Part shown: positions 1 to 52,423 of the stretch, piece after piece
Layout of the letters: the number at the start of each line of letters is the position of its first letter
Position numbering within the stretch: the stretch's first letter is position 1
Origin: a virus
Taxonomy: Duplodnaviria > Caudoviricetes
Reading direction: 5' to 3' (one strand)
Virus record (IMG/VR): IMGVR_UViG_3300020172_003900
Span: 1-52,423 of that record
Length of the DNA: 52,423 nucleotides
Program-made: the position numbers and the translations under genes
The notes under the pieces: model-generated
Told to the model about the DNA's origin: nothing
The model's input: the letters and a program-made list of their open reading frames with translations, nothing else
Database searches by the model: none

Positions 1-1237
1 ATAATAAAGCCGTTAATTCAGCTTCAGCATCGATGTTGTGGAAAGCCGCAACGTCTTGAGCTAACTCAGGAGACCATTGTGCTCTTAATTTTCTTTCAGT
101 TACAGAAACAGTTACTGATTCTAAGTCGAAAGAAACCTCACCAATTTTATCTTCAAATTCAAGTTCTTCATATCTTCTGTAAACACCGATGAAAGAATCA
201 CCTGATGCTGCAGTTTCAATAGTAGTACCTGTGTAACCGTCAAGAGAATCTTGACCACAAGTAGCACATACTGGACACTGTAAGTCAACTTCTAAGTAGA
301 TACAACCTGTAGCGTCACAGATATCGTAGAATGAACCACCGTTACCTGCTGGATTACTACCACTTGTTCTTGGGAAGTTAGTTTTAGTATTTTCACCGTA
401 TTGAACGATTCCTTTACCGTATTGTTGAGTTACTACTCTGAATGATAAAGAAGTAGCAGCTTCTACAGTACAAGTACTTGCAGTACTAACTTCTAAACCA
501 GGACCTGCGATAATGTGTAAGTCAGAAAGGAATGCTTCGTTATCCATTTCGTTACCATCAGGACCGATTAATTTACCAGCACCTGCGTTAGCGAAACCAC
601 ATAATTTCATAATTACTTTTCTAACGTTTACTCCATCATACTCGTCAGTAGCGTTTACTAAGTTACTGTTAGACCAAACTTGTAATGTAGTGTTAGCCGT
701 AATAACTTCAAATCTACCTTTTGAGTAGTCGAATAAACCTGCTGGGTTTAATGTTGGTTCAGAACCTTCATAGAATAAATCGTAAAGGTTTTTAGTGTAA
801 GCACCTGTACCTTGGTAACCTGCGTCAGGGTTTCCAGGATAGTTTCCAGGAGAACCGATTGGAGCGTAGTGGTCACCAGATGTTGTAGTACCTGTGTTAT
901 AACCTTGGATTTTAGGTACGAAGTAGAACAATTTACCGATTGGTAAGTTCATTGCTTGTACTGATACGATGTCATTCGCTAATAATTTAGAGAATACTCT
1001 TCTTACGATAGGAAATACAACTGTTTCGAATGAACCAGATGAATCTGTCGCAGAAGCTTCGTTGATTAAGAAAGAAGCTTGGTTTTCATATAACTGAGCT
1101 ACGTTCTCTTTTAAGTGACCTTTAAGACCCTCTAAGAATCCTAATTTGTCCCATTTGTTGATTGTGTCTTCTTTAATAACTTTAAGGTGTTTTAAACCAA
1201 TGTTACCAACAAGACCGCTTTCTAATAATGCACCCAT
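1..1237 (-). CDS. T4 gp23-like major capsid protein (3' end runs off window)
   Basis: Not in ORF track. ATG at 1237 gives MGALLESGLVGNIG...FPIVRRVFSKLLANDIVSVQAMNLPIGKLFY...RKLRAQWSPELAQDVAAFHNIDAEAELTALL, typical gp23 motifs; lies downstream of scaffold and protease. Confidence 0.93.
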   Translation of the reverse strand, partial: MGALLESGLVGNIGLKHLKVIKEDTINKWDKLGFLEGLKGHLKENVAQLYENQASFLINEASATDSSGSFETVVFPIVRRVFSKLLANDIVSVQAMNLPIGKLFYFVPKIQGYNTGTTTSGDHYAPIGSPGNYPGNPDAGYQGTGAYTKNLYDLFYEGSEPTLNPAGLFDYSKGRFEVITANTTLQVWSNSNLVNATDEYDGVNVRKVIMKLCGFANAGAGKLIGPDGNEMDNEAFLSDLHIIAGPGLEVSTASTCTVEAATSLSFRVVTQQYGKGIVQYGENTKTNFPRTSGSNPAGNGGSFYDICDATGCIYLEVDLQCPVCATCGQDSLDGYTGTTIETAASGDSFIGVYRRYEELEFEDKIGEVSFDLESVTVSVTERKLRAQWSPELAQDVAAFHNIDAEAELTALL

Positions 1238-1264
1238 TTTAGTATTTTTTTTTTAAGTTTTATT

Positions 1265-2743
1265 TTATTTAATGATGTTCATTTTTGACATCAAATCCTT
1301 CATTCTTAAGAATTGAGGATTTTCGTAAGTTTTAGACTCAATTAAGTTAACTGCCGAACCTGAAGATGGATTTCTTTCCATTTTTTCTTGTAATGATTCT
1401 TTAACAACTGTTGCACTTCCTTGAGTAGATAACTCATCTTTTATTGTTTTATAAAGAGATTTAGACTCTTTTAAAGATTCAATGGAATCAAATCTTCTTA
1501 AAATGTTGATTTTTTCGTTTTTAGTTGTTGAATGTTCTGTGAATAATCTTGTAGCGTATGCTAAATTTGAATTAAACACTGCAACTTCATTTAACTTACT
1601 TCTGAAAATGTTTAAAGCTTTTCTATACTCTTCGTTTCTTTCTCTTAAAGTAACTAGCTCTTTTTCTACGTTCTCAACTTTTAAGTGACGTGGTGCTGCT
1701 TTTGGTTTATCTAAACCATTTCTACCCCATCTTTTTCCATTACCTAAGGTTCTTGATGCTTCAGAAGTTTCACCGTCTTGTTTAACAGTCTTTTTCATTT
1801 CCATCTTTTTACCTTCTTTGTATTCGAATTTAGGTTTACCCATTCCCATACCTTTTGGTTTCATTGTCATAGAACCTTCTTTAGTTTCCATCTTTTTACC
1901 TTCTTTGTATTCGAATTTAGGTTTACCCATTCCCATACCTTTTGGTTTGAATCCTTCTTTTGTTTCTGATTTTTTAATATCAGCGTTTTCGTTCCAGCCT
2001 TCATTGAATTCAAATTCTTCTTCAGATTCTTCGTCATCGAAGCTTCCTAAGTTTTCTAAGTTGTCAAAGTTGATTTCAAACTCTTCGTCTTCATCTTCAT
2101 CGTCCATAGAAATTTCTTCGAAATCTTCCATATCGTCATCCATTTCAATTTCAAACATAACTTCAGAATCATCGTCATCATCAGATTCTTCAATGTCTAA
2201 TTCAACATCGAAATCATCTTCACTTTCACCTAACGAAATTTTATATTCAACGTCTTCATTAGCATCTTCAAGGTCAATTGTATCACCGTCTTTTTTTACA
2301 ATAATACCGTCTTCCTCACCCATTGCTTTGAACACTTTTAAAATTTCTTCGTCAGATGCCATAGTTAAATCGATTGGTTCTTCGTCATCCATATCCATAG
2401 ATGTGAAATCGAACTCATCATCAGCAGACATATCATCCATATCTTCAGTATCGTCCATACCTTCAATATCTTCTAAATCGTCCGCCATATCATCGTCCAT
2501 TTCGTTATCATCTGAATCCTCGTCTTCTACATCTTCAATATCAGTATCCAATTGTTCGTCAACTTCCATTGTGATGTCTTCAAGGTCAGAATCTTCTTCA
2601 GTCTTTAAAGACTCTTTTACTAATTCGCTGATTTCTTGCTTCATTGTTGAAGCTAGTATTCCTTTTGCATTTTCAGCAACTACATTTTCCAAACTTTTCA
2701 TTTGGATTAGTGCCTCTTCTACAAGATTTTGTTTTTCTGCCAT
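1265..2743 (-). CDS. Prohead core scaffolding protein (gp22-like), very acidic
   Basis: Between protease and MCP; D/E-rich middle, coiled-coil C-terminus; start moved to MAEKQNL (2743). Confidence 0.75.
   Translation of the reverse strand: MAEKQNLVEEALIQMKSLENVVAENAKGILASTMKQEISELVKESLKTEEDSDLEDITMEVDEQLDTDIEDVEDEDSDDNEMDDDMADDLEDIEGMDDTEDMDDMSADDEFDFTSMDMDDEEPIDLTMASDEEILKVFKAMGEEDGIIVKKDGDTIDLEDANEDVEYKISLGESEDDFDVELDIEESDDDDDSEVMFEIEMDDDMEDFEEISMDDEDEDEEFEINFDNLENLGSFDDEESEEEFEFNEGWNENADIKKSETKEGFKPKGMGMGKPKFEYKEGKKMETKEGSMTMKPKGMGMGKPKFEYKEGKKMEMKKTVKQDGETSEASRTLGNGKRWGRNGLDKPKAAPRHLKVENVEKELVTLRERNEEYRKALNIFRSKLNEVAVFNSNLAYATRLFTEHSTTKNEKINILRRFDSIESLKESKSLYKTIKDELSTQGSATVVKESLQEKMERNPSSGSAVNLIESKTYENPQFLRMKDLMSKMNIIK
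1798..1948 (-). repeat. Exact 64-nt duplication (period 87 nt) inside scaffold gene encoding KPKGMGMGKPKFEYKEGKKME x2
   Basis: 1798-1861 identical to 1885-1948. Confidence 0.9.
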
Positions 2744-2909
2744 TTTTGATTTTATTTGTATATAAATATTTCCAAATATCAAAAAAGATTAAGATAACGA
2801 TATTGTTAAATTAATTTTTTTAGATTATTGGGTTTATTTTTTTATTTTTTTATAAATTAACGTCAGATTTAAGTATATAATACAACAAATATAAATATCA
2901 CCATAAACG

Positions 2910-2937
2910 AAAAAAGGAGGACTATTGTCCTCCTTTT
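2910..2937 (-). terminator. Intrinsic terminator (possibly bidirectional)
   Basis: AAAAAAGGAGGAC-TATT-GTCCTCCTTTT hairpin with flanking A/T tracts. Confidence 0.8.
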
Positions 2938-2955
2938 AAATAATTTATCTATTGA

Positions 2956-3168
2956 TTAGTCTTCGATAACTTCATCAATTTTACTTTCAGATACTGAAGT
3001 GATTCTCCAATCTTGGCTAAATGATTCATATCTTTTAGTAACTTTAGCCTCAACGTCTGTTACTGAAAAACCTTTAACCAATTTTTCTTCTCTGATTTTT
3101 TTAATCTTCCCTGTATTCTCGTCAGGTAAATCGTACTGAATTTTTGCTACAAAATATTTTTCGTCCAT
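2956..3168 (-). CDS. Small protein, DUF4494-like
   Basis: YFVAKIQY...GKIKKIREEKLVKGFSVTDVEAKV...ITSVSESKIDEV resembles Bacteroidota DUF4494 (from memory). Confidence 0.55.
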   Translation of the reverse strand: MDEKYFVAKIQYDLPDENTGKIKKIREEKLVKGFSVTDVEAKVTKRYESFSQDWRITSVSESKIDEVIED

Positions 3169-3173
3169 AATAA

Positions 3174-3902
3174 TTATTTTCCTAAATAATCGGATAATTT
3201 TTTCATTAAGTCAAGCGATTTGTTTCCTGAATTAACATTCATACCTGTTGCCCTTGCCATTTGCATCTTTTTTTCCTCATCTAAATTCTCTTCATAGTTT
3301 GTTCTATCTTCAGGATTTAAAAATAAGTAAGCTCCTGGTGTTGATGGTGATGATACTAAATCAAAACAAATTAATTCGAAATCGTCTTGTACTTCATTTT
3401 GTTCTCCCTTTTTTGCTAAAGACCCAACCCCTCTTGAAGAGATACCTAAAGTAACTCCTTGTCTTAGATAGTTTGCGGCCATATCTCCTTTACAGGAAAT
3501 TACCCCTCTTTCGTGAAAACCTGGTGATGTTAATAATTTAATCTTACCCATTAGGATATTACCTTCCCACCAAATATCGGTAATTGAGTGGGACACTCTG
3601 TCTAAATCAATTAAAGATGATTCAGGGTGATTTAATTCTGAAAGTGCGGTACCTTTAGCAATTGCTTTTTTATAATTATCCGCTTCTCTTTTTAATATTC
3701 TTTCAGGATAAACTCTACCATTTCTATTTGGTGTATTGTATTTCTGTAAAACCGCATAGAATTCAAATGGTTTTGAATAATCTAAAAAATTCTTAGATTC
3801 TTTGATTATCTCTGAATTATATTTGTCGTTTGGTGACACATATCCAGCATCCCATTCAATCAGTATTCCTTTACCTGTTTCGCTTGGTCCTAATATTTTC
3901 AT
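3174..3902 (-). CDS. Prohead core protease (T4 gp21-like)
   Basis: NRNGRVYP, ELNHP, GISSRGVGS, FDLVSSPSTPGA motifs. Confidence 0.92.
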   Translation of the reverse strand: MKILGPSETGKGILIEWDAGYVSPNDKYNSEIIKESKNFLDYSKPFEFYAVLQKYNTPNRNGRVYPERILKREADNYKKAIAKGTALSELNHPESSLIDLDRVSHSITDIWWEGNILMGKIKLLTSPGFHERGVISCKGDMAANYLRQGVTLGISSRGVGSLAKKGEQNEVQDDFELICFDLVSSPSTPGAYLFLNPEDRTNYEENLDEEKKMQMARATGMNVNSGNKSLDLMKKLSDYLGK

Positions 3903-3946
3903 TTTTTTCTTTTCTAAATAAATATACAGTAATTTGGATATTATAT

Positions 3947-4393
3947 TTAAACCTTTGAAGTTTGTTTTTTGGTTAATGTAAAACTAAAGTCTTCATTTTT
4001 AATAAAATTGTTTTTAATGATTTCGTCTGATATTGATTTTATACTATGTTTTAAGTCTATTGATTTAAAATCATTGTCAGGTTCTTTAAGATATAAGTAA
4101 CATTCTAAATTTAAAAAAGATTTTTTATTTAATTGTATCCCACTTGACCTAAGGTCTAAATCTACAATAAATTTATCTTCAAAAATACTTGTATTTATTG
4201 ACTCAAGGACTGAATGTTTTATTGACCTTGAGAGGTTATTTACAACCCTATTAGGTGATTCAATTTCAATCTTAGGTTCCGCCCAAGTTTGAATGTTTAT
4301 GTAAATTGACTTTAAATTTTTTGAATCTACCGTACCATAATTAACTTTGTAATTTCGGTACCCCGAAAGTTTTGCACTTTTGCCTTTTTTCAT
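3947..4393 (-). CDS. Hypothetical protein
   Basis: 148-aa ORF in head module. Confidence 0.7.
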   Translation of the reverse strand: MKKGKSAKLSGYRNYKVNYGTVDSKNLKSIYINIQTWAEPKIEIESPNRVVNNLSRSIKHSVLESINTSIFEDKFIVDLDLRSSGIQLNKKSFLNLECYLYLKEPDNDFKSIDLKHSIKSISDEIIKNNFIKNEDFSFTLTKKQTSKV

Positions 4394-4489
4394 TTTTTTT
4401 CATATTGTGTACTGTTTATGTTTAGTAAAAAAATACACAATATTTTGTCATTAGTCAAAATATTTTTATATTAGCAGATATTTGTAATT

Positions 4490-4678
4490 ATGTTAATAGT
4501 AAAGATAGACCAAAAGACCCCTATTGAGAAGGCACTTAAAACTTTAAAGAGTAAAGTTATTAAGACAAAACAAAATGAGAATTTAAGGGAAAGAAAAGAG
4601 TTTGTAAAAAAATCAGTTCAAAAAAGAACGATTAAGAAAAACGCTATTTTTAGACAAAAAATTAAAGACTCTCATTAA
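4490..4678 (+). CDS. rpsU: Phage-encoded ribosomal protein bS21 (Bacteroidota type)
   Basis: MLIVKI..IEKALKTLKSKVIKT...LRERKEFVKKSVQKR; basic 62 aa, colinear with Bacteroidota bS21. Confidence 0.88.
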   Translation: MLIVKIDQKTPIEKALKTLKSKVIKTKQNENLRERKEFVKKSVQKRTIKKNAIFRQKIKDSH

Positions 4679-5366
4679 GATTTTTCAATTTCAATAATGA
4701 CACTGAATCCATAGTGTCATTTTTTATTTTTGAAATTGTCTCATCTATTTTAGACTTAGTTTCTTTGTCTGAATTTTTAGATAAAGTTTCTAATTTTTCA
4801 ATAACCATTTCGCTCAACACCTCATATCTTTTAGATATTTCACTCTCTGACAATGTAGAATATTTTTTAATTTGTTCTAAATCAGATTCGTTTAAATTTT
4901 CTAAATAATTTTTAATAGTTGAGTTAGCAACTTCTACCATTTTTTCTAACGGTATATTAATACTTTCGGTCTGAATTTTTTTAGAACTAAGAGTGTTAAC
5001 AATGTTTTGTTTACTTGCAATTATATTTTCAATGATAAATGTATTTTTATTTAATACATTATCAATATCTTTATATTGATTTTCAGACTTAACATTTTTA
5101 GTCCATTCTACTAATTTAGAAATGGTATTCTCATTAATGTTTAATCTTTGGTATATGTCAACACATTCCGATAAGTAATCATCGGCAAAATCCTTAGAAA
5201 ACCCTTTTTCTTTTGATAACTCATCATAGATATGATAAGCCATATTAAGTAGTTCGTTTTCTAAAACTAATTTTTTAAATGTTTTAATTTCATTATTAAA
5301 CGTATTAGTTTTATATGATTCAACTAATTTAGTTTCTATTTTAGATTTTAAGTGTCCAAATTCCAT
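4662..5366 (-). CDS. Hypothetical head-module protein
   Basis: Follows portal; start at MEFGHLK, downstream of an ATATTTAT motif. Confidence 0.7.
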   Translation of the reverse strand: MEFGHLKSKIETKLVESYKTNTFNNEIKTFKKLVLENELLNMAYHIYDELSKEKGFSKDFADDYLSECVDIYQRLNINENTISKLVEWTKNVKSENQYKDIDNVLNKNTFIIENIIASKQNIVNTLSSKKIQTESINIPLEKMVEVANSTIKNYLENLNESDLEQIKKYSTLSESEISKRYEVLSEMVIEKLETLSKNSDKETKSKIDETISKIKNDTMDSVSLLKLKNLNESL

Positions 5367-5389
5367 ATCAATATTTTTATTAATAAATA

Positions 5390-7225
5390 TCAACTATTTA
5401 GAAGTTTATCCAAAGCATCTCCTATTTCACCTAAAGAGTTTCTTCCTCTTGATAAATCAATCACTTCCTCTTCTGTTAAAAAGTCATCACTTTCAAGTAA
5501 AATATTTAAATTTTCTCTTTTAGATTCTGGGGTAATTCCCGCTGGTTCTGTTGTAGGTTCAGATGCAATAGGAGGTTCTTCTCCTCCACCTAAATCACTC
5601 ATCCCACCTAACGATGATGGTGATGTTTCCCCACCTGTATCATCTCCTGTTTCAGAAGTAGATGTTGTTCCAGTAGTACTACCATATAACTTGTCTACAG
5701 TATCAAAAATACCTGTTTTTGAAATTACTGTTGGGGTATCTGTTAATTCTTTACCAACTGCTCTTTCGAGTCTTTGTTGTTGTAAATCAAGTCTAATTTC
5801 CTCGTCAGAGAACCCAAGTACGTGTTTCTTAGCCCAAGATACTGATACAGGAGCAATACCTTCAATTGCGGTTACCGCATCTTTGTATAATAGTATTTTT
5901 TCTTTCCAAACATCAACTTTTAATAAATCTGCTTGTGTTGACGGATTAGTTAATGTTAATGTGAAATTAGATAATTCATCTTCAAACCCTAATAAAAATA
6001 AATGAATGATTGCAACTTTATTTAATTCTTGCAACATACTTTTTTGTATTCTATTAATAGTTCTTGCAAAACGAATATCTAATAATGATAAGTTTTTACC
6101 GTCTCCTACAGATTCTTCAAATCCTAAATAAGCTTTAGGTATTCTTAACGCGGTTACTAATTTCTTTTGAATATATTCAATATCCGCAATTTCTGAAAGG
6201 TTCTGAGCTCCTGGTAATGTTGTAATAGGGTCAGGTGCCGCCATATCACGAACAGGAATGAAGTAATCTTGGTCAACCGCCATTTGATTGAATCTCATAT
6301 CGACATTACCTGTTTTAGAGTCCACAACTTGGTCTCTTTTGAATTTGTTAGCAACACGTTGCACATACGGTTCAACGTCTTTATCATCCATATTACCGAC
6401 AAAGACTTTAAATATCCTTCTTTCAGGTGCACGTGATGTACGATATATTAACATAGCGTCTTCAGATAACAATAATTGTTTCCAAATACGTCTGGCTTTT
6501 TCCAACATAGAAGTACCATATGGGAGTTTTCTATCATCACCTAATAATCTAAAGTGAGCGATTTCCCAAGTATTAAATTCCATATCTCTATTTTTCCAAT
6601 TAAATCTTAACGCTTTTTGGTCAGATTCGTTATTGTCCAAATTAGATTTACCTTTCATACCCCTTTCAATCCTTTCGATTTCAATGTTAGGTAATTGCAT
6701 ACAACCAACAACTCCTTTGTCAGGGTCTAATTTTAAATAAACAAAATTATCACCATATTTGCAAGTGTTTCTTGTCCACATTGCTAAATTGGTATTGATG
6801 TCTAAATTATTATTAAATAAATCCGTTAATACTGATTTAATTCTTTTTGACTCTGAATATATTTGTAAAATGTAACCATTTTGGTCTGCAGTTGTAGATT
6901 CTTCAGCGTAGATATCTAAAGCCGCAGATATTTCAGGTGTATACTCCATTGATTCATAATCATAGTATGAGGCTAATCTTGTAGGTTCAAAGTAAACCCC
7001 TTGAGTATATAAATTGTTTTCAATTTTAGTCCACTGATTCGCTAAATAAACAGTTTGTTGAGCCTGTAATTTGGCTTTCTCAAATTCTTGTTGATTAGTA
7101 GTCTTAAGTAACTCTTTCTTATCATATCTAAAAGTCGGGTAATCCTGATTCAATAATGAATTAGGACCAAAAGTTTGTGATAACCTTTGCCAAACAGTTA
7201 AATTGTTATTTTTATTATTTTCCAT
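5390..7225 (-). CDS. Portal protein (T4 gp20-like)
   Basis: EDAMLIYRTSRAPERRIFKVFVGNM, DYFIPVR, ITTLPGAQNLSEIADIEY, DIRFARTINRIQ. Confidence 0.93.
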   Translation of the reverse strand: MENNKNNNLTVWQRLSQTFGPNSLLNQDYPTFRYDKKELLKTTNQQEFEKAKLQAQQTVYLANQWTKIENNLYTQGVYFEPTRLASYYDYESMEYTPEISAALDIYAEESTTADQNGYILQIYSESKRIKSVLTDLFNNNLDINTNLAMWTRNTCKYGDNFVYLKLDPDKGVVGCMQLPNIEIERIERGMKGKSNLDNNESDQKALRFNWKNRDMEFNTWEIAHFRLLGDDRKLPYGTSMLEKARRIWKQLLLSEDAMLIYRTSRAPERRIFKVFVGNMDDKDVEPYVQRVANKFKRDQVVDSKTGNVDMRFNQMAVDQDYFIPVRDMAAPDPITTLPGAQNLSEIADIEYIQKKLVTALRIPKAYLGFEESVGDGKNLSLLDIRFARTINRIQKSMLQELNKVAIIHLFLLGFEDELSNFTLTLTNPSTQADLLKVDVWKEKILLYKDAVTAIEGIAPVSVSWAKKHVLGFSDEEIRLDLQQQRLERAVGKELTDTPTVISKTGIFDTVDKLYGSTTGTTSTSETGDDTGGETSPSSLGGMSDLGGGEEPPIASEPTTEPAGITPESKRENLNILLESDDFLTEEEVIDLSRGRNSLGEIGDALDKLLNS

Positions 7226-7261
7226 ATTTTAAATTTAATCAATCAAAAAAAATTATAAAGG

Positions 7262-9031
7262 TTATCTTTGAGAACCCCCGAACAACCATAAATATTTTTG
7301 ATAATCATTTTTAGTCGCTTCATTATTATAATTATGGTGATTTGGTATTCCAGCTGGCATTACAGGATTAAACGCAATATTTCGACTAGATTCTTCGTTA
7401 TTATTAATAGTCCAAGAACTTAACATCGCCTTTGTTTGTTCAGTAACTTTAGTTAATTGATTAAATGAATTTTCACCCACATAAGTCGCCATTGCAATTG
7501 CCATAATTAAATCATCGTGATGACCTTTTTGATGGTCAGGTCTACCATTTACGTAAATAAAAGTATTCATTTCATTGAACAATCTATTACTGTAAATTTT
7601 AAATCCGTGTCTCATTGACTCTTCAAAGGATGAAATAATTTGAACACGTTTATTGTTAAAATTAAGACCTGGAATTTTGTCTAACGCTTTTGGGTCGTAT
7701 TTCCATTTATTACCCATTTCAACACCGTCAATATACAAGTTTTTATAGTTCATTTCTTGTAATTTTCTTGCGGTTGAAACCCCCATACCACCTGTGATAT
7801 CGATTACTATAAACGCATTATACATCATAGCCCATTTGTACGCAATCTCAGCAGCAACGTCTGGCGGTATTTTACCAATATATTCTAATACTTGTTCTCT
7901 CTCATCAAAATCAATAATAATCATTGATGTAAAGTCTTCAGAATCACCTCTTGATACGTCAACTCCCATAATGTATTTGTGACCTTCAACAGGTTCTTTC
8001 CACATCCATAAAGCACCACCCATCATTTTGTTGTTTGGTTCTTTTAACATATTTTGTTTAATATCCTGTAACTGTTTTGAGTCAAATACGTTATCACCTG
8101 AACCTAAGAAATTACATTCCAACTCCTGAGATACTTTACGTTTGTCGTATTTAAGTTTTTTAACCATACTTTCAAACCAAGATGAAGTTGGTTTAAACCC
8201 ATCCGAAATTTTTTGTTTTATTTCTTCAAAATCTCTAGTTCTTGGGTCGGTCTTCGATAAATCAATAATTTCTAAATCTTTATAATCTTCACGATTTAAG
8301 AAATAGTGAATTAAATCTTCAACTTTAATTAATTGTAAATCTTTTGTGTATCTTGGGTCTTTAAACCAAAACATCTCAGAGATTTTGAAATCGTTCATAC
8401 CTCTTAATGCTTGGTCATAAATCTCATAATAAATTGGGTCGTATCCGTTTGGAGTTGATACCACAATAACCTTACCCCCTGTAGATAGGGACGCCATACA
8501 CGCTGACCAAAAATCTCCGTCAGCCTCAATAAACGCGGCCTCGTCAAATATAAGAATTGTTGGGGTATATCCCCTTAACGCATCTCGTGATGTTGCTACG
8601 GCTTTAACTTCACATCCGTTAGTTAACTTATAATGTCTTTGTGAATTTTTTTCATTCGAGAATCCAACACCAGTCCAATTTGGCCACTGTTCTGTAAATC
8701 CTCTAATTTTGTTAGCCATCTCCATTGATGTATCTAACTTGTTGGCAATAATTAGAATTTTTTCAGGTTTCTTTTTAGATGCAAAAACTATTTTTTTTGA
8801 AGCCCAAGCGGCGGTAACTGTAGACACACCTGCTTGACGGTATTTTAAAGCAATATTTTCGTTATAATTTTCGTAGTCTTCAAGTAATGATACTTGGTCA
8901 GGGAATAATTCTAATGGTACATACTGTGACACAGTATTATCGTAAGTTTGTAGATAAGTTTTAAGTGCGTAAGGAGTATTCTTTACGCACTTAGTATATT
9001 CTAATATTAATTGTTCTTTTGTGAATGACAT
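7262..9031 (-). CDS. Terminase large subunit (T4 gp17-like)
   Basis: Walker A-like KYRQAGVST, Walker B LIFDEAAF, VSTPNG, nuclease GVDVSRG...HDDLIMA. Confidence 0.93.
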   Translation of the reverse strand: MSFTKEQLILEYTKCVKNTPYALKTYLQTYDNTVSQYVPLELFPDQVSLLEDYENYNENIALKYRQAGVSTVTAAWASKKIVFASKKKPEKILIIANKLDTSMEMANKIRGFTEQWPNWTGVGFSNEKNSQRHYKLTNGCEVKAVATSRDALRGYTPTILIFDEAAFIEADGDFWSACMASLSTGGKVIVVSTPNGYDPIYYEIYDQALRGMNDFKISEMFWFKDPRYTKDLQLIKVEDLIHYFLNREDYKDLEIIDLSKTDPRTRDFEEIKQKISDGFKPTSSWFESMVKKLKYDKRKVSQELECNFLGSGDNVFDSKQLQDIKQNMLKEPNNKMMGGALWMWKEPVEGHKYIMGVDVSRGDSEDFTSMIIIDFDEREQVLEYIGKIPPDVAAEIAYKWAMMYNAFIVIDITGGMGVSTARKLQEMNYKNLYIDGVEMGNKWKYDPKALDKIPGLNFNNKRVQIISSFEESMRHGFKIYSNRLFNEMNTFIYVNGRPDHQKGHHDDLIMAIAMATYVGENSFNQLTKVTEQTKAMLSSWTINNNEESSRNIAFNPVMPAGIPNHHNYNNEATKNDYQKYLWLFGGSQR

Positions 9032-9034
9032 ACA

Positions 9035-10306
9035 TTACTTAGGTCTTGAGATACCCAAGCCACCTAAGAAATCGTCAAGTCCGTCATCGTCATCTTCGTC
9101 GTCATCTTCATAACTACCTAAAGAATCTTCTAGGTCACGTTTCTTTAAATCAGAGATAATATCGTTTACCATATCTTTAACGAATTTCTGACCTTCAGGA
9201 CTACCTGATAATATTTTTTTAGCAACATTAAAAAACTCTTCAGTTTCTAATGCTGAAAATCTTGCAAATAGATAGTGTTGGATATGTTTTTTATCGTCAT
9301 CGAATAACTCAATAGGATATGCTTGTAAGAATTTCTCCCAAATAACAGGTCCTAATCTTAAATCCCATATTTCGTTTGGTAGAGTATCAGTACTACCCAT
9401 AATCATTTGTTGTGATTTAGGGTCGTCAGGTAATCCGTGAGTACCAAAAACTTCCATAACACCTTTAATTAATTCGTGAAGTAATACAGGAAAAAATACT
9501 CCTCTGGCAATAATTGTAGGAGGGTCAGTTTGGTCGTCAATTTCCTCTTTACCTGCCATACTTTGTTCATTACCCGCCATCATCATAACCGCTTCGTCAG
9601 GCATCAACCAATAAATTAAATCATTAATTGACATTAAAGTACCATACAAACTAACTAAATCAGGATTTATTTTATTTAAAGACTCTCTACTTAACTCAAA
9701 CATATAATGACCTTTTTTAGAGGACCCTTGAATTAACGCATTAATAAATCTACGTTTAGCCTTTTCTCTATCAAATTTTTCCATTGCGGACATAAAATCT
9801 TCAAGGTCTTCTTCGGCTTTTTGTCCAAATTGAGCTTCAATTTCTTCTTCCTCAGGTTCTTCACCTTGTTTTTGAAATCTACTTTGGTCAATACCTCCCA
9901 TTGGTACTAATTTAGCGTCAAATTGAAATTGGTCAGTAATACCCATCTCATCTTTAACTAACTTTACCGCTAATTTTTCTAAATATTCTTTGTTTTGAGA
10001 TTCTATTTGTAATACCTTTTGAACTGCTCCCATTAACGCTCTTTGTAATTGCATAAAAGCGTTTTGGCCAGTTATTTCCTGCATACCTGTATATCTCTTA
10101 ACTTTTTCTACAACATCTTTAAACCTTTTAGACGCCACTAATTCTTCAAAATTATCAGGTGTACCATTTTTATCTACATCTGGAAATGCAGGGTTTTTAG
10201 ATAATGTAGTCTGTTGTAATTTAAGCTTTTTTTCTAAATCAGGGTTCATTCTTTCAGAACCTGAATATTCAATAGCCTCTTTTGTATCTTTTTTTAATTT
10301 TGCCAT
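9035..10306 (-). CDS. Hypothetical structural-module protein
   Basis: 423-aa ORF coupled to terminase; acidic C-terminus. Confidence 0.7.
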   Translation of the reverse strand: MAKLKKDTKEAIEYSGSERMNPDLEKKLKLQQTTLSKNPAFPDVDKNGTPDNFEELVASKRFKDVVEKVKRYTGMQEITGQNAFMQLQRALMGAVQKVLQIESQNKEYLEKLAVKLVKDEMGITDQFQFDAKLVPMGGIDQSRFQKQGEEPEEEEIEAQFGQKAEEDLEDFMSAMEKFDREKAKRRFINALIQGSSKKGHYMFELSRESLNKINPDLVSLYGTLMSINDLIYWLMPDEAVMMMAGNEQSMAGKEEIDDQTDPPTIIARGVFFPVLLHELIKGVMEVFGTHGLPDDPKSQQMIMGSTDTLPNEIWDLRLGPVIWEKFLQAYPIELFDDDKKHIQHYLFARFSALETEEFFNVAKKILSGSPEGQKFVKDMVNDIISDLKKRDLEDSLGSYEDDDEDDDDGLDDFLGGLGISRPK

Positions 10307-11034
10307 TATTTCTTAAATTTAATTCCTAGTGAGTCAAATGACATCCAACTTGGCATCGTTTTATTAGCCTTTGGAGCTGGTGATGTTTTTGGTTTGTAAG
10401 GACTATCCTTATCAGGTTTTGTAGGTGTTTTGACAGGAGTTTTAACAGGAGCTTCTTTAGTGTCCTCACTAACTTTACCCATCGACATTAATTTACCAAT
10501 AGGTAAATTCATTTTTTTCTCTTCCACCATATTAATTAAATCTCCTTTTTTCATTTTAGGTTGAATGTATTTTTCAACCAAAGATACGATTTTATTTTCC
10601 AAAATCACGTCAAAAGGTAATTTATTTTCATTCATAGATTTTTTAATTGCTTGTACACATCTTTCAAATTTAGGTGTTTTTTTAGGGCCTAATTGACTAT
10701 GACATATTGCCCAAGGATTTGGTTCAAATTCTTTTTTAGACTTCTTCTTTTTAGTTTCTGTCATTTCACCCTCATTTTGAGTTGCGTAAATATTACCTGA
10801 AGAATCTTGTTTAATTGAAACTCCATCTACAACCGCTCCTGTTGTTTTTGCAGCTGAAGCAGGTATTTTGGTAGTTTTCACTTGTTTTGTAGTTTGAGTT
10901 ACTTGTTCCTTAGTTTCTTTTTTACTCTCAATTAAATTTTTGTGTAACTTATCAATCTCTGACTCACTTAAAGTCATTAGTGTTCTTTGGCTAAGACCAA
11001 ATTTAACTAGATTCGCATATTTGTTAGTTTTCAT
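10306..11034 (-). CDS. Hypothetical basic protein (possible virion protein)
   Basis: Lys/Pro-rich; NPWAIC motif; operonic. Confidence 0.65.
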   Translation of the reverse strand: MKTNKYANLVKFGLSQRTLMTLSESEIDKLHKNLIESKKETKEQVTQTTKQVKTTKIPASAAKTTGAVVDGVSIKQDSSGNIYATQNEGEMTETKKKKSKKEFEPNPWAICHSQLGPKKTPKFERCVQAIKKSMNENKLPFDVILENKIVSLVEKYIQPKMKKGDLINMVEEKKMNLPIGKLMSMGKVSEDTKEAPVKTPVKTPTKPDKDSPYKPKTSPAPKANKTMPSWMSFDSLGIKFKK

Positions 11035-11434
11035 ATACTACTTTTTTTTCAAATTCAAGAACGATATCTCGTTCATATAATTTATCTTTAATTTCTTGTT
11101 CTGATTCACCAAATCTAAAAACAAGTCTTTTTGTTGTGGTAAAATCAATATCTTCGTTTTCTTTCTCCCAAGCTAATGCTACAACATCATCCATAGAATC
11201 CATAAAACTAAAAAAATCAGAGTTCTGAATTAACTCAAATTCTAGTGAGGTGTTTTTCAGTACTCCAACTTTTTTTATAAACTCAAGTTCAGGTGGTTTT
11301 GGATAACCATTAGATGGTTTTGACTCCCAAGATTCTCCCCAAACATTTTTTATATCGTCAGAAAAAATAAATTCATACATATTATCACCTTTATAATTAG
11401 GACCTAATCCATTAACATAAACTAAGTGAATCAT
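11024..11434 (-). CDS. Hypothetical protein
   Basis: 136-aa operonic ORF. Confidence 0.65.
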   Translation of the reverse strand: MIHLVYVNGLGPNYKGDNMYEFIFSDDIKNVWGESWESKPSNGYPKPPELEFIKKVGVLKNTSLEFELIQNSDFFSFMDSMDDVVALAWEKENEDIDFTTTKRLVFRFGESEQEIKDKLYERDIVLEFEKKVVYEN

Positions 11435-12792
11435 AGAATTTGACCTTTAGGTGTAACTTTATATTGTTTGTTATTTATTTCAAAAACTAAATTTTTCTTA
11501 TTAGTTTTACCAACTAAAGTAGCCGATTTTTTTTCTTGTAAAAATTTTCTAGCCGCTATTTCTTGGTCGATACTTTCAGATAATCTTTTAATCTCACTAT
11601 TACGTTTACTGATTTTTTGTTTGTTTTCGTTAACTCTTTGTTTTGACAAATCATCATTAAATTTTTTCTCAGATTCATTAATACTAAAATATTTCATAAG
11701 AACATTTTCAATTTTAGCTTCCATAAAGATAGAATCTGCAATTTTACCTACGTGGTTAAATTCATCTTCCTCTTCACTGAACTGACCTGGTGTCATACCT
11801 TTCATAAGTGTTTTGTCTGCAATATCTTGAGCTAAATCTGCCCAAGTTTCACCAACTTCACCAAAACCAAGAGGTTCTTCAGTTTCAACATCATCTGCAG
11901 GTACTTCTTCTTCACCTTCTTCTTCATCCCCAAAATCCATATCTTCTTCATCCCCAAAATCCATATCTTCTTCGTCTTCAATACCTTCAAATTTATTAAG
12001 AATATCTTCTCTATCATCTTCATCAAGATTATTTAAATCTAATGCAGACAATATAGAATTAATAACATACTTAATATCTTTAGAAGACATTTGATTTTCT
12101 TCATCAGAATTAAGAGTTCTTAATTTTTGACCTAATTTACCTGTAAGTTTTTGGATTAATTTAAAAGTAACTACATCATCTTTATCGTCGTCACCAACTG
12201 GTTCTGTAGTACCTTCTTCGTTACCTCCCATATCCATATCATCCATAGGTGGTTCTGGCATATCCATATCATCCATAGGTGGAGGAGGTACATCTCCTCC
12301 TTCTGTAGGTGGAGCTGGTGGGGGTGGTAATGTTGCCGCAGGTGATGCAGGTGCAGGTGGTGCGGGTACATTTTCTACGTCTTCGGTAGGGTTAGTATTT
12401 TTTTTTTCAGCGTTTGGTGTTTTCAAAACGAATTTTTTTTGTTCAGAAAACAAAGAAACACCTTCCTTATTATTATGTAATTCATTCATTTCTTTAGTCA
12501 TTAAATTTAATCTTTTTAATGCTTGTGAATATGAATTAAAATATTTTCTATCTTGAATAGGTGCGATATATCCTGTTTCAGATTCAGAAATTGTTTGTTT
12601 AATAATATAACCAGACTTTTCTCTTATGATTTGATATTCATTTCCATCGGCTAGTGTTAAACTATACTCACCTTTGGACGTTTCATTAATTGATGAAGGA
12701 ACGTTTTCTCTAAATTTAGATAATTCAATTATCCTTTGAATTTTATCCATTCCTTGAAGTTTTTCACTCCCTAGTGGTTTTAAATCTCCCAT
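11431..12792 (-). CDS. Hypothetical acidic/Pro-rich protein, probable prohead core component
   Basis: Pro-rich linker, short repeats (PPMDDMDM, EEDMDFGD), many L/I-x-E sites. Confidence 0.6.
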   Translation of the reverse strand: MGDLKPLGSEKLQGMDKIQRIIELSKFRENVPSSINETSKGEYSLTLADGNEYQIIREKSGYIIKQTISESETGYIAPIQDRKYFNSYSQALKRLNLMTKEMNELHNNKEGVSLFSEQKKFVLKTPNAEKKNTNPTEDVENVPAPPAPASPAATLPPPPAPPTEGGDVPPPPMDDMDMPEPPMDDMDMGGNEEGTTEPVGDDDKDDVVTFKLIQKLTGKLGQKLRTLNSDEENQMSSKDIKYVINSILSALDLNNLDEDDREDILNKFEGIEDEEDMDFGDEEDMDFGDEEEGEEEVPADDVETEEPLGFGEVGETWADLAQDIADKTLMKGMTPGQFSEEEDEFNHVGKIADSIFMEAKIENVLMKYFSINESEKKFNDDLSKQRVNENKQKISKRNSEIKRLSESIDQEIAARKFLQEKKSATLVGKTNKKNLVFEINNKQYKVTPKGQIL

Positions 12793-12897
12793 TGTATTGT
12801 TAATTTAATTTTTTTCTTATTTATTAGTCTTACTTATTTAGGTTATTGACTATAATATTTTTTTCTTTATAAATATATCAATATGCCCATTATTTCA

Positions 12898-13650
12898 TCA
12901 ATCGTTTATCTTATTTTCCATAGATAAACGTTTATCCATAAGTTCATTCTCAAAATCGTATAACTTTTCGATATATCCATTTCTTCTAAGAACTTTAAAA
13001 ACCAAGTTTTCTGTTGAGTACTCTCCTCCTTTGTCTAAACCACACTTTCTAAATTTCTTAATTTTATCTTTATATTTTTGGATTAATTTTTTAGAATCTT
13101 CAAGCTCTTCATCTGACGCATTTTCAATAACACCATCAATTATATCCATCCATTGTTTAGATTTTGACTCAATTTCTTTTTTATTTATCTCAACATCTTC
13201 TTTCTTAGGTTTTTTAATCCAATCATCATATAAAATAGAATAAACCCCAGTACTTTCGTGAGGTTCGTTTTCATCTTGAGCATATAACTCAACTTCATAA
13301 TTCTTAATCTTAATATCGTGATTAGAATTAAATAATAATTTTTTTAGATTAAATAATTTTTGATATAATTCTAAAGATTCTGTTGGGAATTGATTAAAGT
13401 CAATCAATATGTGTAAATCAAAATCAGAATATTTTGACCAATTGTAATTTGATAATGACCCTGTTAGTATGATATCATTAACAAAAACAGGAACATCTAA
13501 GAATTCTATAAACTCATAAGCAATCTCAAGTAACCTTTCTCTTATTTCAGGTTTCATTTTTTCAACACCGCCTTTAGACAAATCCCATACAAAAGGGTTG
13601 AGTTCGTCTTGTAGTAAAAAACTTTTTAAAATGCTCTGATTAGATTCCAT
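12898..13650 (-). CDS. Pol-beta-superfamily nucleotidyltransferase
   Basis: ILTGS...SDFDLH (GS + DxD) and a third acidic residue in VELY. Confidence 0.7.
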   Translation of the reverse strand: MESNQSILKSFLLQDELNPFVWDLSKGGVEKMKPEIRERLLEIAYEFIEFLDVPVFVNDIILTGSLSNYNWSKYSDFDLHILIDFNQFPTESLELYQKLFNLKKLLFNSNHDIKIKNYEVELYAQDENEPHESTGVYSILYDDWIKKPKKEDVEINKKEIESKSKQWMDIIDGVIENASDEELEDSKKLIQKYKDKIKKFRKCGLDKGGEYSTENLVFKVLRRNGYIEKLYDFENELMDKRLSMENKIND

Positions 13651-13679
13651 AAATATAAATACCTAAAAGTTTAACTTTG

Positions 13680-13922
13680 TTAAACCTTTTTGTATTTATG
13701 AATTTTTGAAATGTTTGAGTTAAAGAATTTACCTTGCGATTCGGCCATTCTAAATTGTGTGTAAGTCTTATGAGGAACGTCATCATATTCATATTTCGCT
13801 CCGTTTTTAAATTCTACGACTAATTTACTTGTTTCAGTGTCGTATTCTGCTCTTACTAAATTACTTGAATCTATTTCATTAATAATTTTAGTACCGTCAA
13901 TAATTTCTTTTTTAATTGCCAT
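13680..13922 (-). CDS. KTSC domain protein
   Basis: SSNLVRAEYD...LVVEFKNGAKYEYDDVP...AESQGKFFNSNI. Confidence 0.85.
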   Translation of the reverse strand: MAIKKEIIDGTKIINEIDSSNLVRAEYDTETSKLVVEFKNGAKYEYDDVPHKTYTQFRMAESQGKFFNSNISKIHKYKKV

Positions 13923-13937
13923 AATTTACTAATTAGG

Positions 13938-14231
13938 TTAGTTTAATGGAGTTTCATCATCAATGTGTTTCATCTCTTTTTTAAGATAATCTACAAATTC
14001 GTTATGGTCAATATCAAAATACATTCTTATCTCATTAAATAATCTTTTGTGTTCTTGACTAAATTGTTGATAATAAGCCATTATATCTTTTGGGTAATAA
14101 GGTGGTTTTACTAAATCTTCTTCAGACCATCCCTCTCTTTTGAAACAGTGTCTAAGATTACGGTATATAGATTGTAATTCTTTATCCGAATCAAGTTGTT
14201 TAATATATTTTTCAAAAGGTCTCATAGTCAT
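13938..14231 (-). CDS. Hypothetical protein
   Basis: 97-aa ORF (start may be 14225). Confidence 0.6.
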   Translation of the reverse strand: MTMRPFEKYIKQLDSDKELQSIYRNLRHCFKREGWSEEDLVKPPYYPKDIMAYYQQFSQEHKRLFNEIRMYFDIDHNEFVDYLKKEMKHIDDETPLN

Positions 14232-14246
14232 AAATATAATAAAAAT

Positions 14247-14272
14247 AAAAAACCCCCAATTTGTGGGGGTTT
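14247..14272 (-). terminator. Intrinsic terminator
   Basis: AAACCCCCA/TGGGGGTTT stem followed by U-tract on minus strand. Confidence 0.7.
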
Positions 14273-14275
14273 AAA

Positions 14276-14683
14276 TTATGACCTTAATTTTTTTAACTCG
14301 TCTCTAATTTCGATTGCCTTTTCAAAATTTTGTTCATCAATCATTTTTTTAAGTTCCAATTCTAATTTCTCAAGATTTTTCAAATTCTTTTCAAAATTTT
14401 TAATTTGGTCTCTTAATTTAACCGCTGATTCAAAATCTTCACTTTCAATAGCAACCTCTAATTGTTTCTTCAATTTCATTAAACCATTTTTATCATTAGA
14501 TTCAGGTTTAAATTTTTTAGTAAATGTAGTAATTTGAAGCGAACCGTCTTCATTTTCATAAACTTGTTTATCCCAATTTTTTAAATCTAAATTGGATTTC
14601 CAAGTCGAATTAAATTGATTGTCAAATTGAGACATCATTTTGTCAAAGTCTCTAAAAAAATCATTAAAATCTCTTCCAAACAT
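14276..14683 (-). CDS. Tandem UVR (UvrB/UvrC)-motif protein, McsA-C-terminus-like putative ClpC adaptor
   Basis: AIESEDFESAVKLRDQIK and MIDEQNFEKAIEIRDELK; divergent from clpC. Confidence 0.7.
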   Translation of the reverse strand: MFGRDFNDFFRDFDKMMSQFDNQFNSTWKSNLDLKNWDKQVYENEDGSLQITTFTKKFKPESNDKNGLMKLKKQLEVAIESEDFESAVKLRDQIKNFEKNLKNLEKLELELKKMIDEQNFEKAIEIRDELKKLRS

Positions 14684-14787
14684 AATTTTTAAATTTTTTA
14701 TTAATTTTATTTTTTATTTTCAATAATTCTATCTAATTTTGTTCCATTATAATAATATTAGAAAAATTGTCACAAGTCAAATACATA

Positions 14788-14869
14788 ATATGACTTTTTG
14801 TCATATGTAAATATTTTGTACTGACAATTTGTCAAATGTTGAATTTTTAAAATAATTTTAGTATCTTTG
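14788..14869 (+). promoter_or_regulatory. clpC promoter with two TGAC-N5-GTCA palindromes
   Basis: TGACTTTTTGTCA 14791-14803, TGACAATTTGTCA 14822-14834; Bacteroidota -7 box TATCTTTG 14862-14869. Confidence 0.55.
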
Positions 14870-14886
14870 TATAAAATAACGAACAT

Positions 14887-16911
14887 ATGATAGAGTCAAT
14901 GGATAACGAAAACCAAAAAGAAAACAAAAGAACCTCAGATTCATCAACACCCGCGTTAGATAATTTTAGTCGTGATTTGATTAAATTGGCGGAGCAAGGT
15001 AAATTAGACCCTGTTGTTGGTAGAGAAAAAGAAATTTTGCGTATCGCACAAATTCTTTCTCGTAGAAAAAAGAATAACCCAATTATTATTGGTGAACCTG
15101 GTTGTGGTAAAACCGCAATTGTCGAGGGTTTGGCTATGAAAATATATGAAGGGGATTGTCCAAGAAATTTAGCAGATAAAAGAATTTTATCCTTAGATAT
15201 GACATCTATTGTTGCTGGTACAAAATATAGAGGTCAATTTGAGGAAAGAATGAAAGTGGTTATTGAAGAGTTACAATCAAACCCTGATATCATTGTGTTT
15301 ATAGATGAAATTCACACTATAGTTGGTGCGGGTAATTCGTCAGGTTCATTAGACGCTTCTAATATCTTTAAACCAGCACTTGCTCGTGGAGAAATCCAAT
15401 GTATTGGGGCTACTACTTTAGACGAATACCGTAAAAATTTTGAAAAGGATGGGGCGTTAGAACGTAGATTCCAAAAAGTGATTGTTGATGGAGCAACTAA
15501 GGAAGAAACTTTAGTAATTTTACAAAACTTAAAAGATAGGTATGAGAATTTTCATAAAGTATCTTTTAGTGATGAAGTACTTCAAACTTGTGTTAATTTA
15601 GCTGAGAGATATATTACTGACCGAGAATTTCCTGATAAGGCTATTGACATATTAGATGAAGTTGGTGCTCGTAGTCAAGTTGATATTAAATTACCTGAAA
15701 TTATTGAGGAGTTAAAGTTGAAGGCTCTTGATATTAAAAATCAAAAAGTTGAGGTAGTTAAAAGTCAGAAGTATGAGGAAGCTGCTCAACTTAGAGACAA
15801 AGAAAGAAAAATCACGTCTAAACTTGAAGACGAAAAAAAGAAATTTGAAGAAAGTTTAAATACCAAAAAGAAAGAGGTTACTTTGGAATTGGTTTACGAT
15901 GTGGTTTCAAATATGACTAAAATACCTGTTAGTAAATTAAATGCCGATGATACTAAAGCATTAGTTGATTTGGATGTTAATTTAAATAATAAAGTTATTG
16001 GTCAACCTGAAGCGGTTAAGCGTATTGCAAAATCGATTCGAAGAAATCGTTTAGGTATTAAGGACCCAAATAGACCAATTGGTTCATTTATATTCTTAGG
16101 GTCGACTGGTGTTGGTAAAACATATTTGGCAAAACAATTAGCCAGAGAAGTTTTTGGTAGTGAAGATAATCTTATCCGTGTTGATATGTCCGAATACCAA
16201 GAGAAACACACAGTATCTCGTTTGATTGGGGCTCCTCCAGGATATGTTGGGTATGATGAAGGTGGTCAATTAACCGAACAGGTTAAAAACAAACCTTATT
16301 CTGTAATCTTATTTGATGAGATTGAGAAAGCAAACAAAGACATCTTCTCATCTTTACTTCAAATGTTGGATGACGGTCATATGACTGATGGTTTAGGTCG
16401 TAAGATTAACTTTAAAAATTGTATCATCATTATGACATCAAACTTGGGTGTTAAAAAACTACAAGATTTTGGTAATGGTGTTGGTTTTTCAAATTCAAAT
16501 AACGCATTTGTTAATGAAGAATTAAGAAAACAAACATTACAAAAAGAGTTAAAGAAATTTTTTGCACCTGAATTCTTAAACCGTATTGACGATACTATTA
16601 TCTTCAATAGCTTAGGTCAAAATGATGTTGATAAGATTGTTGCAATCGAATTAGATAAACTAAAAGTTCGTTTAGATAATATGAAATATCAAATTACATT
16701 TGATGATTCAATTTCTAAGATGATTTCTAAAGTTGGATTTGATGAGATGTATGGGGCTCGTCCTTTAAAAAGAGCGATTCAAGACAAAGTTGAGGACTTT
16801 ATTTCGGAAGAAGTACTTAAAGGGAACATTAAAGAAGAAATTACTTATGTCCTAATTACGGAAGATGGTGAAAATGTAACCATCCAAACTAAAAAGAAAA
16901 AAGGGGTTTAG
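14887..16911 (+). CDS. clpC: ClpC-type AAA+ unfoldase lacking the N-terminal Clp-repeat domain
   Basis: Two NBDs ([16 protein letters not shown]), UVR M-domain YEEAAQLRD, ClpP-docking VGF loop, GARPL. Confidence 0.9.
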
Positions 16912-16961
16912 TACCCCTTTTTTTTTATATATAAAAAAACCCTCAATTTGAGGGTTTTTTT
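16898..16961. terminator. Two tandem bidirectional terminators between convergent genes
   Basis: AAAAAAGGGGT..ACCCCTTTTT and AAAAAACCCTCAA-T-TTGAGGGTTTTTT. Confidence 0.8.
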
Positions 16962-16963
16962 GT

Positions 16964-17794
16964 TTACCAGTATTTGAATGTCACAGATTTCTGAGGACTA
17001 TGATGATATTTGTTATAACCTAACAAATCTATCATTTTCTTACCCATTTCAATCCCATTAAAAGTATCTTCCACAACAACATATTCATTTTTAGTGTGGT
17101 AGTTATAATATCCTATTGAAAAGTTTATACAAGAAAAATCAAATTTAGTTTTAAGGGCATAAACATCGGTATATGGGTGTATCATATACTGTCTTTTAGG
17201 GTTCATATTTTCACTGATGACTTTATCACATTTTTCAAAAAATTCACTATCTCTACTGAATAGTTTTGCTCCAAAACAAGTTTCGGTAATCATCCAACTT
17301 TCAGGAGCGTCAAACTGTATGGCGTATCCCACATTTGTAAAAAAACTTGGGTCTGCATATCTTGAGCCGTGACAACCAGTTTCTTCTGAAACAAAAAACG
17401 CTGCTTTTAAATTAGGTAATTCTTCGAGTAATTCAAGACAAGCGAAAACTCCACATTTGTCATCACCACCAATACCTGTAGGGTTTCCTTGGTCGTTATA
17501 AGCTTTTAAAGATAATTTTAATTCTCCATCGGTATTTGGTAACATTTCTTCCCTAACATTAATACTATCTAACTTATGTACAGTATCGGTATGTGAAACA
17601 ACGCAAGGAAACATAAAATCTTCAGAGATTTCACCACTTTGTTTAGTGGCGTAAACATTCAAATGTTCGTCAACGTAATATTCGATATTTTTACTTTTTA
17701 ACCAATCAACTATGAATTGGACCATTTCCTCTTCTTGGTAAGTATAAGTAGGGACCGATAACACCTCTTTGAGTAATTGCAAATTTCTTGCCAT
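16964..17794 (-). CDS. M20/M28-type zinc metallo-peptidase
   Basis: SHTDTVH, GIGGDDKCG, VSEETG, QFD, YHT ligand motifs. Confidence 0.8.
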   Translation of the reverse strand: MARNLQLLKEVLSVPTYTYQEEEMVQFIVDWLKSKNIEYYVDEHLNVYATKQSGEISEDFMFPCVVSHTDTVHKLDSINVREEMLPNTDGELKLSLKAYNDQGNPTGIGGDDKCGVFACLELLEELPNLKAAFFVSEETGCHGSRYADPSFFTNVGYAIQFDAPESWMITETCFGAKLFSRDSEFFEKCDKVISENMNPKRQYMIHPYTDVYALKTKFDFSCINFSIGYYNYHTKNEYVVVEDTFNGIEMGKKMIDLLGYNKYHHSPQKSVTFKYW

Positions 17795-17832
17795 AATTTT
17801 TGTATATATTAGACAAATATACGAAAAATATT

Positions 17833-18864
17833 TTAATCAAACAATTCAGGATGATATAAAAAATTATTAAATTGTTCTAAATCGTAATTACCCTTTTTAA
17901 AATCCATTGTACCCTTTTTCTTATATTCAATTTCAATATTATTGGTTTCGGGATTAACTCTGATAACTTTAAACATCATTTTACTTTCATCCTTAGGTCT
18001 GCCATACCAAACATTAAATTTAAATTTTTTAGTAACGTATGATACAATATTTTTATATTGTTCTAAATCGGCAAATTTATCATCATCTTCCATATCTGAA
18101 ATAATATTGTCTAATTGATATGAGATACTTCGATTAAACGAATCATAATCAAATTCATCAGATGTAAAATATTCATATATTTCATTATAGTAATCACCAT
18201 TAACTGATTTAGTATGTCCTATAGTTTTTAATAGAGTTAATAAATCACTATTTTTATCACCATACTTATCGTAAAGTTTTATTAAGTTATCTACAGTTGT
18301 CACATATCTATTAAAACAACCTTGACTGTTATGGATACCTTCATCATAGAAAATTTCACACAATTCTTTGGTAATTTCTTTTTCCATAGAAGATTTATAA
18401 GCCCCGTCCATTTCCGATTCATAATCCCCGATAATGTAATCGATTCTATTATTAAATAATTCCTCTAATAGTTTACAAAATTCTACGTTTTTCCCATCAT
18501 CATCAAGATTTAAATTTGGGGCAATGAGTCTTTTAATTTCCTCCATTTTTTCACGATTTTCTTCATTAAAATAATGAGGAAAAACATACCCTTCTCTCCA
18601 ATCTTCTTCCGCTCTGTAGTTATCAAACAATTCTAATCCACTGTAAGTTGAAAAAAGATGGGTTAAGAACCAAATATCATCGTTATGAAAATCAAATAAT
18701 TTAAAATATTGTTCGTCATTTTCAAATCTTAAACTAATAATTCCATTTGGTCTTACATTAAAAATTAAATCGTCAGTTAACTTATCTCCGTCTAACAATC
18801 CTCGTTTAAACATATGCAATTGCATATATAACCAATCAGGATTTGACTCTTTTAATATTTTCAT
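17833..18864 (-). CDS. Hypothetical protein
   Basis: 343-aa ORF; N-terminal MKILKES; GTATTTAT motif upstream. Confidence 0.65.
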   Translation of the reverse strand: MKILKESNPDWLYMQLHMFKRGLLDGDKLTDDLIFNVRPNGIISLRFENDEQYFKLFDFHNDDIWFLTHLFSTYSGLELFDNYRAEEDWREGYVFPHYFNEENREKMEEIKRLIAPNLNLDDDGKNVEFCKLLEELFNNRIDYIIGDYESEMDGAYKSSMEKEITKELCEIFYDEGIHNSQGCFNRYVTTVDNLIKLYDKYGDKNSDLLTLLKTIGHTKSVNGDYYNEIYEYFTSDEFDYDSFNRSISYQLDNIISDMEDDDKFADLEQYKNIVSYVTKKFKFNVWYGRPKDESKMMFKVIRVNPETNNIEIEYKKKGTMDFKKGNYDLEQFNNFLYHPELFD

Positions 18865-18897
18865 CTATATTTACTTTAACAATAAATACTTAAGATG

Positions 18898-18944
18898 TTT
18901 GGATATTTACAAAACTATTAGTATCTTTGTAATGTTCTTTGAAA
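18898..18944 (+). promoter_or_regulatory. Bacteroidota sigmaA-type promoter plus boxA-like element for tmRNA
   Basis: TTTG(18898)-N20-TATCTTTG(18922); GTTCTTTGAAA 18934-18944. Confidence 0.7.
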
Positions 18945-18948
18945 ATAT

Positions 18949-19333
18949 GGGGATGAATGGAATCGATTGGCATAGTTGGTTATCGGTGGCACGTAGGAAC
19001 TGAGTTAATTCCTTAAAAACTGATTCAAACGATTAGACGGCAACGTTCTAGACAAAATGGCTCTATTAGGTCTTGTTAAACAAGATGAGCTTGTAGCGGT
19101 AGCGTAAGCACAACTACATTCGGGTCGGCAGACATATAACCCAGGAACAGGAGTCTTTGATGGGTTTGGTTTCTACCCTAAAGAAACTAAGTGGAGGAAT
19201 AGTTCTCAGTAAACCGAACCACTTTAAAAATAAGGGAATTGTGAATTTCGGAGTATTAGAAAATACTGACCTAAACGTGTAGTCACCTATAGTCAAGATG
19301 AACAAGACGAGAGTTCGAATCTCTCCATCTCCA
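18949..19333 (+). ncRNA. ssrA: tmRNA; predicted tag (A)GNVLDKMALLGLVKQDELVAVA* at 19039-19107
   Basis: GGGGATG/CATCTCCA acceptor with G3-U70, 3' T-arm GAGAGTTCGAATCTCTC, 385 nt, internal Ala-ending tag ORF. Confidence 0.9.
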
Positions 19334-19341
19334 CTAAAATG

Positions 19342-19372
19342 TTAAGGGGGTTTATCGCCCCCTTAATCTTTT
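19342..19372 (+). terminator. Terminator after tmRNA
   Basis: TTAAGGGGG/CCCCCTTAA stem then TCTTTT. Confidence 0.65.
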
Positions 19373-19461
19373 AAAACCAGTATTGACAATTTCTATGGAT
19401 ATACTATATTTATAATCTGAAATTATAATAAATCAAACTATAAAACAAAAACAAAACAAAA

Positions 19462-19626
19462 ATGAAAAATTTAATTTTCGCAATCGGTGTAGTAGCAGTA
19501 TTATCTTCTTGTGGTGGTAACACTAAAACTGAAGAAGTATCTAAAACAGATTCAACTGCAGTTGTTACTGACTCTACAAAATGTTGTGCAGATTCTACTA
19601 TGGTAGACACTACATCGGTAAAGTAA
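19462..19626 (+). CDS. 54-aa lipoprotein with repeated D-S/T-T motifs (missed by ORF track)
   Basis: MKNLIFAIGVVAVLSSC|GGNTKTEEVSKTDSTAVVTDSTKCCADSTMVDTTSVK; lipobox LSSC; A-rich upstream; terminator follows. Confidence 0.75.
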   Translation: MKNLIFAIGVVAVLSSCGGNTKTEEVSKTDSTAVVTDSTKCCADSTMVDTTSVK

Positions 19627-19647
19627 TTTTTTAATTACTTAGCCAAT

Positions 19648-19676
19648 AAAAAACCCTCAAATTGAGGGTTTTTTTT
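19648..19676. terminator. Bidirectional terminator
   Basis: AAAAAACCCTCAA-A-TTGAGGGTTTTTT, near-identical to the hairpin at 16934. Confidence 0.8.
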
Positions 19677-20337
19677 ATTTTGAAAAGAATGATAAAAAAT
19701 CTTCTAAGGCTTTAAGTAAATCTCCACCATCAATTAAGTCTTTAATCTTTTTACCGTTATATTCTTGATTTAAAATGTTATTTAATAATTCATTCTCATC
19801 GTCACTACCACCGTATTCACCACTTAATTCTTCTTCAGATGCCCCCGCTTTATTTGATACGTGTAAGTGATTATAGTGATTTCCACCTGTATTTGTTTGC
19901 CATAACACCGCTTTATCATTACCTGACTCAGTATTCCAAATATACCCCAAATCAACTAAAGCATCTTTGACTTTAAAACCTAATTCTCTAAATTTTGAAT
20001 TTCCGTTTGTTGAGTTTGTTGCTCCTCCTGAACCTATACCATCTAAAATTGCAACGTCTACTCCTGTACCATTCATATGTCGGCTAATTCTATCAGTACC
20101 TGCAACATTTTCATTATGACCTGATTTAGCCGTAGTTATAGTTAAAATAACACCAGTCGCTTCACCAGCTTTCTGTAAATCGTCTAACAAACCTTTATTT
20201 ACTTTATCGTTTTTAGTTGCATCATTATCATATTTAACGTTAGAATATGACGTATCTTCCAACTCAACAAACTCAAGTTCATTAAGTAACATCAATTTTC
20301 TAACCTTATTAATATCTTCAACTAATATTTTACTCAT
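19675..20337 (-). CDS. Peptidase M15-like (LAS) Zn peptidoglycan hydrolase, possibly virion-associated
   Basis: SRHMNGTGVD (HxxxxxxD) and HYNHLHVS (HxH). Confidence 0.7.
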   Translation of the reverse strand: MSKILVEDINKVRKLMLLNELEFVELEDTSYSNVKYDNDATKNDKVNKGLLDDLQKAGEATGVILTITTAKSGHNENVAGTDRISRHMNGTGVDVAILDGIGSGGATNSTNGNSKFRELGFKVKDALVDLGYIWNTESGNDKAVLWQTNTGGNHYNHLHVSNKAGASEEELSGEYGGSDDENELLNNILNQEYNGKKIKDLIDGGDLLKALEDFLSFFSK

Positions 20338-20354
20338 AATAATAAATACTTTAA

Positions 20355-21062
20355 TTATACTAAATCTATAAAAATTCTAAAATTCTCCATCATCCAGTTT
20401 GGTATATTATCTGATGGGTCGTCAAGATAAAAATTTCTAGGCCATTCATCTAAAGTTAACGTTAGAGCATTTTGTATTTGGGAATACTCTTCAAAATTTC
20501 CACTTATAAGCTCTTCATCAACGTCCCCAACTAAATCATTAGGATTATATTCCATAACAGGATTTGTTTCAGTAATCCTAAAAGTTAAATTTAAATACAA
20601 TTCATCTTTGAATTCACTAACGTTTATTCTCGGTATAAATTTACCTAATAACTCAACATACTCCTTTTTACCGTTATGAAATCCTATAGGTAATTTATTA
20701 ATATTTTGTAAATTATCTAATAATGAAAGTTTAAACGATTTCGTTAAATGTAATATTTGATTAAATGGTATTGAACCGTAAGCATAAAAAACATCAAAAC
20801 CTACAGGTTGTTTAACATATGAAATAATAATATCGTTAGGTTCAAATGAAATATATTCCGAATATTTTATAATTTCATTTTTTAAATTAATACCTATTAT
20901 GATTAAGTTATATGGTACATCACTCTCATTAATAATATCAAAAACAACTTTAACATTGTCATACATATCAGTATCGACTTCAACTATTTTAATAATTAAA
21001 CCTGGTGAATATTCTTTACCGTCAATAAAATGTCTTATTATTTTTTCTAAACCTTTAACCAT
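20355..21062 (-). CDS. Hypothetical protein
   Basis: 235-aa ORF. Confidence 0.6.
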   Translation of the reverse strand: MVKGLEKIIRHFIDGKEYSPGLIIKIVEVDTDMYDNVKVVFDIINESDVPYNLIIIGINLKNEIIKYSEYISFEPNDIIISYVKQPVGFDVFYAYGSIPFNQILHLTKSFKLSLLDNLQNINKLPIGFHNGKKEYVELLGKFIPRINVSEFKDELYLNLTFRITETNPVMEYNPNDLVGDVDEELISGNFEEYSQIQNALTLTLDEWPRNFYLDDPSDNIPNWMMENFRIFIDLV

Positions 21063-21067
21063 ATGTT

Positions 21068-21085
21068 ATAAATACTGGTATTTAT
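21068..21085. promoter_or_regulatory. Back-to-back copies of the putative phage late-promoter motif (RTATTTAT)
   Basis: Palindrome ATAAATAC-TG-GTATTTAT in the 41-nt gap between divergent genes. Confidence 0.5.
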
Positions 21086-21103
21086 TATTAAATTATTAAC
21101 TTA

Positions 21104-21886
21104 ATGAAACTTATCGCACTAGCCAAATCACTAAAACCTTTTTTACAAAAAGAGATTACTTTAGAAGGGATTTATAAAGAAATTCTAACTAATAGTTCAA
21201 TACCATTTAAATCTATGTTAACACCTGTTGAGGTTGTTAAATTAGTATTCATTACTAAAAAAGTTTTAAATAACGAGGACCCTAGAACTATTATGTCTAA
21301 ATTGGATAATAATTTATTTTTATTTTCAACAGTAGAATTTGGTGATAATACTCAAGAAGAAGAATGTGAAGAGTGTTATGGTGATGGTAGATACGATTGT
21401 CGTAATTGTGATGGTGAAGGTGAAGAAGATTGTCCTGAATGTGATGGTGATGGCGAAGATTCAGACGGACATACTTGTTCAGAGTGTCAAGGAGGAGGTA
21501 AAGTAACGTGTGGTGAATGTGATGGTGAAGGTAGAATAGATTGCGATTATTGTGATTCTAATGGATATGTTAGTACTGATGAATATGTTCCTTATGATTT
21601 AGGTGGATACATTTCGTATGATGAAAATTTAAAAAATGAAATTCAATCTAGAATAATGAGAAATGATTTTGAAGACCCTAAATTTAATTCAAAAATGACT
21701 TTTCTACTTAGTGTTGACCAAGTAGAAATGAAAGAAGGTGAGAGTGAATCAATTAAACCCGAATTTGAAAACAGGGAATTTTACCTTGAGATAATAACTG
21801 ACGATGTATATGAAAGTTTATTGTATGGTAATAATAGAATTATATCGTCTCAATTTGATACAACTCCTTTAGAGAGATTTACCTAA
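21104..21886 (+). CDS. Protein with six DnaJ-type CxxCxGxG zinc-finger repeats, no J-domain
   Basis: CEECYGDG, CRNCDGEG, CPECDGDG, CSECQGGG, CGECDGEG, CDYCDSNG; no HPD. Confidence 0.75.
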   Translation: MKLIALAKSLKPFLQKEITLEGIYKEILTNSSIPFKSMLTPVEVVKLVFITKKVLNNEDPRTIMSKLDNNLFLFSTVEFGDNTQEEECEECYGDGRYDCRNCDGEGEEDCPECDGDGEDSDGHTCSECQGGGKVTCGECDGEGRIDCDYCDSNGYVSTDEYVPYDLGGYISYDENLKNEIQSRIMRNDFEDPKFNSKMTFLLSVDQVEMKEGESESIKPEFENREFYLEIITDDVYESLLYGNNRIISSQFDTTPLERFT

Positions 21887-22489
21887 TTACTTTTCTAAGT
21901 GACCCATTAAAACACCACCTATTGCCGTGGCGTGAACTTGTAAATGATTAATAGATTCCATATCAAGTTTTGTTTTTCTCTTACTATAATCTAATCCTAA
22001 AGTACCGATAAATTTATTATCAATCGTTTTAATTGCAAATAAATAACCTGATTTACAATTTGTATCTTCAGCAATATACTTTAAACCGTAAGTTGCAATA
22101 TTTTCGTCTTTAAAATCAGAAATTTCAATAACGTCATTTTCTAATAATTGATTGATTGATTTACTAAATAAATTAACTGGAATATTTTGAAAATTTAATT
22201 GTATTGAATTTGTGTTTTGGGATACCGTTTCATAGATTATACTGAATTTTGCCATAGATTTTCCTGTGGGATAGAAATGACCTCCATTATGAAATTGCGT
22301 TATCCAAACTCTATCAGCTTTAAATTCTTCTTTAACGTGTTCAATTTTTGAAGTTATAAGTTCACTAACTTGTAGAGCGTCTTTAACCATATCAGGTTTT
22401 TGTTTCTTTTCTAACTTATTTTTAACGTATAATAACGCTAAGGGTCCTATTACACCTGTTATAAAGGCTACGATAACTTCACTCGACAT
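21887..22489 (-). CDS. Single-TM protein with probable GAF-like domain (possible T4 gpT-type holin)
   Basis: N-terminal hydrophobic helix; ADRVWITQFHNGG...IGTLGLDY GAF-like pattern; holin role is a guess. Confidence 0.45.
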   Translation of the reverse strand: MSSEVIVAFITGVIGPLALLYVKNKLEKKQKPDMVKDALQVSELITSKIEHVKEEFKADRVWITQFHNGGHFYPTGKSMAKFSIIYETVSQNTNSIQLNFQNIPVNLFSKSINQLLENDVIEISDFKDENIATYGLKYIAEDTNCKSGYLFAIKTIDNKFIGTLGLDYSKRKTKLDMESINHLQVHATAIGGVLMGHLEK

Positions 22490-22563
22490 CAATAATATTT
22501 TTTTAAAAATTAATTTATTATAAATATATGTTTATAAAAAAAAATACGACATAATGTCGTATT

Positions 22564-23646
22564 TTAAAGTTTTTCAAACTTAGGTTTGAGGTATTTCCAT
22601 ATAATATGGTCATATGGTTTTCTATCCCACATTGCAAAACATAGTGATTTAACTTTAGGATGTACTTTATTAAGTTCTAAATGTTCTGCAAATTCTTTCT
22701 TAGTAGGTTCAACTTCTCTATCACCATACTTTCCATATCGGAAATAGTCGTGTAGTTTTCCCGCATACTCAGAATAACGATAATGGTTATAATTTAAAGT
22801 TGAAACGTACTGTTTTACTTTTTTATAGAATTCATCAGGAACGTCCTTCAAATAATCCTCCATTTTACCTCCAGTACTTAAAACCTCCCAAACACCAGTA
22901 GTAGATAGGTTAGTCATTATTTTATGAAGACGAAGATATTCTTCACCTTTTATCTTCATTCTATCTCCATTAGAGAATCTAACCACAAACCCTTCTTTAT
23001 TATCTGCAATTGCGTGTTTTAAGTAAGTGTAGTCAGATATACCATCATATTTTCTAACGATATTAAACCCTAAGTTGTTTAAAAGGTTTTTGAACCTAAC
23101 ATCTACATTATTACCTGAGTGTATGTTAACCTCGTAACCATCTTTAGTGTGTATCATTCCTAATAATACCAAATCTTCAAAATCGTAAGAACAAACTATT
23201 CTATTCTCAGGATAGATTATTTCAAACAAATAAGTATAGTCAGGGTTTAATCTCTGATATTCATATTTTTGAAGTAACTCAGTACCTTTAACCGATTGGT
23301 CAGAAGTAAAAGAACCACGAGTCGCAAGAACCCACTCACCTTTGTAGTTGAATAAGATTCCCAAAGAACCGTCCATTTTTTCATACACATCAAAATCCTC
23401 AGTTGGAGTGTGTTGGTTTTCTTCTATGTTGAAGAATTTCTTAAATGGTCTTGCAACAACATTACCCTCATTGTCAGTAACCAATCCACGGCATTGTTTG
23501 GTAACATCATCCCAAAATTTATATTGGTTATTACCTTCACCGTATTGAACCTTTGGAGTATAGTTCCATATAGTCAAAGGAAGGGTAGGATGCACTTGTT
23601 TTTGCACCAACTCTTTCTCGTAATATTTGTTCAATTGCTCTAACAT
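22564..23646 (-). CDS. RNA ligase, T4 Rnl1 family
   Basis: CRGLV, KFFN, motif I EKMDGS, FEII, EGFV, KIK; TATCTTTG promoter immediately upstream. Confidence 0.88.
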   Translation of the reverse strand: MLEQLNKYYEKELVQKQVHPTLPLTIWNYTPKVQYGEGNNQYKFWDDVTKQCRGLVTDNEGNVVARPFKKFFNIEENQHTPTEDFDVYEKMDGSLGILFNYKGEWVLATRGSFTSDQSVKGTELLQKYEYQRLNPDYTYLFEIIYPENRIVCSYDFEDLVLLGMIHTKDGYEVNIHSGNNVDVRFKNLLNNLGFNIVRKYDGISDYTYLKHAIADNKEGFVVRFSNGDRMKIKGEEYLRLHKIMTNLSTTGVWEVLSTGGKMEDYLKDVPDEFYKKVKQYVSTLNYNHYRYSEYAGKLHDYFRYGKYGDREVEPTKKEFAEHLELNKVHPKVKSLCFAMWDRKPYDHIIWKYLKPKFEKL

Positions 23647-23673
23647 TTTACAAAGATACTAATTTTTTATTAA

Positions 23674-24015
23674 TTAATCAAAATGATTTTCTATTTTCCA
23701 CACACTAAAGTGGTCATATTCGTCTTCACTACCGCTACCATATAATCTTCGACTAACCTCATATTTAGTTTTATACGATAATTGTTTTGCTATTAAAATT
23801 CTGGAGTTTGGATGAATCATCTGTACCATTGAAATAAAATTAGAACCTTCATTTTCTAAGTTTTTGATTCTGTTTACTTTCTCATCAACATAATCAGAAC
23901 CATCTTCTTTAAAACAAACAGTCCAAAATTTAAGGCAAGCTCTTTTTAACTCATCAAAGACCGAATCTTTAGGAGGAGTATAAAAAAGTTTAATATCTTT
24001 ACCAAGAGTCAACAT
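23674..24015 (-). CDS. Hypothetical protein
   Basis: Operonic ORF. Confidence 0.55.
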   Translation of the reverse strand: MLTLGKDIKLFYTPPKDSVFDELKRACLKFWTVCFKEDGSDYVDEKVNRIKNLENEGSNFISMVQMIHPNSRILIAKQLSYKTKYEVSRRLYGSGSEDEYDHFSVWKIENHFD

Positions 24016-24217
24016 CTGTTAAATCTAATTCTGTTCTTGTATGGTGACTATAAACCGTAATTCCACTACCAATACCTGTTGGTGTTATTCTCCAAGTGAA
24101 TGTACCGTATTCACCATAAATTGCTTTAATGTGTGATAACCACTCATCATACATTTTTTGTTGTTTCTCTGTGAGTTCCTCGTGTATCACGGTTTTTCTC
24201 GTATTCTTTCCTCCCAT
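23999..24217 (-). CDS. Hypothetical protein
   Basis: Operonic ORF; start uncertain. Confidence 0.55.
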   Translation of the reverse strand: MGGKNTRKTVIHEELTEKQQKMYDEWLSHIKAIYGEYGTFTWRITPTGIGSGITVYSHHTRTELDLTDVDSW

Positions 24218-24365
24218 TACATTTAGTTTTTTCGTTTATATTCCAAAGTTCTTTTCCACCATTTATCATATGACAGTTGTGGGGTCTGTCCATTTTTTTA
24301 GAAAACCCCACAATCATATCATTATGTTTATTCCTTACCGACCAAGGACATTCTTTACAAGCCAT
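24147..24365 (-). CDS. Small Cys/His protein
   Basis: CKECPW...HNCH...C, possible metal binding; coupled to upstream stop. Confidence 0.55.
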   Translation of the reverse strand: MACKECPWSVRNKHNDMIVGFSKKMDRPHNCHMINGGKELWNINEKTKCNGRKEYEKNRDTRGTHRETTKNV

Positions 24366-25024
24366 TACCCGACTACCCCCGTTAATTCGTCTAAGTGATG
24401 GTCATTACCAATTTCAGACACTTTTTCTCTGTGACGTAATAATGGAACTATTTCTCTCATAACGTTGTACGGTCTGAACTCAGGGTGTCCATCCATCCCA
24501 ACATCCATACGTTGTCCTTTACCAAAACGTAAGTTTGTTGGTAAATGACAGTGTCCGTGAAGGTGCATAACACCCTTATTTAAACCGTCCCAAGAACTAA
24601 TTGGGTAGTGCATCAAACGAAAAGTATGTTCATCAAGTTTTAATGTGTTATAATGTGAAACACTTTTAAAATAACCCTGACATCCTTGTCGGTTGTTTTC
24701 AATGTGGTGGTCGTGATTACCTAAAACCAAGTGAATATTTTTACAAACAATTCGGTCCCAAAATTCTTTGATTGATTCAAAACCTCCAAACGACCAATCA
24801 CCAAGACAGATTAGTATGTCGTCTTGCATAACATTTTCGTTAATGTTATTAACAATTTTTGCATTCATTTTATCCAAGGTTTCAAAATCACGAGTTTGTG
24901 AAATTGGGATTGACCCATCGGGCATACGCCAGTTTGTCGTACCACGACATATATTTTTGTGATTATAGTGAGGGTCTGAAAAAATCCACACATCACCTTT
25001 AAAATCTTTATCTATCTTAATCAT
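24365..25024 (-). CDS. Calcineurin-like metallophosphoesterase
   Basis: SDPH, LGD, GNHD, MHYP, HGHCH. Confidence 0.88.
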   Translation of the reverse strand: MIKIDKDFKGDVWIFSDPHYNHKNICRGTTNWRMPDGSIPISQTRDFETLDKMNAKIVNNINENVMQDDILICLGDWSFGGFESIKEFWDRIVCKNIHLVLGNHDHHIENNRQGCQGYFKSVSHYNTLKLDEHTFRLMHYPISSWDGLNKGVMHLHGHCHLPTNLRFGKGQRMDVGMDGHPEFRPYNVMREIVPLLRHREKVSEIGNDHHLDELTGVVG

Positions 25025-25025
25025 C

Positions 25026-25487
25026 TTATTCTGCTAATTTCTTATTACTAAATTCTTTAATACCTGTTACCTCATATAAAATTTCTTTTTCAATGTATTT
25101 TGGAAAATTGATTTTATCGTTAATATCTTTTAACTCAACTTCAAGGATTATTATATTAATCCCGTTGTACTTATCAATCTCAAATTTAAGTCCTCTATAT
25201 TTGATTACTGTTCTTGTCTTATTTATGTGTAACGAATTACTTAAATTTAATTCGTTAAATTCTTCTTGAGTTAATGTTATTTCTTCTTCCTGATTTACAC
25301 CTTTAGAGATATTAGTTTTCTTTGTTTTGAATATCTGTATATCACCTGTTGGTGTTTCAACTTGATACCTATAACGATACCCATCGGAGTGATACCACTG
25401 TTCAATTTGATAAACAGTATTAATTCTCTCTAACCTTGGGAATCTTTTTAACAAAAATTTTCTTTCTATCTCTTTAAATGTTTTCAT
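25026..25487 (-). CDS. CYTH-domain (triphosphate tunnel) protein
   Basis: EIERKFL...EEEI...KTR...FEID...EVE. Confidence 0.8.
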   Translation of the reverse strand: MKTFKEIERKFLLKRFPRLERINTVYQIEQWYHSDGYRYRYQVETPTGDIQIFKTKKTNISKGVNQEEEITLTQEEFNELNLSNSLHINKTRTVIKYRGLKFEIDKYNGINIIILEVELKDINDKINFPKYIEKEILYEVTGIKEFSNKKLAE

Positions 25488-25972
25488 ACTAATTCTATTT
25501 CTTTTTTAAACCATTTAGGGGTATCTCTGTTTTTCCATACCGCAAATCCTGATTTTGCTCCAATATAATAATTTCGATACGACTCAACAACAGATTTAAC
25601 TTTATACTCGTCAGGCATTGCTTTTGGTGGTTCAGTAAATCCTTTGTCACAAATGTTTGCTTTATTTGTGACACACCACTCAATCACATCCTGTGATTTA
25701 TGTCGTTTTCCATATCGGTAAGTATATTCTTTACATAACTCTAAACCCAGTTCACAAAGATACAAATAATTTGTCAAACTTTCACGAGTCCATATAGCAC
25801 AAGGATGATTTTTATGTGATAATTTATACGGAACTTGGGGAGTAACTTGGGGGGTCAAATGATGAACCCCACATAAAAGTTGAGCAGTCTCAAGTATCAT
25901 TTTAACTACGTGTTTATCACAATGATATTCGGCACATTTTTTTACATCTAAATCAAGAAAAAATATATTCAT
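25484..25972 (-). CDS. Pyrimidine-dimer glycosylase/endonuclease V-like protein
   Basis: MNIFFLD...HCDKHVVKMILETAQLL...HKNHPCAIW...EYTYRYGKRH. Confidence 0.75.
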   Translation of the reverse strand: MNIFFLDLDVKKCAEYHCDKHVVKMILETAQLLCGVHHLTPQVTPQVPYKLSHKNHPCAIWTRESLTNYLYLCELGLELCKEYTYRYGKRHKSQDVIEWCVTNKANICDKGFTEPPKAMPDEYKVKSVVESYRNYYIGAKSGFAVWKNRDTPKWFKKEIELV

Positions 25973-26223
25973 TATTTATCAAATTGTCCCCACCAAGTAG
26001 GAATGTTAACTAATATTGCAACTTCAACAATAACCATTAAAACACGACCAAAAGTTGTTGTAAATGCCCACCAATTATACGGATTCCAATCCCAAGCAAT
26101 AAAACTACCTAAAAGATAAAATATCCCGTTAGAAATAACTAACGGGAGTATTATCATCCACATAACATTTAAAATCGCCAATAACTTATATCTTAATTTA
26201 TCCATATTATACTGTATGTTCAA
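25972..26223 (-). CDS. Small membrane protein
   Basis: Two to three hydrophobic segments. Confidence 0.6.
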   Translation of the reverse strand: MNIQYNMDKLRYKLLAILNVMWMIILPLVISNGIFYLLGSFIAWDWNPYNWWAFTTTFGRVLMVIVEVAILVNIPTWWGQFDK

Positions 26224-26647
26224 TTTGTACTCTTACACAATTTTGAGGTAAACGATTGATGTGACGGTAATTGTTGATGTATCCCATCATATTTGCACTA
26301 CCGATAGCATTGGCTGAGTGAATTACAACATCAACAACAGGTTGTCCATCCATCCATTGGTCAACTAACCATTTAGTACAATCCATACCTGTTTTTTCAG
26401 TAATGTTATCGTAATTCAATTTGTAATTTTGATAAACATTTTTATGCCATTCCGCCATTGCAGTATCACCTAAATCGTGGTCCAAAGAAATTAAACTAAT
26501 ATTTTCTAATCCGATTTCAGTTACTTTTTCTACAAATTCTTCGTAAGAACGAACAATGACCCATTGGTCTTTTTCAATAGGAGTTCTTACATCATCCAAA
26601 TATATTCTTTGTTTCATACTATAATTTTTTTTACTAATTCTTTTCAT
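26207..26647 (-). CDS. Cyclic-phosphate-processing receiver-like domain protein
   Basis: IYLDDVR, ISLDHDLG, TGMD, HSAN..G; start may be 26617. Confidence 0.75.
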   Translation of the reverse strand: MKRISKKNYSMKQRIYLDDVRTPIEKDQWVIVRSYEEFVEKVTEIGLENISLISLDHDLGDTAMAEWHKNVYQNYKLNYDNITEKTGMDCTKWLVDQWMDGQPVVDVVIHSANAIGSANMMGYINNYRHINRLPQNCVRVQIEHTV

Positions 26648-26663
26648 TATACAAAAATACTAA

Positions 26664-27164
26664 TTAACTACCAACTCTCCAAGCTGAGTTTATAATCTTA
26701 CGAGTTTTTTTAGAATCCTCTAAGTTACCCATAACAACACCATCCTTTATTGTAAAGGCGTGACTTCTAACACAGATGACAAAAGTACCAATAGGGTATT
26801 TTTTAATAAAAGTACCCACGGTCATTTGTCGATTAGTTTTTTGACCCTTAACCTTAACTTCATAATCCAAAGTATAAAAAGAACCTGAAGTATTTGGTTT
26901 TCCAACGGGTTTGCAAGTTTTACGACCGATACGAGTACGTTCTCTTGAAATTTTATTCATACCCCCAATAAAGTTGTAGGTTCCTTGTCGGTCTTTACGG
27001 AAAAAAGTTTCTTTAATGAATGTATGAGCCCTATCGTATTCAATTCCAAATGCCGACGCAATTGCTCGAACAACACAATCGTTAGTTTCACTTTTAGCGA
27101 TTATAGATTCAGAATATCCTTTAATCGCTTCAGATGTATTACAATAAGGGAGTTGATTTTTCAT
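26664..27164 (-). CDS. Hypothetical protein, possible papain-fold Cys/His pair
   Basis: NDCVVRAIA...SHAFTI; TATCTTTG promoter upstream. Confidence 0.55.
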   Translation of the reverse strand: MKNQLPYCNTSEAIKGYSESIIAKSETNDCVVRAIASAFGIEYDRAHTFIKETFFRKDRQGTYNFIGGMNKISRERTRIGRKTCKPVGKPNTSGSFYTLDYEVKVKGQKTNRQMTVGTFIKKYPIGTFVICVRSHAFTIKDGVVMGNLEDSKKTRKIINSAWRVGS

Positions 27165-27200
27165 ATAACAAAGATACGAAAAATTTTTTATCTGGCAAAA

Positions 27201-28448
27201 TTAAATAATCCAGGAATTAACTTCAGATATTGATTTAACACATATTTTTTCTAAGGATAATACAACCTCATCAATATTTTCAATATCAACACCACCAAGA
27301 GACATTCTAAACCAACCTGCGTTTTTATTAGACCCAAAATATTCGAATGGTACCAACCCAACACCACAATGTTTAATTAAAAATTGTACATAGTTTTCAA
27401 CGTTACCAAAAAATTGAGATTCTCCTAAATAAATCGAAATATAGATACCCCCTTCAGGTTTTTGATAATCAATTCTAAACCTTCTTTGTTTTAACTCTTC
27501 AATTTTTTCACAGATTATATTTGATATTTCAGAATACTGTTTCACTTTATTAGAAACAAATTCATTCATTGAATTATAATCATTTAGATACTTTGCAACT
27601 GCCGTTTGTTCAGGTTTAGGAGACCAAGCTCCGATGTGAGAGAATATTTCGGTCATTTTAGAAATGATTGATTTAGGACCAAAAACCCAACCAACTCTAA
27701 CACCTGTGGCACATAAGGATTTAGATATTCCATCAACACAAATTAAATAATCACGTATTTCAGGACAAACTTCTAATGGATGAGTAAATAAACCATCAGA
27801 AACTAAGTCAGAATATATTTGGTCAAAAAACAAATATGTTTTTTTAGATTTTTCTTTATTAACCTCAACAATCTCATCACAGATTTGTTTTAGTGTTACT
27901 TTATCTATAACACGACCTGTAGGATTTTGTGGCGAACATAAACAAAGTAATCTTGTATTGTGTAGTTTACCTTTAACATCTTCAAAAGTTGGGAAAAACG
28001 AGTTTTCAGGTTTACATTCTATAGGGATTTTTATTGCTCCGTGTAAAAAAGAATAATGATTGTTATTCCAAGATGGTACAGGGTACATTACAGAATCGTC
28101 TGAATCAACAATAGTTTTAAATATTGTGTAAATTAATGGTCTAACGCCACACCCGATTAAAATTTCGTCTTCAGAATAACTAATCCCTCTTTTTTTATTA
28201 AGATATTCACTAACAGATTTTCTCAAATCCAATTCACCTGGAGACATTGGATAATTTGTTAAATCATTTTCGTATGACTCAACAATATACTCTTTAAGTT
28301 TTTTTGGAATTGGATTTATTTTAGGGTTAAAATCACCAATACTGAAGTTTTGTACTGGTTTTGTTTTTGATACCTCTTTAATTTGTTGTGAAATTTTAAT
28401 AATTTCAGAACCAACAATATTGTTTCCTACGAATGATAAATTTTGCAT
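27201..28448 (-). CDS. PLP-dependent aminotransferase class I/II
   Basis: SPQNPTG, DQIY, GISKSLCATGVRVGW, FRMS. Confidence 0.88.
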   Translation of the reverse strand: MQNLSFVGNNIVGSEIIKISQQIKEVSKTKPVQNFSIGDFNPKINPIPKKLKEYIVESYENDLTNYPMSPGELDLRKSVSEYLNKKRGISYSEDEILIGCGVRPLIYTIFKTIVDSDDSVMYPVPSWNNNHYSFLHGAIKIPIECKPENSFFPTFEDVKGKLHNTRLLCLCSPQNPTGRVIDKVTLKQICDEIVEVNKEKSKKTYLFFDQIYSDLVSDGLFTHPLEVCPEIRDYLICVDGISKSLCATGVRVGWVFGPKSIISKMTEIFSHIGAWSPKPEQTAVAKYLNDYNSMNEFVSNKVKQYSEISNIICEKIEELKQRRFRIDYQKPEGGIYISIYLGESQFFGNVENYVQFLIKHCGVGLVPFEYFGSNKNAGWFRMSLGGVDIENIDEVVLSLEKICVKSISEVNSWII

Positions 28449-28490
28449 AAGGTAAGTATAAATCTTTGTATGAACTTAGTCAACTTTTTG

Positions 28491-28576
28491 CGGAAGATGT
28501 TGGGCTCGAACCAACGCGACCTTTCAGTCCTACCTGTTTAGCAAACAGGCCCCTTCACCAACTTGGGTAATCTTCC
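28491..28576 (-). tRNA. tRNA-Ser(GCT)
   Basis: Anticodon arm CCTGT-TTGCTAA-ACAGG; long variable arm. Confidence 0.92.
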
Positions 28577-28581
28577 AATAG

Positions 28582-28655
28582 TAGTCCCTGAGGGATTCGA
28601 ACCCCCAACCTTTTCGTCCGTAGCGAAACGCTCTAATCCGTTGAGCTAAGGGACT
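28582..28655 (-). tRNA. tRNA-Arg(ACG)
   Basis: TTTCG-CTACGGA-CGAAA. Confidence 0.92.
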
Positions 28656-28675
28656 AAAAAACGTTCAGCTCTTTT

Positions 28676-28860
28676 GAGTTGTCCCCAATACCGAATTTCA
28701 GCGGCAACCCACTTTCGTGAGGGGTTAGAACTAGTGTGTTAACTTACTCCTGCCACTGGTACACTAACCAACCGACTTAGACTCAAGTAATCGGCTCAGG
28801 TCCCTGTGGTAGTGACACCACTTCTCATCATACGGGAGCATATTAGGCGGGAACTACCTC
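28676..28860 (-). ncRNA. Putative structured ncRNA (~185 nt), unassigned
   Basis: GC-rich tRNA spacer; closing stems, several hairpins incl. CAC-GAAA-GTG, possible pseudoknot. Confidence 0.45.
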
Positions 28861-28894
28861 TTTTTTTATATTTCCGAAACACGGAAACCACGTG

Positions 28895-28982
28895 CGGTGA
28901 GAGTAGGATTCGAACCCACGGTACCCTTTCAGGTACTTCGGTTTTCAAGACCGACGCAATCGACCAACTCTGCCATCTCACC
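28895..28982 (-). tRNA. tRNA-Ser(TGA)
   Basis: TCGGT-CTTGAAA-ACCGA; long variable arm. Confidence 0.92.
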
Positions 28983-29015
28983 GTATAACCGACCTAGCTC
29001 GGTAAACACATCGGA

Positions 29016-29092
29016 TGGGGTAACTAACGGGAATCGAACCCGTGACACCTTGAACCACAATCAAGTGCTCTACCTACTGAGCTATAGCCACC
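29016..29092 (-). tRNA. tRNA-His(GTG)
   Basis: CTTGA-TTGTGGT-TCAAG; encoded G-1, C73 and CCA. Confidence 0.92.
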
Positions 29093-29099
29093 ATATTAG

Positions 29100-29232
29100 T
29101 AGTCAAGGTCGGACTCGAACCGAATACCGTTCAAGACGGAATAGACAACCTTACAACTTCTCGCGTCCAAAGGGTTATGGACCGTGGTGTCTTCAGGACT
29201 CGGGTACCATCCCTCATTACGCCCACTTGACT
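29100..29232 (-). ncRNA. Oversized tRNA-like RNA (133 nt) without a canonical anticodon arm
   Basis: Acceptor AGTCAAG/CTTGACT plus T-arm TCGG-TTCGAGT-CCGA, ~100-nt multi-hairpin interior. Confidence 0.6.
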
Positions 29233-29235
29233 AAT

Positions 29236-29303
29236 TACCCCACTTCACCAGATTAACGGACTGGCTGCCATATGGGAGTGGGGGTTTCCCGTTAATTCGG
29301 GAC
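29236..29303 (-). ncRNA. Putative small pseudoknotted RNA after tRNA-Phe
   Basis: TCCCG/CGGGA, CCCCACT/AGTGGGG, CCAG/CTGG stems; TTAACGG complementary to CCGTTAA. Confidence 0.35.
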
Positions 29304-29307
29304 TCCG

Positions 29308-29380
29308 TGGAACGGGGCGGAATCGAACCGCCGACACCTTGCTCTTCAGGCAAGTGCTCTACCAACTGAGCTACCGTTCC
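29308..29380 (-). tRNA. tRNA-Phe(GAA)
   Basis: CTTGC-CTGAAGA-GCAAG. Confidence 0.92.
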
Positions 29381-29384
29381 AAGT

Positions 29385-29636
29385 ATGATAATGATGGAGT
29401 ACCCGTCTCGCTCCAATCTTAACGGCTTCTTCTGAGTTTTATCAGTGCACTGGCCGAGGGTGCTGAATTCCGATTCCACTCTGGATTGTCGACATCCATT
29501 GAATGGGGAAAACCATTATCAATATTATTAAAATAAATCACTTTCGCCCCCTGTATATAGTTTACAGTAAACTATCTACTGTAAACCTTGGATGCTTAAG
29601 GTCATCCTTAACTATTAAGGGAGCCACCCGTGATTT
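29385..29636 (-). ncRNA. One or two putative structured ncRNAs, unassigned
   Basis: Domain 29535-29636 closed by AAATCAC/GTGATTT with long internal hairpins; domain 29385-29521 closed by TGATAATG/CATTATCA. Confidence 0.35.
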
Positions 29637-29648
29637 AATATTTTTTTC

Positions 29649-29803
29649 TTCAAAGAACTCACTTTTCAGGGGGAGTAGGTCACCATCCTACCAACTACCC
29701 ACTCCCCCGTCCAACTACAATACAAATGTACTGCGATTTTTTTAATTAACCAAACATTTTTTATTCACTTCCGAGTTTGGACGTGTTTTACTTCCGAGTT
29801 TGG
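29649..29803 (-). promoter_or_regulatory. Internal promoter of tRNA array 1 with boxA-like element and upstream 14-bp direct repeat
   Basis: TTTG-N20-TACATTTG (29723-29730); GTTCTTTGAA 29649-29658; CCAAACTCGGAAGT x2 at 29767-29780 and 29790-29803. Confidence 0.6.
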
Positions 29804-29812
29804 CATTTTTTG

Positions 29813-29885
29813 TAGTTCCTGTAGGAATCGAACCTACGACATCTTGTATGTAAAACAAGCGCTCTCCCAACTGAGCTAAGGAACT
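29813..29885 (-). tRNA. tRNA-Val(TAC)
   Basis: CTTGT-TTTACAT-ACAAG. Confidence 0.92.
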
Positions 29886-29890
29886 GTAAG

Positions 29891-29962
29891 TACCGATGGG
29901 TGGTATCGAACCACCGACAACTTCCGTATGAAAGAAGTGCTCTACCACTGAGCTACATCGGT
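29891..29962 (-). tRNA. tRNA(CAT), probably elongator Met
   Basis: CTTCT-TTCATAC-GGAAG; paired 1-72; Met versus Ile2 not certain. Confidence 0.8.
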
Positions 29963-29968
29963 ATTTTG

Positions 29969-30039
29969 TTGTCCCTGAAGGATTCGAACCTCCACTAGGT
30001 GGACCAAAACCACCTGTCCTGCCATTAGACCAAAGGACA
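29969..30039 (-). tRNA. tRNA-Gln(TTG)
   Basis: GGTGG-TTTTGGT-CCACC; U1-A72. Confidence 0.92.
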
Positions 30040-30046
30040 ATTTAAG

Positions 30047-30127
30047 TGGGAGTGGAGGGATTCGAACCCCCAATGTCATAAGACCACTGATTTACAGTCA
30101 GCTAAGCAACCGTTGCTCAACACTCCC
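30047..30127 (-). tRNA. tRNA-Tyr(GTA)
   Basis: CTGA-CTGTAAA-TCAG; long variable arm. Confidence 0.9.
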
Positions 30128-30131
30128 AATT

Positions 30132-30258
30132 TAGGAAAACAGAAGATGGTCGAGTGGACATCTGTTTTTACGATTAGCATTACTTGGGTGAATACCTGCC
30201 AACTCCGATTGTACTAGTCAGTATTCACTCTCGAACTATCAGTACAATCATTCCCTAA
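30132..30258 (-). ncRNA. Putative three-hairpin RNA with loop-loop pairings
   Basis: Stems GATTGTACT/AGTACAATC and AAAACAGA/TCTGTTTT; loop GTGAATAC complementary to loop GTATTCAC. Confidence 0.5.
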
Positions 30259-30275
30259 TCAACCTAATTTTTTTG

Positions 30276-30347
30276 CGGCCAGGGAGAATTACGATATCTC
30301 GACCTATCGCTTAACAGGCGATTGCTCTTCCTCTGAGCTACCTGGCC
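30276..30347 (-). tRNA. tRNA-Asn(GTT), atypical T-arm
   Basis: ATCGC-CTGTTAA-GCGAT; T-loop ATCGTAA. Confidence 0.85.
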
Positions 30348-30886
30348 AATTTTTTACTTATTGAGTAACCATTATGTTCTAAAATTTTAATACACCACAT
30401 TAATAATTCGTCAGTTGTTAAGTCACCTTTCATATTGTTAACAGTCGGAGTTAAAATCCCCAAATTTTCAAGGGAGTTATTCCCCCCTCTACTAACAGGT
30501 ATTATGTGGTCAAAATGATATTCGTCTTTAAATAAGTTAATATCAATTCCCGTCAAATAACATTTAGCATCCTCACCAAATTTTTCAATAACCGTCTCCC
30601 AAGTAAATGTAGTTTCAAAGTCTTTATTAATTTTACCCTGAACGGAATTATCACGTTTATTAAATTTTCGAACACATTCTTTTTTATACCTATTTTTTCT
30701 GTATTTATAAGTTTCTAATTTTTTTAGAATAATGTTTTCTCTTCGTTTTTTAGTTCTATCCTTAACTTTTTCTTTTTGACCTACACCACAATAATATGAA
30801 ATTGTTGATTTAGAACAATTTAGTATTTCCTGTATTTGTTTGTAAGTTTTACCTTCTTCTCTAAGTTGTAATATTTTTTCTTTCAT
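30338..30886 (-). CDS. HNH endonuclease with N-terminal HTH (putative free-standing homing endonuclease)
   Basis: LREEGKTYKQIQEILNCSKSTISYY HTH; FDHIIPVSRGGNNSLENL...NNMK; stop lies inside the tRNA-Asn 5' end. Confidence 0.85.
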   Translation of the reverse strand: MKEKILQLREEGKTYKQIQEILNCSKSTISYYCGVGQKEKVKDRTKKRRENIILKKLETYKYRKNRYKKECVRKFNKRDNSVQGKINKDFETTFTWETVIEKFGEDAKCYLTGIDINLFKDEYHFDHIIPVSRGGNNSLENLGILTPTVNNMKGDLTTDELLMWCIKILEHNGYSISKKLAR

Positions 30887-30957
30887 AATACTCTTTATTA
30901 ATAAATATTACATTACTCTAAAAAGTTCGATACAATCATTAAAAATTCGAACTATTG

Positions 30958-31029
30958 CACGGGTGGAGAATTACGATATCCCGACACCTGGTTTTGGAGA
31001 CCAGTGCTCTGCCCCTGAGCTACACCCGT
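30958..31029 (-). tRNA. tRNA-Trp(CCA), atypical T-arm
   Basis: CTGGT-CTCCAAA-ACCAG; T-loop ATCGTAA. Confidence 0.85.
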
Positions 31030-31034
31030 ATTAG

Positions 31035-31108
31035 AGGTCAGAGTCGGATTCGAACCGACGAATACTTGTTTTGCAGACAAGCCCCTTAAACCACTTGGGT
31101 ATCTGACC
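31035..31108 (-). tRNA. tRNA-Cys(GCA)
   Basis: CTTGT-CTGCAAA-ACAAG; U73. Confidence 0.92.
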
Positions 31109-31112
31109 GTAG

Positions 31113-31187
31113 TGTCCCCGAAGAGATTCGAACTCTTGACCCCTCCATTAAAAGTGGAGTGCTCTAAACCAACTGAGCTACGAAGAC
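31113..31187 (-). tRNA. tRNA-Lys(TTT)
   Basis: CTCCA-CTTTTAA-TGGAG. Confidence 0.92.
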
Positions 31188-31193
31188 ATTAAG

Positions 31194-31267
31194 TTGTCAC
31201 AGATGGGCTCGAACCATCGACCTTTCGCGTATCAGGCGAACGCTCTAACCAACTGAGCTATGTGACA
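31194..31267 (-). tRNA. tRNA-Ile(GAT)
   Basis: TTCGC-CTGATAC-GCGAA. Confidence 0.92.
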
Positions 31268-31335
31268 ATGTTTAGTTTTACAAAACAAATATAACCATTT
31301 TTTGGTATATAACGCTCTATTTTACTAATTTTTTG

Positions 31336-31407
31336 TCGGGGTAGCAGGAGTCGAACCTGCCGCCTCTTGGTCCCAAACCAAGCGTCTCTCCCCGAGACTA
31401 TACCCCG
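31336..31407 (-). tRNA. tRNA-Pro(TGG)
   Basis: CTTGG-TTTGGGA-CCAAG; C1-G72. Confidence 0.9.
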
Positions 31408-31425
31408 ATTATTTACTTACCAATA

Positions 31426-31436
31426 TTTCAAAGAAC
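31426..31436 (-). promoter_or_regulatory. boxA-like element
   Basis: GTTCTTTGAAA between terminator and first tRNA; 19 nt identical to 38357-38375. Confidence 0.6.
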
Positions 31437-31440
31437 ACAT

Positions 31441-31476
31441 AAAACAAAAAACCCCGAACCTAAGTTGGTTCGGGGT
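31441..31476 (-). terminator. Attenuator terminator of tRNA array 1
   Basis: ACCCCGAACC-AACTTA-GGTTCGGGGT-TTTTTGTTTT. Confidence 0.85.
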
Positions 31477-31512
31477 CTCGATGTTTGTTATTTGTCTAAC
31501 TTAATCTTATCC

Positions 31513-31623
31513 TTAATTTGTTTCATCAACAACCGAACCAATAAATGCCATACGCGGATACCAACAGTTACTAAACTGTTTTACCACGTTAATAATCGAC
31601 ATATGTTGTTTATTAGTTCTCAT
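31513..31623 (-). CDS. Leader peptide 1 (36 aa) MRTNKQHMSIINVVKQFSNCWYPRMAFIGSVVDETN
   Basis: TACCTTTG promoter box at 31662-31669; 3' part contains antiterminator TTGGTTCGG; codons match array-1 anticodons. Confidence 0.75.
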   Translation of the reverse strand: MRTNKQHMSIINVVKQFSNCWYPRMAFIGSVVDETN

Positions 31624-31707
31624 TATTTCTAATTTTATTGTTGTTTTACTTATAACTATTACAAAGGTACAAAAAGTTTCCTGATTGTCAAATAATTTTC
31701 TGTTTTT

Positions 31708-33306
31708 TTATGCTCCGCCAGTATTTTTCTTATCAATATCCTTTGCGGCGTTCATTGCGTAGGATTTAGTTTGACCCTTAACATACTTACCAACCGCCTT
31801 TTTATTTGTTAGTTTAATATCAACACCTGTTTTCTCTTTAATCTTATCCGCTAAAGCATCCTCACCTTTATTTTTAGCAATATTCATCATCTCTTGAACT
31901 GTTTTATTACTACTTTGTTTTTTAATAAAATTATCGGTAAGTGTCTCAATTTCTTTTTTATGATTATTAATTGTTTGAACAACTTTAAGTTCTTCAGGAT
32001 TAAATGGTATTTTATTAATTGTTTTTTCGGCAATTTTTTCAAAGGTTGCCGAACCAATACCTTTAAGTGCAGGTATTTCGGATGCAAATGGTAAAACACT
32101 AAATGCCATTGTAAGACCAGCTTCGGCGTTTTTACCTTCTGAGAAATATATTGCAGAATCGGCAATTCCAAGACCTGCCGCTAATAAAGGTCCAACAAAT
32201 GGTATAAACATACTTGCAATTTGTAACCCTTCAATAACTTTGTGACCTTCTTCTGCAGTTAATCCTCCCCCAACACAAGTAGGTTTTGCTCTATCGTAAA
32301 CTCCCTTAATTTGGGAAGCATTTACCGAGTCGTAAAAAGACGCCATAAAGTTATAAACCCCTTCAGGGAAATATACGGTTGCATTATTATTTGTACTGGC
32401 AACTACGTCTTGTAATAATTTACCCCATTGAAAATAAAAATCGGATAGAATAAAGTTGGCATATAATGGAGTAATTTTATTTTTATTGTGTGTCCATATT
32501 GCAGATTGTGGATTATTTATTAAATCTTTTATTGAGGTACCATAAGATGTTAATTTTTTACTTACCATTTTAACATTACCTAAACTAGACAAACCTATTT
32601 GTAAACATTCTGTATTATTCCACCCAACTCTATTTGTTTGGATATCGGTTAAATATTTTATACTAAAAAGAGCGGCTAAGTTATAGTGTTGGTTAGGACT
32701 ACTTGGAGTTGGGAAAGTATATCCTCCAAAACTATCGACAATAAGTCCTTGTGATTTTAAGAATTGATAATTTTTTTGATATTCTGTACTTGTTTCATAA
32801 CAAGCCTTTTTACCTTTAGAATCAACATACTGACCGTTTTTAGAACAAGCCTCACTTCTTTCTTTCTTTTCTTTTTGCTCTTGCCAAGTTGCTAAGTTTT
32901 CCCAATAATATTGGTCTCCATATGATTTACCACATAAATTTTTAGATAGATAACCTGACAAAACTTTTGTTTTATCGTAAAACCAAGAATTTGCAGAACT
33001 ATTCCAAAACTTACCAGCGTTTTGACCGTCACAATAATAAACAGTTGATGGTTTTATTTTTTTACCAACAACTCTATCAACAGATGCGGTAAATGATGCT
33101 CCTCCTGTGGATTTATCTTTCTTATCTCCATATTGGTGAGCGGTGAATCTTGTTCCTTTAGGTATTTTAATTTGACCACCAAGCATAGTATTTTTAGTCA
33201 AAATTCTATCTTTAACTAACGTATACGTTTGATTAACAGGCTTATTAGTTTTAGTTGCCTGTTCAATAATACTTTTAAATTGATTTTCGGTAATGATTAC
33301 TCTCAC
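31708..33306 (-). CDS. Putative internal virion protein with C-terminal hydrophobic hairpin (PT-TG-like)
   Basis: GTG start; MRVIITENQFKSIIEQ propeptide-like; IASMFIPFVGPLLAAGLGIADSAIYFSEG. Confidence 0.55.
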   Translation of the reverse strand: MRVIITENQFKSIIEQATKTNKPVNQTYTLVKDRILTKNTMLGGQIKIPKGTRFTAHQYGDKKDKSTGGASFTASVDRVVGKKIKPSTVYYCDGQNAGKFWNSSANSWFYDKTKVLSGYLSKNLCGKSYGDQYYWENLATWQEQKEKKERSEACSKNGQYVDSKGKKACYETSTEYQKNYQFLKSQGLIVDSFGGYTFPTPSSPNQHYNLAALFSIKYLTDIQTNRVGWNNTECLQIGLSSLGNVKMVSKKLTSYGTSIKDLINNPQSAIWTHNKNKITPLYANFILSDFYFQWGKLLQDVVASTNNNATVYFPEGVYNFMASFYDSVNASQIKGVYDRAKPTCVGGGLTAEEGHKVIEGLQIASMFIPFVGPLLAAGLGIADSAIYFSEGKNAEAGLTMAFSVLPFASEIPALKGIGSATFEKIAEKTINKIPFNPEELKVVQTINNHKKEIETLTDNFIKKQSSNKTVQEMMNIAKNKGEDALADKIKEKTGVDIKLTNKKAVGKYVKGQTKSYAMNAAKDIDKKNTGGA

Positions 33307-33329
33307 ATATATAAATACTTTAAGAGTAT

Positions 33330-33860
33330 AAAAAAAGAAAGGTTCTAAATCATCCCCACGCCATTTTGGGAGAACCTTTCAAAGTTAAGTATATCTTGGC
33401 GACATAATATCCCACACCATTATGACTAAGATTTGTTAGCCCATAGTAACCATCCTTGGTGGGTTTCTACTCTCACACTCCGTCCATATTTACTAACCTA
33501 ATCGATGTGTCATAGATTTTCAGATATTGCGTTCAGTGTTACCCTCAGGACATCTTCACCCTACCCCCAAAGTTACGTGGCGAGTCTCACTCGGAAGCTG
33601 AGTGTGTATTGTAGAATTGTCCAGTATTTCTACAACTTGTGGATTGTATTACGACTAATTAAAGCCCCCTTACCCCCTCTATCCATAATGGGGAATCCTA
33701 TCTAACCTGTGTAGCCTCCCCCATAGCCTTGAAGCCTTCAAGTCAGGTTCACACACCATAACAGTCGGATATCTCTGTTAATCGTGGGGTCTTAAATAGA
33801 GTATGACGTATGCTCGTTTTATAGTTGTTTCCATCCGCAAACTCACGGTTCTCTCTATTT
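33330..33860 (-). ncRNA. Large stand-alone ncRNA (~520 nt), class unassigned
   Basis: Own promoter TTTG-N19-TACATTTG (33867-33897) and terminator GAAAGGTTCT/AGAACCTTTC plus U7; GC-rich, no sense ORF of 60 aa or more, many hairpins. Confidence 0.6.
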
Positions 33861-33900
33861 CTTTTACAAATGTATGGATTTTTTTTTAATCTTCAAACAA

Positions 33901-34485
33901 TTAAGATAAAAAAGACAAAACTTTTTCTTTAATTCCAGATTGTTTTAACCCTTCATTCGCGCTTGGAGTTAAGACAAAATTTTCTAATCCCCAATCGTGA
34001 GTAAACTTCATACCATAATACATACCTGTTTTACCCATATCAAGGTCATCTATTGAAACCCAATGAGTAACTTCGGGATGGTCGTGTAAGTACTGTTTAA
34101 TTTCAATTGTACGAGTTTGTTGTAAATCCCAATCTCTAGACCAAATAAAGTTATTTCCGTGTACCGTACATTCACTTAAATTAGGTGTAAAGGCGATTGG
34201 TTTTTTTGAAATACCTTTTGACTCATAGTACTCACCCATTTCCTCAACATTTGCCCATCTTTTCCAATCCGAAGATACAACAATCTCAGCACCAGTTTCT
34301 TCTAAAATTTTATTTAAAACTTTAACCGCCTTTTCGTTGAAGTTGTCAAATCTATACTCGATTGGCATACCTTTAACATCCATAGTAAGTTTATTACCTT
34401 CCCATTTTTGTCTTTTCTTGTAACGACCTCCCCACTCTGTGGATAAACAGATTACTCCGTCGTGGTCTAAAAATATAACTTTCAT
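33901..34485 (-). CDS. HAD-family phosphatase (Swiss-Army-Knife RNA-repair-like)
   Basis: IFLDHDGV, IVVSSDW, WVSIDD. Confidence 0.82.
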   Translation of the reverse strand: MKVIFLDHDGVICLSTEWGGRYKKRQKWEGNKLTMDVKGMPIEYRFDNFNEKAVKVLNKILEETGAEIVVSSDWKRWANVEEMGEYYESKGISKKPIAFTPNLSECTVHGNNFIWSRDWDLQQTRTIEIKQYLHDHPEVTHWVSIDDLDMGKTGMYYGMKFTHDWGLENFVLTPSANEGLKQSGIKEKVLSFLS

Positions 34486-34486
34486 A

Positions 34487-34654
34487 TTATTTTTTAATTA
34501 TATAACCTAAATTTTCAAAAATTAAAATCATCCCTACAAATGATAAGATAATACAAATTATCTTCATAAACAAATCTAAAGGTGTTTTTTTACTCCAAAT
34601 AACACCAAAAAAGAAAAACAATAGTGTTGCGATAATATTGAATATTAGTTGCAT
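34487..34654 (-). CDS. 55-aa two-TM membrane protein (not in track)
   Basis: MQLIFNIIATLLFFFFGVIWSKK...LGYIIKK; fills the gap between neighbours. Confidence 0.5.
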   Translation of the reverse strand: MQLIFNIIATLLFFFFGVIWSKKTPLDLFMKIICIILSFVGMILIFENLGYIIKK

Positions 34655-34659
34655 AGTTT

Positions 34660-35613
34660 TTATTTATTTATTAGGTCAAAGATACTAATTTTTTTGTAAG
34701 GTTTGTTAGGGATTATTGTAATTTTTTTAATTTTTTTCGATAATTCTACAGGGTCTTGGTTTGTTTCAAGATATTCTTTAATTAATGATTGTAATGGTTT
34801 TGCCAAACTATTATCAATATTAGTGTGAGTACAATTTGAAACTGCGTAATTTACAACTTTTGTCTTTTCTTTATTGATTGGGTAAGCGTTACCTCCTGAT
34901 AATAATTCTTCTTGGAATTCATCAATATCTCTAACATAATAATTTAAACACACTTTAACGTTAGATGGTATCATACAATTTAAAACTAACGTTTCTTGAA
35001 CTCTTCTAGTTTTATCCTTATACTGAGGGTCAATTGTTATTAACAAATCTACGTAAATATTTAAACTTTTAAGTTTTTCACAAGCTTTAATTAGATTATA
35101 AGAGCCTAAACTATGACCTAATAACACTACTTTACCGTTAGGATTTAATTGTTTGAAATAATAAACCTCTTGTATAATGTCTTCAGTTGTCAAAAGTAAA
35201 TTGTGTGTACCAGTGTAGGTAGATACGTGGGTACTATCATTAAAATATTTTTTTTCGATTTCACCTAAACCTGGAATATCTCTACTATCGTGATTTTCAA
35301 CCATTGTTTTATTTTTACTTAAAACATCTTCGTGAGGACTAACAAAAGTTCCTTGGGCAATAATAACTAAAGTGTTTTCACTCTTTTTGAGATAATTCAT
35401 ATCATACGGAGTTAGTTCAACTTTATTACTATAATAAGTTAACTTCATTTCGTGTGCGGTTATTAAAAACCCTAAAATCCCTAACAAAAATAATGGGATT
35501 GATTTTAATTTTAATTTGGTAACTTTAATTAAAAACACAAATAACACTAATGTTGCACATAGGTTAAATATTAATTGTGAGTGTACTAAGAAAGATGATA
35601 TAATTTCTGTCAT
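34660..35613 (-). CDS. Membrane-anchored alpha/beta hydrolase
   Basis: Two N-terminal TMs; VVLLGHSLG; ITIDP; THTNID. Confidence 0.7.
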   Translation of the reverse strand: MTEIISSFLVHSQLIFNLCATLVLFVFLIKVTKLKLKSIPLFLLGILGFLITAHEMKLTYYSNKVELTPYDMNYLKKSENTLVIIAQGTFVSPHEDVLSKNKTMVENHDSRDIPGLGEIEKKYFNDSTHVSTYTGTHNLLLTTEDIIQEVYYFKQLNPNGKVVLLGHSLGSYNLIKACEKLKSLNIYVDLLITIDPQYKDKTRRVQETLVLNCMIPSNVKVCLNYYVRDIDEFQEELLSGGNAYPINKEKTKVVNYAVSNCTHTNIDNSLAKPLQSLIKEYLETNQDPVELSKKIKKITIIPNKPYKKISIFDLINK

Positions 35614-35689
35614 ATTTGTTTTTTTATTTTAATTATAATAAAAAATTACAGTAAATAAATTATGGAAATGAGTTTGTTAGAATGTTTTG

Positions 35690-35763
35690 TAGTGACGATG
35701 GGATTTGAACCCATAACCTTGACCGTATAAGAGTCCTGCGCTCACCAATTACGCCACGTCACT
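35690..35763 (-). tRNA. tRNA-Ile(TAT)
   Basis: GACT-CTTATAC-GGTC; acceptor AGTGACG/CGTCACT. Confidence 0.8.
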
Positions 35764-35768
35764 ATATG

Positions 35769-35842
35769 TGGTCCCTGTAGGGTTCGAACCTACGACCCCC
35801 TGATTATGAGTCAGATGCTCTAACCGACTGAGCTAAGGGACC
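35769..35842 (-). tRNA. tRNA(CAT), probably Ile2 (lysidine)
   Basis: GGTCCCTTAGCTCAG...CTGACTCATAATCAG, resembles ileX-type tRNAs. Confidence 0.82.
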
Positions 35843-35853
35843 TAAATAAAAAA

Positions 35854-35953
35854 GTAGTCAGAGGTTGGTGGGACTATTACCTAGGGGCTAGCACCCGTTC
35901 CCTAATAATCGGTGGACACCGATTGCCCAAATTAGGTACACCAACTTGACTAC
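35854..35953 (-). ncRNA. Putative 100-nt structured RNA, ends similar to the 29100-29232 element
   Basis: GTAGTCA/TGACTAC and GTTGGTG/CACCAAC closing stems; AATCGGTG/CACCGATT hairpin. Confidence 0.5.
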
Positions 35954-35960
35954 AGATACC

Positions 35961-36131
35961 TTAGAACACTATTAAATCTCCGTGGCAATTATCCCACTCA
36001 TCAATCCAATTTCTAATTGGTTCAATATTAATGTTTTCGGTATCAAATCTCTCGACTTGAGTACCTTGTTCTTCGGTGTTAACTTTTTCAGTTATATTTT
36101 TATTTTCGTTTGGGTCAAATACATAATACAT
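35961..36131 (-). CDS. 56-aa hypothetical protein (not in track)
   Basis: MYYVFDPNENK...HGDLIVF; A-rich upstream. Confidence 0.4.
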   Translation of the reverse strand: MYYVFDPNENKNITEKVNTEEQGTQVERFDTENINIEPIRNWIDEWDNCHGDLIVF

Positions 36132-36153
36132 TTTATTTGTGTGGGTTTTTTTG

Positions 36154-36227
36154 AGCCTCCAGTCGGAATCGAACCAACGACCTGCTGATTACAAATCAGC
36201 CGCTCTGACCTGCTGAGCTATGGAGGC
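36154..36227 (-). tRNA. tRNA-Thr(TGT)
   Basis: GCTGA-TTTGTAA-TCAGC. Confidence 0.92.
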
Positions 36228-36240
36228 AATTACCATATAA

Positions 36241-36525
36241 TTATTTGATTTTCTTATATATGTAAGTTATAGTATCTCCGATTTTATAGATATCTGACCT
36301 ATCTGTTGAAAATCTTTGACCACACTCTGTTTTGTAGTAATACTTTGGAGTTAATTCGTTGATAGCGACAGGTTGTTTAACCCAAGAACTGTCAATCACA
36401 CACTTAACTACTTTATCACCAGGTTCAATTTTATTACGGTTTTCACATCCAACTAAAAAGAAGGCAACAAAACTAATCAATACGAACCAAAGAAGTGCTA
36501 ACAAGATAGGGATATTTTTTTTCAT
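36241..36525 (-). CDS. Small lipoprotein-like protein
   Basis: Hydrophobic N-terminus ending LVGC; TAAATTTG promoter box upstream. Confidence 0.6.
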   Translation of the reverse strand: MKKNIPILLALLWFVLISFVAFFLVGCENRNKIEPGDKVVKCVIDSSWVKQPVAINELTPKYYYKTECGQRFSTDRSDIYKIGDTITYIYKKIK

Positions 36526-36548
36526 ACAACAAATTTACAACATATTTT

Positions 36549-36797
36549 TTAAACCGCCAAATACTTAATTGAATTTTTCTTAATCCATTCAGGGTCGTGT
36601 TTAAACTCTTTCCAATTATCAAAATCTTTTAATTCTTCCAAAACCTCAATCGGTATTAAAGTAAATCCATCAGGAGCAATACCGTCAAATTTATGATACG
36701 ATGCGTATTCAATTTTTTCTTTAATCATTTGACAAAATAATTCATCATTAATAAAATTATTATGTTCTTGTTCTAAAAAGTCTTCGTTAGTATTCAT
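36549..36797 (-). CDS. Hypothetical protein
   Basis: Start moved to MNTNEDF to avoid overlap with tRNA-Arg. Confidence 0.55.
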   Translation of the reverse strand: MNTNEDFLEQEHNNFINDELFCQMIKEKIEYASYHKFDGIAPDGFTLIPIEVLEELKDFDNWKEFKHDPEWIKKNSIKYLAV

Positions 36798-36811
36798 AAT
36801 CAATTGATAAG

Positions 36812-36885
36812 TGACCTCGGAAGGATTCGAACCTTCGACCCACAACTTAGAAGGTTGTTGCTCTATCCATCTGAGCTACGAGGCC
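36812..36885 (-). tRNA. tRNA-Arg(TCT)
   Basis: ACAAC-CTTCTAA-GTTGT. Confidence 0.92.
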
Positions 36886-36890
36886 ATATT

Positions 36891-37067
36891 TTATATTTTT
36901 TTAATGTTATATTTATGACCTGAGTCTGAATTTAATTCAAATATTTTCCTCATTTGATTAGCCTCGTCCTCAGTCTCAAATTCCCATATCTCATTTTGAG
37001 AATTCAATATTATTACGGGCAATTCAACACCGTTTAAATTTTTAATAAATTTTATAATAACCCACAT
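36891..37067 (-). CDS. 58-aa hypothetical protein (not in track)
   Basis: MWVIIKFIKNLNGVELPVIILNSQNEIWEFETEDEA...; TACCTTTG promoter box near 37090. Confidence 0.5.
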   Translation of the reverse strand: MWVIIKFIKNLNGVELPVIILNSQNEIWEFETEDEANQMRKIFELNSDSGHKYNIKKI

Positions 37068-37116
37068 AGTTTTTTTGTTTCTTTCATTACAAAGGTACGG
37101 ATTAAATATGAATTAA

Positions 37117-37275
37117 TCAAATAAGTCCAAGTAAAATTAGTGATTTATGGATTAATAACAACATTAATATGAATACGCCAAAAATCACAGTATATCCAAA
37201 AACACGATTATTACCCATCACTTGTTTTTTTGAACGTCCTTGCCATTCATCAGAATCCCAATCATCATTACTCAT
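37117..37275 (-). CDS. 52-aa single-TM protein (not in track)
   Basis: MSNDDWDSDEWQGRSKKQV... then hydrophobic C-terminus. Confidence 0.45.
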   Translation of the reverse strand: MSNDDWDSDEWQGRSKKQVMGNNRVFGYTVIFGVFILMLLLIHKSLILLGLI

Positions 37276-37302
37276 ACCTATAAGTATTTAATTGTTTATT
37301 TG

Positions 37303-37374
37303 CGGTCCCACGGGGAATCGAACCCCGAACTCAGCCGTGACAGGGCTGCATTATAGCCGTTTAACTATGAGACC
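37303..37374 (-). tRNA. tRNA-Asp(GTC)
   Basis: CAGCC-CTGTCAC-GGCTG; G73. Confidence 0.92.
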
Positions 37375-37379
37375 TTTTG

Positions 37380-37452
37380 AGCGGATAGTGAGAATCGAAC
37401 TCACATCTTCAGCTTGGAAGGCTGAAGTAATGAACCATTATACGATATCCGC
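37380..37452 (-). tRNA. tRNA-Gly(TCC)
   Basis: TCAGC-CTTCCAA-GCTGA; U73. Confidence 0.92.
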
Positions 37453-37461
37453 TTATTATTG

Positions 37462-37534
37462 AGCGGTAGACAGGATTCGAACCTGCGACCCTAACCTTGG
37501 CAAGGTTATGCTCTACCAACTGAGCTACTACCGC
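37462..37534 (-). tRNA. tRNA-Gly(GCC)
   Basis: TAACC-TTGCCAA-GGTTA; U73. Confidence 0.92.
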
Positions 37535-37619
37535 GTTTAGATGAGTCGTGGACTTGTGTACCACTTTTGTCCCCCTTTAAATTATTCACTAACCCCAGGT
37601 GTAGGGAAACCCATCTTAG

Positions 37620-37694
37620 TTGCGGGGGCGGGATTCGAACCCACGTAGTTTGGCTTATGAGACCAAGCTGGAACCAACTCCAGTCCACCCCGCG
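37620..37694 (-). tRNA. tRNA-fMet-like (CAT), copy 2
   Basis: C1:A72 mismatch; TTGGT-CTCATAA-GCCAA. Confidence 0.8.
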
Positions 37695-37798
37695 ATATAT
37701 CTTTGTCATCACTTCGGCCACATCGTGAAAGCCGCCCCTCACGCGTTGTTTAAAGGAATCCGATTGCGGCCTCATCCTACCGAGTTATGATAACTTTG

Positions 37799-37871
37799 TT
37801 GCGAGAGGAGGATTCGAACCTCCGACCTCAAGGTTATGAGCCTTGCGAGCTACCACTGCTACTATCTCGCG
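37799..37871 (-). tRNA. tRNA-fMet(CAT)
   Basis: C1:A72 mismatch; CAAGG-CTCATAA-CCTTG. Confidence 0.88.
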
Positions 37872-37877
37872 ATGTTG

Positions 37878-37951
37878 TGGAGATGGTGAGAATCGAACTC
37901 ACCTCAGATTGATTGCAAATCAATCTCGTCGGCCTTGAGACATACACCCCC
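37878..37951 (-). tRNA. tRNA-Ala(TGC)
   Basis: ATTGA-TTTGCAA-TCAAT; G3-U70. Confidence 0.85.
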
Positions 37952-37957
37952 ATCATT

Positions 37958-38239
37958 TTAAACGTTGTACTTATCTCCTAATTTATTAATTAGGTCAAGT
38001 TCTTCGTTACTCATTCTATGATAAGAATTGGCAATTCTATCACAAAACATTCTGTGGTCTTTTTCCATCCAACCCATTTTAGTGTCTGACACTAAAATAG
38101 ATGTACTTGAGATATGACCGTCCTCGACCAAAGCTATAATAAGCTCTTTAAGTTCTCGAGGTGAACAAGCGGTTAAAAAGTCGTCAACACTAACTTCAAT
38201 TTCCGCCTCAACTTCCACATAATCCGAAAATTCTGGCAT
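37958..38239 (-). CDS. Hypothetical protein
   Basis: 93-aa ORF between tRNAs. Confidence 0.6.
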   Translation of the reverse strand: MPEFSDYVEVEAEIEVSVDDFLTACSPRELKELIIALVEDGHISSTSILVSDTKMGWMEKDHRMFCDRIANSYHRMSNEELDLINKLGDKYNV

Positions 38240-38259
38240 AATTATTTTTTTTTAGTTTG

Positions 38260-38331
38260 TAGTCCGTGCGGGAATCGAACCCGCCTTTTATCCGTGAAAG
38301 GGATATGTCCTAACCGATAGACGAACGGACC
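38260..38331 (-). tRNA. tRNA-Glu(TTC)
   Basis: TATCC-CTTTCAC-GGATA. Confidence 0.92.
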
Positions 38332-38346
38332 ATTTAAAATCTTTAA

Positions 38347-38377
38347 CAAAGATACAACCAATATTTCAAAGAACAAA
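38347..38377 (-). promoter_or_regulatory. boxA-like element overlapping a consensus Bacteroidota promoter
   Basis: TTTG-N19-TATCTTTG with GTTCTTTGAAA (38364-38374) inside. Confidence 0.55.
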
Positions 38378-38391
38378 ATTTAAAACTCATT

Positions 38392-38426
38392 AAAAACAAA
38401 AAACCCATCTCTTTTGGAGATGGGTT
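38392..38426 (-). terminator. Attenuator terminator of tRNA array 2
   Basis: AACCCATCTC-CAAAA-GAGATGGGTT-TTTTGTTTTT. Confidence 0.85.
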
Positions 38427-38450
38427 CAGTGAATTCATAGTATAGGAATA

Positions 38451-38525
38451 TCACACCATCTCCATTGGAGTAGTCGCTTCAGTTCTATCTGTCCCACCTA
38501 TTAGTATGATATGTAATGTTTTCAT
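38451..38525 (-). CDS. Leader peptide 2 (24 aa) MKTLHIILIGGTDRTEATTPMEMV
   Basis: Last codons contain antiterminator TGGAGATGG; codons match array-2 anticodons. Confidence 0.75.
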   Translation of the reverse strand: MKTLHIILIGGTDRTEATTPMEMV

Positions 38526-38586
38526 TTGCAGTTTTATTCGTTTTTTATTAAATATACCTATATAACGTAAAAAGTCAAATTTTATT

Positions 38587-40404
38587 TTAAAAATTAAATC
38601 CAAGTTTACCTTTTAATGGTTTAAGTTTAGTTTTATTATTAGTTTTATTTGGTTTTTCTATTGGTTTTGTTTCATCTCGTCTATTAATTATAACATCCTT
38701 ATTATTACCAACATCTACCTTTCTAACAATTTTATTATTAGAACTAAGTAAAGATAACACGTTTTGTCTAACATTATTATTTGAAATGTTAGTCTCATCC
38801 ATTTTAAATTCTACGATAGTCTCAGGTTTTAAAACTTTTTCCTCAACAGGTTTAATATATTTTTTAATCTCAGGGTTTTTAGAATCTAAAACTCTAACTG
38901 AACTTGTTTTGTCTAATTTTTTAATTACTTCACTAATATTATGACTAACAATATCTTTGTTTTTTATAATATTTTTATTATTTGTTTCATTATTTAATAA
39001 TTTTACATATGTAAAATCTAAACAATTATAAATTGGTTCGAAATGTGAAGTTTTTAATTCTTCTAATGGTCCAAAATATTTTTTATTTCTGGACAATTGA
39101 ACATATTCTTTTCTTAAATCTGATTTAAAATTTGTTTTAGGGTCACTAGTTAAACCTTTACTGTGAAGTCTCCTATAAAATAAAACAGATTTAGTTAAAT
39201 TTATTTTAACTCCATTTTTTTGTATTCTACCCATAAAGTCAGAGTCCGCGGCGCACCTCCATCCTTCAAATCCATTTAAGTTAAGAAAAATTTCTTTATG
39301 TATACCAAAAACCCCTTCACCCCATAAATTATTATCTTTTTTTGATTTAATATTTTCTAAATTAAAATCACCTGAAAAATTATAAAATTTTGGTTTAACA
39401 CATTCAAATTCGGATAATTTACTAATTATTTCATTAATCATAGTTTTATCCATAATATCATCTGAATCAAAAAATAATAAGTTTTTTGATTTTGAATATA
39501 ATGTTAAAGTATTTTTAATGACATAAGGTCCTACATTTTCTTTGAAATAATAAAATTTAATATGAGGATTAAACTTATTTTGATTAACATATTTTAAAGT
39601 ATTTCTACAACTATCTATTCCCACCAAAACTTCAAAACTTATACTATCACCGCAAGACAAAATAACTGAATCTAAACATTCTTTTAAAAACTCAACATTA
39701 TCGTATGTCGGAACAATAATACTAATTTTCTTATCGGTTAAAACATCATTTGTTAATACTGTTTGTTTTAAGTCTGATTTATATTCATTATTATAAATTG
39801 ATTCGTTTATCATTTGTTGGGTAACAAACCCTGAATTATGTCTTACACAAATAATATCTATATTATTTTCAATTGCATATTTACCTACCCAAACATCTGC
39901 CATATTAGGTTCCCTAAAATAATCCATATTTACTTTAAATAAATCAGTATGAAAAGCCATAACACCAGTCCCTCCAAATTGGACTTTAGTGTCTTTATTT
40001 AAAAGTTGGTTAAAATGAAATAATTGATTTTTATCCGAATAATAACTTTTTATGGGAGGGTTGTTAAAATTTCTTCCGTGAATTGTTATAAATGATTTAC
40101 GTTTATATTCCTCAATTTTACCTATCATATATTCAGAATAATTTTCTGGATATATTAAATCATCATCAATAGTGAAAAAGTACCCTTCAGAATTTATTAA
40201 ATTGTAAAATTTATAGGCGTCTCCTTTATCATTATCACTAATAAATAAATTAATTTTTTTATCAAATAATTCCACAGGAATTTCATCATAATCATTTAAA
40301 GTCAAATTGATTATGTCGCATTGATTATATATCGAATTAATAGTATTAATTAAAGTATCTGCTCTTTTGTAGCTCGCTATGTTATATATTACTTTGTCTT
40401 TCAT
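38587..40404 (-). CDS. Double GT-A (family 2-like) glycosyltransferase with low-complexity C-terminal tail
   Basis: FTIDDDLIYP; ISIIVPTYD...FFDSDD; start at MKDKV coupled to upstream stop. Confidence 0.82.
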   Translation of the reverse strand: MKDKVIYNIASYKRADTLINTINSIYNQCDIINLTLNDYDEIPVELFDKKINLFISDNDKGDAYKFYNLINSEGYFFTIDDDLIYPENYSEYMIGKIEEYKRKSFITIHGRNFNNPPIKSYYSDKNQLFHFNQLLNKDTKVQFGGTGVMAFHTDLFKVNMDYFREPNMADVWVGKYAIENNIDIICVRHNSGFVTQQMINESIYNNEYKSDLKQTVLTNDVLTDKKISIIVPTYDNVEFLKECLDSVILSCGDSISFEVLVGIDSCRNTLKYVNQNKFNPHIKFYYFKENVGPYVIKNTLTLYSKSKNLLFFDSDDIMDKTMINEIISKLSEFECVKPKFYNFSGDFNLENIKSKKDNNLWGEGVFGIHKEIFLNLNGFEGWRCAADSDFMGRIQKNGVKINLTKSVLFYRRLHSKGLTSDPKTNFKSDLRKEYVQLSRNKKYFGPLEELKTSHFEPIYNCLDFTYVKLLNNETNNKNIIKNKDIVSHNISEVIKKLDKTSSVRVLDSKNPEIKKYIKPVEEKVLKPETIVEFKMDETNISNNNVRQNVLSLLSSNNKIVRKVDVGNNKDVIINRRDETKPIEKPNKTNNKTKLKPLKGKLGFNF

Positions 40405-41165
40405 TGAAAATACTCTGGGTACCAATTTTTAAATTTTTCAACTCTCCCTAAATTCGGGGTTCTTTGTTTTATTTCAGGATTTGTTTCATAGAAAAAAATA
40501 TCCCATAATGAGCCAATGTCTATTAAAAAATTATCATTACCATAATGAGGAAATAGTTCATCTATAAATACGTTTGTCGCCATAGACGATGAGAATAAAA
40601 CTATATTATCTTTAGTTAATACTTTTTTAATTTCACTTAAAATTTCCTCTTTTTTCTCATAACAATTCAAGGTAGGAACTTCAATAAACTCCTTAACCTT
40701 TAAAAACTTAATTTCTGATAGGTATTTTGGACCAACAATAATTAAATTATTTTCATTTAGAGTTGATACAAATTTGTTAAATGTATTATGGTCATCCCTC
40801 ATACTATGTTGTAAGAAATCTGAATATTGATAAACTCCATTCATCAAATCATTCTCGACTAACAATTTAGTATATTCTTTAAGGTTATCGTCATCAATCC
40901 ATTCCCCCAAATATTGTATAAAGTATTTTTTACCATCACTATGGTTTAAACTTTCATTAAGTTCCTTCCCCATTTTTGGAAAATAATCGTGATTATCACA
41001 GTTTTTAACAGAATTAATTTCAACACCGTCAAGTTGTTTAATTCCACATATTAATTCCCCATCATTAAATCTTGAATATGAGAAGTACTCTTTGTTAATT
41101 ATTCTATTCGTAAAATAATCCATATCATAATTAACGTATTTATTTTTTTTAAAATCCTCTATCAT
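40401..41165 (-). CDS. GT-D-fold-like glycosyltransferase
   Basis: FSYSRFNDGE, LIIVG, LIDIGSLWD. Confidence 0.6.
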   Translation of the reverse strand: MIEDFKKNKYVNYDMDYFTNRIINKEYFSYSRFNDGELICGIKQLDGVEINSVKNCDNHDYFPKMGKELNESLNHSDGKKYFIQYLGEWIDDDNLKEYTKLLVENDLMNGVYQYSDFLQHSMRDDHNTFNKFVSTLNENNLIIVGPKYLSEIKFLKVKEFIEVPTLNCYEKKEEILSEIKKVLTKDNIVLFSSSMATNVFIDELFPHYGNDNFLIDIGSLWDIFFYETNPEIKQRTPNLGRVEKFKNWYPEYFQ

Positions 41166-41869
41166 TATTTAGCTATTAATTTTTCAGTTTTTCTTAACTC
41201 AGGAAGTAGTTTTGATTCGTGGTCTCCGTGAATTGTTAAGTTATTTATTACGTGATACATATTTAAATCTAAATTATATAATCGTTTACTAATTTGTTCT
41301 CCCACACCACTACTCAAATTAGGGTTTTTATCCCATCTTGATGGGTTTATTGGTAACATTTTAAACTCTAAAGATTTAAAAAAAGAATATTTACAAATAA
41401 ACACCAATTCACACCATTGTGTTTTATAATATTCATCATATTCTATAGGATATACTCCTGTCCATTTAGGTTGGTTTCTCTGACTGTCAATCATTAAAGT
41501 TCCTAATGAAATTTTAGTATCGTCAGGGATATTTTCAAAAATTCTAACACTTTCCTCAAAGAAATTTTCTTTTAATCTTAAATCATCTTGTAGGTAAACA
41601 TAATAATCGGCGTTAATTTTTCCGCAAAATTTAAAAGTGTCGTCAATAACTTTCCATAATTTTTTCAATCCATTGTTTTTTATGTATTTTATATACTTAA
41701 CATCATAATCCCCCAAATCATAAATGTCATTACTCGCATCATCAAAGACTACAACATATATTTTATAATTTTTATTTTTAAAAATGTCATCTAATAACAT
41801 CTTTAACATTTCTTGACGATTATGTGTGGTTATTACAACACAAAAATCATATTTCTCATCATTATTCAT
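41165..41869 (-). CDS. Glycosyltransferase family 2
   Basis: VVITTHNR, VFDDAS, YVYLQDD. Confidence 0.82.
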   Translation of the reverse strand: MNNDEKYDFCVVITTHNRQEMLKMLLDDIFKNKNYKIYVVVFDDASNDIYDLGDYDVKYIKYIKNNGLKKLWKVIDDTFKFCGKINADYYVYLQDDLRLKENFFEESVRIFENIPDDTKISLGTLMIDSQRNQPKWTGVYPIEYDEYYKTQWCELVFICKYSFFKSLEFKMLPINPSRWDKNPNLSSGVGEQISKRLYNLDLNMYHVINNLTIHGDHESKLLPELRKTEKLIAK

Positions 41870-42354
41870 TAATATAATATTGTAAATGTTTTATCATCAC
41901 AGTCTATTGAAAAAGTGATTCTTTTATCAAATTTTTCAGACAAAAATAAAGACATATTTTTATCATTTTCTCTATTAGTATCATCAATAATTATTGGTAT
42001 ATTTTTATTAAATATATCATAATGATTTATGATATTAATTCTATTTTCACCAATAGGGCCATCTATTAATAATAAATCGTATTCTTTAGGTAATTTATCT
42101 TTTAATATCTCAACATCATACCAACCATCAACTAACGGAGCGTGGATATAAGTTGATTCAGGTACTAAATCAACCCATTTAATATCGTGTTCTACACTAT
42201 AAACATTATAAAATTTTACTAATTCTTTAGTACCACCCCCACTACCTAATTCAAGTATTGTACTCCCTTTTGGTAAGTTAGACAATATCCAATCAAAGAG
42301 CTCTTTTGAGATTGACCATCCTCCGAATGATTCGTAGTTTACATCACTATTCAT
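41869..42354 (-). CDS. Class I SAM-dependent methyltransferase
   Basis: ILELGSGGGT, SVEHD, DLLLIDGP, IIDD. Confidence 0.8.
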   Translation of the reverse strand: MNSDVNYESFGGWSISKELFDWILSNLPKGSTILELGSGGGTKELVKFYNVYSVEHDIKWVDLVPESTYIHAPLVDGWYDVEILKDKLPKEYDLLLIDGPIGENRINIINHYDIFNKNIPIIIDDTNRENDKNMSLFLSEKFDKRITFSIDCDDKTFTILY

Positions 42355-42407
42355 TTAATTCTAATTCTTACTATAATTATAACTATAATTATTTGTAAAT
42401 CTATAAT

Positions 42408-43238
42408 ATGAAAAAAACAGTAGGAGTAGTAGGTAATGGATTTGTAGGTGAAAGTATTTCATTTGCTTTTAGTCCAACCTCAGAAGTTAAAATTTACGAC
42501 ATTAATCCATTAAAAAGTCTAAACACTTTAGATGAAGTTATGAAACAGGAGTTCATTTTTATTTGTTTACCAACACCAATGTTAAGTGATGGTACCCAAG
42601 ACATCTCATTTATTGAAGACTTTTTTGGTGATGTAATTTACAATGAAAATACCGTCTTCATTATCAAATCAACAGTACTACCAGGTACTACCGAGTCTTT
42701 AATTAAAAAGTACGGTCATAACATCGTATTTTCACCTGAGTTTTTAACTGAAAGGACCGCTAAGTTAGATATGTTAACACAAGCTAGAATTATTTTAGGA
42801 GGTGAACCATCTTTAACTAAACGAGTTGAGGAATTATTCAATGACCGTTTTATGAATAGACACATTATTCATACTGATTCTAAAACTGCTGAGTTTGTGA
42901 AATATATGAATAATACTTTTTTTGCAGCTAAAGTTAGTTTAATGAATGAATATTATAGACTTTCTAAATTAATTGGTGTAGATTGGGAAAAGGCGTTATA
43001 CGGATTTGCATCTGATGGTAGAATTGGAGATTCTCACTTACACGTTCCAGGTCCTGACGGTAAATTAGGATTTGGTGGTACTTGTTTTCCAAAAGACATA
43101 AATGCGTTAATATCGATGGCTTCTGAAGTAGGTTGTAATATGAATGTGTTAGAAGCCGCTTGGAAGACTAATTTAGAAGTTAGACCTGAACAAGATTGGA
43201 AAGAGTTAAAAGGTAGGGCAGTTTCTGAAAAAGAATAA
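42408..43238 (+). CDS. UDP-glucose/GDP-mannose 6-dehydrogenase (short form)
   Basis: GNGFVG, CLPTP, KSTVLPG, SPEFL, GFGGTCFPKD. Confidence 0.88.
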   Translation: MKKTVGVVGNGFVGESISFAFSPTSEVKIYDINPLKSLNTLDEVMKQEFIFICLPTPMLSDGTQDISFIEDFFGDVIYNENTVFIIKSTVLPGTTESLIKKYGHNIVFSPEFLTERTAKLDMLTQARIILGGEPSLTKRVEELFNDRFMNRHIIHTDSKTAEFVKYMNNTFFAAKVSLMNEYYRLSKLIGVDWEKALYGFASDGRIGDSHLHVPGPDGKLGFGGTCFPKDINALISMASEVGCNMNVLEAAWKTNLEVRPEQDWKELKGRAVSEKE

Positions 43239-43262
43239 TATTTATAAATAAAGAAAATCGTG

Positions 43263-43370
43263 ATGAATATGAAATCATTAAATATGGGTCTTTTAGTACA
43301 GGATTATATTACGTCGGCACTTTTATGTGTTCGAGGAGTGACCTTACGCGATTTAGATAAACAAAAATAA
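43263..43370 (+). CDS. Leader peptide 3 (35 aa, 7 Leu) MNMKSLNMGLLVQDYITSALLCVRGVTLRDLDKQK
   Basis: ATATTTAT motif upstream; contains antiterminator GTGACCTT; precedes HNH and two tRNA-Leu. Confidence 0.65.
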   Translation: MNMKSLNMGLLVQDYITSALLCVRGVTLRDLDKQK

Positions 43371-43399
43371 ATTAAACAGAAAAACTAAAACGTATAAAG

Positions 43400-43433
43400 A
43401 AAGGTCACAAGAAATTGTGACCTTTTTTGTTTT
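43400..43433 (+). terminator. Attenuator terminator of the tRNA-Leu locus
   Basis: AAAGGTCACAA-GAAA-TTGTGACCTTT-TTTGTTTT. Confidence 0.85.
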
Positions 43434-43464
43434 ATTGGAAAAAAATTATTAAATTTGCCAAGAT

Positions 43465-43968
43465 ATGGAAAGAGTGTTAGTATTAAATGCAGATTATACC
43501 CCGTTAAACGTGACATCCTCACAAAAAGGATTTAAACTCGTATTCAAGGGTAAAGCGGAAATCGTTAAGAGTTCCGAAAGTCCTATTATTGCAGGATACC
43601 AAAACTATGTGCGTCCATTAATCATCCGTCTATTCAAATACGTTAAATTTAGAGTTAGAAATATTCGGGTTAACAGACATAGGGTGTATAGAAGAGATGG
43701 TGGGGAATGTGTTTATTGTGGGTCAACAAAACAATTGACGTTAGACCACGTTATACCTAAATCTAAAGGAGGTTCTAATGAATGGACTAATCTTGTTACT
43801 TGTTGCCATAAGTGTAACCTCCATAAGGCAGATAGAACACCTCAAGAAGCTGGAATGGTACTACGTAAAAAACCTTATGAACCTTCATTGTTTATTGACG
43901 TGGTTAACAATTCGTTGGAAAGAATTTGGGAAGATTATAAAAATTCTTTCGGGGTGTTGACAGTTTAA
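43465..43968 (+). CDS. HNH endonuclease (McrA-like)
   Basis: VLVLNADY, RDGGECVYCG, TLDHVIPKSKGG, WTNLVTCCHKCN. Confidence 0.9.
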   Translation: MERVLVLNADYTPLNVTSSQKGFKLVFKGKAEIVKSSESPIIAGYQNYVRPLIIRLFKYVKFRVRNIRVNRHRVYRRDGGECVYCGSTKQLTLDHVIPKSKGGSNEWTNLVTCCHKCNLHKADRTPQEAGMVLRKKPYEPSLFIDVVNNSLERIWEDYKNSFGVLTV

Positions 43969-43979
43969 AAAATACGCCG

Positions 43980-44002
43980 TACATTTGTACTGTTCTTTGA
44001 AA
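43980..44002 (+). promoter_or_regulatory. Promoter -7 box plus boxA-like element for tRNA-Leu
   Basis: TACATTTG 43980-43987; GTTCTTTGAAA 43992-44002. Confidence 0.6.
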
Positions 44003-44010
44003 TGAAAATT

Positions 44011-44096
44011 GCTCGGGTGGTGGAATAGGTAGACACGCCAGACTTAAAATCTTGTGGGCCGTAAGGCCCGTGCGGGTTCGATTCCCGCCCCGAGTA
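44011..44096 (+). tRNA. tRNA-Leu(TAA)
   Basis: CCAGA-CTTAAAA-TCTTG; long variable arm; A73. Confidence 0.92.
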
Positions 44097-44099
44097 CTA

Positions 44100-44368
44100 T
44101 GAGTTAGAGATACTCAGAAAGATTGGTCACATTCTTTAAAAAAGTGATGGTAGTAAAAAAATCCTCGACCTTAATGGGGTTTCGATTCGGATAAAACGGT
44201 AGCAAGGTTCAGCACCGCCGACGTATTGAGCTGACGGGTTTTATGTGGTAAGACACTAATGAAAAAGACTTATTGAATGAGGTAACTATATAGGTTATCA
44301 AACAACTTTAAGGGATATGTTTCTTCAAAGAGAAAAGAAACCGTTAAAATCTACTCTCTGTAATCTCA
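44100..44368 (+). ncRNA. Putative ~270-nt structured RNA between the Leu tRNAs
   Basis: Ends TGAGTTAGAGA / TCTCTGTAATCTCA are complementary with bulges; no ORF in track. Confidence 0.35.
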
Positions 44369-44381
44369 GGAGGGGCCAAAT

Positions 44382-44461
44382 ATCAGAGTGGTGGAATTGG
44401 TAGACACGTATGCCTTAGGAGCATATGCTACGGCGTGAGGGTTCGAGTCCCTCCTCTGATA
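44382..44461 (+). tRNA. tRNA-Leu(TAG)
   Basis: TATGC-CTTAGGA-GCATA; A73. Confidence 0.9.
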
Positions 44462-44481
44462 CTAAATTTTAAAATTTAAAT

Positions 44482-45153
44482 ATGGATTACGGAAAAGAAT
44501 TTAAGTCGTATTACACGAAACACTTGTACAAACCATCAAGTAATTTGGATTATTATTCAAAACAGATTGAGAACTCAATGACTCCATATATTTTGGAAGA
44601 AAGAGAGATGAGAGCAACTCAAATCGATATCTTTTCAAGATTGATGAGGGACCGTATTCTATGGGTCGCTGGTGAAGTGAATGATAATATGTCAACAATA
44701 GTACAGGCACAATTAATGTTCTTGGACTCTGCTGACACTTCAGACATCACAATGCACATCGATAGTCCTGGAGGTTCTGTTAAATCAGGTTTAAGTATGG
44801 TTGACGTTATGGATTATATCAAATGTGATATTCGTACCGTAAACACAGGTATGGCAGCTTCAATGGGTTCAATTCTATTGGGGGCAGGTACCAAAGGTAA
44901 ACGTTCTTCATTGAGGTTTTCTCGCACAATGTTACATCAGTCTTCAGGTGGATTCCGTGGTAACATTCAAGATGCGGAAATCGATATGAAAGAATGGAAA
45001 AAGATTAACGATACTTTATTTGAATTGTTAGGTTCTTATTGTGGTAAGACCGCCGCTCAAGTAAAGAAAGATGCAAGTCGTGATTTATGGTTATCTTCAG
45101 AAGAGGCTTTAAAATACGGAATCATCGATGAAATCGTAAAAACTAAGAAATAA
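44482..45153 (+). CDS. clpP: ClpP protease proteolytic subunit
   Basis: DIFSRLMRDRI, IDSPGGSV, GMAASMG (Ser), MLHQ (His), RDLWL (Asp). Confidence 0.93.
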   Translation: MDYGKEFKSYYTKHLYKPSSNLDYYSKQIENSMTPYILEEREMRATQIDIFSRLMRDRILWVAGEVNDNMSTIVQAQLMFLDSADTSDITMHIDSPGGSVKSGLSMVDVMDYIKCDIRTVNTGMAASMGSILLGAGTKGKRSSLRFSRTMLHQSSGGFRGNIQDAEIDMKEWKKINDTLFELLGSYCGKTAAQVKKDASRDLWLSSEEALKYGIIDEIVKTKK

Positions 45154-45183
45154 AAAAAAGGAGGTCAAATGACCTCCTTTTTC
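45152..45183. terminator. Bidirectional terminator
   Basis: AAAAAAAGGAGGTCA-AA-TGACCTCCTTTTT. Confidence 0.8.
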
Positions 45184-45238
45184 ACAGGAAAAAAATTACC
45201 CCTCCTTTTATTTATATTTATTTATAATAAACAAGCAA

Positions 45239-45928
45239 TTACGCCTGGATATTCATAGGGTTTGAAATCAATGAAGATTTCATTGTGCCAAGTTGTTCTG
45301 AGAACTTACCTGACATTCTCTCAACTAATGGACAAATAATACCTGAAATTTTACTTTCAATCTTATCTGCAAAATCACTTTGTTTGATTACATCATACAA
45401 AGAGTTTCTTACATAATCCATAAAATCACCACCCATTCCTTTTTCATATTCTAATTGTCTTAGATATGCTTCAGGAACTGATTCCGCAATTTTCTTAGTT
45501 AAGAATTCACATTCTGTGAAAAGTTTAGGAACATCTTTTAAATCTGTATTACCTAAAGCAGTTACTAAAAAGTTCTTTAGGAAATTATTATCATCAATTC
45601 CAAGTTTTTCTAAAATAAATTTAACCCCTTTTTCTTTGAAAAGTTCTATTACCGCATTTGTGGTACCTCCAAAAAGGTTACCCAATACGTTGAAAACACT
45701 TGATACATTCTCTTCAATTAAAGAATCATTAAATCCTTGTTTATGTAAATGTACCATTTCAGTTAAAATATTAACAAATACCTTATCAAGGTCTTTTTTG
45801 TTTTTAATTTTATTTGACTCAAGGATAAAATTAAATCTGTTTTTAATTATCGTTGACTCAGTTAAAACTTGTTTTTTAACTTCTTTAGTTTCAATTAAGT
45901 TTTTCTTTATTGTTTTTTTAAGACTCAT
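45239..45928 (-). CDS. Hypothetical, putative internal virion protein
   Basis: N-terminus MSLKKTIKKNLIE...LTES. Confidence 0.6.
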   Translation of the reverse strand: MSLKKTIKKNLIETKEVKKQVLTESTIIKNRFNFILESNKIKNKKDLDKVFVNILTEMVHLHKQGFNDSLIEENVSSVFNVLGNLFGGTTNAVIELFKEKGVKFILEKLGIDDNNFLKNFLVTALGNTDLKDVPKLFTECEFLTKKIAESVPEAYLRQLEYEKGMGGDFMDYVRNSLYDVIKQSDFADKIESKISGIICPLVERMSGKFSEQLGTMKSSLISNPMNIQA

Positions 45929-45936
45929 ATTTTAAA

Positions 45937-47589
45937 TTATTTTTTTGGTTGAGCATCATCAGGTTGTTGAGATGCGTCAGTTGAGTTAGGTTCAATTCTA
46001 AATCTTTGTTGAGATGGACTTGCCAATCTGTTGTAAACATTTTGTAATGTTTTGTCTTTGTCAAATACACCTGAGTTAGAACAGTCAACAAGTTTTTGTT
46101 TAATTTCTTGTTTCTTACGTGTGTCATATCCACTACAACTACCTACAGTCATTTCATCAGTATCGTCACCTTTAAATAACTTACTAAATAATCCTGGGTC
46201 TTCTTGTCTTAAGTTAGCACAATTAGCGGCGGTTCTTAATGTAGATTTACACCATTTACCTGTCACTTCGGTACTTTGTAAGAATGAATCTAATGATGTG
46301 ATATTTTGTTCTAAATCTTTTCTAGAACCACCTTCACCTCTTAAAACGTAAGCAACTATTTGTGAATTAGCCGCTGGGAAACTTGCGGTAATATCTTTTT
46401 GGTCATACATACTCATTCTTTCCGCCAAAGGATTTGACCAAGCGTCCCACTCAGTATTACCTTTTTGAGCAAATTCATTTTTAGCTTTATCACCAATTTC
46501 TTTTAAGATAGTTCTATTCTCATCAACAATAGTTTGTTGTTCAGGTTTGTTTGTAACTTTTAAGTAATCACTTAAAGCCTTTAACATCGATAAGTAAACT
46601 CTAAAGAAATAAGACCTTGCTTTATCCTGAGTAATATAATACTCAACAACATCTGTACCTCTATTCAATGCGTTTTCATCTAAATTACCATCTTCATCTA
46701 ATAACTCTAAACCACCAATGTTATATTTCTCAAACCTGTCTTTTAACATTGTTGCTTGGTCTTTTTGACCTCCTGATTCTCCACCAGTTGTTTGAGATGA
46801 CGATGATTGAGCGTCAATACTTCCACCAAATACAACTGAACCAATAATAACTTTACCTGTTATATCGGTAATTATAATTTGTTGGTCGTTGTTACCACAT
46901 TTGTAGTATCCGTTACCTAAATCAGTTTTACCGTCTGAAGAATATATTCTACAAACATACCCCTTAGCTTCTTTCTGATTAAAATAACTAATAACGTATT
47001 GTACTCCCGATTTATCCGAACCAAAACCAATAACATAATTGTTTGGTGGATTATAATATTGTTTTAAACCTCTAACACAAGTTGGGAATTTATCAATCCA
47101 TTCTCCTCCACCAGCTTGACCTGAATTAGTATTTGTATTAGTTTGAGTACTACTATAAGTAATATCATTACCATAACATTCCCATTTACCTGAACTTCCA
47201 TTTGTTGCCGAATATGTTTTATCAGAATTAAATGTAACCGTAACACCGTCTTGAGTTACTTTTGCAACATTACCACTTATCTGTATATTAAGAATTCTTG
47301 TTATACAAGTTGGGAACGCATTGGTTGCAGGTGATGGTGCAGGTGATGGTGCAGGTGATGGTGCAGGTGATGGCGAACCTCCTCTAGTTTGTTGTTCATT
47401 ATATTCACCTCCTGATTTAATTTTGTTTTTCTCAAAATCAGAAGAACTTAATTTAGACCCTCTAGTAATCTGTTCATTGTACTCATTTTCCACCTTAACT
47501 TTGTTTTTCTCAAAATCTACGGGACTTAACTTAGAACCTCTAGTAACAGGAGTTAATTGTTCCAATATTATTTTTTTAATATTTTTCAT
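45937..47589 (-). CDS. Hypothetical, putative internal virion protein with repeated N-terminal segment
   Basis: MKNIKKIILEQ; (TRGSKLS..DFEKNK.K...EYNEQ)x2; (PSPA)x4 linker. Confidence 0.6.
   Translation of the reverse strand: MKNIKKIILEQLTPVTRGSKLSPVDFEKNKVKVENEYNEQITRGSKLSSSDFEKNKIKSGGEYNEQQTRGGSPSPAPSPAPSPAPSPATNAFPTCITRILNIQISGNVAKVTQDGVTVTFNSDKTYSATNGSSGKWECYGNDITYSSTQTNTNTNSGQAGGGEWIDKFPTCVRGLKQYYNPPNNYVIGFGSDKSGVQYVISYFNQKEAKGYVCRIYSSDGKTDLGNGYYKCGNNDQQIIITDITGKVIIGSVVFGGSIDAQSSSSQTTGGESGGQKDQATMLKDRFEKYNIGGLELLDEDGNLDENALNRGTDVVEYYITQDKARSYFFRVYLSMLKALSDYLKVTNKPEQQTIVDENRTILKEIGDKAKNEFAQKGNTEWDAWSNPLAERMSMYDQKDITASFPAANSQIVAYVLRGEGGSRKDLEQNITSLDSFLQSTEVTGKWCKSTLRTAANCANLRQEDPGLFSKLFKGDDTDEMTVGSCSGYDTRKKQEIKQKLVDCSNSGVFDKDKTLQNVYNRLASPSQQRFRIEPNSTDASQQPDDAQPKK
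47326..47373 (-). repeat. 12-nt tandem repeat x4 encoding PSPA
   Basis: TGCAGGTGATGG x4 on plus strand. Confidence 0.9.
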
Positions 47590-47592
47590 AAT

Positions 47593-49785
47593 TTAATTTG
47601 TTTTATCTTTAAATGTGGTTCCAGAATATTCATATTTATATATTGTTCCGTTAGCATCCTCAAAAGTATAAATATTATTACCTACCGATTTAATGTATGG
47701 TAAATCTTCTTGTGATAATTTCATTTTTTTAACCTCAGTAAACCATTTTATAAATCCAGGTATATCATTGGTGTAATTCTCACCTGTTGTTGACTCTTTT
47801 ATTTCATCAAAACCTTTAGTATCTTTATTATATTTCCATTTTATACCATCAGTGGTAACACCATAATTACCATTAGTGTCTTTAACCCACGATTGTTTAT
47901 TTTTACCTTTAGATAAACACCAAGCGGTAAAATAAATTTCATTATCACCTGCATTGCTTATATCTAAACCGTCACCAACAACTGGGTCCAACCCCTGCTC
48001 AATTCTTTCTCTTACTATTCTTAAATTTTCTTCTTGACTCTTATTAGTATCCCATCCTAATTCTTCTAATTTTTTTTGAGTTTTAGCCTCTAATAAATCA
48101 AACATATTTTTTAATTTTGATTCATCGTAGTCACCAAACATTGCAAATCCGCCAGCGTCTTTTAATGCTACAATCACTTCGTCTAAATAAGTCCAAAAGA
48201 ATGCGTTTTTTAATAAAGAACCGTCTTCACCGTAAGGATGTAAACCAAAATAATCAAATGGTAGACTTTCTTTAAAATACCTCCAATAATCGTCACTATT
48301 TGGTTTTGGGGTTACTGTTGGTAGACCTTTACAATCTTGACCTAATTGTTTTAATGTCTCACATAGTTCTTCTGCGATAGCATAATCCGCTTTGCTTGAC
48401 CAATGTTTATAATTTTGACCTGCGGTTTTCATAAAAGCAAGTATTGCGGGTATCATACCGTGTTGGAAAACTATAAACGTTATTATTTTAGACGTGATTG
48501 CTCTATTTCGACCGTATTGAGTTAACGCTCTTACAACTTCTGAATTTGTTCTAGGGTCTTTCCAAACAATTTGTTGTAATAATCTTTTAGGATTTGGAAA
48601 TAATATTTTCCACCAATCTTTAGTCTCAAACTTTTCTTTTGAAAAAACTTTTTCAAGAAAATTAGTAATAGGAAAACTTTGAGCCCAAGCTCTTGTTTGT
48701 TCTAACACTGGACCATAAGTGTTTTTAGCTTCAGATTGTGCCAATGCGTCCCAAGATGTTTTTATATTGTCATTCTGTAATAATTTTTTAACCTCAGGTC
48801 TTAATTTTGGGTTATTCATTATTAAAGTATTTAAAGTTTTTGTTACATCAGTTGTTCTACTTTTTCTAAGACCTAAAATCAACATATACAAATCTTCCAT
48901 ATCCACATCAACAACTTCAGGAGGATTTTTAGCCAATTTAGCCTCAATTTGTTTCATTTTATCCTCAATCTTAACTTGTAATATTTTATTATTTGTAAAG
49001 GCGTTTTTCCAATATTTTGTATAAAATCTTAACCAAGCAGGTAAATAAGTTTGACCTATGTTTTGAGACGGTTTTCCACTGTTTTCTTCATAAAGTCTAT
49101 TTAATTCATCAGTTGCCTCATCCGTGTTTTCTATAATATCAGGGTCATTTTCTAAAGTCTCTTCAACCGAAGGTCTATTTTGAGTAATCTCAGGTTCACC
49201 CTTAGATTTAATCTTCCAGTTTCCTAAATTGTCTTCAATAGCTTCTACGTTATCAAAATATTTTTCAAGAATTCTTGTATCTGATAATTCATCTTTAAGA
49301 ATATTCCTTAAAGTATTTTGGGCCTGTTCGATGTCTCCACCTGAATATCTAAGGGCTTGGGAATATAACTCGTCGAAAGCGTTTCTAATTTCAGAAGATT
49401 TTGCAGTAGTCGTAATTAATCTATCTACCTCTTGTTCAAAATTGGTCTCTAATTCTCTAAAAATTTGTCTTTGTATTTCAGTATTTTTTGATAAAAATTC
49501 AACAAATTCTCTTTCCGCGTTCGCAACACCTGTCCTACTAATATTTCTAACAATTGATTCTAAATATTGTTTACTCTCCCTATCAACTAAGGATTCAATT
49601 TTTTTCAAGGCATTTTCAATAGATTCTTCCGCAGTTCTTTCCCCTCCTCTAACAAATAATCTTTTAGCATAATTCCATAATTCTTCTGCAGTTTTTTCTA
49701 AAGCTGCGGTTTGTTCACTCAAAACTCTAACATTCATTAAAGTTTTCATTCTATTCATTTGTTCAAATAAATTCTTTCGCTTCAT
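47593..49785 (-). CDS. Large helical protein with one hydrophobic segment, putative internal virion protein
   Basis: MKRKNLFEQMNRMKTLMNVRVLSEQ; ATATTTAT motif upstream. Confidence 0.6.
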   Translation of the reverse strand: MKRKNLFEQMNRMKTLMNVRVLSEQTAALEKTAEELWNYAKRLFVRGGERTAEESIENALKKIESLVDRESKQYLESIVRNISRTGVANAEREFVEFLSKNTEIQRQIFRELETNFEQEVDRLITTTAKSSEIRNAFDELYSQALRYSGGDIEQAQNTLRNILKDELSDTRILEKYFDNVEAIEDNLGNWKIKSKGEPEITQNRPSVEETLENDPDIIENTDEATDELNRLYEENSGKPSQNIGQTYLPAWLRFYTKYWKNAFTNNKILQVKIEDKMKQIEAKLAKNPPEVVDVDMEDLYMLILGLRKSRTTDVTKTLNTLIMNNPKLRPEVKKLLQNDNIKTSWDALAQSEAKNTYGPVLEQTRAWAQSFPITNFLEKVFSKEKFETKDWWKILFPNPKRLLQQIVWKDPRTNSEVVRALTQYGRNRAITSKIITFIVFQHGMIPAILAFMKTAGQNYKHWSSKADYAIAEELCETLKQLGQDCKGLPTVTPKPNSDDYWRYFKESLPFDYFGLHPYGEDGSLLKNAFFWTYLDEVIVALKDAGGFAMFGDYDESKLKNMFDLLEAKTQKKLEELGWDTNKSQEENLRIVRERIEQGLDPVVGDGLDISNAGDNEIYFTAWCLSKGKNKQSWVKDTNGNYGVTTDGIKWKYNKDTKGFDEIKESTTGENYTNDIPGFIKWFTEVKKMKLSQEDLPYIKSVGNNIYTFEDANGTIYKYEYSGTTFKDKTN

Positions 49786-49807
49786 TTTTTTTTTATTAAT
49801 AAATATA

Positions 49808-52423
49808 TCATTTTATTGTAGTTGTTGTAGTGGTATCATCAAAATTACACCCTTCTATCTTAACAAACCAATCTCCATTACTATTTTTACCTACTTGACA
49901 CTTCTTTTCAAATTTATAATATCGTACTTCGGTAGTTGGTATTTTTTTCCAGTCTTTTTCATTAAGATATAATTTATCTAATTCTATAATGGCTTTATCT
50001 TTGATTCCTGCAATTTTTTGTTTTTCCAACTCAATCTCTTTTTTCTTTTTACTATACAAATCTTTATATTTTTTAACCTCAGCGTCTAACTCTGACTTAC
50101 TTTTTTCTGCGTATTTAGACATTTCTTCGGCACTTTTTATTTTATTTAATTCATTTGCATAATATTTTAGTTCAGGAACTTCTAATTTACTGAAAATATA
50201 TAATATGTTTTTTTCAAGATTTTTAATTTCTGCTTGAGTTTTATTTTGAGAAATATATTCTAAAATCTTGTGGTCTCTTTCCCCCCAAGTAATATCAATA
50301 CCTTTTTTCTTAAACTCCGTTTTTATAACATCATAAGTTTTTTCTACCGCAGGTATTGTGACCGCCAAATCAATAACCATATTAGATAAGAATTTTTTAG
50401 TTCCTGCAAATCTCGACATTTTTTGAGCTTCATACCAACTTAAATTTTTATAAACATTTCTTGATTGTGCAACTTCTTTACTTAACCCCTCTAACGATTC
50501 TTGGACTGCCTGTGGTTGTGTTTTTAAAGTTCTTAATACTTCCCTAAACACCGCTCTTTCACCTTTATCTAAAACTCCGTACATAAAAGAATTTAACGAT
50601 TGTGCACTATCAAATGTAATACCAGCCATTTTGGAAGCGATTGATGCCGAAACTTTAGAAAGTTCACTTCCTTTTAAAACAGTTTTAACACTATTATTAA
50701 CTACATTATATAGTTTGTGTAGTTGACCCATCCCCGCAAATATAAAATACATCAGAGCTTCTCTAGTGTTACCTCTACTAGCGTAATAAGTACCTAAACT
50801 TATGTTCAATAGTAAATCAGCAGCAACAATCCAAGTAGCTCCCTCAGTAAAGAACCCTGCAATCATTAATGCGGCAATTGCACCAAATTGAGCTAATTGA
50901 CCCCATCCACTATCCATAAATTTGTCAAAATCACTTCTACCGTCGTAACCGTAATACTGTTCTAACTCTTCAATTTTCAACTTTAATTTTTTGTATTCTT
51001 CTTTCTCACTACTAGTTAATAATTTCTCATCAAAATAATATCCCTCATCTTGTATTTTTTCTCTAACACCAAATTCGTCAGTCCAATATTTAGCTTTATG
51101 AGGTTTTTTATGTGCGTTTTGCCAATTAAGAATTTCTTTATTAACAGTTTCTTTTTGGGTATTAAAATCCTTTAAATCTTCCTTAGTAATACCTTTAGGG
51201 AATTTTCTATTACTATATTCGTTAAAAATTTCTTTTAATTTTGATTGACATCCCCATCTAACTTTCTCATCTTCGGTTGGTTTTGAAATCACACCTCCAC
51301 TTGGTGCCCCAATAACAGATTGTTCATTTATATAATCACCTAAGTTGGTATCTTCTCCGTTAACTAACTTATTATACACTCCACCTATTGATGATTTACA
51401 TCCCGATTGGTTTGATAGGTTTTTAACTTTACCTAAGAATTCATCATATTCAAATGGGCTAATCCCTTCAATAACTCTATATCCTCCAGGTACACTTAAA
51501 CCATTTTGCCAATTATCTAATGCTTTAACTTGTGCTTTAGTCGCATCAGTGTAATCAAATTTTAATTTTAACTTAATATTACCTAAATTAGTATTAATAG
51601 TTAAAATATCATCTTCCTGTTTTTTAGTCTTTAATAATTCTTTTTTAACTATTTCTGGTTTATATTTTGGTGCGACATATGTGTTATCAACAGGGGATGA
51701 ATTTTTTTCAGGTTTATATGTTGGGTCGAAACTCTTCACTATTTCACTTTTAACTGAAACAAAAACCTTACTTTGTCCACCTGAATTTATGGGTGTTTTA
51801 AAAAAATTAGTTAAAACTTTACCTTGTTCGTATGTTGATGTAACACTATTAATAGTTATTGGTGTTTTTGTGTTATTTTTTATAATAAAATATCCGTCAG
51901 ATTGGCCATTTTGAGTATACAACATTTTTTCACCCTTCCAAAGAACATTATCTTCAGTTCTATATGGTCCTGTAACTACAACTCCATTTGGGGACTCAAT
52001 TACTGTTGGTCCACTTTTTGATATACTATCAATTACTTTACCAACTTTACTAATTACACCATCACCTTTATACCCTTTTTGGTAAGAAGAATCGTAAGTG
52101 ACTAAATGATTAAATATTTGACCATATTCACTATCAATATCAGATATTTCATCATTAAGATAATCGGCTAATCCAACACCTTTGGATTTTTTAATAAACT
52201 GATTTACACCATCTAAGATATCTTTACTATTAATTCTTTTTATTTGTTTTAAAGCTTCCTCTTCATCATCATCAAACCAACCAGATAACGCTTCAATTAA
52301 TTTACGGGCAATATCTTGCGATACGTTATTAATTTGTTCATTAACAACATCTTTTTTATTTTCGGTTAAAGTTTTATCTAACGAATAACCTATTAATAAT
52401 CTAATTCTGTCTAAAGATTCTAA
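49808..52423 (-). CDS. Large putative internal virion protein (5' end off window) with hydrophobic hairpin
   Basis: Frame stays open from 51925 to the window edge (LESLDRIRLLIGYSLDKTLTENKKDVVNEQ...WKGEK-MLYTQ), so the track start is internal. Confidence 0.65.
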   Translation of the reverse strand, partial: LESLDRIRLLIGYSLDKTLTENKKDVVNEQINNVSQDIARKLIEALSGWFDDDEEEALKQIKRINSKDILDGVNQFIKKSKGVGLADYLNDEISDIDSEYGQIFNHLVTYDSSYQKGYKGDGVISKVGKVIDSISKSGPTVIESPNGVVVTGPYRTEDNVLWKGEKMLYTQNGQSDGYFIIKNNTKTPITINSVTSTYEQGKVLTNFFKTPINSGGQSKVFVSVKSEIVKSFDPTYKPEKNSSPVDNTYVAPKYKPEIVKKELLKTKKQEDDILTINTNLGNIKLKLKFDYTDATKAQVKALDNWQNGLSVPGGYRVIEGISPFEYDEFLGKVKNLSNQSGCKSSIGGVYNKLVNGEDTNLGDYINEQSVIGAPSGGVISKPTEDEKVRWGCQSKLKEIFNEYSNRKFPKGITKEDLKDFNTQKETVNKEILNWQNAHKKPHKAKYWTDEFGVREKIQDEGYYFDEKLLTSSEKEEYKKLKLKIEELEQYYGYDGRSDFDKFMDSGWGQLAQFGAIAALMIAGFFTEGATWIVAADLLLNISLGTYYASRGNTREALMYFIFAGMGQLHKLYNVVNNSVKTVLKGSELSKVSASIASKMAGITFDSAQSLNSFMYGVLDKGERAVFREVLRTLKTQPQAVQESLEGLSKEVAQSRNVYKNLSWYEAQKMSRFAGTKKFLSNMVIDLAVTIPAVEKTYDVIKTEFKKKGIDITWGERDHKILEYISQNKTQAEIKNLEKNILYIFSKLEVPELKYYANELNKIKSAEEMSKYAEKSKSELDAEVKKYKDLYSKKKKEIELEKQKIAGIKDKAIIELDKLYLNEKDWKKIPTTEVRYYKFEKKCQVGKNSNGDWFVKIEGCNFDDTTTTTTIK

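Follow-up and report, generated by a model that had tools for sequence, protein, structure and literature searches.

Three tRNA loci and the modules ahead of them

The window, by which we mean the whole 52,423-nucleotide stretch of DNA analysed here, is a fragment of a roughly 300-kb (jumbo) phage, probably with Bacteroidota as hosts. ARAGORN placed 27 tRNAs in three loci of the window, and at each locus a short ORF is followed by a strong intrinsic terminator and then by the tRNAs. All three leader ORFs were located where the first-pass annotation had put them. Their terminators are the strongest in a scan of 28-45 kb; the remaining terminators of the whole window come after long ORFs (135-674 aa), except for two that lie behind ORFs of 54 and 70 aa, and none of them has tRNAs on its 3' side. 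The annotation had also described each terminator as followed by a boxA-like element and the tRNAs, an order that breaks down at the third locus, where an HNH ORF and a promoter-like site intervene. The boxA-like sequence itself, GTTCTTTGAAAT, occurs in exactly three copies in the window, one ahead of each array as claimed. The arrays indeed divide up the genetic code: under wobble rules the ARAGORN tRNAs of the three arrays overlap at ATG only and together read every sense codon except CGG and TGG, and the TGG gap is filled by a Trp-like tRNA (30958-31029, minus strand). Small ORFs of 20-60 aa number 436 in the window.

Module 1 lies on the minus strand. A promoter-like site found by pattern search (TTGACA-N16-TACCTTTG, 31662..31691) precedes leader ORF 1 (31513..31623), which emerged from an ORF scan, encodes 36 aa (MRTNKQHMSIINVVKQFSNCWYPRMAFIGSVVDETN) and has homologous leaders in relatives. 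Within it lies antiterminator strand 1 (TTGGTTCGG, 9 nt, 31533..31541), complementary to the 5' arm of intrinsic terminator 1 (31448..31479; 13-bp stem with a T-run, hairpin -22.1 kcal/mol). An exact motif search located the boxA-like 17-mer GTTCTTTGAAATATTGG at 31420..31436, ahead of array 1 (28490..31407), which comprises 14 tRNAs called by ARAGORN and the Trp-like tRNA in the order Pro, Ile, Lys, Cys, Trp-like, Asn, Tyr, Gln, Met, Val, Phe, His, Ser, Arg and Ser. The Trp-like tRNA received no ARAGORN call; it has an Rfam tRNA score of 47 bits and the anticodon loop CTCCAAA. The array also contains an HNH ORF identified by homology search (30338-30886, minus) and a promoter-like site of the Bacteroidota-type pattern (29723-29753). 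Terminator 1 lies just 40 nt from tRNA-Pro, a gap in which no TAnnTTTG promoter-like site was found, so that read-through is the only evident source of transcription for the proximal part of array 1.

Module 2, also on the minus strand, begins with a promoter-like site (TTGACT-N16-TATATTTA, 38549..38578) that is conserved 5' of type-2 leaders in relatives. The ORF scan gave a leader of 24 aa (MKTLHIILIGGTDRTEATTPMEMV, 38451..38525), whose antiterminator strand 2 (TGGAGATGG, 9 nt, 38456..38464) stops 5 nt short of the stop-codon end and is complementary to the 5' arm of intrinsic terminator 2 (38401..38427; 11 pairs, hairpin -15.9 kcal/mol). On the 3' side of the terminator, the pattern search found a second promoter-like site (TTTG-N19-TATCTTTG, 38347..38377), in which the boxA-like 17-mer is embedded (38358-38374). 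Array 2 (35689..38331, ARAGORN) runs Glu, Ala, Met (an odd tRNA with a CAT loop), Gly, Gly, Asp, Arg(tct), Thr, Met and Ile(tat), with promoter-like sites of the Bacteroidota-type pattern inside it at 37090-37120 and 36530-36560. One RNA-library contig (38244-38435, 0 mismatches) starts 8 nt upstream of terminator 2 and spans it into tRNA-Glu; its depth is 4.4, and adjacent coding bins have a depth of about 0, in a type of library that can hold DNA.

Module 3 lies on the plus strand. Its leader from the ORF scan (43263..43370) encodes 35 aa, has 7 Leu codons and is homologous to leaders in two related genomes, G002 and G003. Antiterminator strand 3 (GTGACCTT, 8 nt, 43338..43345) is complementary to the 5' arm of intrinsic terminator 3 (43397..43428; 14 pairs, hairpin -15.5 kcal/mol). 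The pattern search detected a -7-like sequence (TAAATTTG, 43450-43457) ahead of an HNH endonuclease ORF (43465..43968; phrog_16726, E 4.8e-39), which occupies the same position in G002 and G003. It is followed by a promoter-like site (TTGACA-N17-TACATTTG, 43957-43987) and the boxA-like sequence, together spanning 43957..44003, and by the two tRNAs of array 3, Leu(taa) and Leu(tag) (44011..44462, ARAGORN). We regard this module as the weakest of the three because its Leu tRNAs are set apart from terminator 3 by the HNH gene and a separate promoter-like site.

In the window, a separate promoter-like site stands ahead of every leader, on the near side of the preceding gene, and a TTGAC...TAnnTTT[GA] arrangement, which we take to be the Bacteroidota promoter consensus, lies 5' of most related leaders. 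A second promoter-like site 3' of the terminator is present in about half of the modules, including module 2 of the window. The earlier caveat about extra promoters, placed after terminators 2 and 3 and inside array 1, was borne out and extends to the inside of array 2. With promoter-like sites downstream of terminators and within arrays, any attenuation may control only part of array expression. The boxA-like 17-mer is identical to a Bacteroidota rrn-leader element: in cellular sequences it lies 89-234 nt upstream of the 16S 5'-end site in 18 of 120 cellular matches; the record titles seen for these 16S-linked matches are from Bacteroidota. None of the 120 cellular matches has a tRNA within 300 nt downstream.

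Leader codons and the anticodons of the arrays

The codons of leaders 1 and 2 mirror the anticodons of their own arrays. In leader 1, 25 of 35 codons are cognate to array 1 (0.48 expected), and with strict wobble rules the leader covers 14/14 of its anticodons, or 15/15 when the Trp-like tRNA is counted; codons 4-25 form an unbroken run of 22 cognate codons. Full coverage had a probability of 1.2e-4 in random sequences and was matched by none of 11736 windows from real genes. In leader 2, 13 of 23 codons are cognate (0.32 expected), 9/9 anticodons of array 2 are covered under strict wobble, and codons 9-19 are cognate throughout; here full coverage had a random probability of 2.6e-3 and was matched by 50 of 12204 real-gene windows. 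Among the 436 small ORFs, complete coverage of array 1 is reached by one other, of 53 aa, and that of array 2 only by the ORF containing leader 2. The claim that leader codons mirror the array thus stands for the first two leaders, and is weak for the third: 7 of 34 codons of leader 3 are Leu codons (0.08 expected, P = 0.019) under loose wobble, and 5 of 34 are cognate, with 1/2 anticodons covered (P = 0.089), under strict wobble.

A test in related phages, proposed with the original claim, was positive. With a single extraction rule we obtained 30 modules from 19 related IMG/VR records, all belonging to one group of related phages, so that counts over them are not independent events; a short ORF and a terminator stand ahead of the arrays in these modules as well. 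Mean coverage of the anticodons of the own array was 0.92 versus 0.64 when leaders and arrays were permuted, a value that none of 5000 permutations reached, and codon precision was 0.50 versus 0.31. The excess for the own array also holds in permutations within the 12 homologous type-1 modules alone. Coverage is complete in many modules (15/15, 15/15, 14/14, 13/13, 13/13, 9/9, 9/9 and 8/8) and incomplete in L127 (8/10), L124 (3/4), L123 (5/6) and L128 (4/5); a 43-aa ORF ahead of the lone Arg tRNA in L131 covers 0/1.

Leaders co-evolve with the tRNA content of their arrays. The corresponding codon was present in 112 of 117 cases where a tRNA is present and in 56 of 123 where it is absent, and Pro codons CCA/CCG occur in 4/4 leaders whose arrays have tRNA-Pro and in 0/8 of those without it. 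Synonymous choice matched the isoacceptor held at 77 of 101 codons (51.6 expected), and at 28 of 32 for Arg. This synonymous choice and the variation with tRNA gain and loss place the signal at the level of codons and not of the peptide. Cognate codons are also unevenly placed: their fraction is 278/404 in the part of the leader at which stalling would keep the ribosome off the antiterminator strand, 14/50 at codons 2-3 and 102/235 in the tail.

Alternative pairing of leader and terminator

The 8-9-nt complement to the 5' arm of the terminator that had been noticed near the 3' end of each leader was recovered at 9, 9 and 8 nt, and in modules 1 and 2 the complementarity extends two bases into the loop. 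These complements exceed those in mononucleotide shuffles of the same leader (P = 0.007, 0.003 and 0.007 for modules 1-3; 300 shuffles each), and when the nascent RNA was folded, the minimum-energy structure had the 5' arm bound to the leader strand in 3/3 modules of the window. For strand 3, the own duplex is predicted at -13.1 kcal/mol versus a mean of -5.9 for leaders of other classes on the same arm.

The two partners co-evolve in the relatives, so the proposed covariation check also came out positive. With one representative per terminator class, duplexes between the 3' part of a leader and its own terminator's 5' arm are far more stable than cross-class ones, and 0 of 20000 permutations reached the observed sum of duplex energies. 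In the type-1 alignment, 82.8% of antiterminator cells are paired, versus 18-49% when the strand is slid, compared with 100% in the terminator helix; compensatory double changes occur at two antiterminator pairs, a covariation that is weak, as the observed values were also reached in 21-32 of 500 shuffles. In type-2 relatives, the antiterminator strand and the terminator change together. The 3' ends of the leader peptides vary in step with terminator sequence. In L133 and L134, the complement of the Leu/Arg leaders is just 6 nt long and located 3' of the stop codon.

The distance to the stop codon differs between types. The strand ends 3-8 nt before the stop-codon end in type-2 and several other modules, and 14-20 nt before it in type 1, where, judging from footprint sizes, a terminating ribosome would abut the strand and not cover it. 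The off state of type-1 modules would therefore need kinetic coupling or a 1:2-like pairing, which appears in one predicted fold only, that of leader 1.

A putative attenuator of tRNA arrays and its closest relatives

Codon covariation and antiterminator covariation in relatives lend computational support to the original interpretation, and we consider it probable that the modules are transcription attenuators of the ribosome-mediated (leader-peptide) kind, each before a phage tRNA array. A host-type promoter would drive a transcript that first encodes a leader of 22-36 codons, whose central part would spell out nearly every codon that the downstream tRNAs read and whose end would carry the 8-9-nt strand able to pair with the terminator 5' arm 20-35 nt downstream. 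When all listed codons are decoded fast, the ribosome would move over or onto this strand, the terminator hairpin would form and transcription would stop before the tRNAs. When any listed tRNA is scarce, the ribosome would stall upstream and leave the strand free to pair with the 5' arm; with the arm sequestered, no terminator would form and RNA polymerase would read into the array. The rrn-type boxA then probably renders the polymerase termination-resistant along the long untranslated array. If true, this is negative feedback, in which an array is made when one of its own tRNAs is limiting. The physiological trigger could be depletion or cleavage of host tRNAs during infection, for example by anticodon nucleases. 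Classical attenuator leaders use runs of regulatory codons; here a leader devotes just one or two codons to most tRNA species, and sensitivity to a mild tRNA shortage may therefore be low.

A translation-dependent switch with another output or polarity, in which stalling favours termination or triggers cleavage or processing, or in which the released leader RNA acts in trans, seems unlikely. It would accommodate the type-1 strand lying just outside the terminating ribosome, as ribosome footprint sizes imply, and the 1:2-like pairing predicted in leader 1. Released attenuator RNAs with trans functions do exist, according to the available part of PMC6614838. The strand position of type-2 and several other modules nevertheless fits the classical polarity, the cognate codons lie upstream of the strand and not on it, and stall-induced termination would amount to positive feedback, keeping an array silent at the very time its tRNAs are lacking. 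Still less probable is a functional micro-peptide combined with a constant leaky terminator, with the codon match reflecting local adaptation to neighbouring tRNAs and not sensing. The leader peptides do group into three families, with residues (M[KR]T..KHM, QQ, CW[YF]; MK[TN]LHI.L.GG) conserved even where arrays differ, and some K, Q and T residues persist where the matching tRNA is absent. However, homologous leaders vary with tRNA gain and loss, synonymous choice follows the isoacceptor, the peptide 3' ends vary with the terminator, cognate codons are concentrated in the zone suited to sensing, and each leader avoids the codons of the other arrays (0/35 Leu codons in leader 1). That the terminators simply close upstream units, with chance or unrelated ORFs, self-promoted arrays and a coincidental codon match and complementarity, is hardly credible: promoter-like sites do occur downstream of two terminators (2 and 3) and within arrays 1 and 2, and AT-rich DNA commonly contains small ORFs (the 436 of the window), but each leader has its own promoter-like site, the gap from terminator 1 to tRNA-Pro contains none, chance is rejected by the coverage statistics and the permutation tests, modules and peptides are conserved in 19 related records, and the other terminators of the window follow long ORFs and precede no tRNAs.

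The attenuator reading would make the modules an on-demand switch for tRNA supply, apparently not described before; in the literature searched, we found no tRNA operon under leader-peptide attenuation. Phage tRNA clusters have been viewed as counter-measures to tRNA-targeting defences, in work concerning changes of tRNA sequence (PMC10264068). That system likewise involves large phage tRNA sets replacing host tRNAs; unlike the modules here, the available part of the article mentions neither transcription control nor a regulatory leader. Attenuators of pheST and of other aminoacyl-tRNA synthetase genes, as well as T-boxes, similarly sense tRNA state to control genes of translation supply. The pheST attenuator responds to a single amino acid and acts on a protein gene, and T-box RNAs, with their specifier loop and T-box sequence, bind uncharged tRNA directly and need no ribosome; a search of positions 28000-45000 against Rfam gave no leader family, T-box included, at E up to 1. 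Like rrn-type boxA in Nus antitermination, the phage 17-mer, identical in sequence, precedes long untranslated RNA genes; the cellular element lies upstream of 16S, whereas the phage copy precedes tRNA arrays, downstream of the putative attenuator. The nearest parallels are the multivalent leader-peptide attenuators of ilvGMEDA, ilvBN and thr, along with those of the trp, his, leu and phe operons. They share with the putative phage attenuators a promoter, a short translated leader rich in regulatory codons, an antiterminator competing with an intrinsic terminator and the sensing of more than one tRNA species. They regulate enzymes, whereas the phage modules would regulate tRNAs themselves, and their leaders use runs of codons for one to three amino acids, whereas the phage leaders list up to 15-19 tRNA species, mostly once or twice. 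In further contrast, the phage antiterminator strand is part of the leader ORF itself, shortly ahead of its stop codon, and the leader changes with the gain and loss of tRNA genes.

Layout of the three tRNA modules

The window, which is the entire record for this genome (52,423 bp, G+C 31.6%), carries 27 tRNA genes in three loci as called by ARAGORN. The three strongest intrinsic-terminator matches between 28 and 45 kb lie directly upstream of these loci on the matching strand: 31448-31479 (-) before array 1 (28490-31407, -), 38401-38427 (-) before array 2 (35689-38331, -) and 43397-43428 (+) before the Leu array 3 (44011-44462, +). Each terminator is preceded by a short ORF, leaders 1, 2 and 3, of 36, 24 and 35 codons, respectively (31513-31623, -; 38451-38525, -; 43263-43370, +). 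An intrinsic terminator between leader ORF and tRNAs was likewise found in relatives, where 18-36 nt separate it from the stop codon. The first-pass annotation described the same succession of leader ORF, terminator, boxA-like element and tRNAs three times. This description holds for modules 1 and 2, in which the boxA-like 17-mer GTTCTTTGAAATATTGG stands 11-26 nt past the terminator and is followed by the first tRNA, but not for module 3, in which an HNH endonuclease ORF (43465-43968, +), a separate promoter-like site and the 12-mer GTTCTTTGAAAT separate the terminator from two Leu tRNAs. Another HNH endonuclease ORF (30338-30886, -) lies within array 1 and adjoins a Trp-like tRNA. The remaining terminator-like sites of the window have no tRNAs behind them and end long ORFs or, twice, ORFs of 54 and 70 aa. 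A copy of the boxA-like 12-mer with one mismatch was observed at 18934-18945 (+), about 700 nt upstream of a terminator (19648-19674, +) that has a 54-aa ORF before it and no tRNA after it.

A TTGAC-N-TAnnTTT[GA] site, which we take to be the Bacteroidota promoter form, is located 20-40 nt upstream of most leaders, including leaders 1 and 2 of the window; leader 3 lacks a clear promoter-like site on its upstream side. In the window as a whole we counted 20 occurrences of the pattern, compared with an average of 7.1 in shuffled sequence. The earlier caveat that promoters also lie past terminators 2 and 3 and inside array 1 was justified, as promoter-like sites were found at these places and within array 2 as well. 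About half of the modules, including module 2 of the window, have a second TAnnTTTG box directly past the 17-mer. Only 40 nt separate terminator 1 from tRNA-Pro, and because the promoter-like site is absent there, read-through is the only evident source of transcription for the proximal part of array 1.

The 17-mer before arrays 1 and 2 and the 12-mer before array 3 occupy the position of a boxA in the leader of a stable RNA. In cellular genomes, the 17-mer was found 89-234 nt upstream of the 16S 5'-end site in 18 of the 120 matches listed, all titles seen being Bacteroidota, and the element is therefore the box of the rrn leaders of the host group; none of the 120 matches listed has a tRNA within 300 nt downstream. 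The Nus-type role of boxA is based on work in E. coli, and by analogy the phage boxA may bind NusB/NusE and have a role in antitermination. We rejected a function of the 17-mer as a mere promoter spacer, given the lack of a following -7 box in module 1 and in three Leu-first modules of related records (L123, L128 and L137) and its presence in cellular rrn leaders. In seven other viral contigs (L013, L027, L073, L077, L088, L089 and L115), about 50 nt of conserved sequence other than a tRNA come after a promoter-like site and the 17-mer. Prevotella phage Lak-B5 (L259, 119.4-119.9 kb) has promoter-like TATCTTTG boxes and then a boxA-like TGTTCTTTGAAAT within a tRNA array; a small ORF and a terminator were not visible in the 400 nt inspected.

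Leader codons and array anticodons

Under wobble rules, the three arrays have only ATG in common and leave only CGG and TGG unread, in agreement with the earlier observation that they divide up the genetic code. The first-pass annotation also claimed that the codons of each leader mirror the anticodons of its own array. With strict wobble and the start codon left out, leader 1 contains cognate codons for 14 of the 14 anticodons of array 1, and leader 2 for 9 of the 9 of array 2. When codons were sampled from the long ORFs of the phage itself, full coverage had a probability of 1.2e-4 (leader 1) and 2.6e-3 (leader 2). Windows slid along real genes attained it in 0 of 11736 cases (array 1) and 50 of 12204 cases (array 2). 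Of the 436 small ORFs in the window, one of 53 aa is the only one besides leader 1 to attain 14/14 for array 1, and solely the ORF containing leader 2 attains 9/9 for array 2. With loose wobble and the Trp-like tRNA included, an uninterrupted stretch of 22 cognate codons (4-25) runs through leader 1, which has no Leu codon; in leader 2, every codon from 9 to 19 is cognate (loose wobble). The claim thus stands for leaders 1 and 2 and is weaker for leader 3, in which Leu codons account for 7 of 34 with loose wobble (P 0.019) and 5 of 34 with strict wobble (P 0.089). The regulatory codons expected of a leader-peptide attenuator are accordingly present in the window, weakly so in module 3.

The Trp-like tRNA (30958-31029, -) scores 47 bits with Rfam and has an unusual T arm; ARAGORN made no call for it, even at a lowered threshold, and we regard it as Trp-like because its anticodon loop reads CTCCAAA. 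Close relatives have a regular tRNA-Trp at this position, and leader 1 contains a TGG codon. ARAGORN reported 37619-37694 (-) as 'tRNA-???', with CAT within the irregular anticodon loop TCTCATAA; the corresponding gene of relatives is a Met(cat) tRNA. Including this gene, CAT tRNAs number four in the window (array 1 has one, array 2 three), and initiator or Ile2 tRNAs may be among them.

The phage record collection yielded no close relative: matches to 28000-45000 by megablast were tRNA-sized only, and distant blastn with modules 1 and 2 gave merely marginal matches of 30-40 nt. With flanking proteins as anchors, a 532-aa protein led to one relative (54% identical, L001), which has no tRNA within 6 kb, and a 612-aa protein gave only a weak match. 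An exact scan of IMG/VR for the 17-mer returned at least 115 stretches, and the sample of relatives is thus ascertained through this element. Among the matches listed, 48 of 115 are followed on the same strand by a tRNA no more than 400 nt away, and a strict hairpin finder detected a terminator immediately before the 17-mer in 34 of 117 contexts, the two window modules included. We identified 20 related records and used larger stretches from 19 of them; CheckV completeness is 2-53% at 5-159 kb, which implies genomes near 300 kb. A single rule was applied to all sequences: the leader is the longest ORF that starts with ATG, spans 18-60 codons and stops 5-50 nt ahead of a terminator, which in turn must have a same-strand tRNA within 900 nt. 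It yielded 30 modules, whose leaders form three homologous peptide families.

In these relatives, own-array coverage is complete in modules with 15/15 (twice), 14/14, 13/13 (twice), 9/9 (twice) and 8/8 anticodons, and incomplete in others (L127, 8/10; L129-B, 17/19; L122, 13/14; L123, 5/6; L128, 4/5; L124, 3/4). Leaders resembling leader 3 (type 3) cover 1 of 2 anticodons. A 43-aa ORF before a lone Arg(tct) tRNA in record L131 covers 0/1 and was judged not to be a leader. For permutation tests we used 25 unique leaders, leaving out this ORF, duplicate peptides and the modules flagged as truncated, with an array end within 1.5 kb of the stretch end (L119 plus strand, L125, L134 second module and L135). 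Own-array coverage was 0.92 and precision 0.50, compared with 0.64 and 0.31 for permuted pairings, and none of 5000 permutations was as high; the same count was obtained for the 12 modules with leaders resembling leader 1 (type 1) alone. The covariation of leader codons and array anticodons expected under the initial proposal is therefore found in relatives.

Individual modules illustrate this correspondence. In type-1 modules, a cognate codon is present in 112 of 117 cases with the tRNA in the array and in 56 of 123 without it; a Pro codon is present in 4/4 leaders with tRNA-Pro and in 0/8 without. In one relative (G004), the array begins with Glu and lacks Pro and Asn, and the leader reads CWYERM, compared with CWYPRM in the window, with neither N nor P. 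A pair of sister modules is distinguished by tRNA-Phe, with two Phe codons in one leader and none in the other, and the leader ahead of a Leu-Arg-Leu array reads MRTTLLNTLLLDRQGLLRRLMP. Synonymous choice matches the isoacceptor of the array in 77 of 101 codons (51.6 expected), and in 28 of 32 for Arg, even though CGN is the rarer class in the phage. Synonymous choice that follows the isoacceptor is a codon-level signal and not a peptide-sequence signal. As the modules are related, these leader and array counts are not independent events. Gaps in the arrays of relatives may hold HNH-like insertions, which could drive the gain and loss of tRNAs tracked by the leaders.

Alternative pairing of leader and terminator

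In each window leader, 8-9 nt near the 3' end are complementary to the loop-side part of the terminator 5' arm. When the RNA was folded up to the terminator loop without the 3' arm, the minimum-energy structure paired the 5' arm with this antiterminator strand in all three modules, and the full-length fold formed the terminator. The full-length folds of leaders 1 and 2 also predict pairing of an early leader segment with the antiterminator region, a candidate for the pause or 1:2 hairpin that would keep ribosome and RNA polymerase in step. Across nine terminator sequence classes, each leader pairs more stably with its own 5' arm than with the arms of other classes, and the sum for own pairs (-127.0 kcal/mol) was reached in 0 of 20000 permutations; a leader of another class binds a given arm equally well or better in 76 of 524 comparisons, chiefly in a class whose helices are weak. 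When 14 type-1 modules were aligned, 100% of cells were paired in the terminator helix and 82.8% across the nine proposed antiterminator pairs, compared with 18-49% for the latter when the partner is slid. Both sides have changed at three antiterminator pairs, most clearly at two (G-C/A-U), and this covariation exceeds shuffles only moderately, as 21-32 of 500 shuffles reach the observed values. Folds, duplex energies and the type-1 alignment hence all point to an antiterminator pairing that excludes the terminator, and the covariation of the two structures proposed at the outset is borne out to this degree.

In type-2 leaders (resembling leader 2) and several others, the antiterminator strand stops 3-8 nt short of the stop-codon end; this distance is 14-20 nt in most type-1 leaders and 25 nt in type 3, and in Leu/Arg leaders the strand is placed past the stop codon. 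Cognate codons are concentrated upstream of the strand, with 278/404 in the core, 14/50 at codons 2-3 and 102/235 in the tail. From this geometry, the availability of the strand would depend on the ribosome position.

The window stretch is present in DNA runs from eight studies, one on marine plankton and most on freshwater or lakes. In an RNA library, a single perfect-match contig covers 38244-38435, from 8 nt upstream of terminator 2 through tRNA-Glu, and the coding bins beside it have a depth of about zero. This is weak evidence because it is a single contig at a depth of 4.4 and contigs show no transcript ends; for RNA run X20, uncovered parts of the window were left out as evidence. A separate G+C-richer stretch at 33330-33860 (-) has no ORF longer than 26 aa on the minus strand and is preceded by a promoter-like site (33867-33896). 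Contigs of a relative from RNA libraries span 33444-33857 (depth 5-217), and tRNA array 1 of two related records (G002 and G003) contains a segment 77% identical to the stretch. The stretch has no Rfam match, and its fold gives no thermodynamic signal (z = -0.23). It may be an RNA of a new kind tied to tRNA arrays.

Proposed mechanism and relation to known attenuators

We consider it probable that each module is a leader-peptide transcription attenuator ahead of a phage tRNA array, a reading that is supported computationally for modules 1 and 2 and less strongly for module 3. A ribosome stalled at any of the listed codons would leave the antiterminator strand free, and polymerase would enter the array. 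Smooth decoding would bring the ribosome onto or beside the strand, so that the terminator forms. BoxA could then protect transcription across the long untranslated array. The polarity of this switch, translation of the leader and the trigger are what we infer from the arrangement. More tRNA would counter a loss of tRNA and not amino-acid starvation, and for this reason the leaders are presumed to sense tRNA abundance rather than amino acids. On balance, we lean towards the view that the leaders are self-updating anticodon checklists, which evolve in step with tRNA gain and loss, detect the loss of any single tRNA species during infection and switch on exactly the array that replaces it, in what would be the first tRNA operon under leader-peptide attenuation, sensing tRNA abundance and not amino acids. 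Such loss might arise from host anticodon nucleases, phage-driven decay of host tRNAs or the demand of the phage's own AT-rich codon usage.

If this reading is true, it would bear on how phages control their large tRNA sets and on why such sets are carried, as tRNA supply itself would be sensed and kept steady during infection, and the read-through of each module should report the missing tRNA. The modules would then be a natural multi-input sensor of decoding capacity and a direct handle on the question of whether phage tRNAs respond to host defences that deplete tRNAs. The tight co-evolution of leader and array is also a rare case in which regulatory logic is legible from sequence alone.

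The Rfam model of the T-box leader, with its specifier loop and T-box, gave no match in 28000-45000 at E up to 1, nor did any other Rfam leader or riboswitch family; we set aside a Termite-leu hit that overlaps terminator 3, whose 23.7 bits (E 0.26) fall below the gathering score of 51. The passages retrieved from the full-text literature, mostly outside subscription journals, contained no case of leader-peptide attenuation acting on a tRNA operon or a phage tRNA array, consistent with the first-pass annotation, which knew of no described tRNA operon regulated this way; the candidate passage in PMC3082878 concerns the promoter of a tRNA operon, not an attenuator. The window modules have the same anatomy as classical leader-peptide attenuation, with tRNA genes as the target instead, and a textbook mechanism would thereby be extended to a new target class. 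The class of mechanism is already known; as far as found in these passages, the tRNA target and the checklist design with one codon per tRNA are new.

What the first reader, a model, noticed from the sequence alone, without database searches (positions are those of the whole stretch)
31426..31669. Leader 1: 22 consecutive codons that cover all 15 tRNAs of the downstream array
Codons 4-25 read AAT AAA CAA CAT ATG TCG ATT ATT AAC GTG GTA AAA CAG TTT AGT AAC TGT TGG TAT CCG CGT ATG. Array 1 encodes Pro-TGG, Ile-GAT, Lys-TTT, Cys-GCA, Trp-CCA, Asn-GTT, Tyr-GTA, Gln-TTG, Met-CAT, Val-TAC, Phe-GAA, His-GTG, Ser-TGA, Arg-ACG and Ser-GCT. Each of the 22 codons is readable by one of these with standard wobble, and all 15 are sampled, including both Ser boxes and CGT rather than AGA. 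No Gly, Asp, Glu, Thr, Ala or Leu codon occurs in the stretch. TTGGTTCGG (31533-31541) pairs with CCGAACCAA in the terminator 5' arm and loop (31465-31473), extendable by TTGATG/CATCGA.
Basis: seen in the sequence. Interest (0 to 1): 0.92.

Follow-up and report, generated by a model that had tools for sequence, protein, structure and literature searches.

The report
Codon-sampling attenuators before phage tRNA arrays
A 36-codon mini-gene in front of a phage's block of 15 tRNA genes uses the codons those tRNAs read and sits beside an on/off RNA hairpin, so it most likely lets the phage make more tRNAs whenever one runs short.

Summary
On the minus strand, a 36-codon ORF (31623..31513) has 22 consecutive codons (31614..31549) that are all read by the 15 tRNAs of the array that follows, and together they sample all 15. 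Among 26,307 six-frame runs in the contig the next best covers 10.

The ORF has a Bacteroidota-type promoter, a 13-bp intrinsic terminator, and a 9-nt antiterminator inside its 3' part. A second ORF (38525..38451) does the same for array 2.

In 28 related viral records, leader composition tracks array content. Own-array recall is 0.86 against 0.51 when pairings are shuffled (0 of 100,000 shuffles). Each leader is specifically complementary to its own terminator arm, with covariation. In 9 of 26 leaders the terminator lies 9-18 nt from the first tRNA, leaving no room for a separate promoter.

Best reading: a multi-specific, ribosome-mediated transcription attenuator that tunes tRNA-array expression to tRNA supply. 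It is followed by an rRNA-operon-type boxA.

Similar units occur in Cellulophaga phage phi38:1 and Ralstonia phage RsoM2USA. Six literature searches found no description. There is no expression data.

The parts
31662..31692 (-). Promoter of leader 1: Bacteroidota-type -33 TTTG (31692..31689), 19-nt spacer, -7 TACCTTTG (31669..31662)
   Evidence: Pattern TTTG-N18-20-TANNTTTG gives 11 matches in the contig against 2.24 expected, with 0 of 100 shuffles reaching 11. One match is here. That it functions as a promoter is inferred.
31513..31623 (-). Leader ORF 1: 36 codons plus TAA; 19 of the 20 amino acids, no Leu
31549..31614 (-). Regulatory run, codons 4-25: 22 codons, all read by array-1 tRNAs, sampling all 15 anticodon classes
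   Evidence: The predicted last productive stall codon is 24.
31533..31541 (-). Region 2: antiterminator strand TTGGTTCGG (ORF nt 83-91)
   Evidence: Exact complement of 31473..31465. RNAduplex gives -14.4 kcal/mol. Covariation in 13 relatives.
31448..31479 (-). Intrinsic terminator and attenuator: 13-bp stem with 7 GC pairs, 6-nt loop, then a T-tract. Region 3 is 31473..31465.
31425..31436 (-). boxA-like element GTTCTTTGAAAT (17-mer to 31420) between the terminator and tRNA-Pro
   Evidence: Three exact copies in the window. The same 17-mer lies upstream of 16S or 23S rRNA in 19 of 120 genome loci, all Bacteroidota where named.
28490..31407 (-). tRNA array 1: Pro-TGG, Ile-GAT, Lys-TTT, Cys-GCA, Trp-CCA, [HNH ORF], Asn-GTT, Tyr-GTA, Gln-TTG, Met-CAT, Val-TAC, Phe-GAA, His-GTG, Ser-TGA, Arg-ACG, Ser-GCT
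38549..38579 (-). Promoter of leader 2: TTTG, 19-nt spacer, TATATTTA
   Evidence: Read. The consensus scan also hits 38578..38551.
38451..38525 (-). Leader ORF 2: MKTLHIILIGGTDRTEATTPMEMV. It samples all 9 anticodon classes of array 2, 8 of them within codons 2-17.
38456..38464 (-). Region 2 of leader 2: TGGAGATGG, complementary to CCATCTCCA in the terminator 5' arm and loop
38401..38427 (-). Intrinsic terminator and attenuator of leader 2: 11-bp stem followed by a T-tract
38347..38377 (-). boxA-like 12-mer (38374..38363) lying in the spacer of a consensus promoter-like site, TTTG-N19-TATCTTTG
   Evidence: Whether this acts as a second promoter is open.
35689..38331 (-). tRNA array 2: Glu-TTC, Ala-TGC, Met-CAT, an odd tRNA-like gene, Gly-GCC, Gly-TCC, Asp-GTC, Arg-TCT, Thr-TGT, Met-CAT, Ile-TAT
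43957..44462 (+). Leaderless comparison unit: promoter TTG-N20-TACATTTG, boxA-like 43992..44003, then tRNA-Leu-TAA and tRNA-Leu-TAG
18898..19336 (+). Second comparison unit: promoter 18898..18929, boxA-like GTTCTTTGAAAA 18934..18945, tmRNA 18949..19336

Best explanation
Leader 1 is the sensor of a ribosome-mediated transcription attenuator that controls a phage tRNA array.

Proposed sequence of events:
1. A host-type promoter (31692..31662) starts a transcript that first encodes a 36-codon ORF.
2. Codons 4-25 use one or two codons for each of the 15 tRNAs encoded downstream, and several of these are rare codons.
3. If any of these aminoacyl-tRNAs is scarce, the ribosome stalls inside the run. 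ORF nt 83-91 (region 2) then stays free and pairs with the 5' arm of the terminator (region 3). The terminator cannot form, and RNA polymerase reads on.
4. Beyond the terminator the polymerase crosses an rRNA-leader-type boxA and transcribes the roughly 3-kb array.
5. If all 15 tRNAs are plentiful, the ribosome runs over region 2 to the stop codon and sits between regions 2 and 3. The 13-bp terminator then forms and transcription stops before tRNA-Pro.

The result is negative feedback with an any-of-15 trigger. A second unit (38579..38401) does the same for array 2.

Shown:
- the codon-to-array match and its rarity;
- the terminator;
- complementarity of each leader to its own terminator, with covariation;
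- co-variation of leader content with array content across phages;
- absence of promoter space in 9 of 26 relatives.

Inferred:
- that the ORF is translated, the promoter and transcription start site, and the ribosome footprint geometry;
- that stalling at single codons is sufficient;
- that boxA recruits NusB/NusE;
- the physiological trigger, which could be depletion of tRNAs by host nucleases, a codon-usage mismatch, or simple autoregulation.
For: **Rarity of the codon match.** See the observation check.

**Independent second case in the same contig.** Of 29,822 open 24-codon windows, only 8 cover all 11 classes of array 2 plus the two Leu tRNAs, and all 8 start at 38546..38525. Of 37,211 open 18-codon windows, only 6 cover 9 of 9 array-2 classes, and all 6 start at 38528..38507.

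**Architecture.** There are strong terminators at 31479..31448 and 38427..38401. The leader-1 transcript folds at z = -6.0 and leader 2 at z = -3.1.

**Co-variation across phages.** 47 leader/array pairs were found in the window plus 28 fetched records. This reduced to 27 non-redundant pairs, and 26 after I dropped one false call.
- In the predicted productive-stall windows, 346 of 495 codons (70%) are read by the leader's own array. In the ORF tails the figure is 116 of 282 (41%); Fisher p = 5.5e-15.
- Mean share of array classes sampled is 0.857 for own arrays and 0.514 for shuffled pairings (0 of 100,000 shuffles as high).
- 12 of 26 leaders sample every class.
- In the within-record cross control, own array beats the other array for 14 of 15 leaders.
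- Examples: MKTMNTNTNLDTPTTPNGDAGT.. precedes Pro, Asn, Asp, Gly, Thr, Ala. MRTTLLHTLLLDRQGLLRRLMP precedes Leu, Arg-TCT, Leu. MKNLSLHSSLSYLLSYH.. precedes Tyr, Ser, Tyr, His, His, Ser, Leu, Leu, Leu. In the complete 270,865-bp record, one 41-codon leader containing all 20 amino acids precedes a single array of 25 tRNAs.
- Window leader 1 and its L130 counterpart share only 14 of 36 residues, yet both sample 15 of 15 classes of identical arrays.

**Antiterminator.** Duplex energy of each leader with its own terminator arm averages -12.7 kcal/mol, against -8.7 for swapped arms (0 of 20,000 permutations as good).
- Family 2 alignment: 92.9% of cells paired against 44-65% for slid partners; 3 pairs changed on both sides.
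- Family 1 alignment: 86.2% paired against 16-52% slid; 8 cells with changes on both sides (0 of 500 shuffles).

**Geometry.** With a 28-nt ribosome mask, leader 1 forms the antiterminator for stalls at codons 2-25 (only partly at 14-19). Region 3 is left free when the ribosome is at codons 35-37.

**No room for a separate promoter.** In 9 of 26 leaders the gap from terminator to first tRNA is at most 20 nt.

**Rare codons are favoured in the stall windows.**
- CCG is 9 of 15 Pro codons, against 15 of 423 in window genes.
- TCG is 11 of 20 TCN codons.
- There are 9 GGG and no GGA.

**Other phage groups.**
- Cellulophaga phage phi38:1 has two such units.
- Ralstonia phage RsoM2USA has one, with 31 of 36 codons read by its array. 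Its windows are the top of 9,323 six-frame windows in that locus.

Against: - **No direct data.** The four RNA runs I laid gave only tRNA-like contig pieces and said nothing about the leader.
- **Possible second promoter.** 13 of 26 leaders, including window leader 2, have a TAnnTTTG -7-like box between the terminator and the first tRNA. Some arrays may therefore also, or instead, be transcribed from a promoter downstream of the terminator.
- **Region 1:2 hairpin not conserved.** The anti-antiterminator seen in the window's MFE fold pairs in 60.8% of cells, and 86 of 500 shuffles do as well.
- **No-ribosome state.** Equilibrium folding of the truncated transcript forms the antiterminator even without a ribosome. 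The untranslated state may therefore read through, unlike the trp attenuator.
- **Leader 2 off-state.** The simple mask model predicts an alternative upstream partner (38499..38491) for region 3 when the ribosome is at the ORF end, so the off-state is not reproduced.
- **Low codon multiplicity.** Most classes are sampled once or twice, whereas classical attenuators use tandem runs.
- **Non-independence.** The 26 leaders share ancestry, so shuffle p-values overstate independence.
- **Incomplete tRNA calls.** Arrays were called with ARAGORN only and are incomplete. It missed Trp in the window.
- **Internal promoter.** A promoter-like site at 29754..29723 lies inside array 1.
Confidence: 0.8

Rival explanations
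1. The small ORF is an independent micro-protein gene with its own promoter and terminator. The tRNA array is transcribed separately from a promoter after the terminator, and there is no regulatory link.
For: Promoter, ORF and terminator form a complete unit. The peptides form families with a conserved MKT/MRT start and motifs such as HM..QQ..CW. 13 of 26 leaders have a -7-like box in the terminator-to-tRNA gap, and array 2 has a full consensus match at 38377..38347.
Against: This does not explain why composition follows array content across phages. Nor does it explain why leaders that are only 14 of 36 identical keep 15 of 15 coverage. It does not account for the segment inside each ORF that is complementary to its own terminator arm, with covariation. 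It leaves unexplained why in-array codons concentrate upstream of that segment, at 70% against 41%. In 9 of 26 leaders there are only 9-18 nt between the terminator and the tRNA.
Confidence: 0.05
2. The attenuator is real, but it reports general translation capacity or amino-acid supply, for example host shut-off or starvation, and not the level of individual tRNAs. Alternatively its main product is the short terminated RNA or the peptide acting in trans. On this view the broad codon sampling only makes it a whole-translation probe.
For: Most classes are sampled once or twice, which suggests weak sensitivity to any one tRNA. The complete record has one leader with all 20 amino acids for its whole array. 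Terminated attenuator RNAs and leader peptides act in trans in Sinorhizobium (abstracts of PMC6614838 and PMC7298713, seen in the listing).
Against: In phages with two or three arrays, each leader is restricted to its own array's codons. Precision with the own array is 0.50-0.91 against 0.00-0.26 with the other arrays for 14 of 15 leaders. A general probe would not need this. The choice of split-box codons follows the anticodons present, for example AGA where Arg-TCT is present, CGT where Arg-ACG is present, and TTA, CTA and TTG with the three Leu tRNAs in L144.
Confidence: 0.1
3. Chance: an AT-rich, out-of-frame-like stretch that happens to avoid G-starting codons.
For: Array-1 codons are 49% of coding codons and 56% under base composition alone. 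The 22-codon stretch was picked after the fact.
Against: Joint probability is 2e-11 to 2e-9. The run is an outlier across all six frames of the contig, and none of 100 simulated contigs reaches it. A second ORF, before array 2, has the same property. The pattern recurs in 28 other records.
Confidence: 0.01

Closest known systems
Leader-peptide (ribosome-mediated) transcription attenuators of amino-acid operons: trp, his, leu, thr, pheA, and the multivalent ilvGMEDA and ilvBN (enterobacteria)
   Same: A short ORF in the 5' leader. Regulatory codons cognate to what the operon supplies. An intrinsic terminator whose 5' arm can pair instead with a segment in the ORF's 3' part. A preference for rare codons, as in the Salmonella leu leader (CUA; recalled, not from a call). 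Multivalent sensing, as in the ilv leaders.
   Different: The regulated genes are tRNAs, not enzymes. The leader samples 15 different tRNAs, and up to about 20 in relatives, mostly once or twice each, where classical leaders use runs of one to three amino acids. It is phage-encoded. The region 1:2 pause or anti-antiterminator hairpin is not conserved. It is followed by a boxA. No curated Rfam leader family matched the region at gathering threshold.
pheST and other attenuators or T-boxes that control aminoacyl-tRNA synthetase genes
   Same: Expression of the translation apparatus is tuned to the availability of charged tRNA through a terminator/antiterminator switch.
   Different: T-boxes bind uncharged tRNA directly and need no ORF. 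No T-box match was found. The pheST leader senses one amino acid. In this case the product of the regulated genes is the sensed molecule itself, which gives direct autoregulation.
rRNA-operon antitermination leader (boxB-boxA-boxC; NusB/NusE/NusA/NusG/SuhB complex)
   Same: The 17-mer GTTCTTTGAAATATTGG after the terminator is identical to a sequence 70-190 nt upstream of 16S, or 45 nt upstream of 23S, in 19 of 120 genome loci. In the window it precedes all four stable-RNA units: array 1, array 2, the Leu tRNAs and the tmRNA.
   Different: It lies downstream of an attenuator, and the attenuator's hairpin sits where boxB would be. Nus-factor binding was not tested. That boxA has this consensus is recalled knowledge.
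Phage lambda bar minigenes
   Same: Very short phage ORFs whose effect depends on a particular tRNA.
   Different: The bar minigenes are 2-3 codons long and act by peptidyl-tRNA drop-off that sequesters tRNA (recalled, not from a call). They have no terminator switch and do not regulate tRNA genes.

Membership tests
Ribosome-mediated (leader-peptide) transcription attenuator | Short ORF with its own start codon in the 5' leader of the regulated genes, downstream of a promoter | tested here: met
   The ORF is at 31623..31513. A promoter pattern lies at 31692..31662, and the pattern is enriched in the contig, 11 matches against 2.24 expected. Translation itself was not tested.
Ribosome-mediated (leader-peptide) transcription attenuator | Regulatory codons cognate to the product of the regulated genes | tested here: met
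   22 of 22 codons are in the set and 15 of 15 classes are sampled. Leader content co-varies with array content in 26 non-redundant leaders.
Ribosome-mediated (leader-peptide) transcription attenuator | Intrinsic terminator between the ORF and the regulated genes | tested here: met
   A 13-bp stem followed by a T-tract lies at 31479..31448. It starts 33 nt after the stop codon and ends 40 nt before tRNA-Pro.
Ribosome-mediated (leader-peptide) transcription attenuator | Antiterminator: a segment in or near the ORF's 3' part pairs with the terminator's 5' arm, mutually exclusive with the terminator | tested here: met
   There is a 9-nt exact complement. Own-versus-swapped duplex energy is -12.7 against -8.7 kcal/mol, with 0 of 20,000 permutations as good. 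Covariation is seen in both leader families.
Ribosome-mediated (leader-peptide) transcription attenuator | Region 1:2 hairpin (pause or anti-antiterminator) | tested here: inconclusive
   It is present in the window's MFE fold. Across 13 relatives it pairs in 60.8% of cells and 86 of 500 shuffles do as well. The alignment may be imperfect in that stretch.
Ribosome-mediated (leader-peptide) transcription attenuator | Read-through rises when the cognate charged tRNA is limiting | not testable with these tools
   This needs Term-seq, reporters or in vitro coupled assays. The public RNA contigs were uninformative.
Curated Rfam leader or T-box families | Match to a covariance model at gathering score | tested here: not met
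   At gathering threshold, window 27500..45000 gave only tRNA matches.
rrn-type boxA antitermination element | Conserved boxA sequence downstream of a promoter and upstream of stable-RNA genes, as in host rRNA leaders | tested here: met
   19 of 120 genome loci holding the 17-mer have the 16S or 23S start downstream on the same strand. All four window copies precede stable-RNA genes.
rrn-type boxA antitermination element | Binding of NusB/NusE and processive antitermination | not testable with these tools
   Inferred from recalled knowledge of boxA.

The most novel reading that the evidence does not exclude
These ORFs are the first recognised members of a widespread class of programmable, many-tRNA leader-peptide attenuators. 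Unrelated phages carry them: freshwater jumbo-type phages of Bacteroidota, Cellulophaga phage phi38:1 and Ralstonia phage RsoM2USA. Each tRNA array carries a leader that lists its contents in codons. The phage switches the array on when any one listed tRNA becomes limiting, for example after cleavage by a host anticodon nuclease. That would make the unit both a tRNA homeostat and a built-in counter-defence sensor. The leader would evolve by re-editing its codon list whenever tRNA genes are gained, lost or moved between arrays.
Probability: 0.45. Interest if true: 0.95.

Novelty: new variant of a known kind. Interest (0 to 1): 0.9.

Why it matters
Why phages carry tRNA arrays, and how those arrays are controlled, has been debated for decades (abstract of PMC10264068, seen in the listing). 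A sensor that reads the supply of every tRNA in an array would show that phages regulate their tRNAs by demand. It would provide a natural any-of-N codon sensor for synthetic biology. It would extend classical attenuation from amino-acid operons to the tRNA pool itself.

The reading also makes predictions from sequence alone. A leader's codon list should forecast the content of an array, and changes in leaders should date gains and losses of tRNA genes.

The unit is directly testable in a cultured, harmless system, Cellulophaga baltica with phage phi38:1, for which infection RNA-seq has been published (PMC5335546).

Tried and rejected
- **Synteny through the upstream gene.** The 532-aa protein gave one relative (L001, 54% identity), with no tRNA in the 13.6-kb locus.
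- **DNA searches of INPHARED phages.** The 5-kb region gave only short tRNA-level matches. A family-1 leader region from L123 gave no match.
- **The 12-mer after the terminator as a promoter.** I first read it this way. I dropped that reading in favour of boxA once the 17-mer was found in rRNA leaders. The promoter-like match at 38377..38347 remains open.
- **Public RNA runs.** Four metatranscriptome runs, laid as contigs, gave mostly pieces 90-99% alike over tRNAs, some intergenic stretches, and almost nothing over the leader. No conclusion can be drawn on expression, ends or read-through.
- **Conservation of the region 1:2 hairpin.** Not supported.
- **Ribosome-mask equilibrium folding.** It does not reproduce an off-state for leader 2 and ignores sterics and kinetics.
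- **Leu codons in leader 2.** TTA (codon 4) and CTA (codon 8) match the two Leu tRNAs on the other strand. In relatives L130 and L131, codon 4 is ATA or ACA, so I do not claim that leader 2 senses Leu.
- **Klebsiella phage KP12.** My detector found no leader plus terminator before its array. This is weak negative evidence only.
- **Literature.** Six full-text searches found no paper that links leader peptides or attenuators to phage tRNA arrays. For PMC5335546 I saw only passages around tRNA and attenuat*. Its supplements were not opened and may hold per-gene expression for gp066.
Full report
**What is there.** The window is one whole viral contig of 52,423 bp. It carries a T4-like portal, a T4-type large terminase, a ClpB-like ATPase and an RNA-repair-type HAD protein. 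It also carries 28 tRNA or tRNA-like genes: ARAGORN finds 27, and Rfam adds Trp-CCA.

The feature lies on the minus strand, in this order:

| Element | Coordinates |
|---|---|
| Promoter TTTG-N19-TACCTTTG | 31692..31662 |
| 36-codon ORF | 31623..31513 |
| 13-bp terminator followed by a T-tract | 31479..31448 |
| 12-mer GTTCTTTGAAAT | 31436..31425 |
| tRNA-Pro, start of the array | 31407 |
| End of the 15-tRNA array | 28490 |

**Checking the observation.**
- ARAGORN gives 14 of the 15 anticodons as listed.
- Trp-CCA (31029..30958) is found only by Rfam at 47 bits. I read its anticodon loop directly. ARAGORN calls it at the same place in relatives L130 and L131.
- Under strict wobble, all 22 codons are read by array-1 tRNAs and all 15 classes are sampled.

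**Is it chance?**
- Array-1 codons are 49% of the codons in 42 ORFs of at least 100 aa.
- The exact probability that 22 codons are all in the set and cover 15 of 15 is 2.1e-11. It is 1.8e-9 if codons are drawn from base composition alone.
- Because the stretch was chosen after the fact, I scanned every frame. Of 26,307 maximal in-set runs, this one covers 15 classes and the next best covers 10. In 100 Markov-1 simulated contigs the maxima were 9-13.
- Of 31,946 open 22-codon windows, only 5 cover 15 of 15, and all overlap this ORF.
- Amino-acid diversity alone is not rare. A 36-mer with at least 19 different residues occurs in 1.4% of simulations. The specific signal is the match to the array.

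**A second case in the same contig.** Before array 2 lie a promoter (38579..38549), a 24-codon ORF (38525..38451) and a terminator (38427..38401).
- Of 37,211 open 18-codon windows, only 6 cover all 9 array-2 classes, and all 6 start at 38528..38507.
- Of 29,822 open 24-codon windows, only 8 cover array 2 plus both Leu tRNAs, and all 8 start at 38546..38525.
- I do not press the Leu part, because relatives have ATA or ACA in place of TTA at codon 4.

**Switch anatomy.**
- In leader 1, TTGGTTCGG (ORF nt 83-91) is the exact complement of CCGAACCAA in the terminator's 5' arm and loop.
- Leader 2 has the same design: TGGAGATGG against CCATCTCCA.
- Taking the leading edge of a stalled ribosome as 3k+10, the last stall that leaves region 2 free is codon 24 in leader 1 and codon 17 in leader 2. 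This is close to where the array-specific codons end.
- Folding the transcript cut before the 3' arm, with a 28-nt ribosome mask, gives the antiterminator for stalls at codons 2-25 of leader 1 (partial at 14-19). Region 3 is free when the ribosome is at codons 35-37.
- Two results go against a textbook trp-like picture. The antiterminator also forms with no ribosome at all. For leader 2 the model finds another partner for region 3 when the ribosome is at the ORF end.
- The region 1:2 hairpin in the window's MFE fold is not conserved.

**Relatives.**
- Synteny through the upstream gene failed, and INPHARED holds no close phage.
About half had tRNAs right after the motif. Many also showed promoter, small ORF, terminator, motif and tRNAs in that order.
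- I fetched 14-19 kb around the tRNA regions of 28 records. They are fragments of large genomes; the one complete record is 270,865 bp.

**The decisive result: leader content follows array content.**
- One lineage has three units. MKTMNTNTNLDTPTTPNGDAGT.. precedes Pro, Asn, Asp, Gly, Thr, Ala. MRTTLLHTLLLDRQGLLRRLMP (TTA, CTA and AGA codons) precedes Leu-TAA, Arg-TCT, Leu-TAG. MKTTIKHMVFSTQQKSICWYERM.. precedes Glu, Val, Phe, Lys, Cys, Trp, Tyr, Met, Gln, Arg-ACG, His, Ser, Ile, Ser.
- In L126 the Leu/Arg tRNAs follow the first array without a leader of their own, and the first leader has gained Leu and Arg codons.
- L144 has NLSLHSSLSYLLSYH before Tyr, Ser, Tyr, His, His, Ser, Leu, Leu, Leu.
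- The complete genome has one 41-codon leader containing all 20 amino acids before a single array of 25 tRNAs.

**Formal tests on the relatives.** There were 47 leader/array pairs. These reduced to 27 non-redundant pairs, and to 26 after I dropped one false call, the 3' end of a longer ORF.
- In the stall windows, 346 of 495 codons (70%) are read by the leader's own array, against 116 of 282 (41%) in the tails (p = 5.5e-15).
- The share of array classes sampled is 0.857 for own arrays and 0.514 for shuffled pairings (0 of 100,000 shuffles).
- 12 of 26 leaders sample every class.
- Own array beats the other array of the same record for 14 of 15 leaders.
- Window leader 1 and its L130 counterpart are only 14 of 36 identical, yet both sample 15 of 15.
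- These leaders share ancestry, so the p-values overstate independence. Still, at least five dissimilar leader types show the rule.

**Antiterminator conservation.**
- Each leader pairs better with its own terminator arm than with others: -12.7 against -8.7 kcal/mol (0 of 20,000 permutations).
- Alignment counts agree. Family 2 is 92.9% paired against 44-65% for slid partners, with 3 doubly changed pairs. Family 1 is 86.2% paired against 16-52% slid, with 8 doubly changed cells (0 of 500 shuffles).

**Is there a separate promoter?**
- In 9 of 26 leaders the terminator ends 9-18 nt before the first tRNA, so those arrays must be transcribed by read-through.
- In 13 of 26 a TAnnTTTG box lies in the gap. 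Array 2 has a full consensus match at 38377..38347.
- Some arrays may therefore have a second, unattenuated promoter. This is the main point in favour of the rival reading.

**The 12-mer is a boxA.**
- In 19 of these, a 16S rRNA 5' end (18 loci) or a 23S 5' end (1 locus) lies 45-190 nt downstream on the same strand. All are Bacteroidota where the record names the organism.
- There, the motif is preceded by a hairpin and followed by a conserved TAGAAACATAG.
- In the window all four copies precede stable RNAs: array 1, array 2, the Leu tRNAs, and a tmRNA at 18949..19336.
- That boxA binds NusB/NusE is recalled knowledge, not tested here.
- Placing boxA after the attenuator would let read-through polymerases cross the untranslated array without overriding the attenuator.
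- The promoter type and the boxA together point to a Bacteroidota host. The DNA occurs in freshwater metagenomes.

**Codon choice.**

| Codon class | In stall windows | In window genes |
|---|---|---|
| Pro CCG | 9 of 15 Pro codons | 15 of 423 |
| Ser TCG | 11 of 20 TCN codons | 59 of 647 |
| Gly GGG / GGA | 9 / 0 | 91 / 221 |
| Val GTC | 8 of 15 Val codons | 28 of 745 |

 Rare, slowly read codons would sharpen a sensor, as in classical leaders (recalled).

**Beyond this phage group.**
- Cellulophaga phage phi38:1 is cultured. It has a -7 box, the ORF MKTIMNIATDIRTKGVKLLGRSRVL (inside annotated gp066), a GGGGAGG segment complementary to the terminator arm, and then Lys, Ile, Gly, Met, Asp, Thr, Val, Arg-TCT.
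- It also has a second, unannotated leader before Ser, Ser, Asn, Phe.
- Ralstonia phage RsoM2USA has a 37-codon ORF with 31 of 36 codons read by the 19-tRNA array that follows. Its 30-codon windows (27-29 in set) top all 9,323 six-frame windows of that locus.
- Klebsiella phage KP12 showed none with my detector.

**Known or new?**
- The mechanism class is classical attenuation.
- New are the regulated target (tRNA genes, so the sensed molecules are the products themselves) and the breadth of the sensor (15 or more tRNAs).
- Also new are that the leader's codon list changes with the array's content, that the unit is phage-encoded, and that it is coupled to a boxA.
- Six full-text searches found nothing that links leader peptides or attenuators to phage tRNA arrays.
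- The phi38:1 transcriptome paper does not mention such a feature in the passages I saw. Subscription journals and supplements were not covered.

**Verdict.** Confidence that this is a working attenuator that senses tRNA supply is about 0.8. The missing piece is direct evidence of translation-dependent read-through.

Noticed in passing
window 18898-19336 (+): A phage-encoded tmRNA (Rfam RF00023, 86.5 bits) that ARAGORN did not report. It is preceded by a consensus promoter (18898..18929) and a boxA-like GTTCTTTGAAAA (18934..18945).
   Followed up: partly
window 33310-33897 (-): About 550 nt with no ORF over 66 aa, relatively G+C-rich, lying behind a consensus promoter (33897..33867). Metatranscriptome contigs 90-97% alike pile up at 33399..33870 (summed depth about 726 in X16 and 223 in X19). 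Rfam gives no match at E <= 1. Possibly an unknown abundant phage ncRNA.
   Followed up: partly
window 33901-34485 (-): A protein with a HAD_SAK_2 domain (HAD domain of 'Swiss Army Knife' RNA repair proteins, E = 1.7e-20) lies between the two tRNA arrays. This fits a phage that defends its tRNA pool.
   Followed up: no
window 30338-30886 (-) and 43465-43968 (+): Two HNH endonuclease ORFs. One is inserted inside array 1 between tRNA-Trp and tRNA-Asn; relatives L130 and L131 have no such gap there. The other ends within the promoter of the Leu tRNAs.
   Followed up: partly
window 37619-37694 (-): A tRNA-like gene in array 2 with no assignable anticodon (ARAGORN '???', Rfam 34 bits). Also, Rfam missed Ala-TGC (37877..37951), which ARAGORN calls.
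   Followed up: no
window 28656-28893, 29092-29306, 29381-29811 (-): Gaps inside array 1 are covered by RNA-run contigs (for example 28669..28894, 29124..29291, 29404..29534). A consensus promoter-like site lies at 29754..29723 inside the array. These may be further small RNAs or an internal promoter.
   Followed up: no
window 38347-38377 (-): A perfect TTTG-N19-TATCTTTG promoter-like match lies between terminator 2 and tRNA-Glu, with the boxA-like 12-mer in its spacer. Transcripts started from it would lack boxA. Its relation to the attenuator is unexplained.
   Followed up: partly
L137 11130-11330 (-), record G019 (complete, 270,865 bp): A single 41-codon leader, MKTLIQHMGLNQSTFSWVGNCAIRKSDNRLPYTKLGDIIFE, contains all 20 amino acids. 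It precedes one array of 25 tRNAs, and the terminator ends 10 nt before the first tRNA.
   Followed up: partly
L268 7502-7425 and 6041-5952 (-) (Cellulophaga phage phi38:1, KC821614.1): Two leader-plus-terminator units precede tRNA sub-arrays in a cultured phage. The first lies inside annotated gp066 ('hypothetical protein'). The second is unannotated. A tRNA-like sequence right after the first terminator is not called by ARAGORN.
   Followed up: partly
L270 11411-11298 (-) (Ralstonia phage RsoM2USA, MG752970.1): A 37-codon ORF built almost only from the amino acids of the 19-tRNA array that follows it, with a terminator in between. The record annotates no tRNAs in this stretch and places hypothetical CDSs over them.
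   Followed up: partly
leaders in window and L120-L147: Nearly all leaders begin M-K/R-T/N (ATG AAA/AGA ACN), whatever the array content. This may be a translation-initiation context and not part of the sensor.
   Followed up: no

Follow-up and report, generated by a model that had tools for sequence, protein, structure and literature searches.

The stretch of DNA analysed here, hereafter the window, spans the 52,423 bases of a virus record in IMG/VR with a completeness rating of 17%. It contains a gap of 594 nt (33307-33900) flanked by two minus-strand ORFs, 33901-34485 and 31708-33306, which a first-pass annotation of the sequence had read as the gene of a non-coding RNA. The strand of this RNA is the minus strand, which is also that of the 25 tRNA genes at 28490-38331, and the RNA is located between same-strand tRNA blocks at 31335-31407 and 35689-35763. 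The raised GC content noted in the first-pass annotation was borne out, with 0.43-0.44 inside the gap, similar to the tRNA blocks, vs approximately 0.29-0.32 alongside it. Unless otherwise marked, all features of the RNA described below are on the minus strand.

The upstream neighbour of the RNA (33901-34485, minus strand) encodes a 194 aa protein with the HAD domain of the 'Swiss Army Knife' RNA-repair proteins (PF18143, E = 1.7e-20). At least 162 viral stretches contain a relative of this protein, and related records carrying the same HAD gene reach sizes of 270-324 kb. Linkage between the HAD gene and the RNA was not conserved, as the RNA was present within 4 kb in only 2 of 81 HAD-centred loci. 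The 532 aa neighbour (31708-33306, minus strand) matched no Pfam family and had a single IMG/VR relative in a pattern search, and a 317 aa neighbour at 34660-35613 (minus strand) showed weak alpha/beta-hydrolase matches, all under the Pfam cut-offs. A search of the window with Rfam 15 at gathering score identified one tmRNA and 27 tRNAs, and nothing in the gap. The tmRNA (18949-19336, plus strand) was full length, with 86.5 bits over model positions 1-374 of 374. At 30958-31029 (minus strand), Rfam called a tRNA with 47 bits where ARAGORN called none. For a tRNA-like gene at 37619-37694 (minus strand), ARAGORN assigned no amino acid, the 'anticodon' having just two bases (ct), and the Rfam tRNA model gave 34.2 bits; this gene may be a tRNA mimic or have an odd anticodon loop. 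The tRNA array contains three more GC-rich, ORF-poor gaps on the minus strand, at 28656-28893, 29092-29306 and 29381-29811 (GC content 0.46, 0.51 and 0.39, respectively). Rfam returned nothing for them at E up to 1, and they are probably further orphan RNAs.

Analysis of the window for promoters revealed 12 copies of the bipartite motif TTTG-N18-21-TAnnTTTG where 2.58 were expected, a number reached by none of 100 shuffles, whereas the second half of the motif by itself was barely enriched (107 vs 84.6). We take the TTTG / TAnnTTTG consensus, from the literature on Bacteroides promoters, to be that of a Bacteroides promoter. One copy was found at 33867-33897, upstream of the RNA, consisting of TTTG (33894-33897), a 19 nt spacer and TACATTTG (33867-33874). 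The RNA had been credited with its own promoter, and this Bacteroidota-type promoter-like site supports that claim. A sigma-70 promoter scan found none on the minus strand at the gap. Other copies were located 20 nt ahead of the tmRNA (18898-18929) and directly ahead of tRNA blocks; those within or ahead of tRNA blocks included 29723-29754, 31662-31692, 36530-36561, 37090-37121 and 38347-38377 (all minus strand), which suggests that several short transcription units make up the tRNA arrays.

At the other end of the gap, a terminal hairpin (33338-33379) was followed by a run of seven U residues (33330-33336), read off the sequence as a terminator-like tail. A U-run after this hairpin was present in most family members. 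The terminator scan listed no terminator on this strand, this hairpin and its U7 included. The terminator described in the first-pass annotation is present as a hairpin and U7 but is not a plain one, because the loop and the bulge of the hairpin are engaged in two covarying pseudoknots (see below). If transcription starts near 33860 and stops at the hairpin with its U7 (33330-33379), as we infer, the transcript has approximately 530 nt. This is close to the unit of about 520 nt proposed at first, except that the span proved to be a composite of a 67 nt module and a core of approximately 460 nt. In this phage, the promoter at 33867-33897 would drive the RNA together with its 67 nt hairpin, and transcription would stop at the knotted 3′ hairpin and U7.

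Part of the stretch was contained in 20 public sequencing runs, six of which were RNA libraries. In four metatranscriptome runs, which came from four studies, contigs placed at 85% likeness covered 33335-33874. The flanking ORFs were wholly uncovered in three of the four runs, and the fourth (X17) had a low-depth stretch at 33902-33955; 33200-33334 and 33956-34000 were left uncovered by the contigs, which is a weak hint. Summed word depths were up to 2,600 in one metatranscriptome (X15), and several of the RNA-library contigs spanned the border between module and core. These contigs, which reveal neither the strand nor the ends of a transcript, may contain DNA and come mostly from relatives, provide a hint that the family RNA is expressed.

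BLAST analysis (blastn) of the RNA against 50,697 GenBank phage records gave no match, and within related phage records it revealed full copies in G001, G003 and G017. An exact 23-mer identified 13 viral loci and a degenerate central motif identified 47. The central motif pattern was not found in any of 185,579 prokaryote species genomes (one genome per species), so there was no sign of prophage copies. An independent 5′ motif was present in at least 119 metagenome stretches. The pooled searches amounted to 139 loci carrying the 5′ motif, of which 102 were non-redundant; 125 loci were full length, and 90 of these were distinct; eight incomplete loci and loci too short at the 3′ end were left out of the alignment. 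Nucleotide identity to the window was 57% upwards. As the homologues were gathered via sequence patterns, and the extraction step demanded a GGTTAC-like word, the collecting motifs are conserved by construction.

A model of the central 166 positions (R1), which gave 195 bits on the window, was searched in 48 records with the HAD gene. Six of them, including that of the window, matched at 184-201 bits and four more at 16.7-18.9 bits; the RNA is dispensable. G048 and G051 are among the records with such weak matches. A divergent relative was found at 1390-1680 (minus strand) of L289 in G020, and likewise in G021 and G022, with 16.9 bits. These are 100%-complete phages of 270 kb in which the weak match lies downstream of a tRNA block, after a protein gene rather than a tRNA. 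It retains ACAAG, GUAACU and GGAUGGUUACUA together with the hairpin that follows but seems to be without the 5′ domain, and on its sequence it is likely a divergent sub-family without that domain. Four records picked up by the motif scans contained a single copy of the RNA each; three of these were rated 100% complete (269-304 kb). The carriers are uncultured freshwater jumbo phages with Bacteroidota-type-looking promoters, and the RNA lies within their tRNA/tmRNA/GOLLD gene block.

All 193 tRNAs found in the 102 non-redundant loci were on the strand of the RNA, and 74 of these loci had at least one, so that the tRNA-proximal phage context, which had been likened to that of the ROOL and GOLLD RNAs, was upheld. 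In 52 of 86 loci, a tRNA started no more than 30 nt past the 3′ hairpin. On the other side, 7 of 96 loci had a tRNA ending no more than 5 nt ahead of position 1, and 31 of 96 had one ending no more than 150 nt ahead. In L099, L104, L105 and L166, for example, a tRNA-Leu was located 100 nt upstream and a tRNA-Thr directly downstream. The flanks varied among loci, which had various tRNAs, a protein gene, a promoter or nothing at these places. As tRNAs abut the RNA, its release in relatives is likely by tRNA-processing nucleases, which in most of them would cut it from the tRNA-array precursor.

The home of the RNA in a tRNA gene block bears on an explanation in which it is a decoy or sponge that neutralises a host RNA-targeting defence (an anticodon nuclease or other ribotoxin), or a recruiter of phage RNA-repair enzymes. 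The gene upstream of it in the window, which encodes the HAD of 'Swiss Army Knife' RNA-repair proteins, would fit such a role, as would an accessory, patchy distribution like that of many counter-defence genes. We nevertheless consider this explanation unlikely, as the HAD gene is linked to the RNA in only the two loci mentioned above, ARAGORN and the Rfam tRNA model detected no tRNA-like substructure inside the core and no partner is known.

The core of the RNA comprises approximately 460 nt in the window (33338-33793), with a family range of approximately 340-550 nt. It was numbered from position 1 at the invariant AAGACCCCAC, so that the window coordinate of position p is 33794-p. Structure was tested on an alignment of 90 sequences (A3); the hand-curated structure has 86 pairs in 17 helices. 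In this alignment 94.4% of the paired cells could pair, compared to 82.1% in 500 shuffles, none of which reached the observed value, and to only 34.8-48.7% when the 3′ partners were slid by 1-3 columns. Changes on both sides were found in 63 of the 86 pairs (43.4 in shuffles) and in 915 cells (252 in shuffles), and the covariation score was 0.384 (0.164 in shuffles); such shuffle-based statistics are inflated by kinship among the sequences. The folding energy of the single sequence was unremarkable (z = -0.42 for the minus strand, with 36 of 100 shuffles folding equally well), and the case for structure therefore rests on the comparative evidence. An ordinary folding energy is expected of a knotted fold, though it is no support for structure either. 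The covariation among homologues that the first-pass annotation had named as a check was thus positive, and the alignment supports 17 helices backed by covariation, including five pseudoknots, through which almost all hairpin loops are paired with a further strand. Large insertions were tolerated at two sites, of approximately 75 nt near position 90 and of 6 to approximately 60 nt within helix S10.

These data also bear on an explanation in which there is no RNA gene and the gap is either the remnant of a protein gene or a spacer whose conservation is due to chance. The gap does contain one ORF of at least 60 aa, a 66 aa frame on the plus strand (33505-33705), and the folding z-score is ordinary. 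The counterpart of this frame, however, was free of stop codons in just 12 of the 90 homologues and the length of the equivalent stretch was not kept modulo 3 (39/36/15), in agreement with the first reading that there is no credible ORF. The broken frame and the compensatory changes, 915 cells over 63 pairs, contradict this explanation, and the GC content, elevated like that of the adjacent tRNAs, also counts against it; we regard its probability as negligible. With 90 distinct homologues, the comparison confirmed that the minus strand of 33307-33900 encodes a stable structured non-coding RNA.

The 5′ domain of the core (positions 1-95; 33699-33793) begins with the invariant AAGACCCCAC. It contains hairpin S1 (33775-33780 with 33759-33764), which was 98.4% paired with both-side changes in four of six pairs, and variable insertion site 1 (near 33700-33708), where relatives have inserts of approximately 75 nt. 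Three helices predicted by RNAalifold in this part of the RNA (8-11 with 41-44, 52-57 with 61-66 and 70-77 with 99-106) were 95.5% paired with no both-side changes, and the last of them competes with helix S3. As these three lack compensatory change, parts of the 5′ domain structure are tentative. Two further candidates were rejected by eye: a long-range ACCC:GGGU helix from RNAalifold (4-7 with 233-236), because positions 233-236 vary and the 5′ word is invariant, and a pairing of AUAUCC in the S1 loop with GGAUAU (382-387), which showed no co-variation.

The loop of S1 contains the palindrome GAUAUC in the window (33768-33773). The centre of this loop, xUAy with x and y at positions 22 and 25, was AU in 38 sequences, GU in 22, GC in 15, UA in one and another combination in 14 (n = 90), so that the core was self-complementary in 76 of 90 sequences and the pair 22:25 failed in 14. 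A tally by S1 loop sequence showed that C at position 25 never occurred with A at position 22. Positions 22 and 25 are nearly adjacent and unable to pair inside one loop. Longer palindromes were present in subsets of the sequences (GAUAUC, AGUACU and AAGUACUU). In OLE and GOLLD, such a self-complementary loop is the sign of chains that kiss symmetrically (PMC12286853). The S1 loop sequences accordingly offer a hint of a symmetric RNA-RNA contact, a weak one because the outer pair 21:26 failed in 54 of 90 sequences, and a palindrome acting at the DNA level or in protein binding would give the same pattern.

Upstream of the core, the window copy has an accessory 5′ hairpin module of 67 nt (33794-33860), identified by comparison, with the closing stem AAAUAGAG/CUCUAUUU and an inner GUUU/AAAC helix. 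The module was ahead of the core in 25 of 103 loci (the window counted) and was present without the core in G007 and G008. It showed compensatory changes, with GUCC/GGAC in place of GUUU/AAAC and closing stems that differ pairwise. It had been proposed that GAGAACC at the 5′ end (33847-33853) pairs with GGTTCTC at the 3′ end (33370-33376) in competition with the terminator stem. Both words are at these positions on the minus strand, but a conserved anti-terminator pairing did not hold up: the 5′ word was invariant and the 3′ stem was different in 5 of the 22 loci showing both ends. The differing 3′ stems among these five loci (GATCCTC, GATCCAC and GTCAGTT) occurred with GAGAACC unchanged and no compensating change. 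As the 3′ stem varies while GAGAACC stays constant, the pairing has no comparative support.

The central domain (positions 96-262; 33532-33698) holds helices S3 to S8, S4 among them, which were 79-100% paired. Helix S3 (33690-33694 with 33673-33677) is knotted with S5 (33681-33685 with 33640-33644), the first of the five pseudoknots. They are followed by S6 (33628-33636 with 33608-33616), S7 (33600-33604 with 33588-33592) and S8 (33579-33583 with 33564-33568). The loop of S6 (33619-33622) pairs with positions 243-246 (33548-33551), a pseudoknot that was 100% paired with four of four pairs covarying, and in the curated structure the loop of S7 (33594-33597) pairs with positions 237-240 (33554-33557). 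The hairpins of the first-pass annotation fared differently in the alignment. TAACAG/CTGTTA, TTGTAGAA/TTCTACAA and CACTC/GAGTG correspond to S1, S6 and S7 and are backed by compensatory changes; CTTGAAG/CTTCAAG was compatible with the alignment (91.7% paired) but had zero changes on both sides. AACCTG/CAGGTT was not conserved (61.1% paired vs 60.4% in shuffles) and is peculiar to the window copy.

The loop of S8 contains the invariant GUAACU, which is complementary to a GGUUAC in the 3′ domain; the latter word was present in all of the 90 sequences, GGTTAC-like words having been demanded in extraction. Both words are kept in every sequence, and the pairing between them is a candidate on complementarity. 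By eye, A at position 217 of the S8 loop (33577) seemed always to occur with A at position 224 (33570), and these positions otherwise had C, U or G with U in A3; this pattern may be a non-Watson-Crick co-variation reflecting a tertiary contact.

The alignment placed variable insertion 2 at 33476-33538, closed by helix S10 (33535-33538 with 33476-33479), which was 90.7% paired with both-side changes in four of four pairs. The interior of S10 in relatives was either a loop of approximately 6 nt or one of several differing inserts of 50-60 nt. The 3′ domain (33394-33475), supported by covariation, includes helix S11 (33457-33463 with 33412-33419; 95.7% paired, six of seven pairs covarying), the invariant GGAUGGUUACUA (33444-33455) and hairpin S12 (33436-33441 with 33424-33429; 99.8% paired, six of six covarying). 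A P1-like closure, CCCAC/GUGGG, was rejected, as GUGGG is part of S11 and covaries with another strand. The stem of the 3′ terminal hairpin (33338-33379) was 91.4% paired and eight of its nine pairs changed on both sides. The loop of this hairpin (33359-33363) pairs with a linker of the 3′ domain (33397-33401), and the S12 loop (33430-33434) is the partner of the 3′ bulge of the hairpin (33347-33351). These two pseudoknots were 89.1% and 90.2% paired, each with both-side changes in five of five pairs.

A terminal hairpin held in pseudoknots and followed in most members by a U-run could switch termination, and the RNA might then be a cis-acting conditional terminator or processing platform that sets the output of the downstream tRNAs or, in the window, of the 532 aa gene. 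The start of the downstream gene within 30 nt in 52 of 86 loci would also suit such a role. This explanation is nonetheless quite improbable: a core of 340-550 nt with approximately 12 further helices is far beyond the needs of a terminator switch, the downstream gene is not conserved (different tRNAs, the protein gene here, or none) and the depth in the RNA libraries was centred on the RNA itself.

The RNA was compared with known families using the 4227 models of Rfam 15. With E up to 10, the region 33200-34000 gave three matches at chance level, the best being GibS (20.9 bits vs a cut-off of 115). In ten homologous loci searched with E up to 10, tRNAs were found in the flanks and only sub-threshold scraps over the cores, such as sX4 (22.8 bits vs 70) and anti-hemB (23.1 vs 49.5). 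The GOLLD model (RF02032), with a criterion of at least 150 bits, and the ROOL model (RF03087) had no match in the window, in 33200-34000 or in the ten homologous loci. As a positive control, the GOLLD model gave 312-317 bits elsewhere in three of four genomes carrying the RNA; these separate loci show that the model works on these phages and that GOLLD and the RNA are distinct genes. Neither the gap nor the ten homologous loci matched the models of bacterial RNase P RNA (RF00010/RF00011) at E up to 10, and the group I and group II intron models had none, with no conserved exon context. The search against Rfam that the first-pass annotation had called for, with ROOL, GOLLD, OLE, RNase P and group I/II introns in view, thus returned no match to any of them, and its suggestion of a new class is the reading that the data favour. 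A search of the literature, covering main texts, found no description of the family RNA, and passages of a paper on the aquatic jumbo 'moraphages' make no mention of non-coding RNAs (PMC12619734).

An RNase P RNA had been considered, on account of a GGGUGAA motif and a size of about 380 nt, and was dropped as Rfam gave no match even at E up to 10; the stretch concerned, GGGUGAAG, instead provides the strands that pair with the S6 and S7 loops. A group I intron, considered for R/S-like words, was likewise dropped, given the lack of an Rfam match and of conserved flanks. The RNA might still be a highly divergent member of GOLLD, ROOL, OLE, RNase P RNA, the group I/II introns or tmRNA, and it shares a phage and tRNA context with GOLLD and ROOL (PMC12286853). 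We judge this very improbable, as none of the 4227 models matched the window or the ten homologous loci, at gathering score or at E up to 10, and GOLLD scored 312-317 bits at loci of its own in three of four genomes.

The peripheral insertions at fixed sites found here may resemble those of RNase P RNA and introns. Size, pseudoknot density and the invariant single-stranded AAGACCCCAC, GGCUAUGGGGGA, GUAACU and GGAUGGUUACUA are also typical of large ribozymes, and the conserved unpaired stretches held by pseudoknots could be an active site that frees the RNA from its tRNA precursor or acts on other RNAs. Such a ribozyme is distinctly unlikely, however: no Rfam ribozyme or intron model matched at E up to 10, the neighbours differ among loci with no conserved flanking exons, and the flanking tRNAs already supply processing sites. 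Moreover, GOLLD and ROOL share these features and are not known to be catalytic (PMC12286853).

The RNA thus has to be set beside other large or tRNA-associated phage RNAs. ROOL RNAs are approximately 580 nt in size, and the T4 RNAs RNAC and RNAD are approximately 120-140 nt. GOLLD (RF02032) is a large pseudoknotted phage or prophage RNA, often beside tRNA genes, with a conserved and a variable part and a function that is not known (PMC12286853); the family RNA resembles it in these respects and shares jumbo phage genomes with it in three of the four checked. It differs from GOLLD in being about half the size (340-550 nt vs more than 800 nt for many GOLLD members) and in being a separate gene, with GOLLD 6-29 kb away in the same genomes and no match in sequence or structure. 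Multimer formation has been shown for GOLLD; for the family RNA, the self-complementary core of the S1 loop is a hint of it. ROOL (RF03087) is similarly a multi-pseudoknotted phage or prophage RNA, often near tRNA islands, and it has no known protein partner, its kissing loops building an RNA-only cage (PMC12286853). The palindromic S1 loop is a feature of the type that forms kissing-loop contacts. Unlike ROOL, the family RNA had no Rfam match to that model and has other helices and conserved motifs; the hosts differ as well, the promoters here looking Bacteroidota-type, with no sign of prophage copies. RNAC and RNAD of T4 are stable non-tRNA RNAs within a phage tRNA cluster, with roles not known (PMC3014915). 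The family RNA gene likewise lies inside a phage tRNA array and on the strand of its tRNAs without being a tRNA gene itself. The T4 RNAs and the family RNA are probably released by the same processing as tRNAs. The family RNA is much larger and far more elaborate than those of T4, its window copy has its own promoter-like site, and blastn found no similarity in the GenBank phage records, a collection presumed to include T4.

Taken together, the loops engaged in pairing, the invariant unpaired stretches, the insertion-tolerant sites, the company of tRNAs, tmRNA and GOLLD and the patchy distribution are best fitted by a trans-acting particle. With moderate confidence, we therefore favour the reading that the locus is the gene of a stable, trans-acting, multiply pseudoknotted RNA of a family absent from Rfam 15, a folded particle of the GOLLD/ROOL kind. 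Like GOLLD and ROOL, the RNA would fold into a compact particle and in that form bind either a partner or another copy of itself; it would act neither by antisense pairing nor as an mRNA leader. A bolder proposal is that, next to GOLLD and ROOL, the family is an independent third class of 'ornate' phage RNAs that self-assemble, a compact monomer with five pseudoknots that forms dimers or multimers through the S1 palindrome and takes part with GOLLD in the takeover of host translation in the same jumbo phages, or else a new large ribozyme acting on tRNA precursors; this we consider rather unlikely.

To our knowledge, large intricately folded RNAs without a known protein partner are rare. Each such class of RNA has opened new biology, as the ribosome, RNase P, the introns and recently the GOLLD and ROOL cages have done. 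The present family adds a well-supported, uncatalogued RNA class carried by giant phages beside tRNAs, tmRNA and GOLLD. Being of modest size and having a strongly constrained fold, it is tractable for cryo-EM and functional tests, and its co-occurrence with GOLLD provides a natural system for asking what such RNAs do. It suggests that what giant phages deliver to the cell goes beyond spare tRNAs and amounts to an entire set of RNA machines.

Follow-up and report, generated by a model that had tools for sequence, protein, structure and literature searches.

RESULTS

A short ORF, a terminator and a 17-base box lie between a promoter-like site and tRNA array 2

The window, by which we mean the whole stretch of phage DNA analysed here (52,423 nucleotides [nt]), carries on its minus strand a 24-codon open reading frame (ORF), termed leader 2 herein; downstream of it come, in this order, an intrinsic terminator, then a 17-base box and lastly an array of 11 tRNA genes (array 2) (Table 1). 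The tRNAs of array 2 are Glu-TTC, Ala-TGC, CAT, CAT, Gly-GCC, Gly-TCC, Asp-GTC, Arg-TCT, Thr-TGT, CAT and Ile-TAT. Two of the CAT tRNAs are initiator-like (C1 opposite A72), whereas the third, a putative Ile2 tRNA, is fully paired. Small ORFs and internal promoter-like sites (37121-37090 and 36561-36530) are interspersed among the tRNA genes. A sister module with a leader ORF of its own (leader 1) precedes array 1, where the T run of the terminator abuts the box; no promoter fits between the two, although one may overlap the leader or the terminator. The phage also encodes an RNA ligase, an RNA-repair HAD domain and a transfer-messenger RNA (tmRNA).

TABLE 1 Positions of the leader-2 module, array 2 and the sister module in the window
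Feature	Position	Strand	Description
Promoter P1 of leader 2	38579-38549	minus	TTTG 38579-38576, 19-nt spacer, TATATTTA 38556-38549
Leader-2 ORF, MKTLHIILIGGTDRTEATTPMEMV	38525-38451	minus	24 codons plus TGA; start ATG 38525-38523, stop TGA 38453-38451
Region 1, AUAUCAUACUA	38512-38502	minus	within codons 5-8; pairs with region 2 in the minimum free energy (MFE) fold
Region 2	38465-38448	minus	last four codons, stop codon and 3 nt past the stop
Intrinsic terminator (regions 3 and 4)	38427-38395	minus	hairpin 38427-38401, then T run; 5' arm 38427-38417, loop 38416-38412, 3' arm 38411-38401
Candidate second promoter P2	38377-38347	minus	TTTG-N19-TATCTTTG; boxA in spacer
boxA-type element, GTTCTTTGAAATATTGG	38374-38358	minus	17-mer; presumed NusB/S10 site in read-through RNA
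tRNA array 2 (proposed regulated genes)	38331-35689	minus	11 tRNAs
Sister module before array 1	31692-31420	minus	promoter, leader, terminator, boxA, then tRNA-Pro at 31407
Array-1 module, promoter	31692-31662	minus
Array-1 module, leader-1 ORF	31623-31513	minus	36 codons
Array-1 module, terminator	31479-31448	minus
Array-1 module, boxA	31436-31420	minus

The codons of each leader match the tRNAs of the array behind it

The codons of leader 2 are ATG AAA ACA TTA CAT ATC ATA CTA ATA GGT GGG ACA GAT AGA ACT GAA GCG ACT ACT CCA ATG GAG ATG GTG TGA. An earlier description made from the DNA alone (the sequence-only reading) had claimed that this ORF samples the tRNA set encoded behind it, and the match is correct and far beyond chance. 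Codons 9 to 17 contain all eight non-Met specificities of array 2, and every one of codons 9 to 19 is decoded by array-2 tRNAs; two Gly codons (GG in the peptide) are found in the leader and two Gly tRNAs in the array. When random 24-codon ORFs were generated with the phage's own codon usage, none of 100,000 covered the eight non-Met specificities within nine codons or fewer, and 16 of 100,000 contained a run of at least 11 array-2 codons. As a control with real ORFs, we took all six reading frames of the window, which contain 169 ATG ORFs of 20 to 45 codons: a single one covers array 2, and it is leader 2.

Leader 1 is likewise the sole ORF among these 169 that covers array 1. It contains 14 of 14 array-1 specificities in 18 codons, inside a run of 22 array-1 codons; random ORFs reached this coverage in 0 and this run in 3 of 100,000 cases. 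The codon set is thereby divided between the two leaders exactly as the tRNAs are divided between the two arrays. Leader codons are no rarer than synonymous ones in the phage's genes, with resamples at least as rare in 3424 of 20,000 cases for leader 1 and in 2490 of 20,000 for leader 2. One part of the sequence-only reading did not hold: its proposal that TTA and CTA sample the Leu tRNAs of locus 3 is unsupported, because the two nearest relatives have ATA or ACA in place of TTA (codon 4) and both triplets lie in or beside the stem-forming region 1 described below.

The leader-2 RNA is predicted to fold as a four-region attenuator

The terminator hairpin has 11 pairs, 5 of them G-C. As had been noticed from the sequence, TGGAGATGG at 38464-38456 is perfectly complementary to CCATCTCCA at 38423-38415, within the 5' arm of this terminator-like hairpin, and the antiterminator so formed could indeed be blocked by a ribosome at the stop codon, its strand spanning positions -12 to +1 relative to that codon. 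The computed energy of this antiterminator (regions 2 and 3, or 2:3) is -17.3 kcal/mol, compared to -14.0 kcal/mol for the terminator hairpin (3:4). A third pairing, missed by the sequence-only reading, joins codons 5 to 8 of leader 2 to the end of the ORF (1:2). Region 2 therefore has two partners: UGGUGUGAUAU pairs with region 1, and UGGAGAUGG pairs with the 5' arm of the terminator. The full leader-2 RNA folds into 1:2 plus 3:4, with an MFE of -34.8 kcal/mol and a z score of -3.47 (0 of 200 shuffles as good), and once the 3' arm of the terminator is omitted, region 2 instead pairs with region 3. Leader 1 likewise folds into 1:2 plus 3:4, or into 2:3 without the 3' arm, with a z score of -5.99.

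With the added 1:2 pairing, the predicted fold makes the leader-2 RNA a complete attenuator of the trp type, with four regions and three pairings (1:2, 2:3 and 3:4). The sensor codons are mostly located in the loop between regions 1 and 2, unlike those of trp, which are located in region 1; a ribosome stalled in the middle of this loop would keep regions 1 and 2 apart by steric hindrance or by queuing. We consider it likely that leader 2 is a ribosome-mediated, trp-type attenuator that gates the phage tRNA array and is tuned to the array's own tRNAs.

Leader codons and pairings co-vary with the arrays and terminators of related phages

The module was seen 24 times, in the window and in 19 of the 20 sequence pieces examined, which come from uncultured, T4-like phages, mostly of freshwater. 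Eighteen nonredundant modules were tested, the six near-duplicates left out being L119, L135, L129, both modules of L126 and the leader-2 copy of L125. Contig ends cut short the arrays of L132 and L135; the leader of L123 was entered by hand, and in one codon-sampling test the codon usage of the window stood in for that of the other phages. In a search for cultured relatives, blastn of positions 37900-40500 against 50,697 phage records gave tRNA-sized matches only and the best match of the portal protein had 39% identity; blastn of the L118 leader gave no match.

Comparison of the modules bore out the claimed codon sampling, which co-varies with array content across the 18 modules and is specific to the reading frame. 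Mean recall (array tRNAs with a leader codon) was 0.97, compared to 0.73 for shuffled pairings of leaders and arrays, and mean precision (leader codons decoded by the module's own array) was 0.64, compared to 0.45, each with 0 of 20,000 permutations as high; since the modules are related by descent, these permutation P values overstate independence, while the Monte Carlo tests within the window are unaffected. A precision of 0.64 means that the module's own array leaves roughly one leader codon in three undecoded. Recall was 1.00 in 15 of 18 modules, and in none of the 18 when other frames were used; its mean dropped from 0.97 in frame to 0.58 and 0.56 out of frame and to 0.57 on the opposite strand. 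The remaining three modules miss at least one tRNA, and L127, whose ORF is stopped before region 2 (recall, 0.67; precision, 0.26), looks decayed.

For the pairings we used permutations of duplex energies, because spacer lengths differ too much for a trustworthy column-wise covariation alignment. The antiterminator pairing co-varies as well: with the module's own terminator arm it has a mean energy of -13.7 kcal/mol, compared to -8.8 kcal/mol with the arms of other modules (0 of 20,000 permutations), and the own arm ranked first in 9 of 18 modules. The antiterminator is weak in L132 and L136. For the 1:2 pairing, the corresponding energies are -13.9 and -11.1 kcal/mol (0 of 20,000 permutations). 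A GC hairpin with a T run is present in 18 of 18 modules, and in 16 of them the lowest-energy fold pairs region 2 with the N-terminal codons and keeps the terminator.

All structural and ORF evidence would be identical if the attenuator read overall translation speed or aminoacylation (starvation, ribosome availability or infection stage) instead of tRNA supply, with the wide codon sampling acting as a translation-capacity or timing switch for stable-RNA genes. Any elongation defect would cause stalling on leaders with 14 to 20 different amino acids, the lack of rare-codon bias fits such a role, and the complete genome G013 has all 25 of its tRNA matches in a single array, preceded by one 41-codon leader in which all 20 amino acids occur. 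A general sensor, however, needs no dropping of codons when the matching tRNA is absent, and the leaders do track array content. In L133, the leader LSLHSSLSYLLSYH has a sensor run of Leu, Ser, His and Tyr only, before an array of Tyr, Ser, Tyr, His, His, Ser, Leu, Leu and Leu. In L134 (module L134A), the sensor run TTADRTEAE precedes an array of Glu, Ala, Asp, Arg and Thr; Gly is missing both from the array's tRNAs and from the codons of the sensor run, with one Gly codon near the end of the ORF. The motif WYPRM occurs in leaders of Pro-first arrays and WYERM in leaders of Glu-first arrays, such that the residue is swapped together with the first tRNA. Given these swaps, the difference in recall and the exact division of the codon set between the two leaders of the window, we regard a general sensor as unlikely.

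A host-type boxA and a candidate second promoter follow the terminator

The 17-mer inside the P2 spacer had gone unrecognised in the sequence-only reading. We call it a Bacteroidota rrn-type boxA because it is identical to an element upstream of the 16S rRNA in 18 Bacteroidota genomes: of its exact genomic matches, 18 of 120 are located 75 to 220 nt upstream of the 16S rRNA 5' end, all of them in Bacteroidota. It agrees at 10 of 11 positions with the boxA consensus GYTCTTTAANA as given in PMC5725501. The element is found within 111 nt past the terminator in 18 of 18 modules and, in the window, before arrays 1, 2 and 3 and before the phage tmRNA. Judged by its sequence, it presumably recruits Nus factors (NusB/S10) and thereby renders RNA polymerase resistant to termination. 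Its identity with rrn leader elements is also a clue to the host, pointing to Bacteroidota for this uncultured freshwater phage group. Flavobacterium phage immuto (MW353176.1) has a boxA-like GTTCTTTGAAA directly after a tRNA-Cys; it was considered as a similar case and rejected, since no leader ORF or terminator was seen upstream.

P1 resembles the -33/-7 promoters of Bacteroidota, matching the -7 box at 7 of 8 positions; it can alternatively be read as TTGACT-16-TATATT, and the region also scored as a sigma-70-like promoter match. The relatives L125, L126, L128 and L129 have the TATATTTA box in the same position, and a promoter-like box was seen upstream of the ORF in the relatives' sequences that were inspected. 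The Bacteroidota-type pattern is enriched in the window (13 found versus 3.6 expected). Sigma-70-type promoters (92 found versus 80.5 expected) and terminator-like sites (12 versus 9.8) are not enriched in positions 27500-45500.

The perfect TTTG-N19-TATCTTTG match that had been reported downstream of the terminator, and proposed to bypass it, is present (P2). Its function as a second promoter is plausible from its sequence, given that a TAnnTTTG box lies exactly 9 nt after the core of the 17-mer in 9 of 18 modules. Transcripts started at P2 would be without the leader and without boxA, and much tRNA transcription may escape the attenuator through P2 and the promoter-like sites inside array 2.

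P2 allows a different view, in which the short ORF would be either a spurious frame or a small gene of the ordinary kind, the hairpin would end an upstream transcription unit, the array would be transcribed solely from the downstream promoter and the codon match would be owed to descent. The -7 box of P2 occurs in half of the modules, small ORFs are common in the arrays, and the leaders have a common N-terminal MKT..H[MI] pattern, as expected of a conserved peptide. The conserved N-terminal codons, however, are the ones that pair with region 2, and the peptides diverge while complementarity to their own terminator is kept. Moreover, the match between codons and tRNAs is frame-specific and beyond chance within a single genome, and at array 1 there is no room between T run and boxA for a promoter that would put boxA into the RNA. 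RNA evidence bears on this point as well: a 192-nt lake-metatranscriptome contig is identical (0 differences) to positions 38244-38435, covering tRNA-Glu, boxA and the whole terminator. This contig, which crosses the terminator, argues against all transcripts starting at the downstream promoter, with the proviso that it is single, of depth 4.4 and from an RNA library that could hold DNA; the run showed zero depth across long coding stretches. It ends 16 nt short of the leader ORF and is therefore silent on a start at P1. Contigs of RNA run X20 do not cover the leader ORF itself (38463-38700), which, for contig data, is uninformative either way. Taken together, we judge the small-gene or spurious-frame explanation to be quite improbable.

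That RNA alone makes the switch, with leader triplets pairing with phage tRNA anticodons like a T-box specifier and without translation, is barely credible: the triplets do match the anticodons of adjacent tRNAs, and T-box leaders likewise end in a terminator/antiterminator pair, but an Rfam scan of 19 kb (cmscan, positions 27000-46000, E values up to 1) returned tRNAs and chance matches only, with no leader family or T-box and nothing on 38395-38545 or 31440-31655, no conserved tRNA-acceptor-binding bulge was seen, the triplets are contiguous, in a single frame and bounded by ATG and stop in 18 of 18 modules, and one RNA would need to bind up to 22 different tRNAs.

Proposed mechanism of the leader-2 module

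A tRNA-supply sensor coupled to Nus-type antitermination is the best reading of these data. Transcription would start from P1, at about position 38542, and the short ORF would be translated while RNA polymerase advances. If the sensor tRNAs are plentiful, the ribosome would reach the stop codon and cover region 2, or 1:2 would re-pair upon its release; with region 2 covered or paired with region 1, the 3:4 terminator would form and transcription would stop before the array. If any sensor tRNA is scarce, owing to a mismatch between phage codons and host tRNAs, to host shut-off or to a tRNA-cleaving defence, the ribosome would stall in the sensor stretch (Ile-AUA, both Gly codons, Thr, Asp, Arg-AGA, Glu and Ala). 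Region 1 would then be melted or covered, possibly also by queuing ribosomes, region 2 would pair with region 3, no terminator would form, and the polymerase would read through. The read-through RNA, carrying the host-type boxA, would recruit NusB/S10, making the polymerase termination-resistant over the long, untranslated and highly structured array, and the new phage tRNAs would relieve the stall, closing a feedback loop. The second promoter inside the module may provide a basal, boxA-less supply. ORF translation, stalling, Nus-factor binding, the feedback and the cause of tRNA depletion are steps that we infer. In this way, the phage probably steps up production of its own tRNAs only when they become scarce for the ribosomes.

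DISCUSSION

The purpose of phage tRNA genes is much debated, and their control is almost unexplored. Phage tRNA arrays are viewed as compensation for codon usage or as a counter to tRNA-targeting defence. To our knowledge, accounts of these arrays describe no cis-regulatory device that measures tRNA supply, and our literature search found no printed description of a leader-peptide attenuator on phage tRNA genes. The module would offer a testable mechanism, in which a phage produces tRNAs of its own in response to the shortage that the ribosome experiences. As far as literature searches show, it would be the first leader-peptide attenuation controlling tRNA genes and the first attenuator reading up to 20 amino acids. 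It would also constitute a virus-encoded homeostat of tRNA supply, plausibly a direct countermeasure to host shut-off or to tRNA-cleaving defence.

For the clade as a whole, the evidence somewhat favours a broader view: uncultured, large T4-like phages of Bacteroidota would gauge decoding capacity tRNA by tRNA, using translated test strips that open attenuators and then host rRNA antitermination, with the codons of the strips kept in step with the tRNA genes behind them over evolution. The co-variation provides a rule by which leader codons predict array content, and it could be tested against thousands of metagenomic phages. Annotation as regulatory leaders would be due to the short ORFs that precede tRNA arrays, and the module could be reused in synthetic biology as a compact natural sensor of translation speed at multiple codons.

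Several known systems share parts of this arrangement. Near-complete tRNA sets are found in large phages, this one included, and here they are accompanied by the RNA ligase, the RNA-repair HAD domain and the tmRNA. The boxA-like core in the leader of stable-RNA genes is shared with rrn antitermination (boxA with NusB, NusE, NusA, NusG as well as SuhB), and the apparent use of host Nus machinery by a phage, as judged from the element's sequence, recalls the nut sites of lambda. Unlike in rrn operons and lambda, boxA here follows a leader-peptide attenuator and precedes tRNA arrays as well as a tmRNA; an N-like protein or boxB, as found in lambda, is not evident.

Attenuation of pheST by the pheM leader and T-boxes control synthetases and read one tRNA species, T-boxes by binding uncharged tRNA directly, without translation. 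Like these, the phage module would use a switch between terminator and antiterminator to link expression of a part of the decoding apparatus to how matters stand with the cognate tRNA; unlike them, its reading frame, with proposed translation, would read many tRNAs and control the tRNA genes themselves. A close parallel is provided by the leader-peptide attenuators of trp, his, thr and ilv (the Escherichia coli trpL type), which govern amino-acid biosynthesis operons. Common to both are a promoter of their own, a short ORF with regulatory codons, mutually exclusive 1:2, 2:3 and 3:4 pairings and an intrinsic terminator; the position of the ribosome decides, as proposed here, and several amino acids are read, as in ilv and thr. 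The phage module differs in that it would regulate tRNA genes and not biosynthetic enzymes, reads 8 to 22 tRNA specificities once or twice each and not one or a few amino acids repeatedly, has most regulatory codons between regions 1 and 2, is viral and is followed by boxA. In the phage module, leader-peptide attenuation would reach beyond biosynthetic operons to the decoding machinery itself, beyond one or a few amino acids to an entire set of tRNAs and beyond cells to viruses.

Organization of module 2

The window (G+C content, 31.6%) spans 52,423 bases of a virus record with a CheckV completeness of 17%; its genes include those for a T4-type portal, large terminase, and prohead protease, together with 28 tRNA genes. 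The coordinates and codons that the sequence-only reading had assigned to module 2 (leader ORF 2, its control elements, and array 2) all proved right when read on the minus strand. One tRNA (37619-37694, minus strand) was called as "???" by ARAGORN and reached only 34.2 bits with Rfam; its anticodon loop carries CAT, C1 stands opposite A72, and the D region is apparently enlarged. Possibly, this is a second initiator-like tRNA of unusual form.

Features of the tRNA modules in the window and of a recurrent ORF in related phage pieces (L121, L123, and L124; oriented coordinates)
Feature	Position	Strand	Remark
Array 1	28490-31407	minus	15 tRNAs, including Trp-CCA found by Rfam only
Leader-1 ORF	31623-31513		MRTNKQHMSIINVVKQFSNCWYPRMAFIGSVVDETN; upstream of array 1
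Array 2	35689-38331	minus	11 tRNAs
tRNA-Glu	38331	minus	first of array 2
TATCTTTG box	38354-38347	minus	upstream of array 2
17-mer GTTCTTTGAAATATTGG	38374-38358	minus	upstream of array 2
Leader-2 terminator	38427-38395	minus	GC hairpin plus T run
Leader-2 ORF	38525-38451	minus	24 codons
Leader-2 promoter	38579-38549	minus	Bacteroidota type, TTTG-N19-TATATTTA
boxA before Leu tRNAs	43992-44003	plus	
Two Leu tRNAs		plus	
Lipoprotein-like ORF, L121	5094-5255		
Lipoprotein-like ORF, L123	3703-3882		
Lipoprotein-like ORF, L124	4917-5090		

Leader codons match the tRNAs of their own array

Codons were assigned to arrays by standard wobble rules, and random ORFs were sampled from the phage's codon usage as counted over 12,728 codons in 38 long ORFs. 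Within 9 codons, leader 2 samples each of the 8 non-Met specificities in array 2, which none of 100,000 random 24-codon ORFs matched, and its run of 11 array-2 codons was equaled in 16 of 100,000. Leader 1, preceding array 1, has a 22-codon run of array-1 codons with all 14 non-Met specificities (among 100,000 random ORFs, 3 reached the run and none the coverage). As a real-sequence control, all six frames of the window were read, giving 169 ATG ORFs of 20 to 45 codons, of which only leader 1 covers array 1 and only leader 2 covers array 2, so that the genetic code is split between the leaders as it is between the arrays.

An exact 17-mer scan of IMG/VR returned at least 115 stretches. The matches listed contain 119 occurrences when the two in the window are counted; in 50 of these, a tRNA lies on the same strand no more than 150 nt downstream. 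They represent 32 distinct contexts, most of which show the order promoter, short ORF, hairpin, 17-mer, tRNA. From 20 longer pieces retrieved from 19 records, 19 pieces and the window yielded 24 modules, and removal of 6 near-duplicates left 18 for the tests. Implied genome sizes (CheckV completeness versus length) are ∼270 to 350 kb, with two outliers nearer 550 to 680 kb; one genome, G013, with a length of 270,865 bases, has a rating of complete.

Recall, the fraction of array anticodons (without CAT) with a cognate codon in the array's own leader, averaged 0.97 and was 1.00 in 15 of the 18 modules, compared to 0.73 for shuffled leader-array pairings; precision was 0.64 versus 0.45, and neither value was reached in 20,000 permutations. 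The match is limited to the ORF's own frame: recall fell to 0.58 and 0.56 off-frame and to 0.57 on the opposite strand and was complete in 0 of 18 modules in each case.

Individual modules show how leader and array vary together. Leader LSLHSSLSYLLSYH (L133) precedes an array of Tyr, Ser, Tyr, His, His, Ser, Leu, Leu, and Leu tRNAs (run P, 5e-9), and leader NNIHISNRNQWYQPCFISS (L136) one of Ile, Asn, Tyr, Trp, Phe, Pro, Gln, His, Ser, Ile, Arg, and Cys (run P, 1e-7). In L134, TTADRTEAE lies upstream of an array with Glu, Ala, Asp, Arg, and Thr; a Gly tRNA is missing from this array and a Gly codon from the sensor run (one lies near the ORF end), whereas leader 2 of the window has GG and two Gly tRNAs. 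Arrays starting with Pro have WYPRM in the leader, and those starting with Glu have WYERM; a Phe tRNA accompanies two Phe codons in L137, and both are missing from its relative L120. In G013, all 25 tRNA matches form a single array, with a single 41-codon leader containing all 20 amino acids. There are counterexamples: L127 (recall, 0.67; precision, 0.26), in which a stop codon truncates the ORF before the terminator-pairing region; L121, whose leader lacks an Asp codon; and L134B, with 2 of 18 specificities missing from the leader. Run statistics were weak in L122 (0.086) and L127 (0.38) and uninformative in L130.

Leader RNAs fold into mutually exclusive pairings

The lowest-energy fold of the whole leader-2 RNA (−34.8 kcal/mol; z, −3.47) pairs codons 5 to 8 (AUAUCAUACUA) with the ORF end (UGGUGUGAUAU) and leaves the terminator as a separate helix. 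Without the terminator 3′ arm, the ORF end (UGGAGAUGG) pairs instead with the 5′ arm, and this antiterminator duplex has −17.3 kcal/mol, compared to −14.0 for the terminator hairpin. Folding thereby bore out both pairings that had been proposed from sequence, ORF end with terminator and terminator with itself, and added the pairing with the N-terminal codons. In leader 1, GAACUAAUAAA (codons 2 to 5) pairs with UUUAUUGGUUC (codons 27 to 30; z, −5.99), and the latter strand is also complementary to the terminator arm.

Terminator sequences diverge strongly across modules (CCATCTCC, CCCTCTCC, CCGAACCAA, CCTCGGACTACG, CCCTAACT, CCGATTCAA, and others). In the 18 modules, the 3′ part of the leader paired with its own terminator arm at a mean of −13.7 kcal/mol versus −8.8 with other arms; the own arm ranked first in 9, and the energy gap was reached in 0 of 20,000 permutations. 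In 13 of 18 modules, the terminator-pairing strand falls within the final 30 nt of the ORF or overlaps with the stop codon, and the lowest-energy fold joins it to the N-terminal codons in 16 of 18. The peptides are alike only in their MKT..H[MI] start because the codons there form this N-terminal pairing region.

The 17-mer is a boxA

The 17-mer core agrees at 10 of 11 positions with GYTCTTTAANA, the gamma-proteobacterial boxA consensus as quoted in PMC5725501. A scan of prokaryotic genomes gave at least 120 exact matches; among the 120 listed, 18 lie 75 to 220 nt upstream of a 16S rRNA 5′ end, all in Bacteroidota (Chitinophagales, Saprospiraceae, Sphingobacteriales, Cytophagales, and Flavobacteriales), and in none is a tRNA found within 150 nt. 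At the position where the 17-mer deviates from the gamma-proteobacterial consensus, the Bacillus subtilis boxA likewise has a G. Judged by sequence and context, the 17-mer is a boxA. In all 18 modules it lies at most 111 nt past the terminator; it precedes the first tRNA in 14 of them and follows that tRNA in the other 4.

Nine Bacteroidales/Bacteroidia matches among those listed (L160, L181, L196, L201, L212, L213, L216, L240, and L256) have the 17-mer followed by (T/G)TTACA(C/T)G, with no 16S start nearby, and may represent another conserved boxA context. In the window, a one-base boxA variant (GTTCTTTGAAAA, 18934-18945) and a Bacteroidota-type promoter (18898-18929) precede a plus-strand phage tmRNA (18949-19336; RF00023, 86.5 bits versus a gathering score of 47) for which ARAGORN made no call. 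The cultured Flavobacterium phage vB_FspM_immuto_3-5A (L259, MW353176.1, 20246-20354) has a boxA-like GTTCTTTGAAA 12 nt past a tRNA-Cys, with three more tRNAs downstream; no leader ORF or terminator was seen upstream of this site, and this phage may lend itself to experiments on the boxA part only.

Transcription across the terminator

boxA works as RNA. At array 1, the terminator T run adjoins boxA, leaving no space for a promoter between them; read-through from the leader promoter is therefore the likely route by which boxA enters the RNA, and a promoter overlapping the leader or terminator may also exist. Initiation may also occur further downstream: TAnnTTTG stands precisely 9 nt past GTTCTTTGAAA in 9 of 18 modules, and 10 of 24 have a complete TTTG-N17-21-TAnnTTTG across the box. 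About half of the modules, module 2 among them, therefore probably have a second promoter that yields RNA without boxA; there is none at array 1. Array 2 also contains internal promoter-like sites. With such additional starts, the attenuator may add to a basal supply rather than be the sole control of the array.

The window stretch is present in 18 DNA runs, mostly freshwater and from several studies; the 20 rows with the stretch in total span 8 studies and include one lake metatranscriptome with a small part of the stretch. In this RNA run, a 192-nt contig without differences (38244-38435) covers tRNA-Glu, boxA, and the whole terminator, and two more near-identical contigs lie between array-2 tRNAs. 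Depth is zero at 31794-33275 and 34017-35745, which argues against even DNA carry-over. Being continuous across the terminator, the contig does not come from a start at the downstream promoter (∼38340); it is single and of low depth and ends 16 nt before the ORF, and it is a hint, short of proof, against the case, considered in the sequence-only reading, of all array-2 transcripts starting there. A DNA variant at 38496 (GGT to GGC; three runs) is synonymous and leaves the tRNA unchanged.

Neighboring genes

Several neighboring genes, those for the tmRNA and for the three RNA-repair-type products named next, would suit a phage whose translation is being attacked, but they are no proof for the switch. 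A T4 Rnl1-type RNA ligase (PF09511), a metallophosphoesterase, and a PF18143 HAD domain of the "Swiss army knife" RNA-repair proteins, the last between the two arrays, are encoded near the arrays (22567-25024 and 33904-34485, minus strand), suggesting that tRNA damage by host defense is part of the phage's life. ClpB-like double AAA ATPase and ClpP protease genes lie at 14887-16908 and 44482-45150 (plus strand). A small lipoprotein-like ORF (19462-19626, plus strand; MKK..., Cys-Gly-Gly lipobox-like motif, and Thr/Ser/Val/Asp-rich tail) with a strong terminator directly follows tRNA arrays or tmRNA in the window and several relatives.

A third leader-like locus spans 43269-44462 (plus strand). 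Its ORF MKSLNMGLLVQDYITSALLCVRGVTLRDLDKQK (43269-43370) has seven Leu codons (five TTA and two CTT), and GTGACCTT within it pairs with the 5′ arm of a terminator (43397-43428; −13.1 kcal/mol). An HNH endonuclease gene with its own promoter (43465-43965) separates it from the boxA and Leu tRNAs, which looks like the insertion of a homing endonuclease into a third module. A second HNH gene tied to a tRNA locus lies within array 1 (30341-30886, minus strand), flanked by tRNA-Asn and tRNA-Trp.

Proposed mechanism and known systems

Taken together, leader 2 is probably a ribosome-mediated attenuator of tRNA array 2, tuned to the array's own tRNAs. The leader ORF would be translated, and shortage of a sampled tRNA would stall the ribosome, releasing the ORF end to pair with the terminator 5′ arm. 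Since the sensor codons lie mostly between the N-terminal pairing region and the ORF end, the former would have to be held off by steric hindrance or queuing ribosomes. boxA would recruit NusB/S10, and the newly made tRNAs would close the feedback loop.

Rfam 15 gave no match for the module, and full-text searches of openly available papers on leader peptides, attenuation, and groups of phage tRNA genes (arrays, operons, or clusters) brought up no comparable module, judged by titles and abstracts. As a class, the mechanism is known, and the modeled pairings of leaders 1 and 2 follow the 1:2, 2:3, and 3:4 logic of the trp leader; as far as these searches show, it is new that such a device acts on tRNA genes, samples so many specificities, is coupled to boxA, and belongs to a virus.
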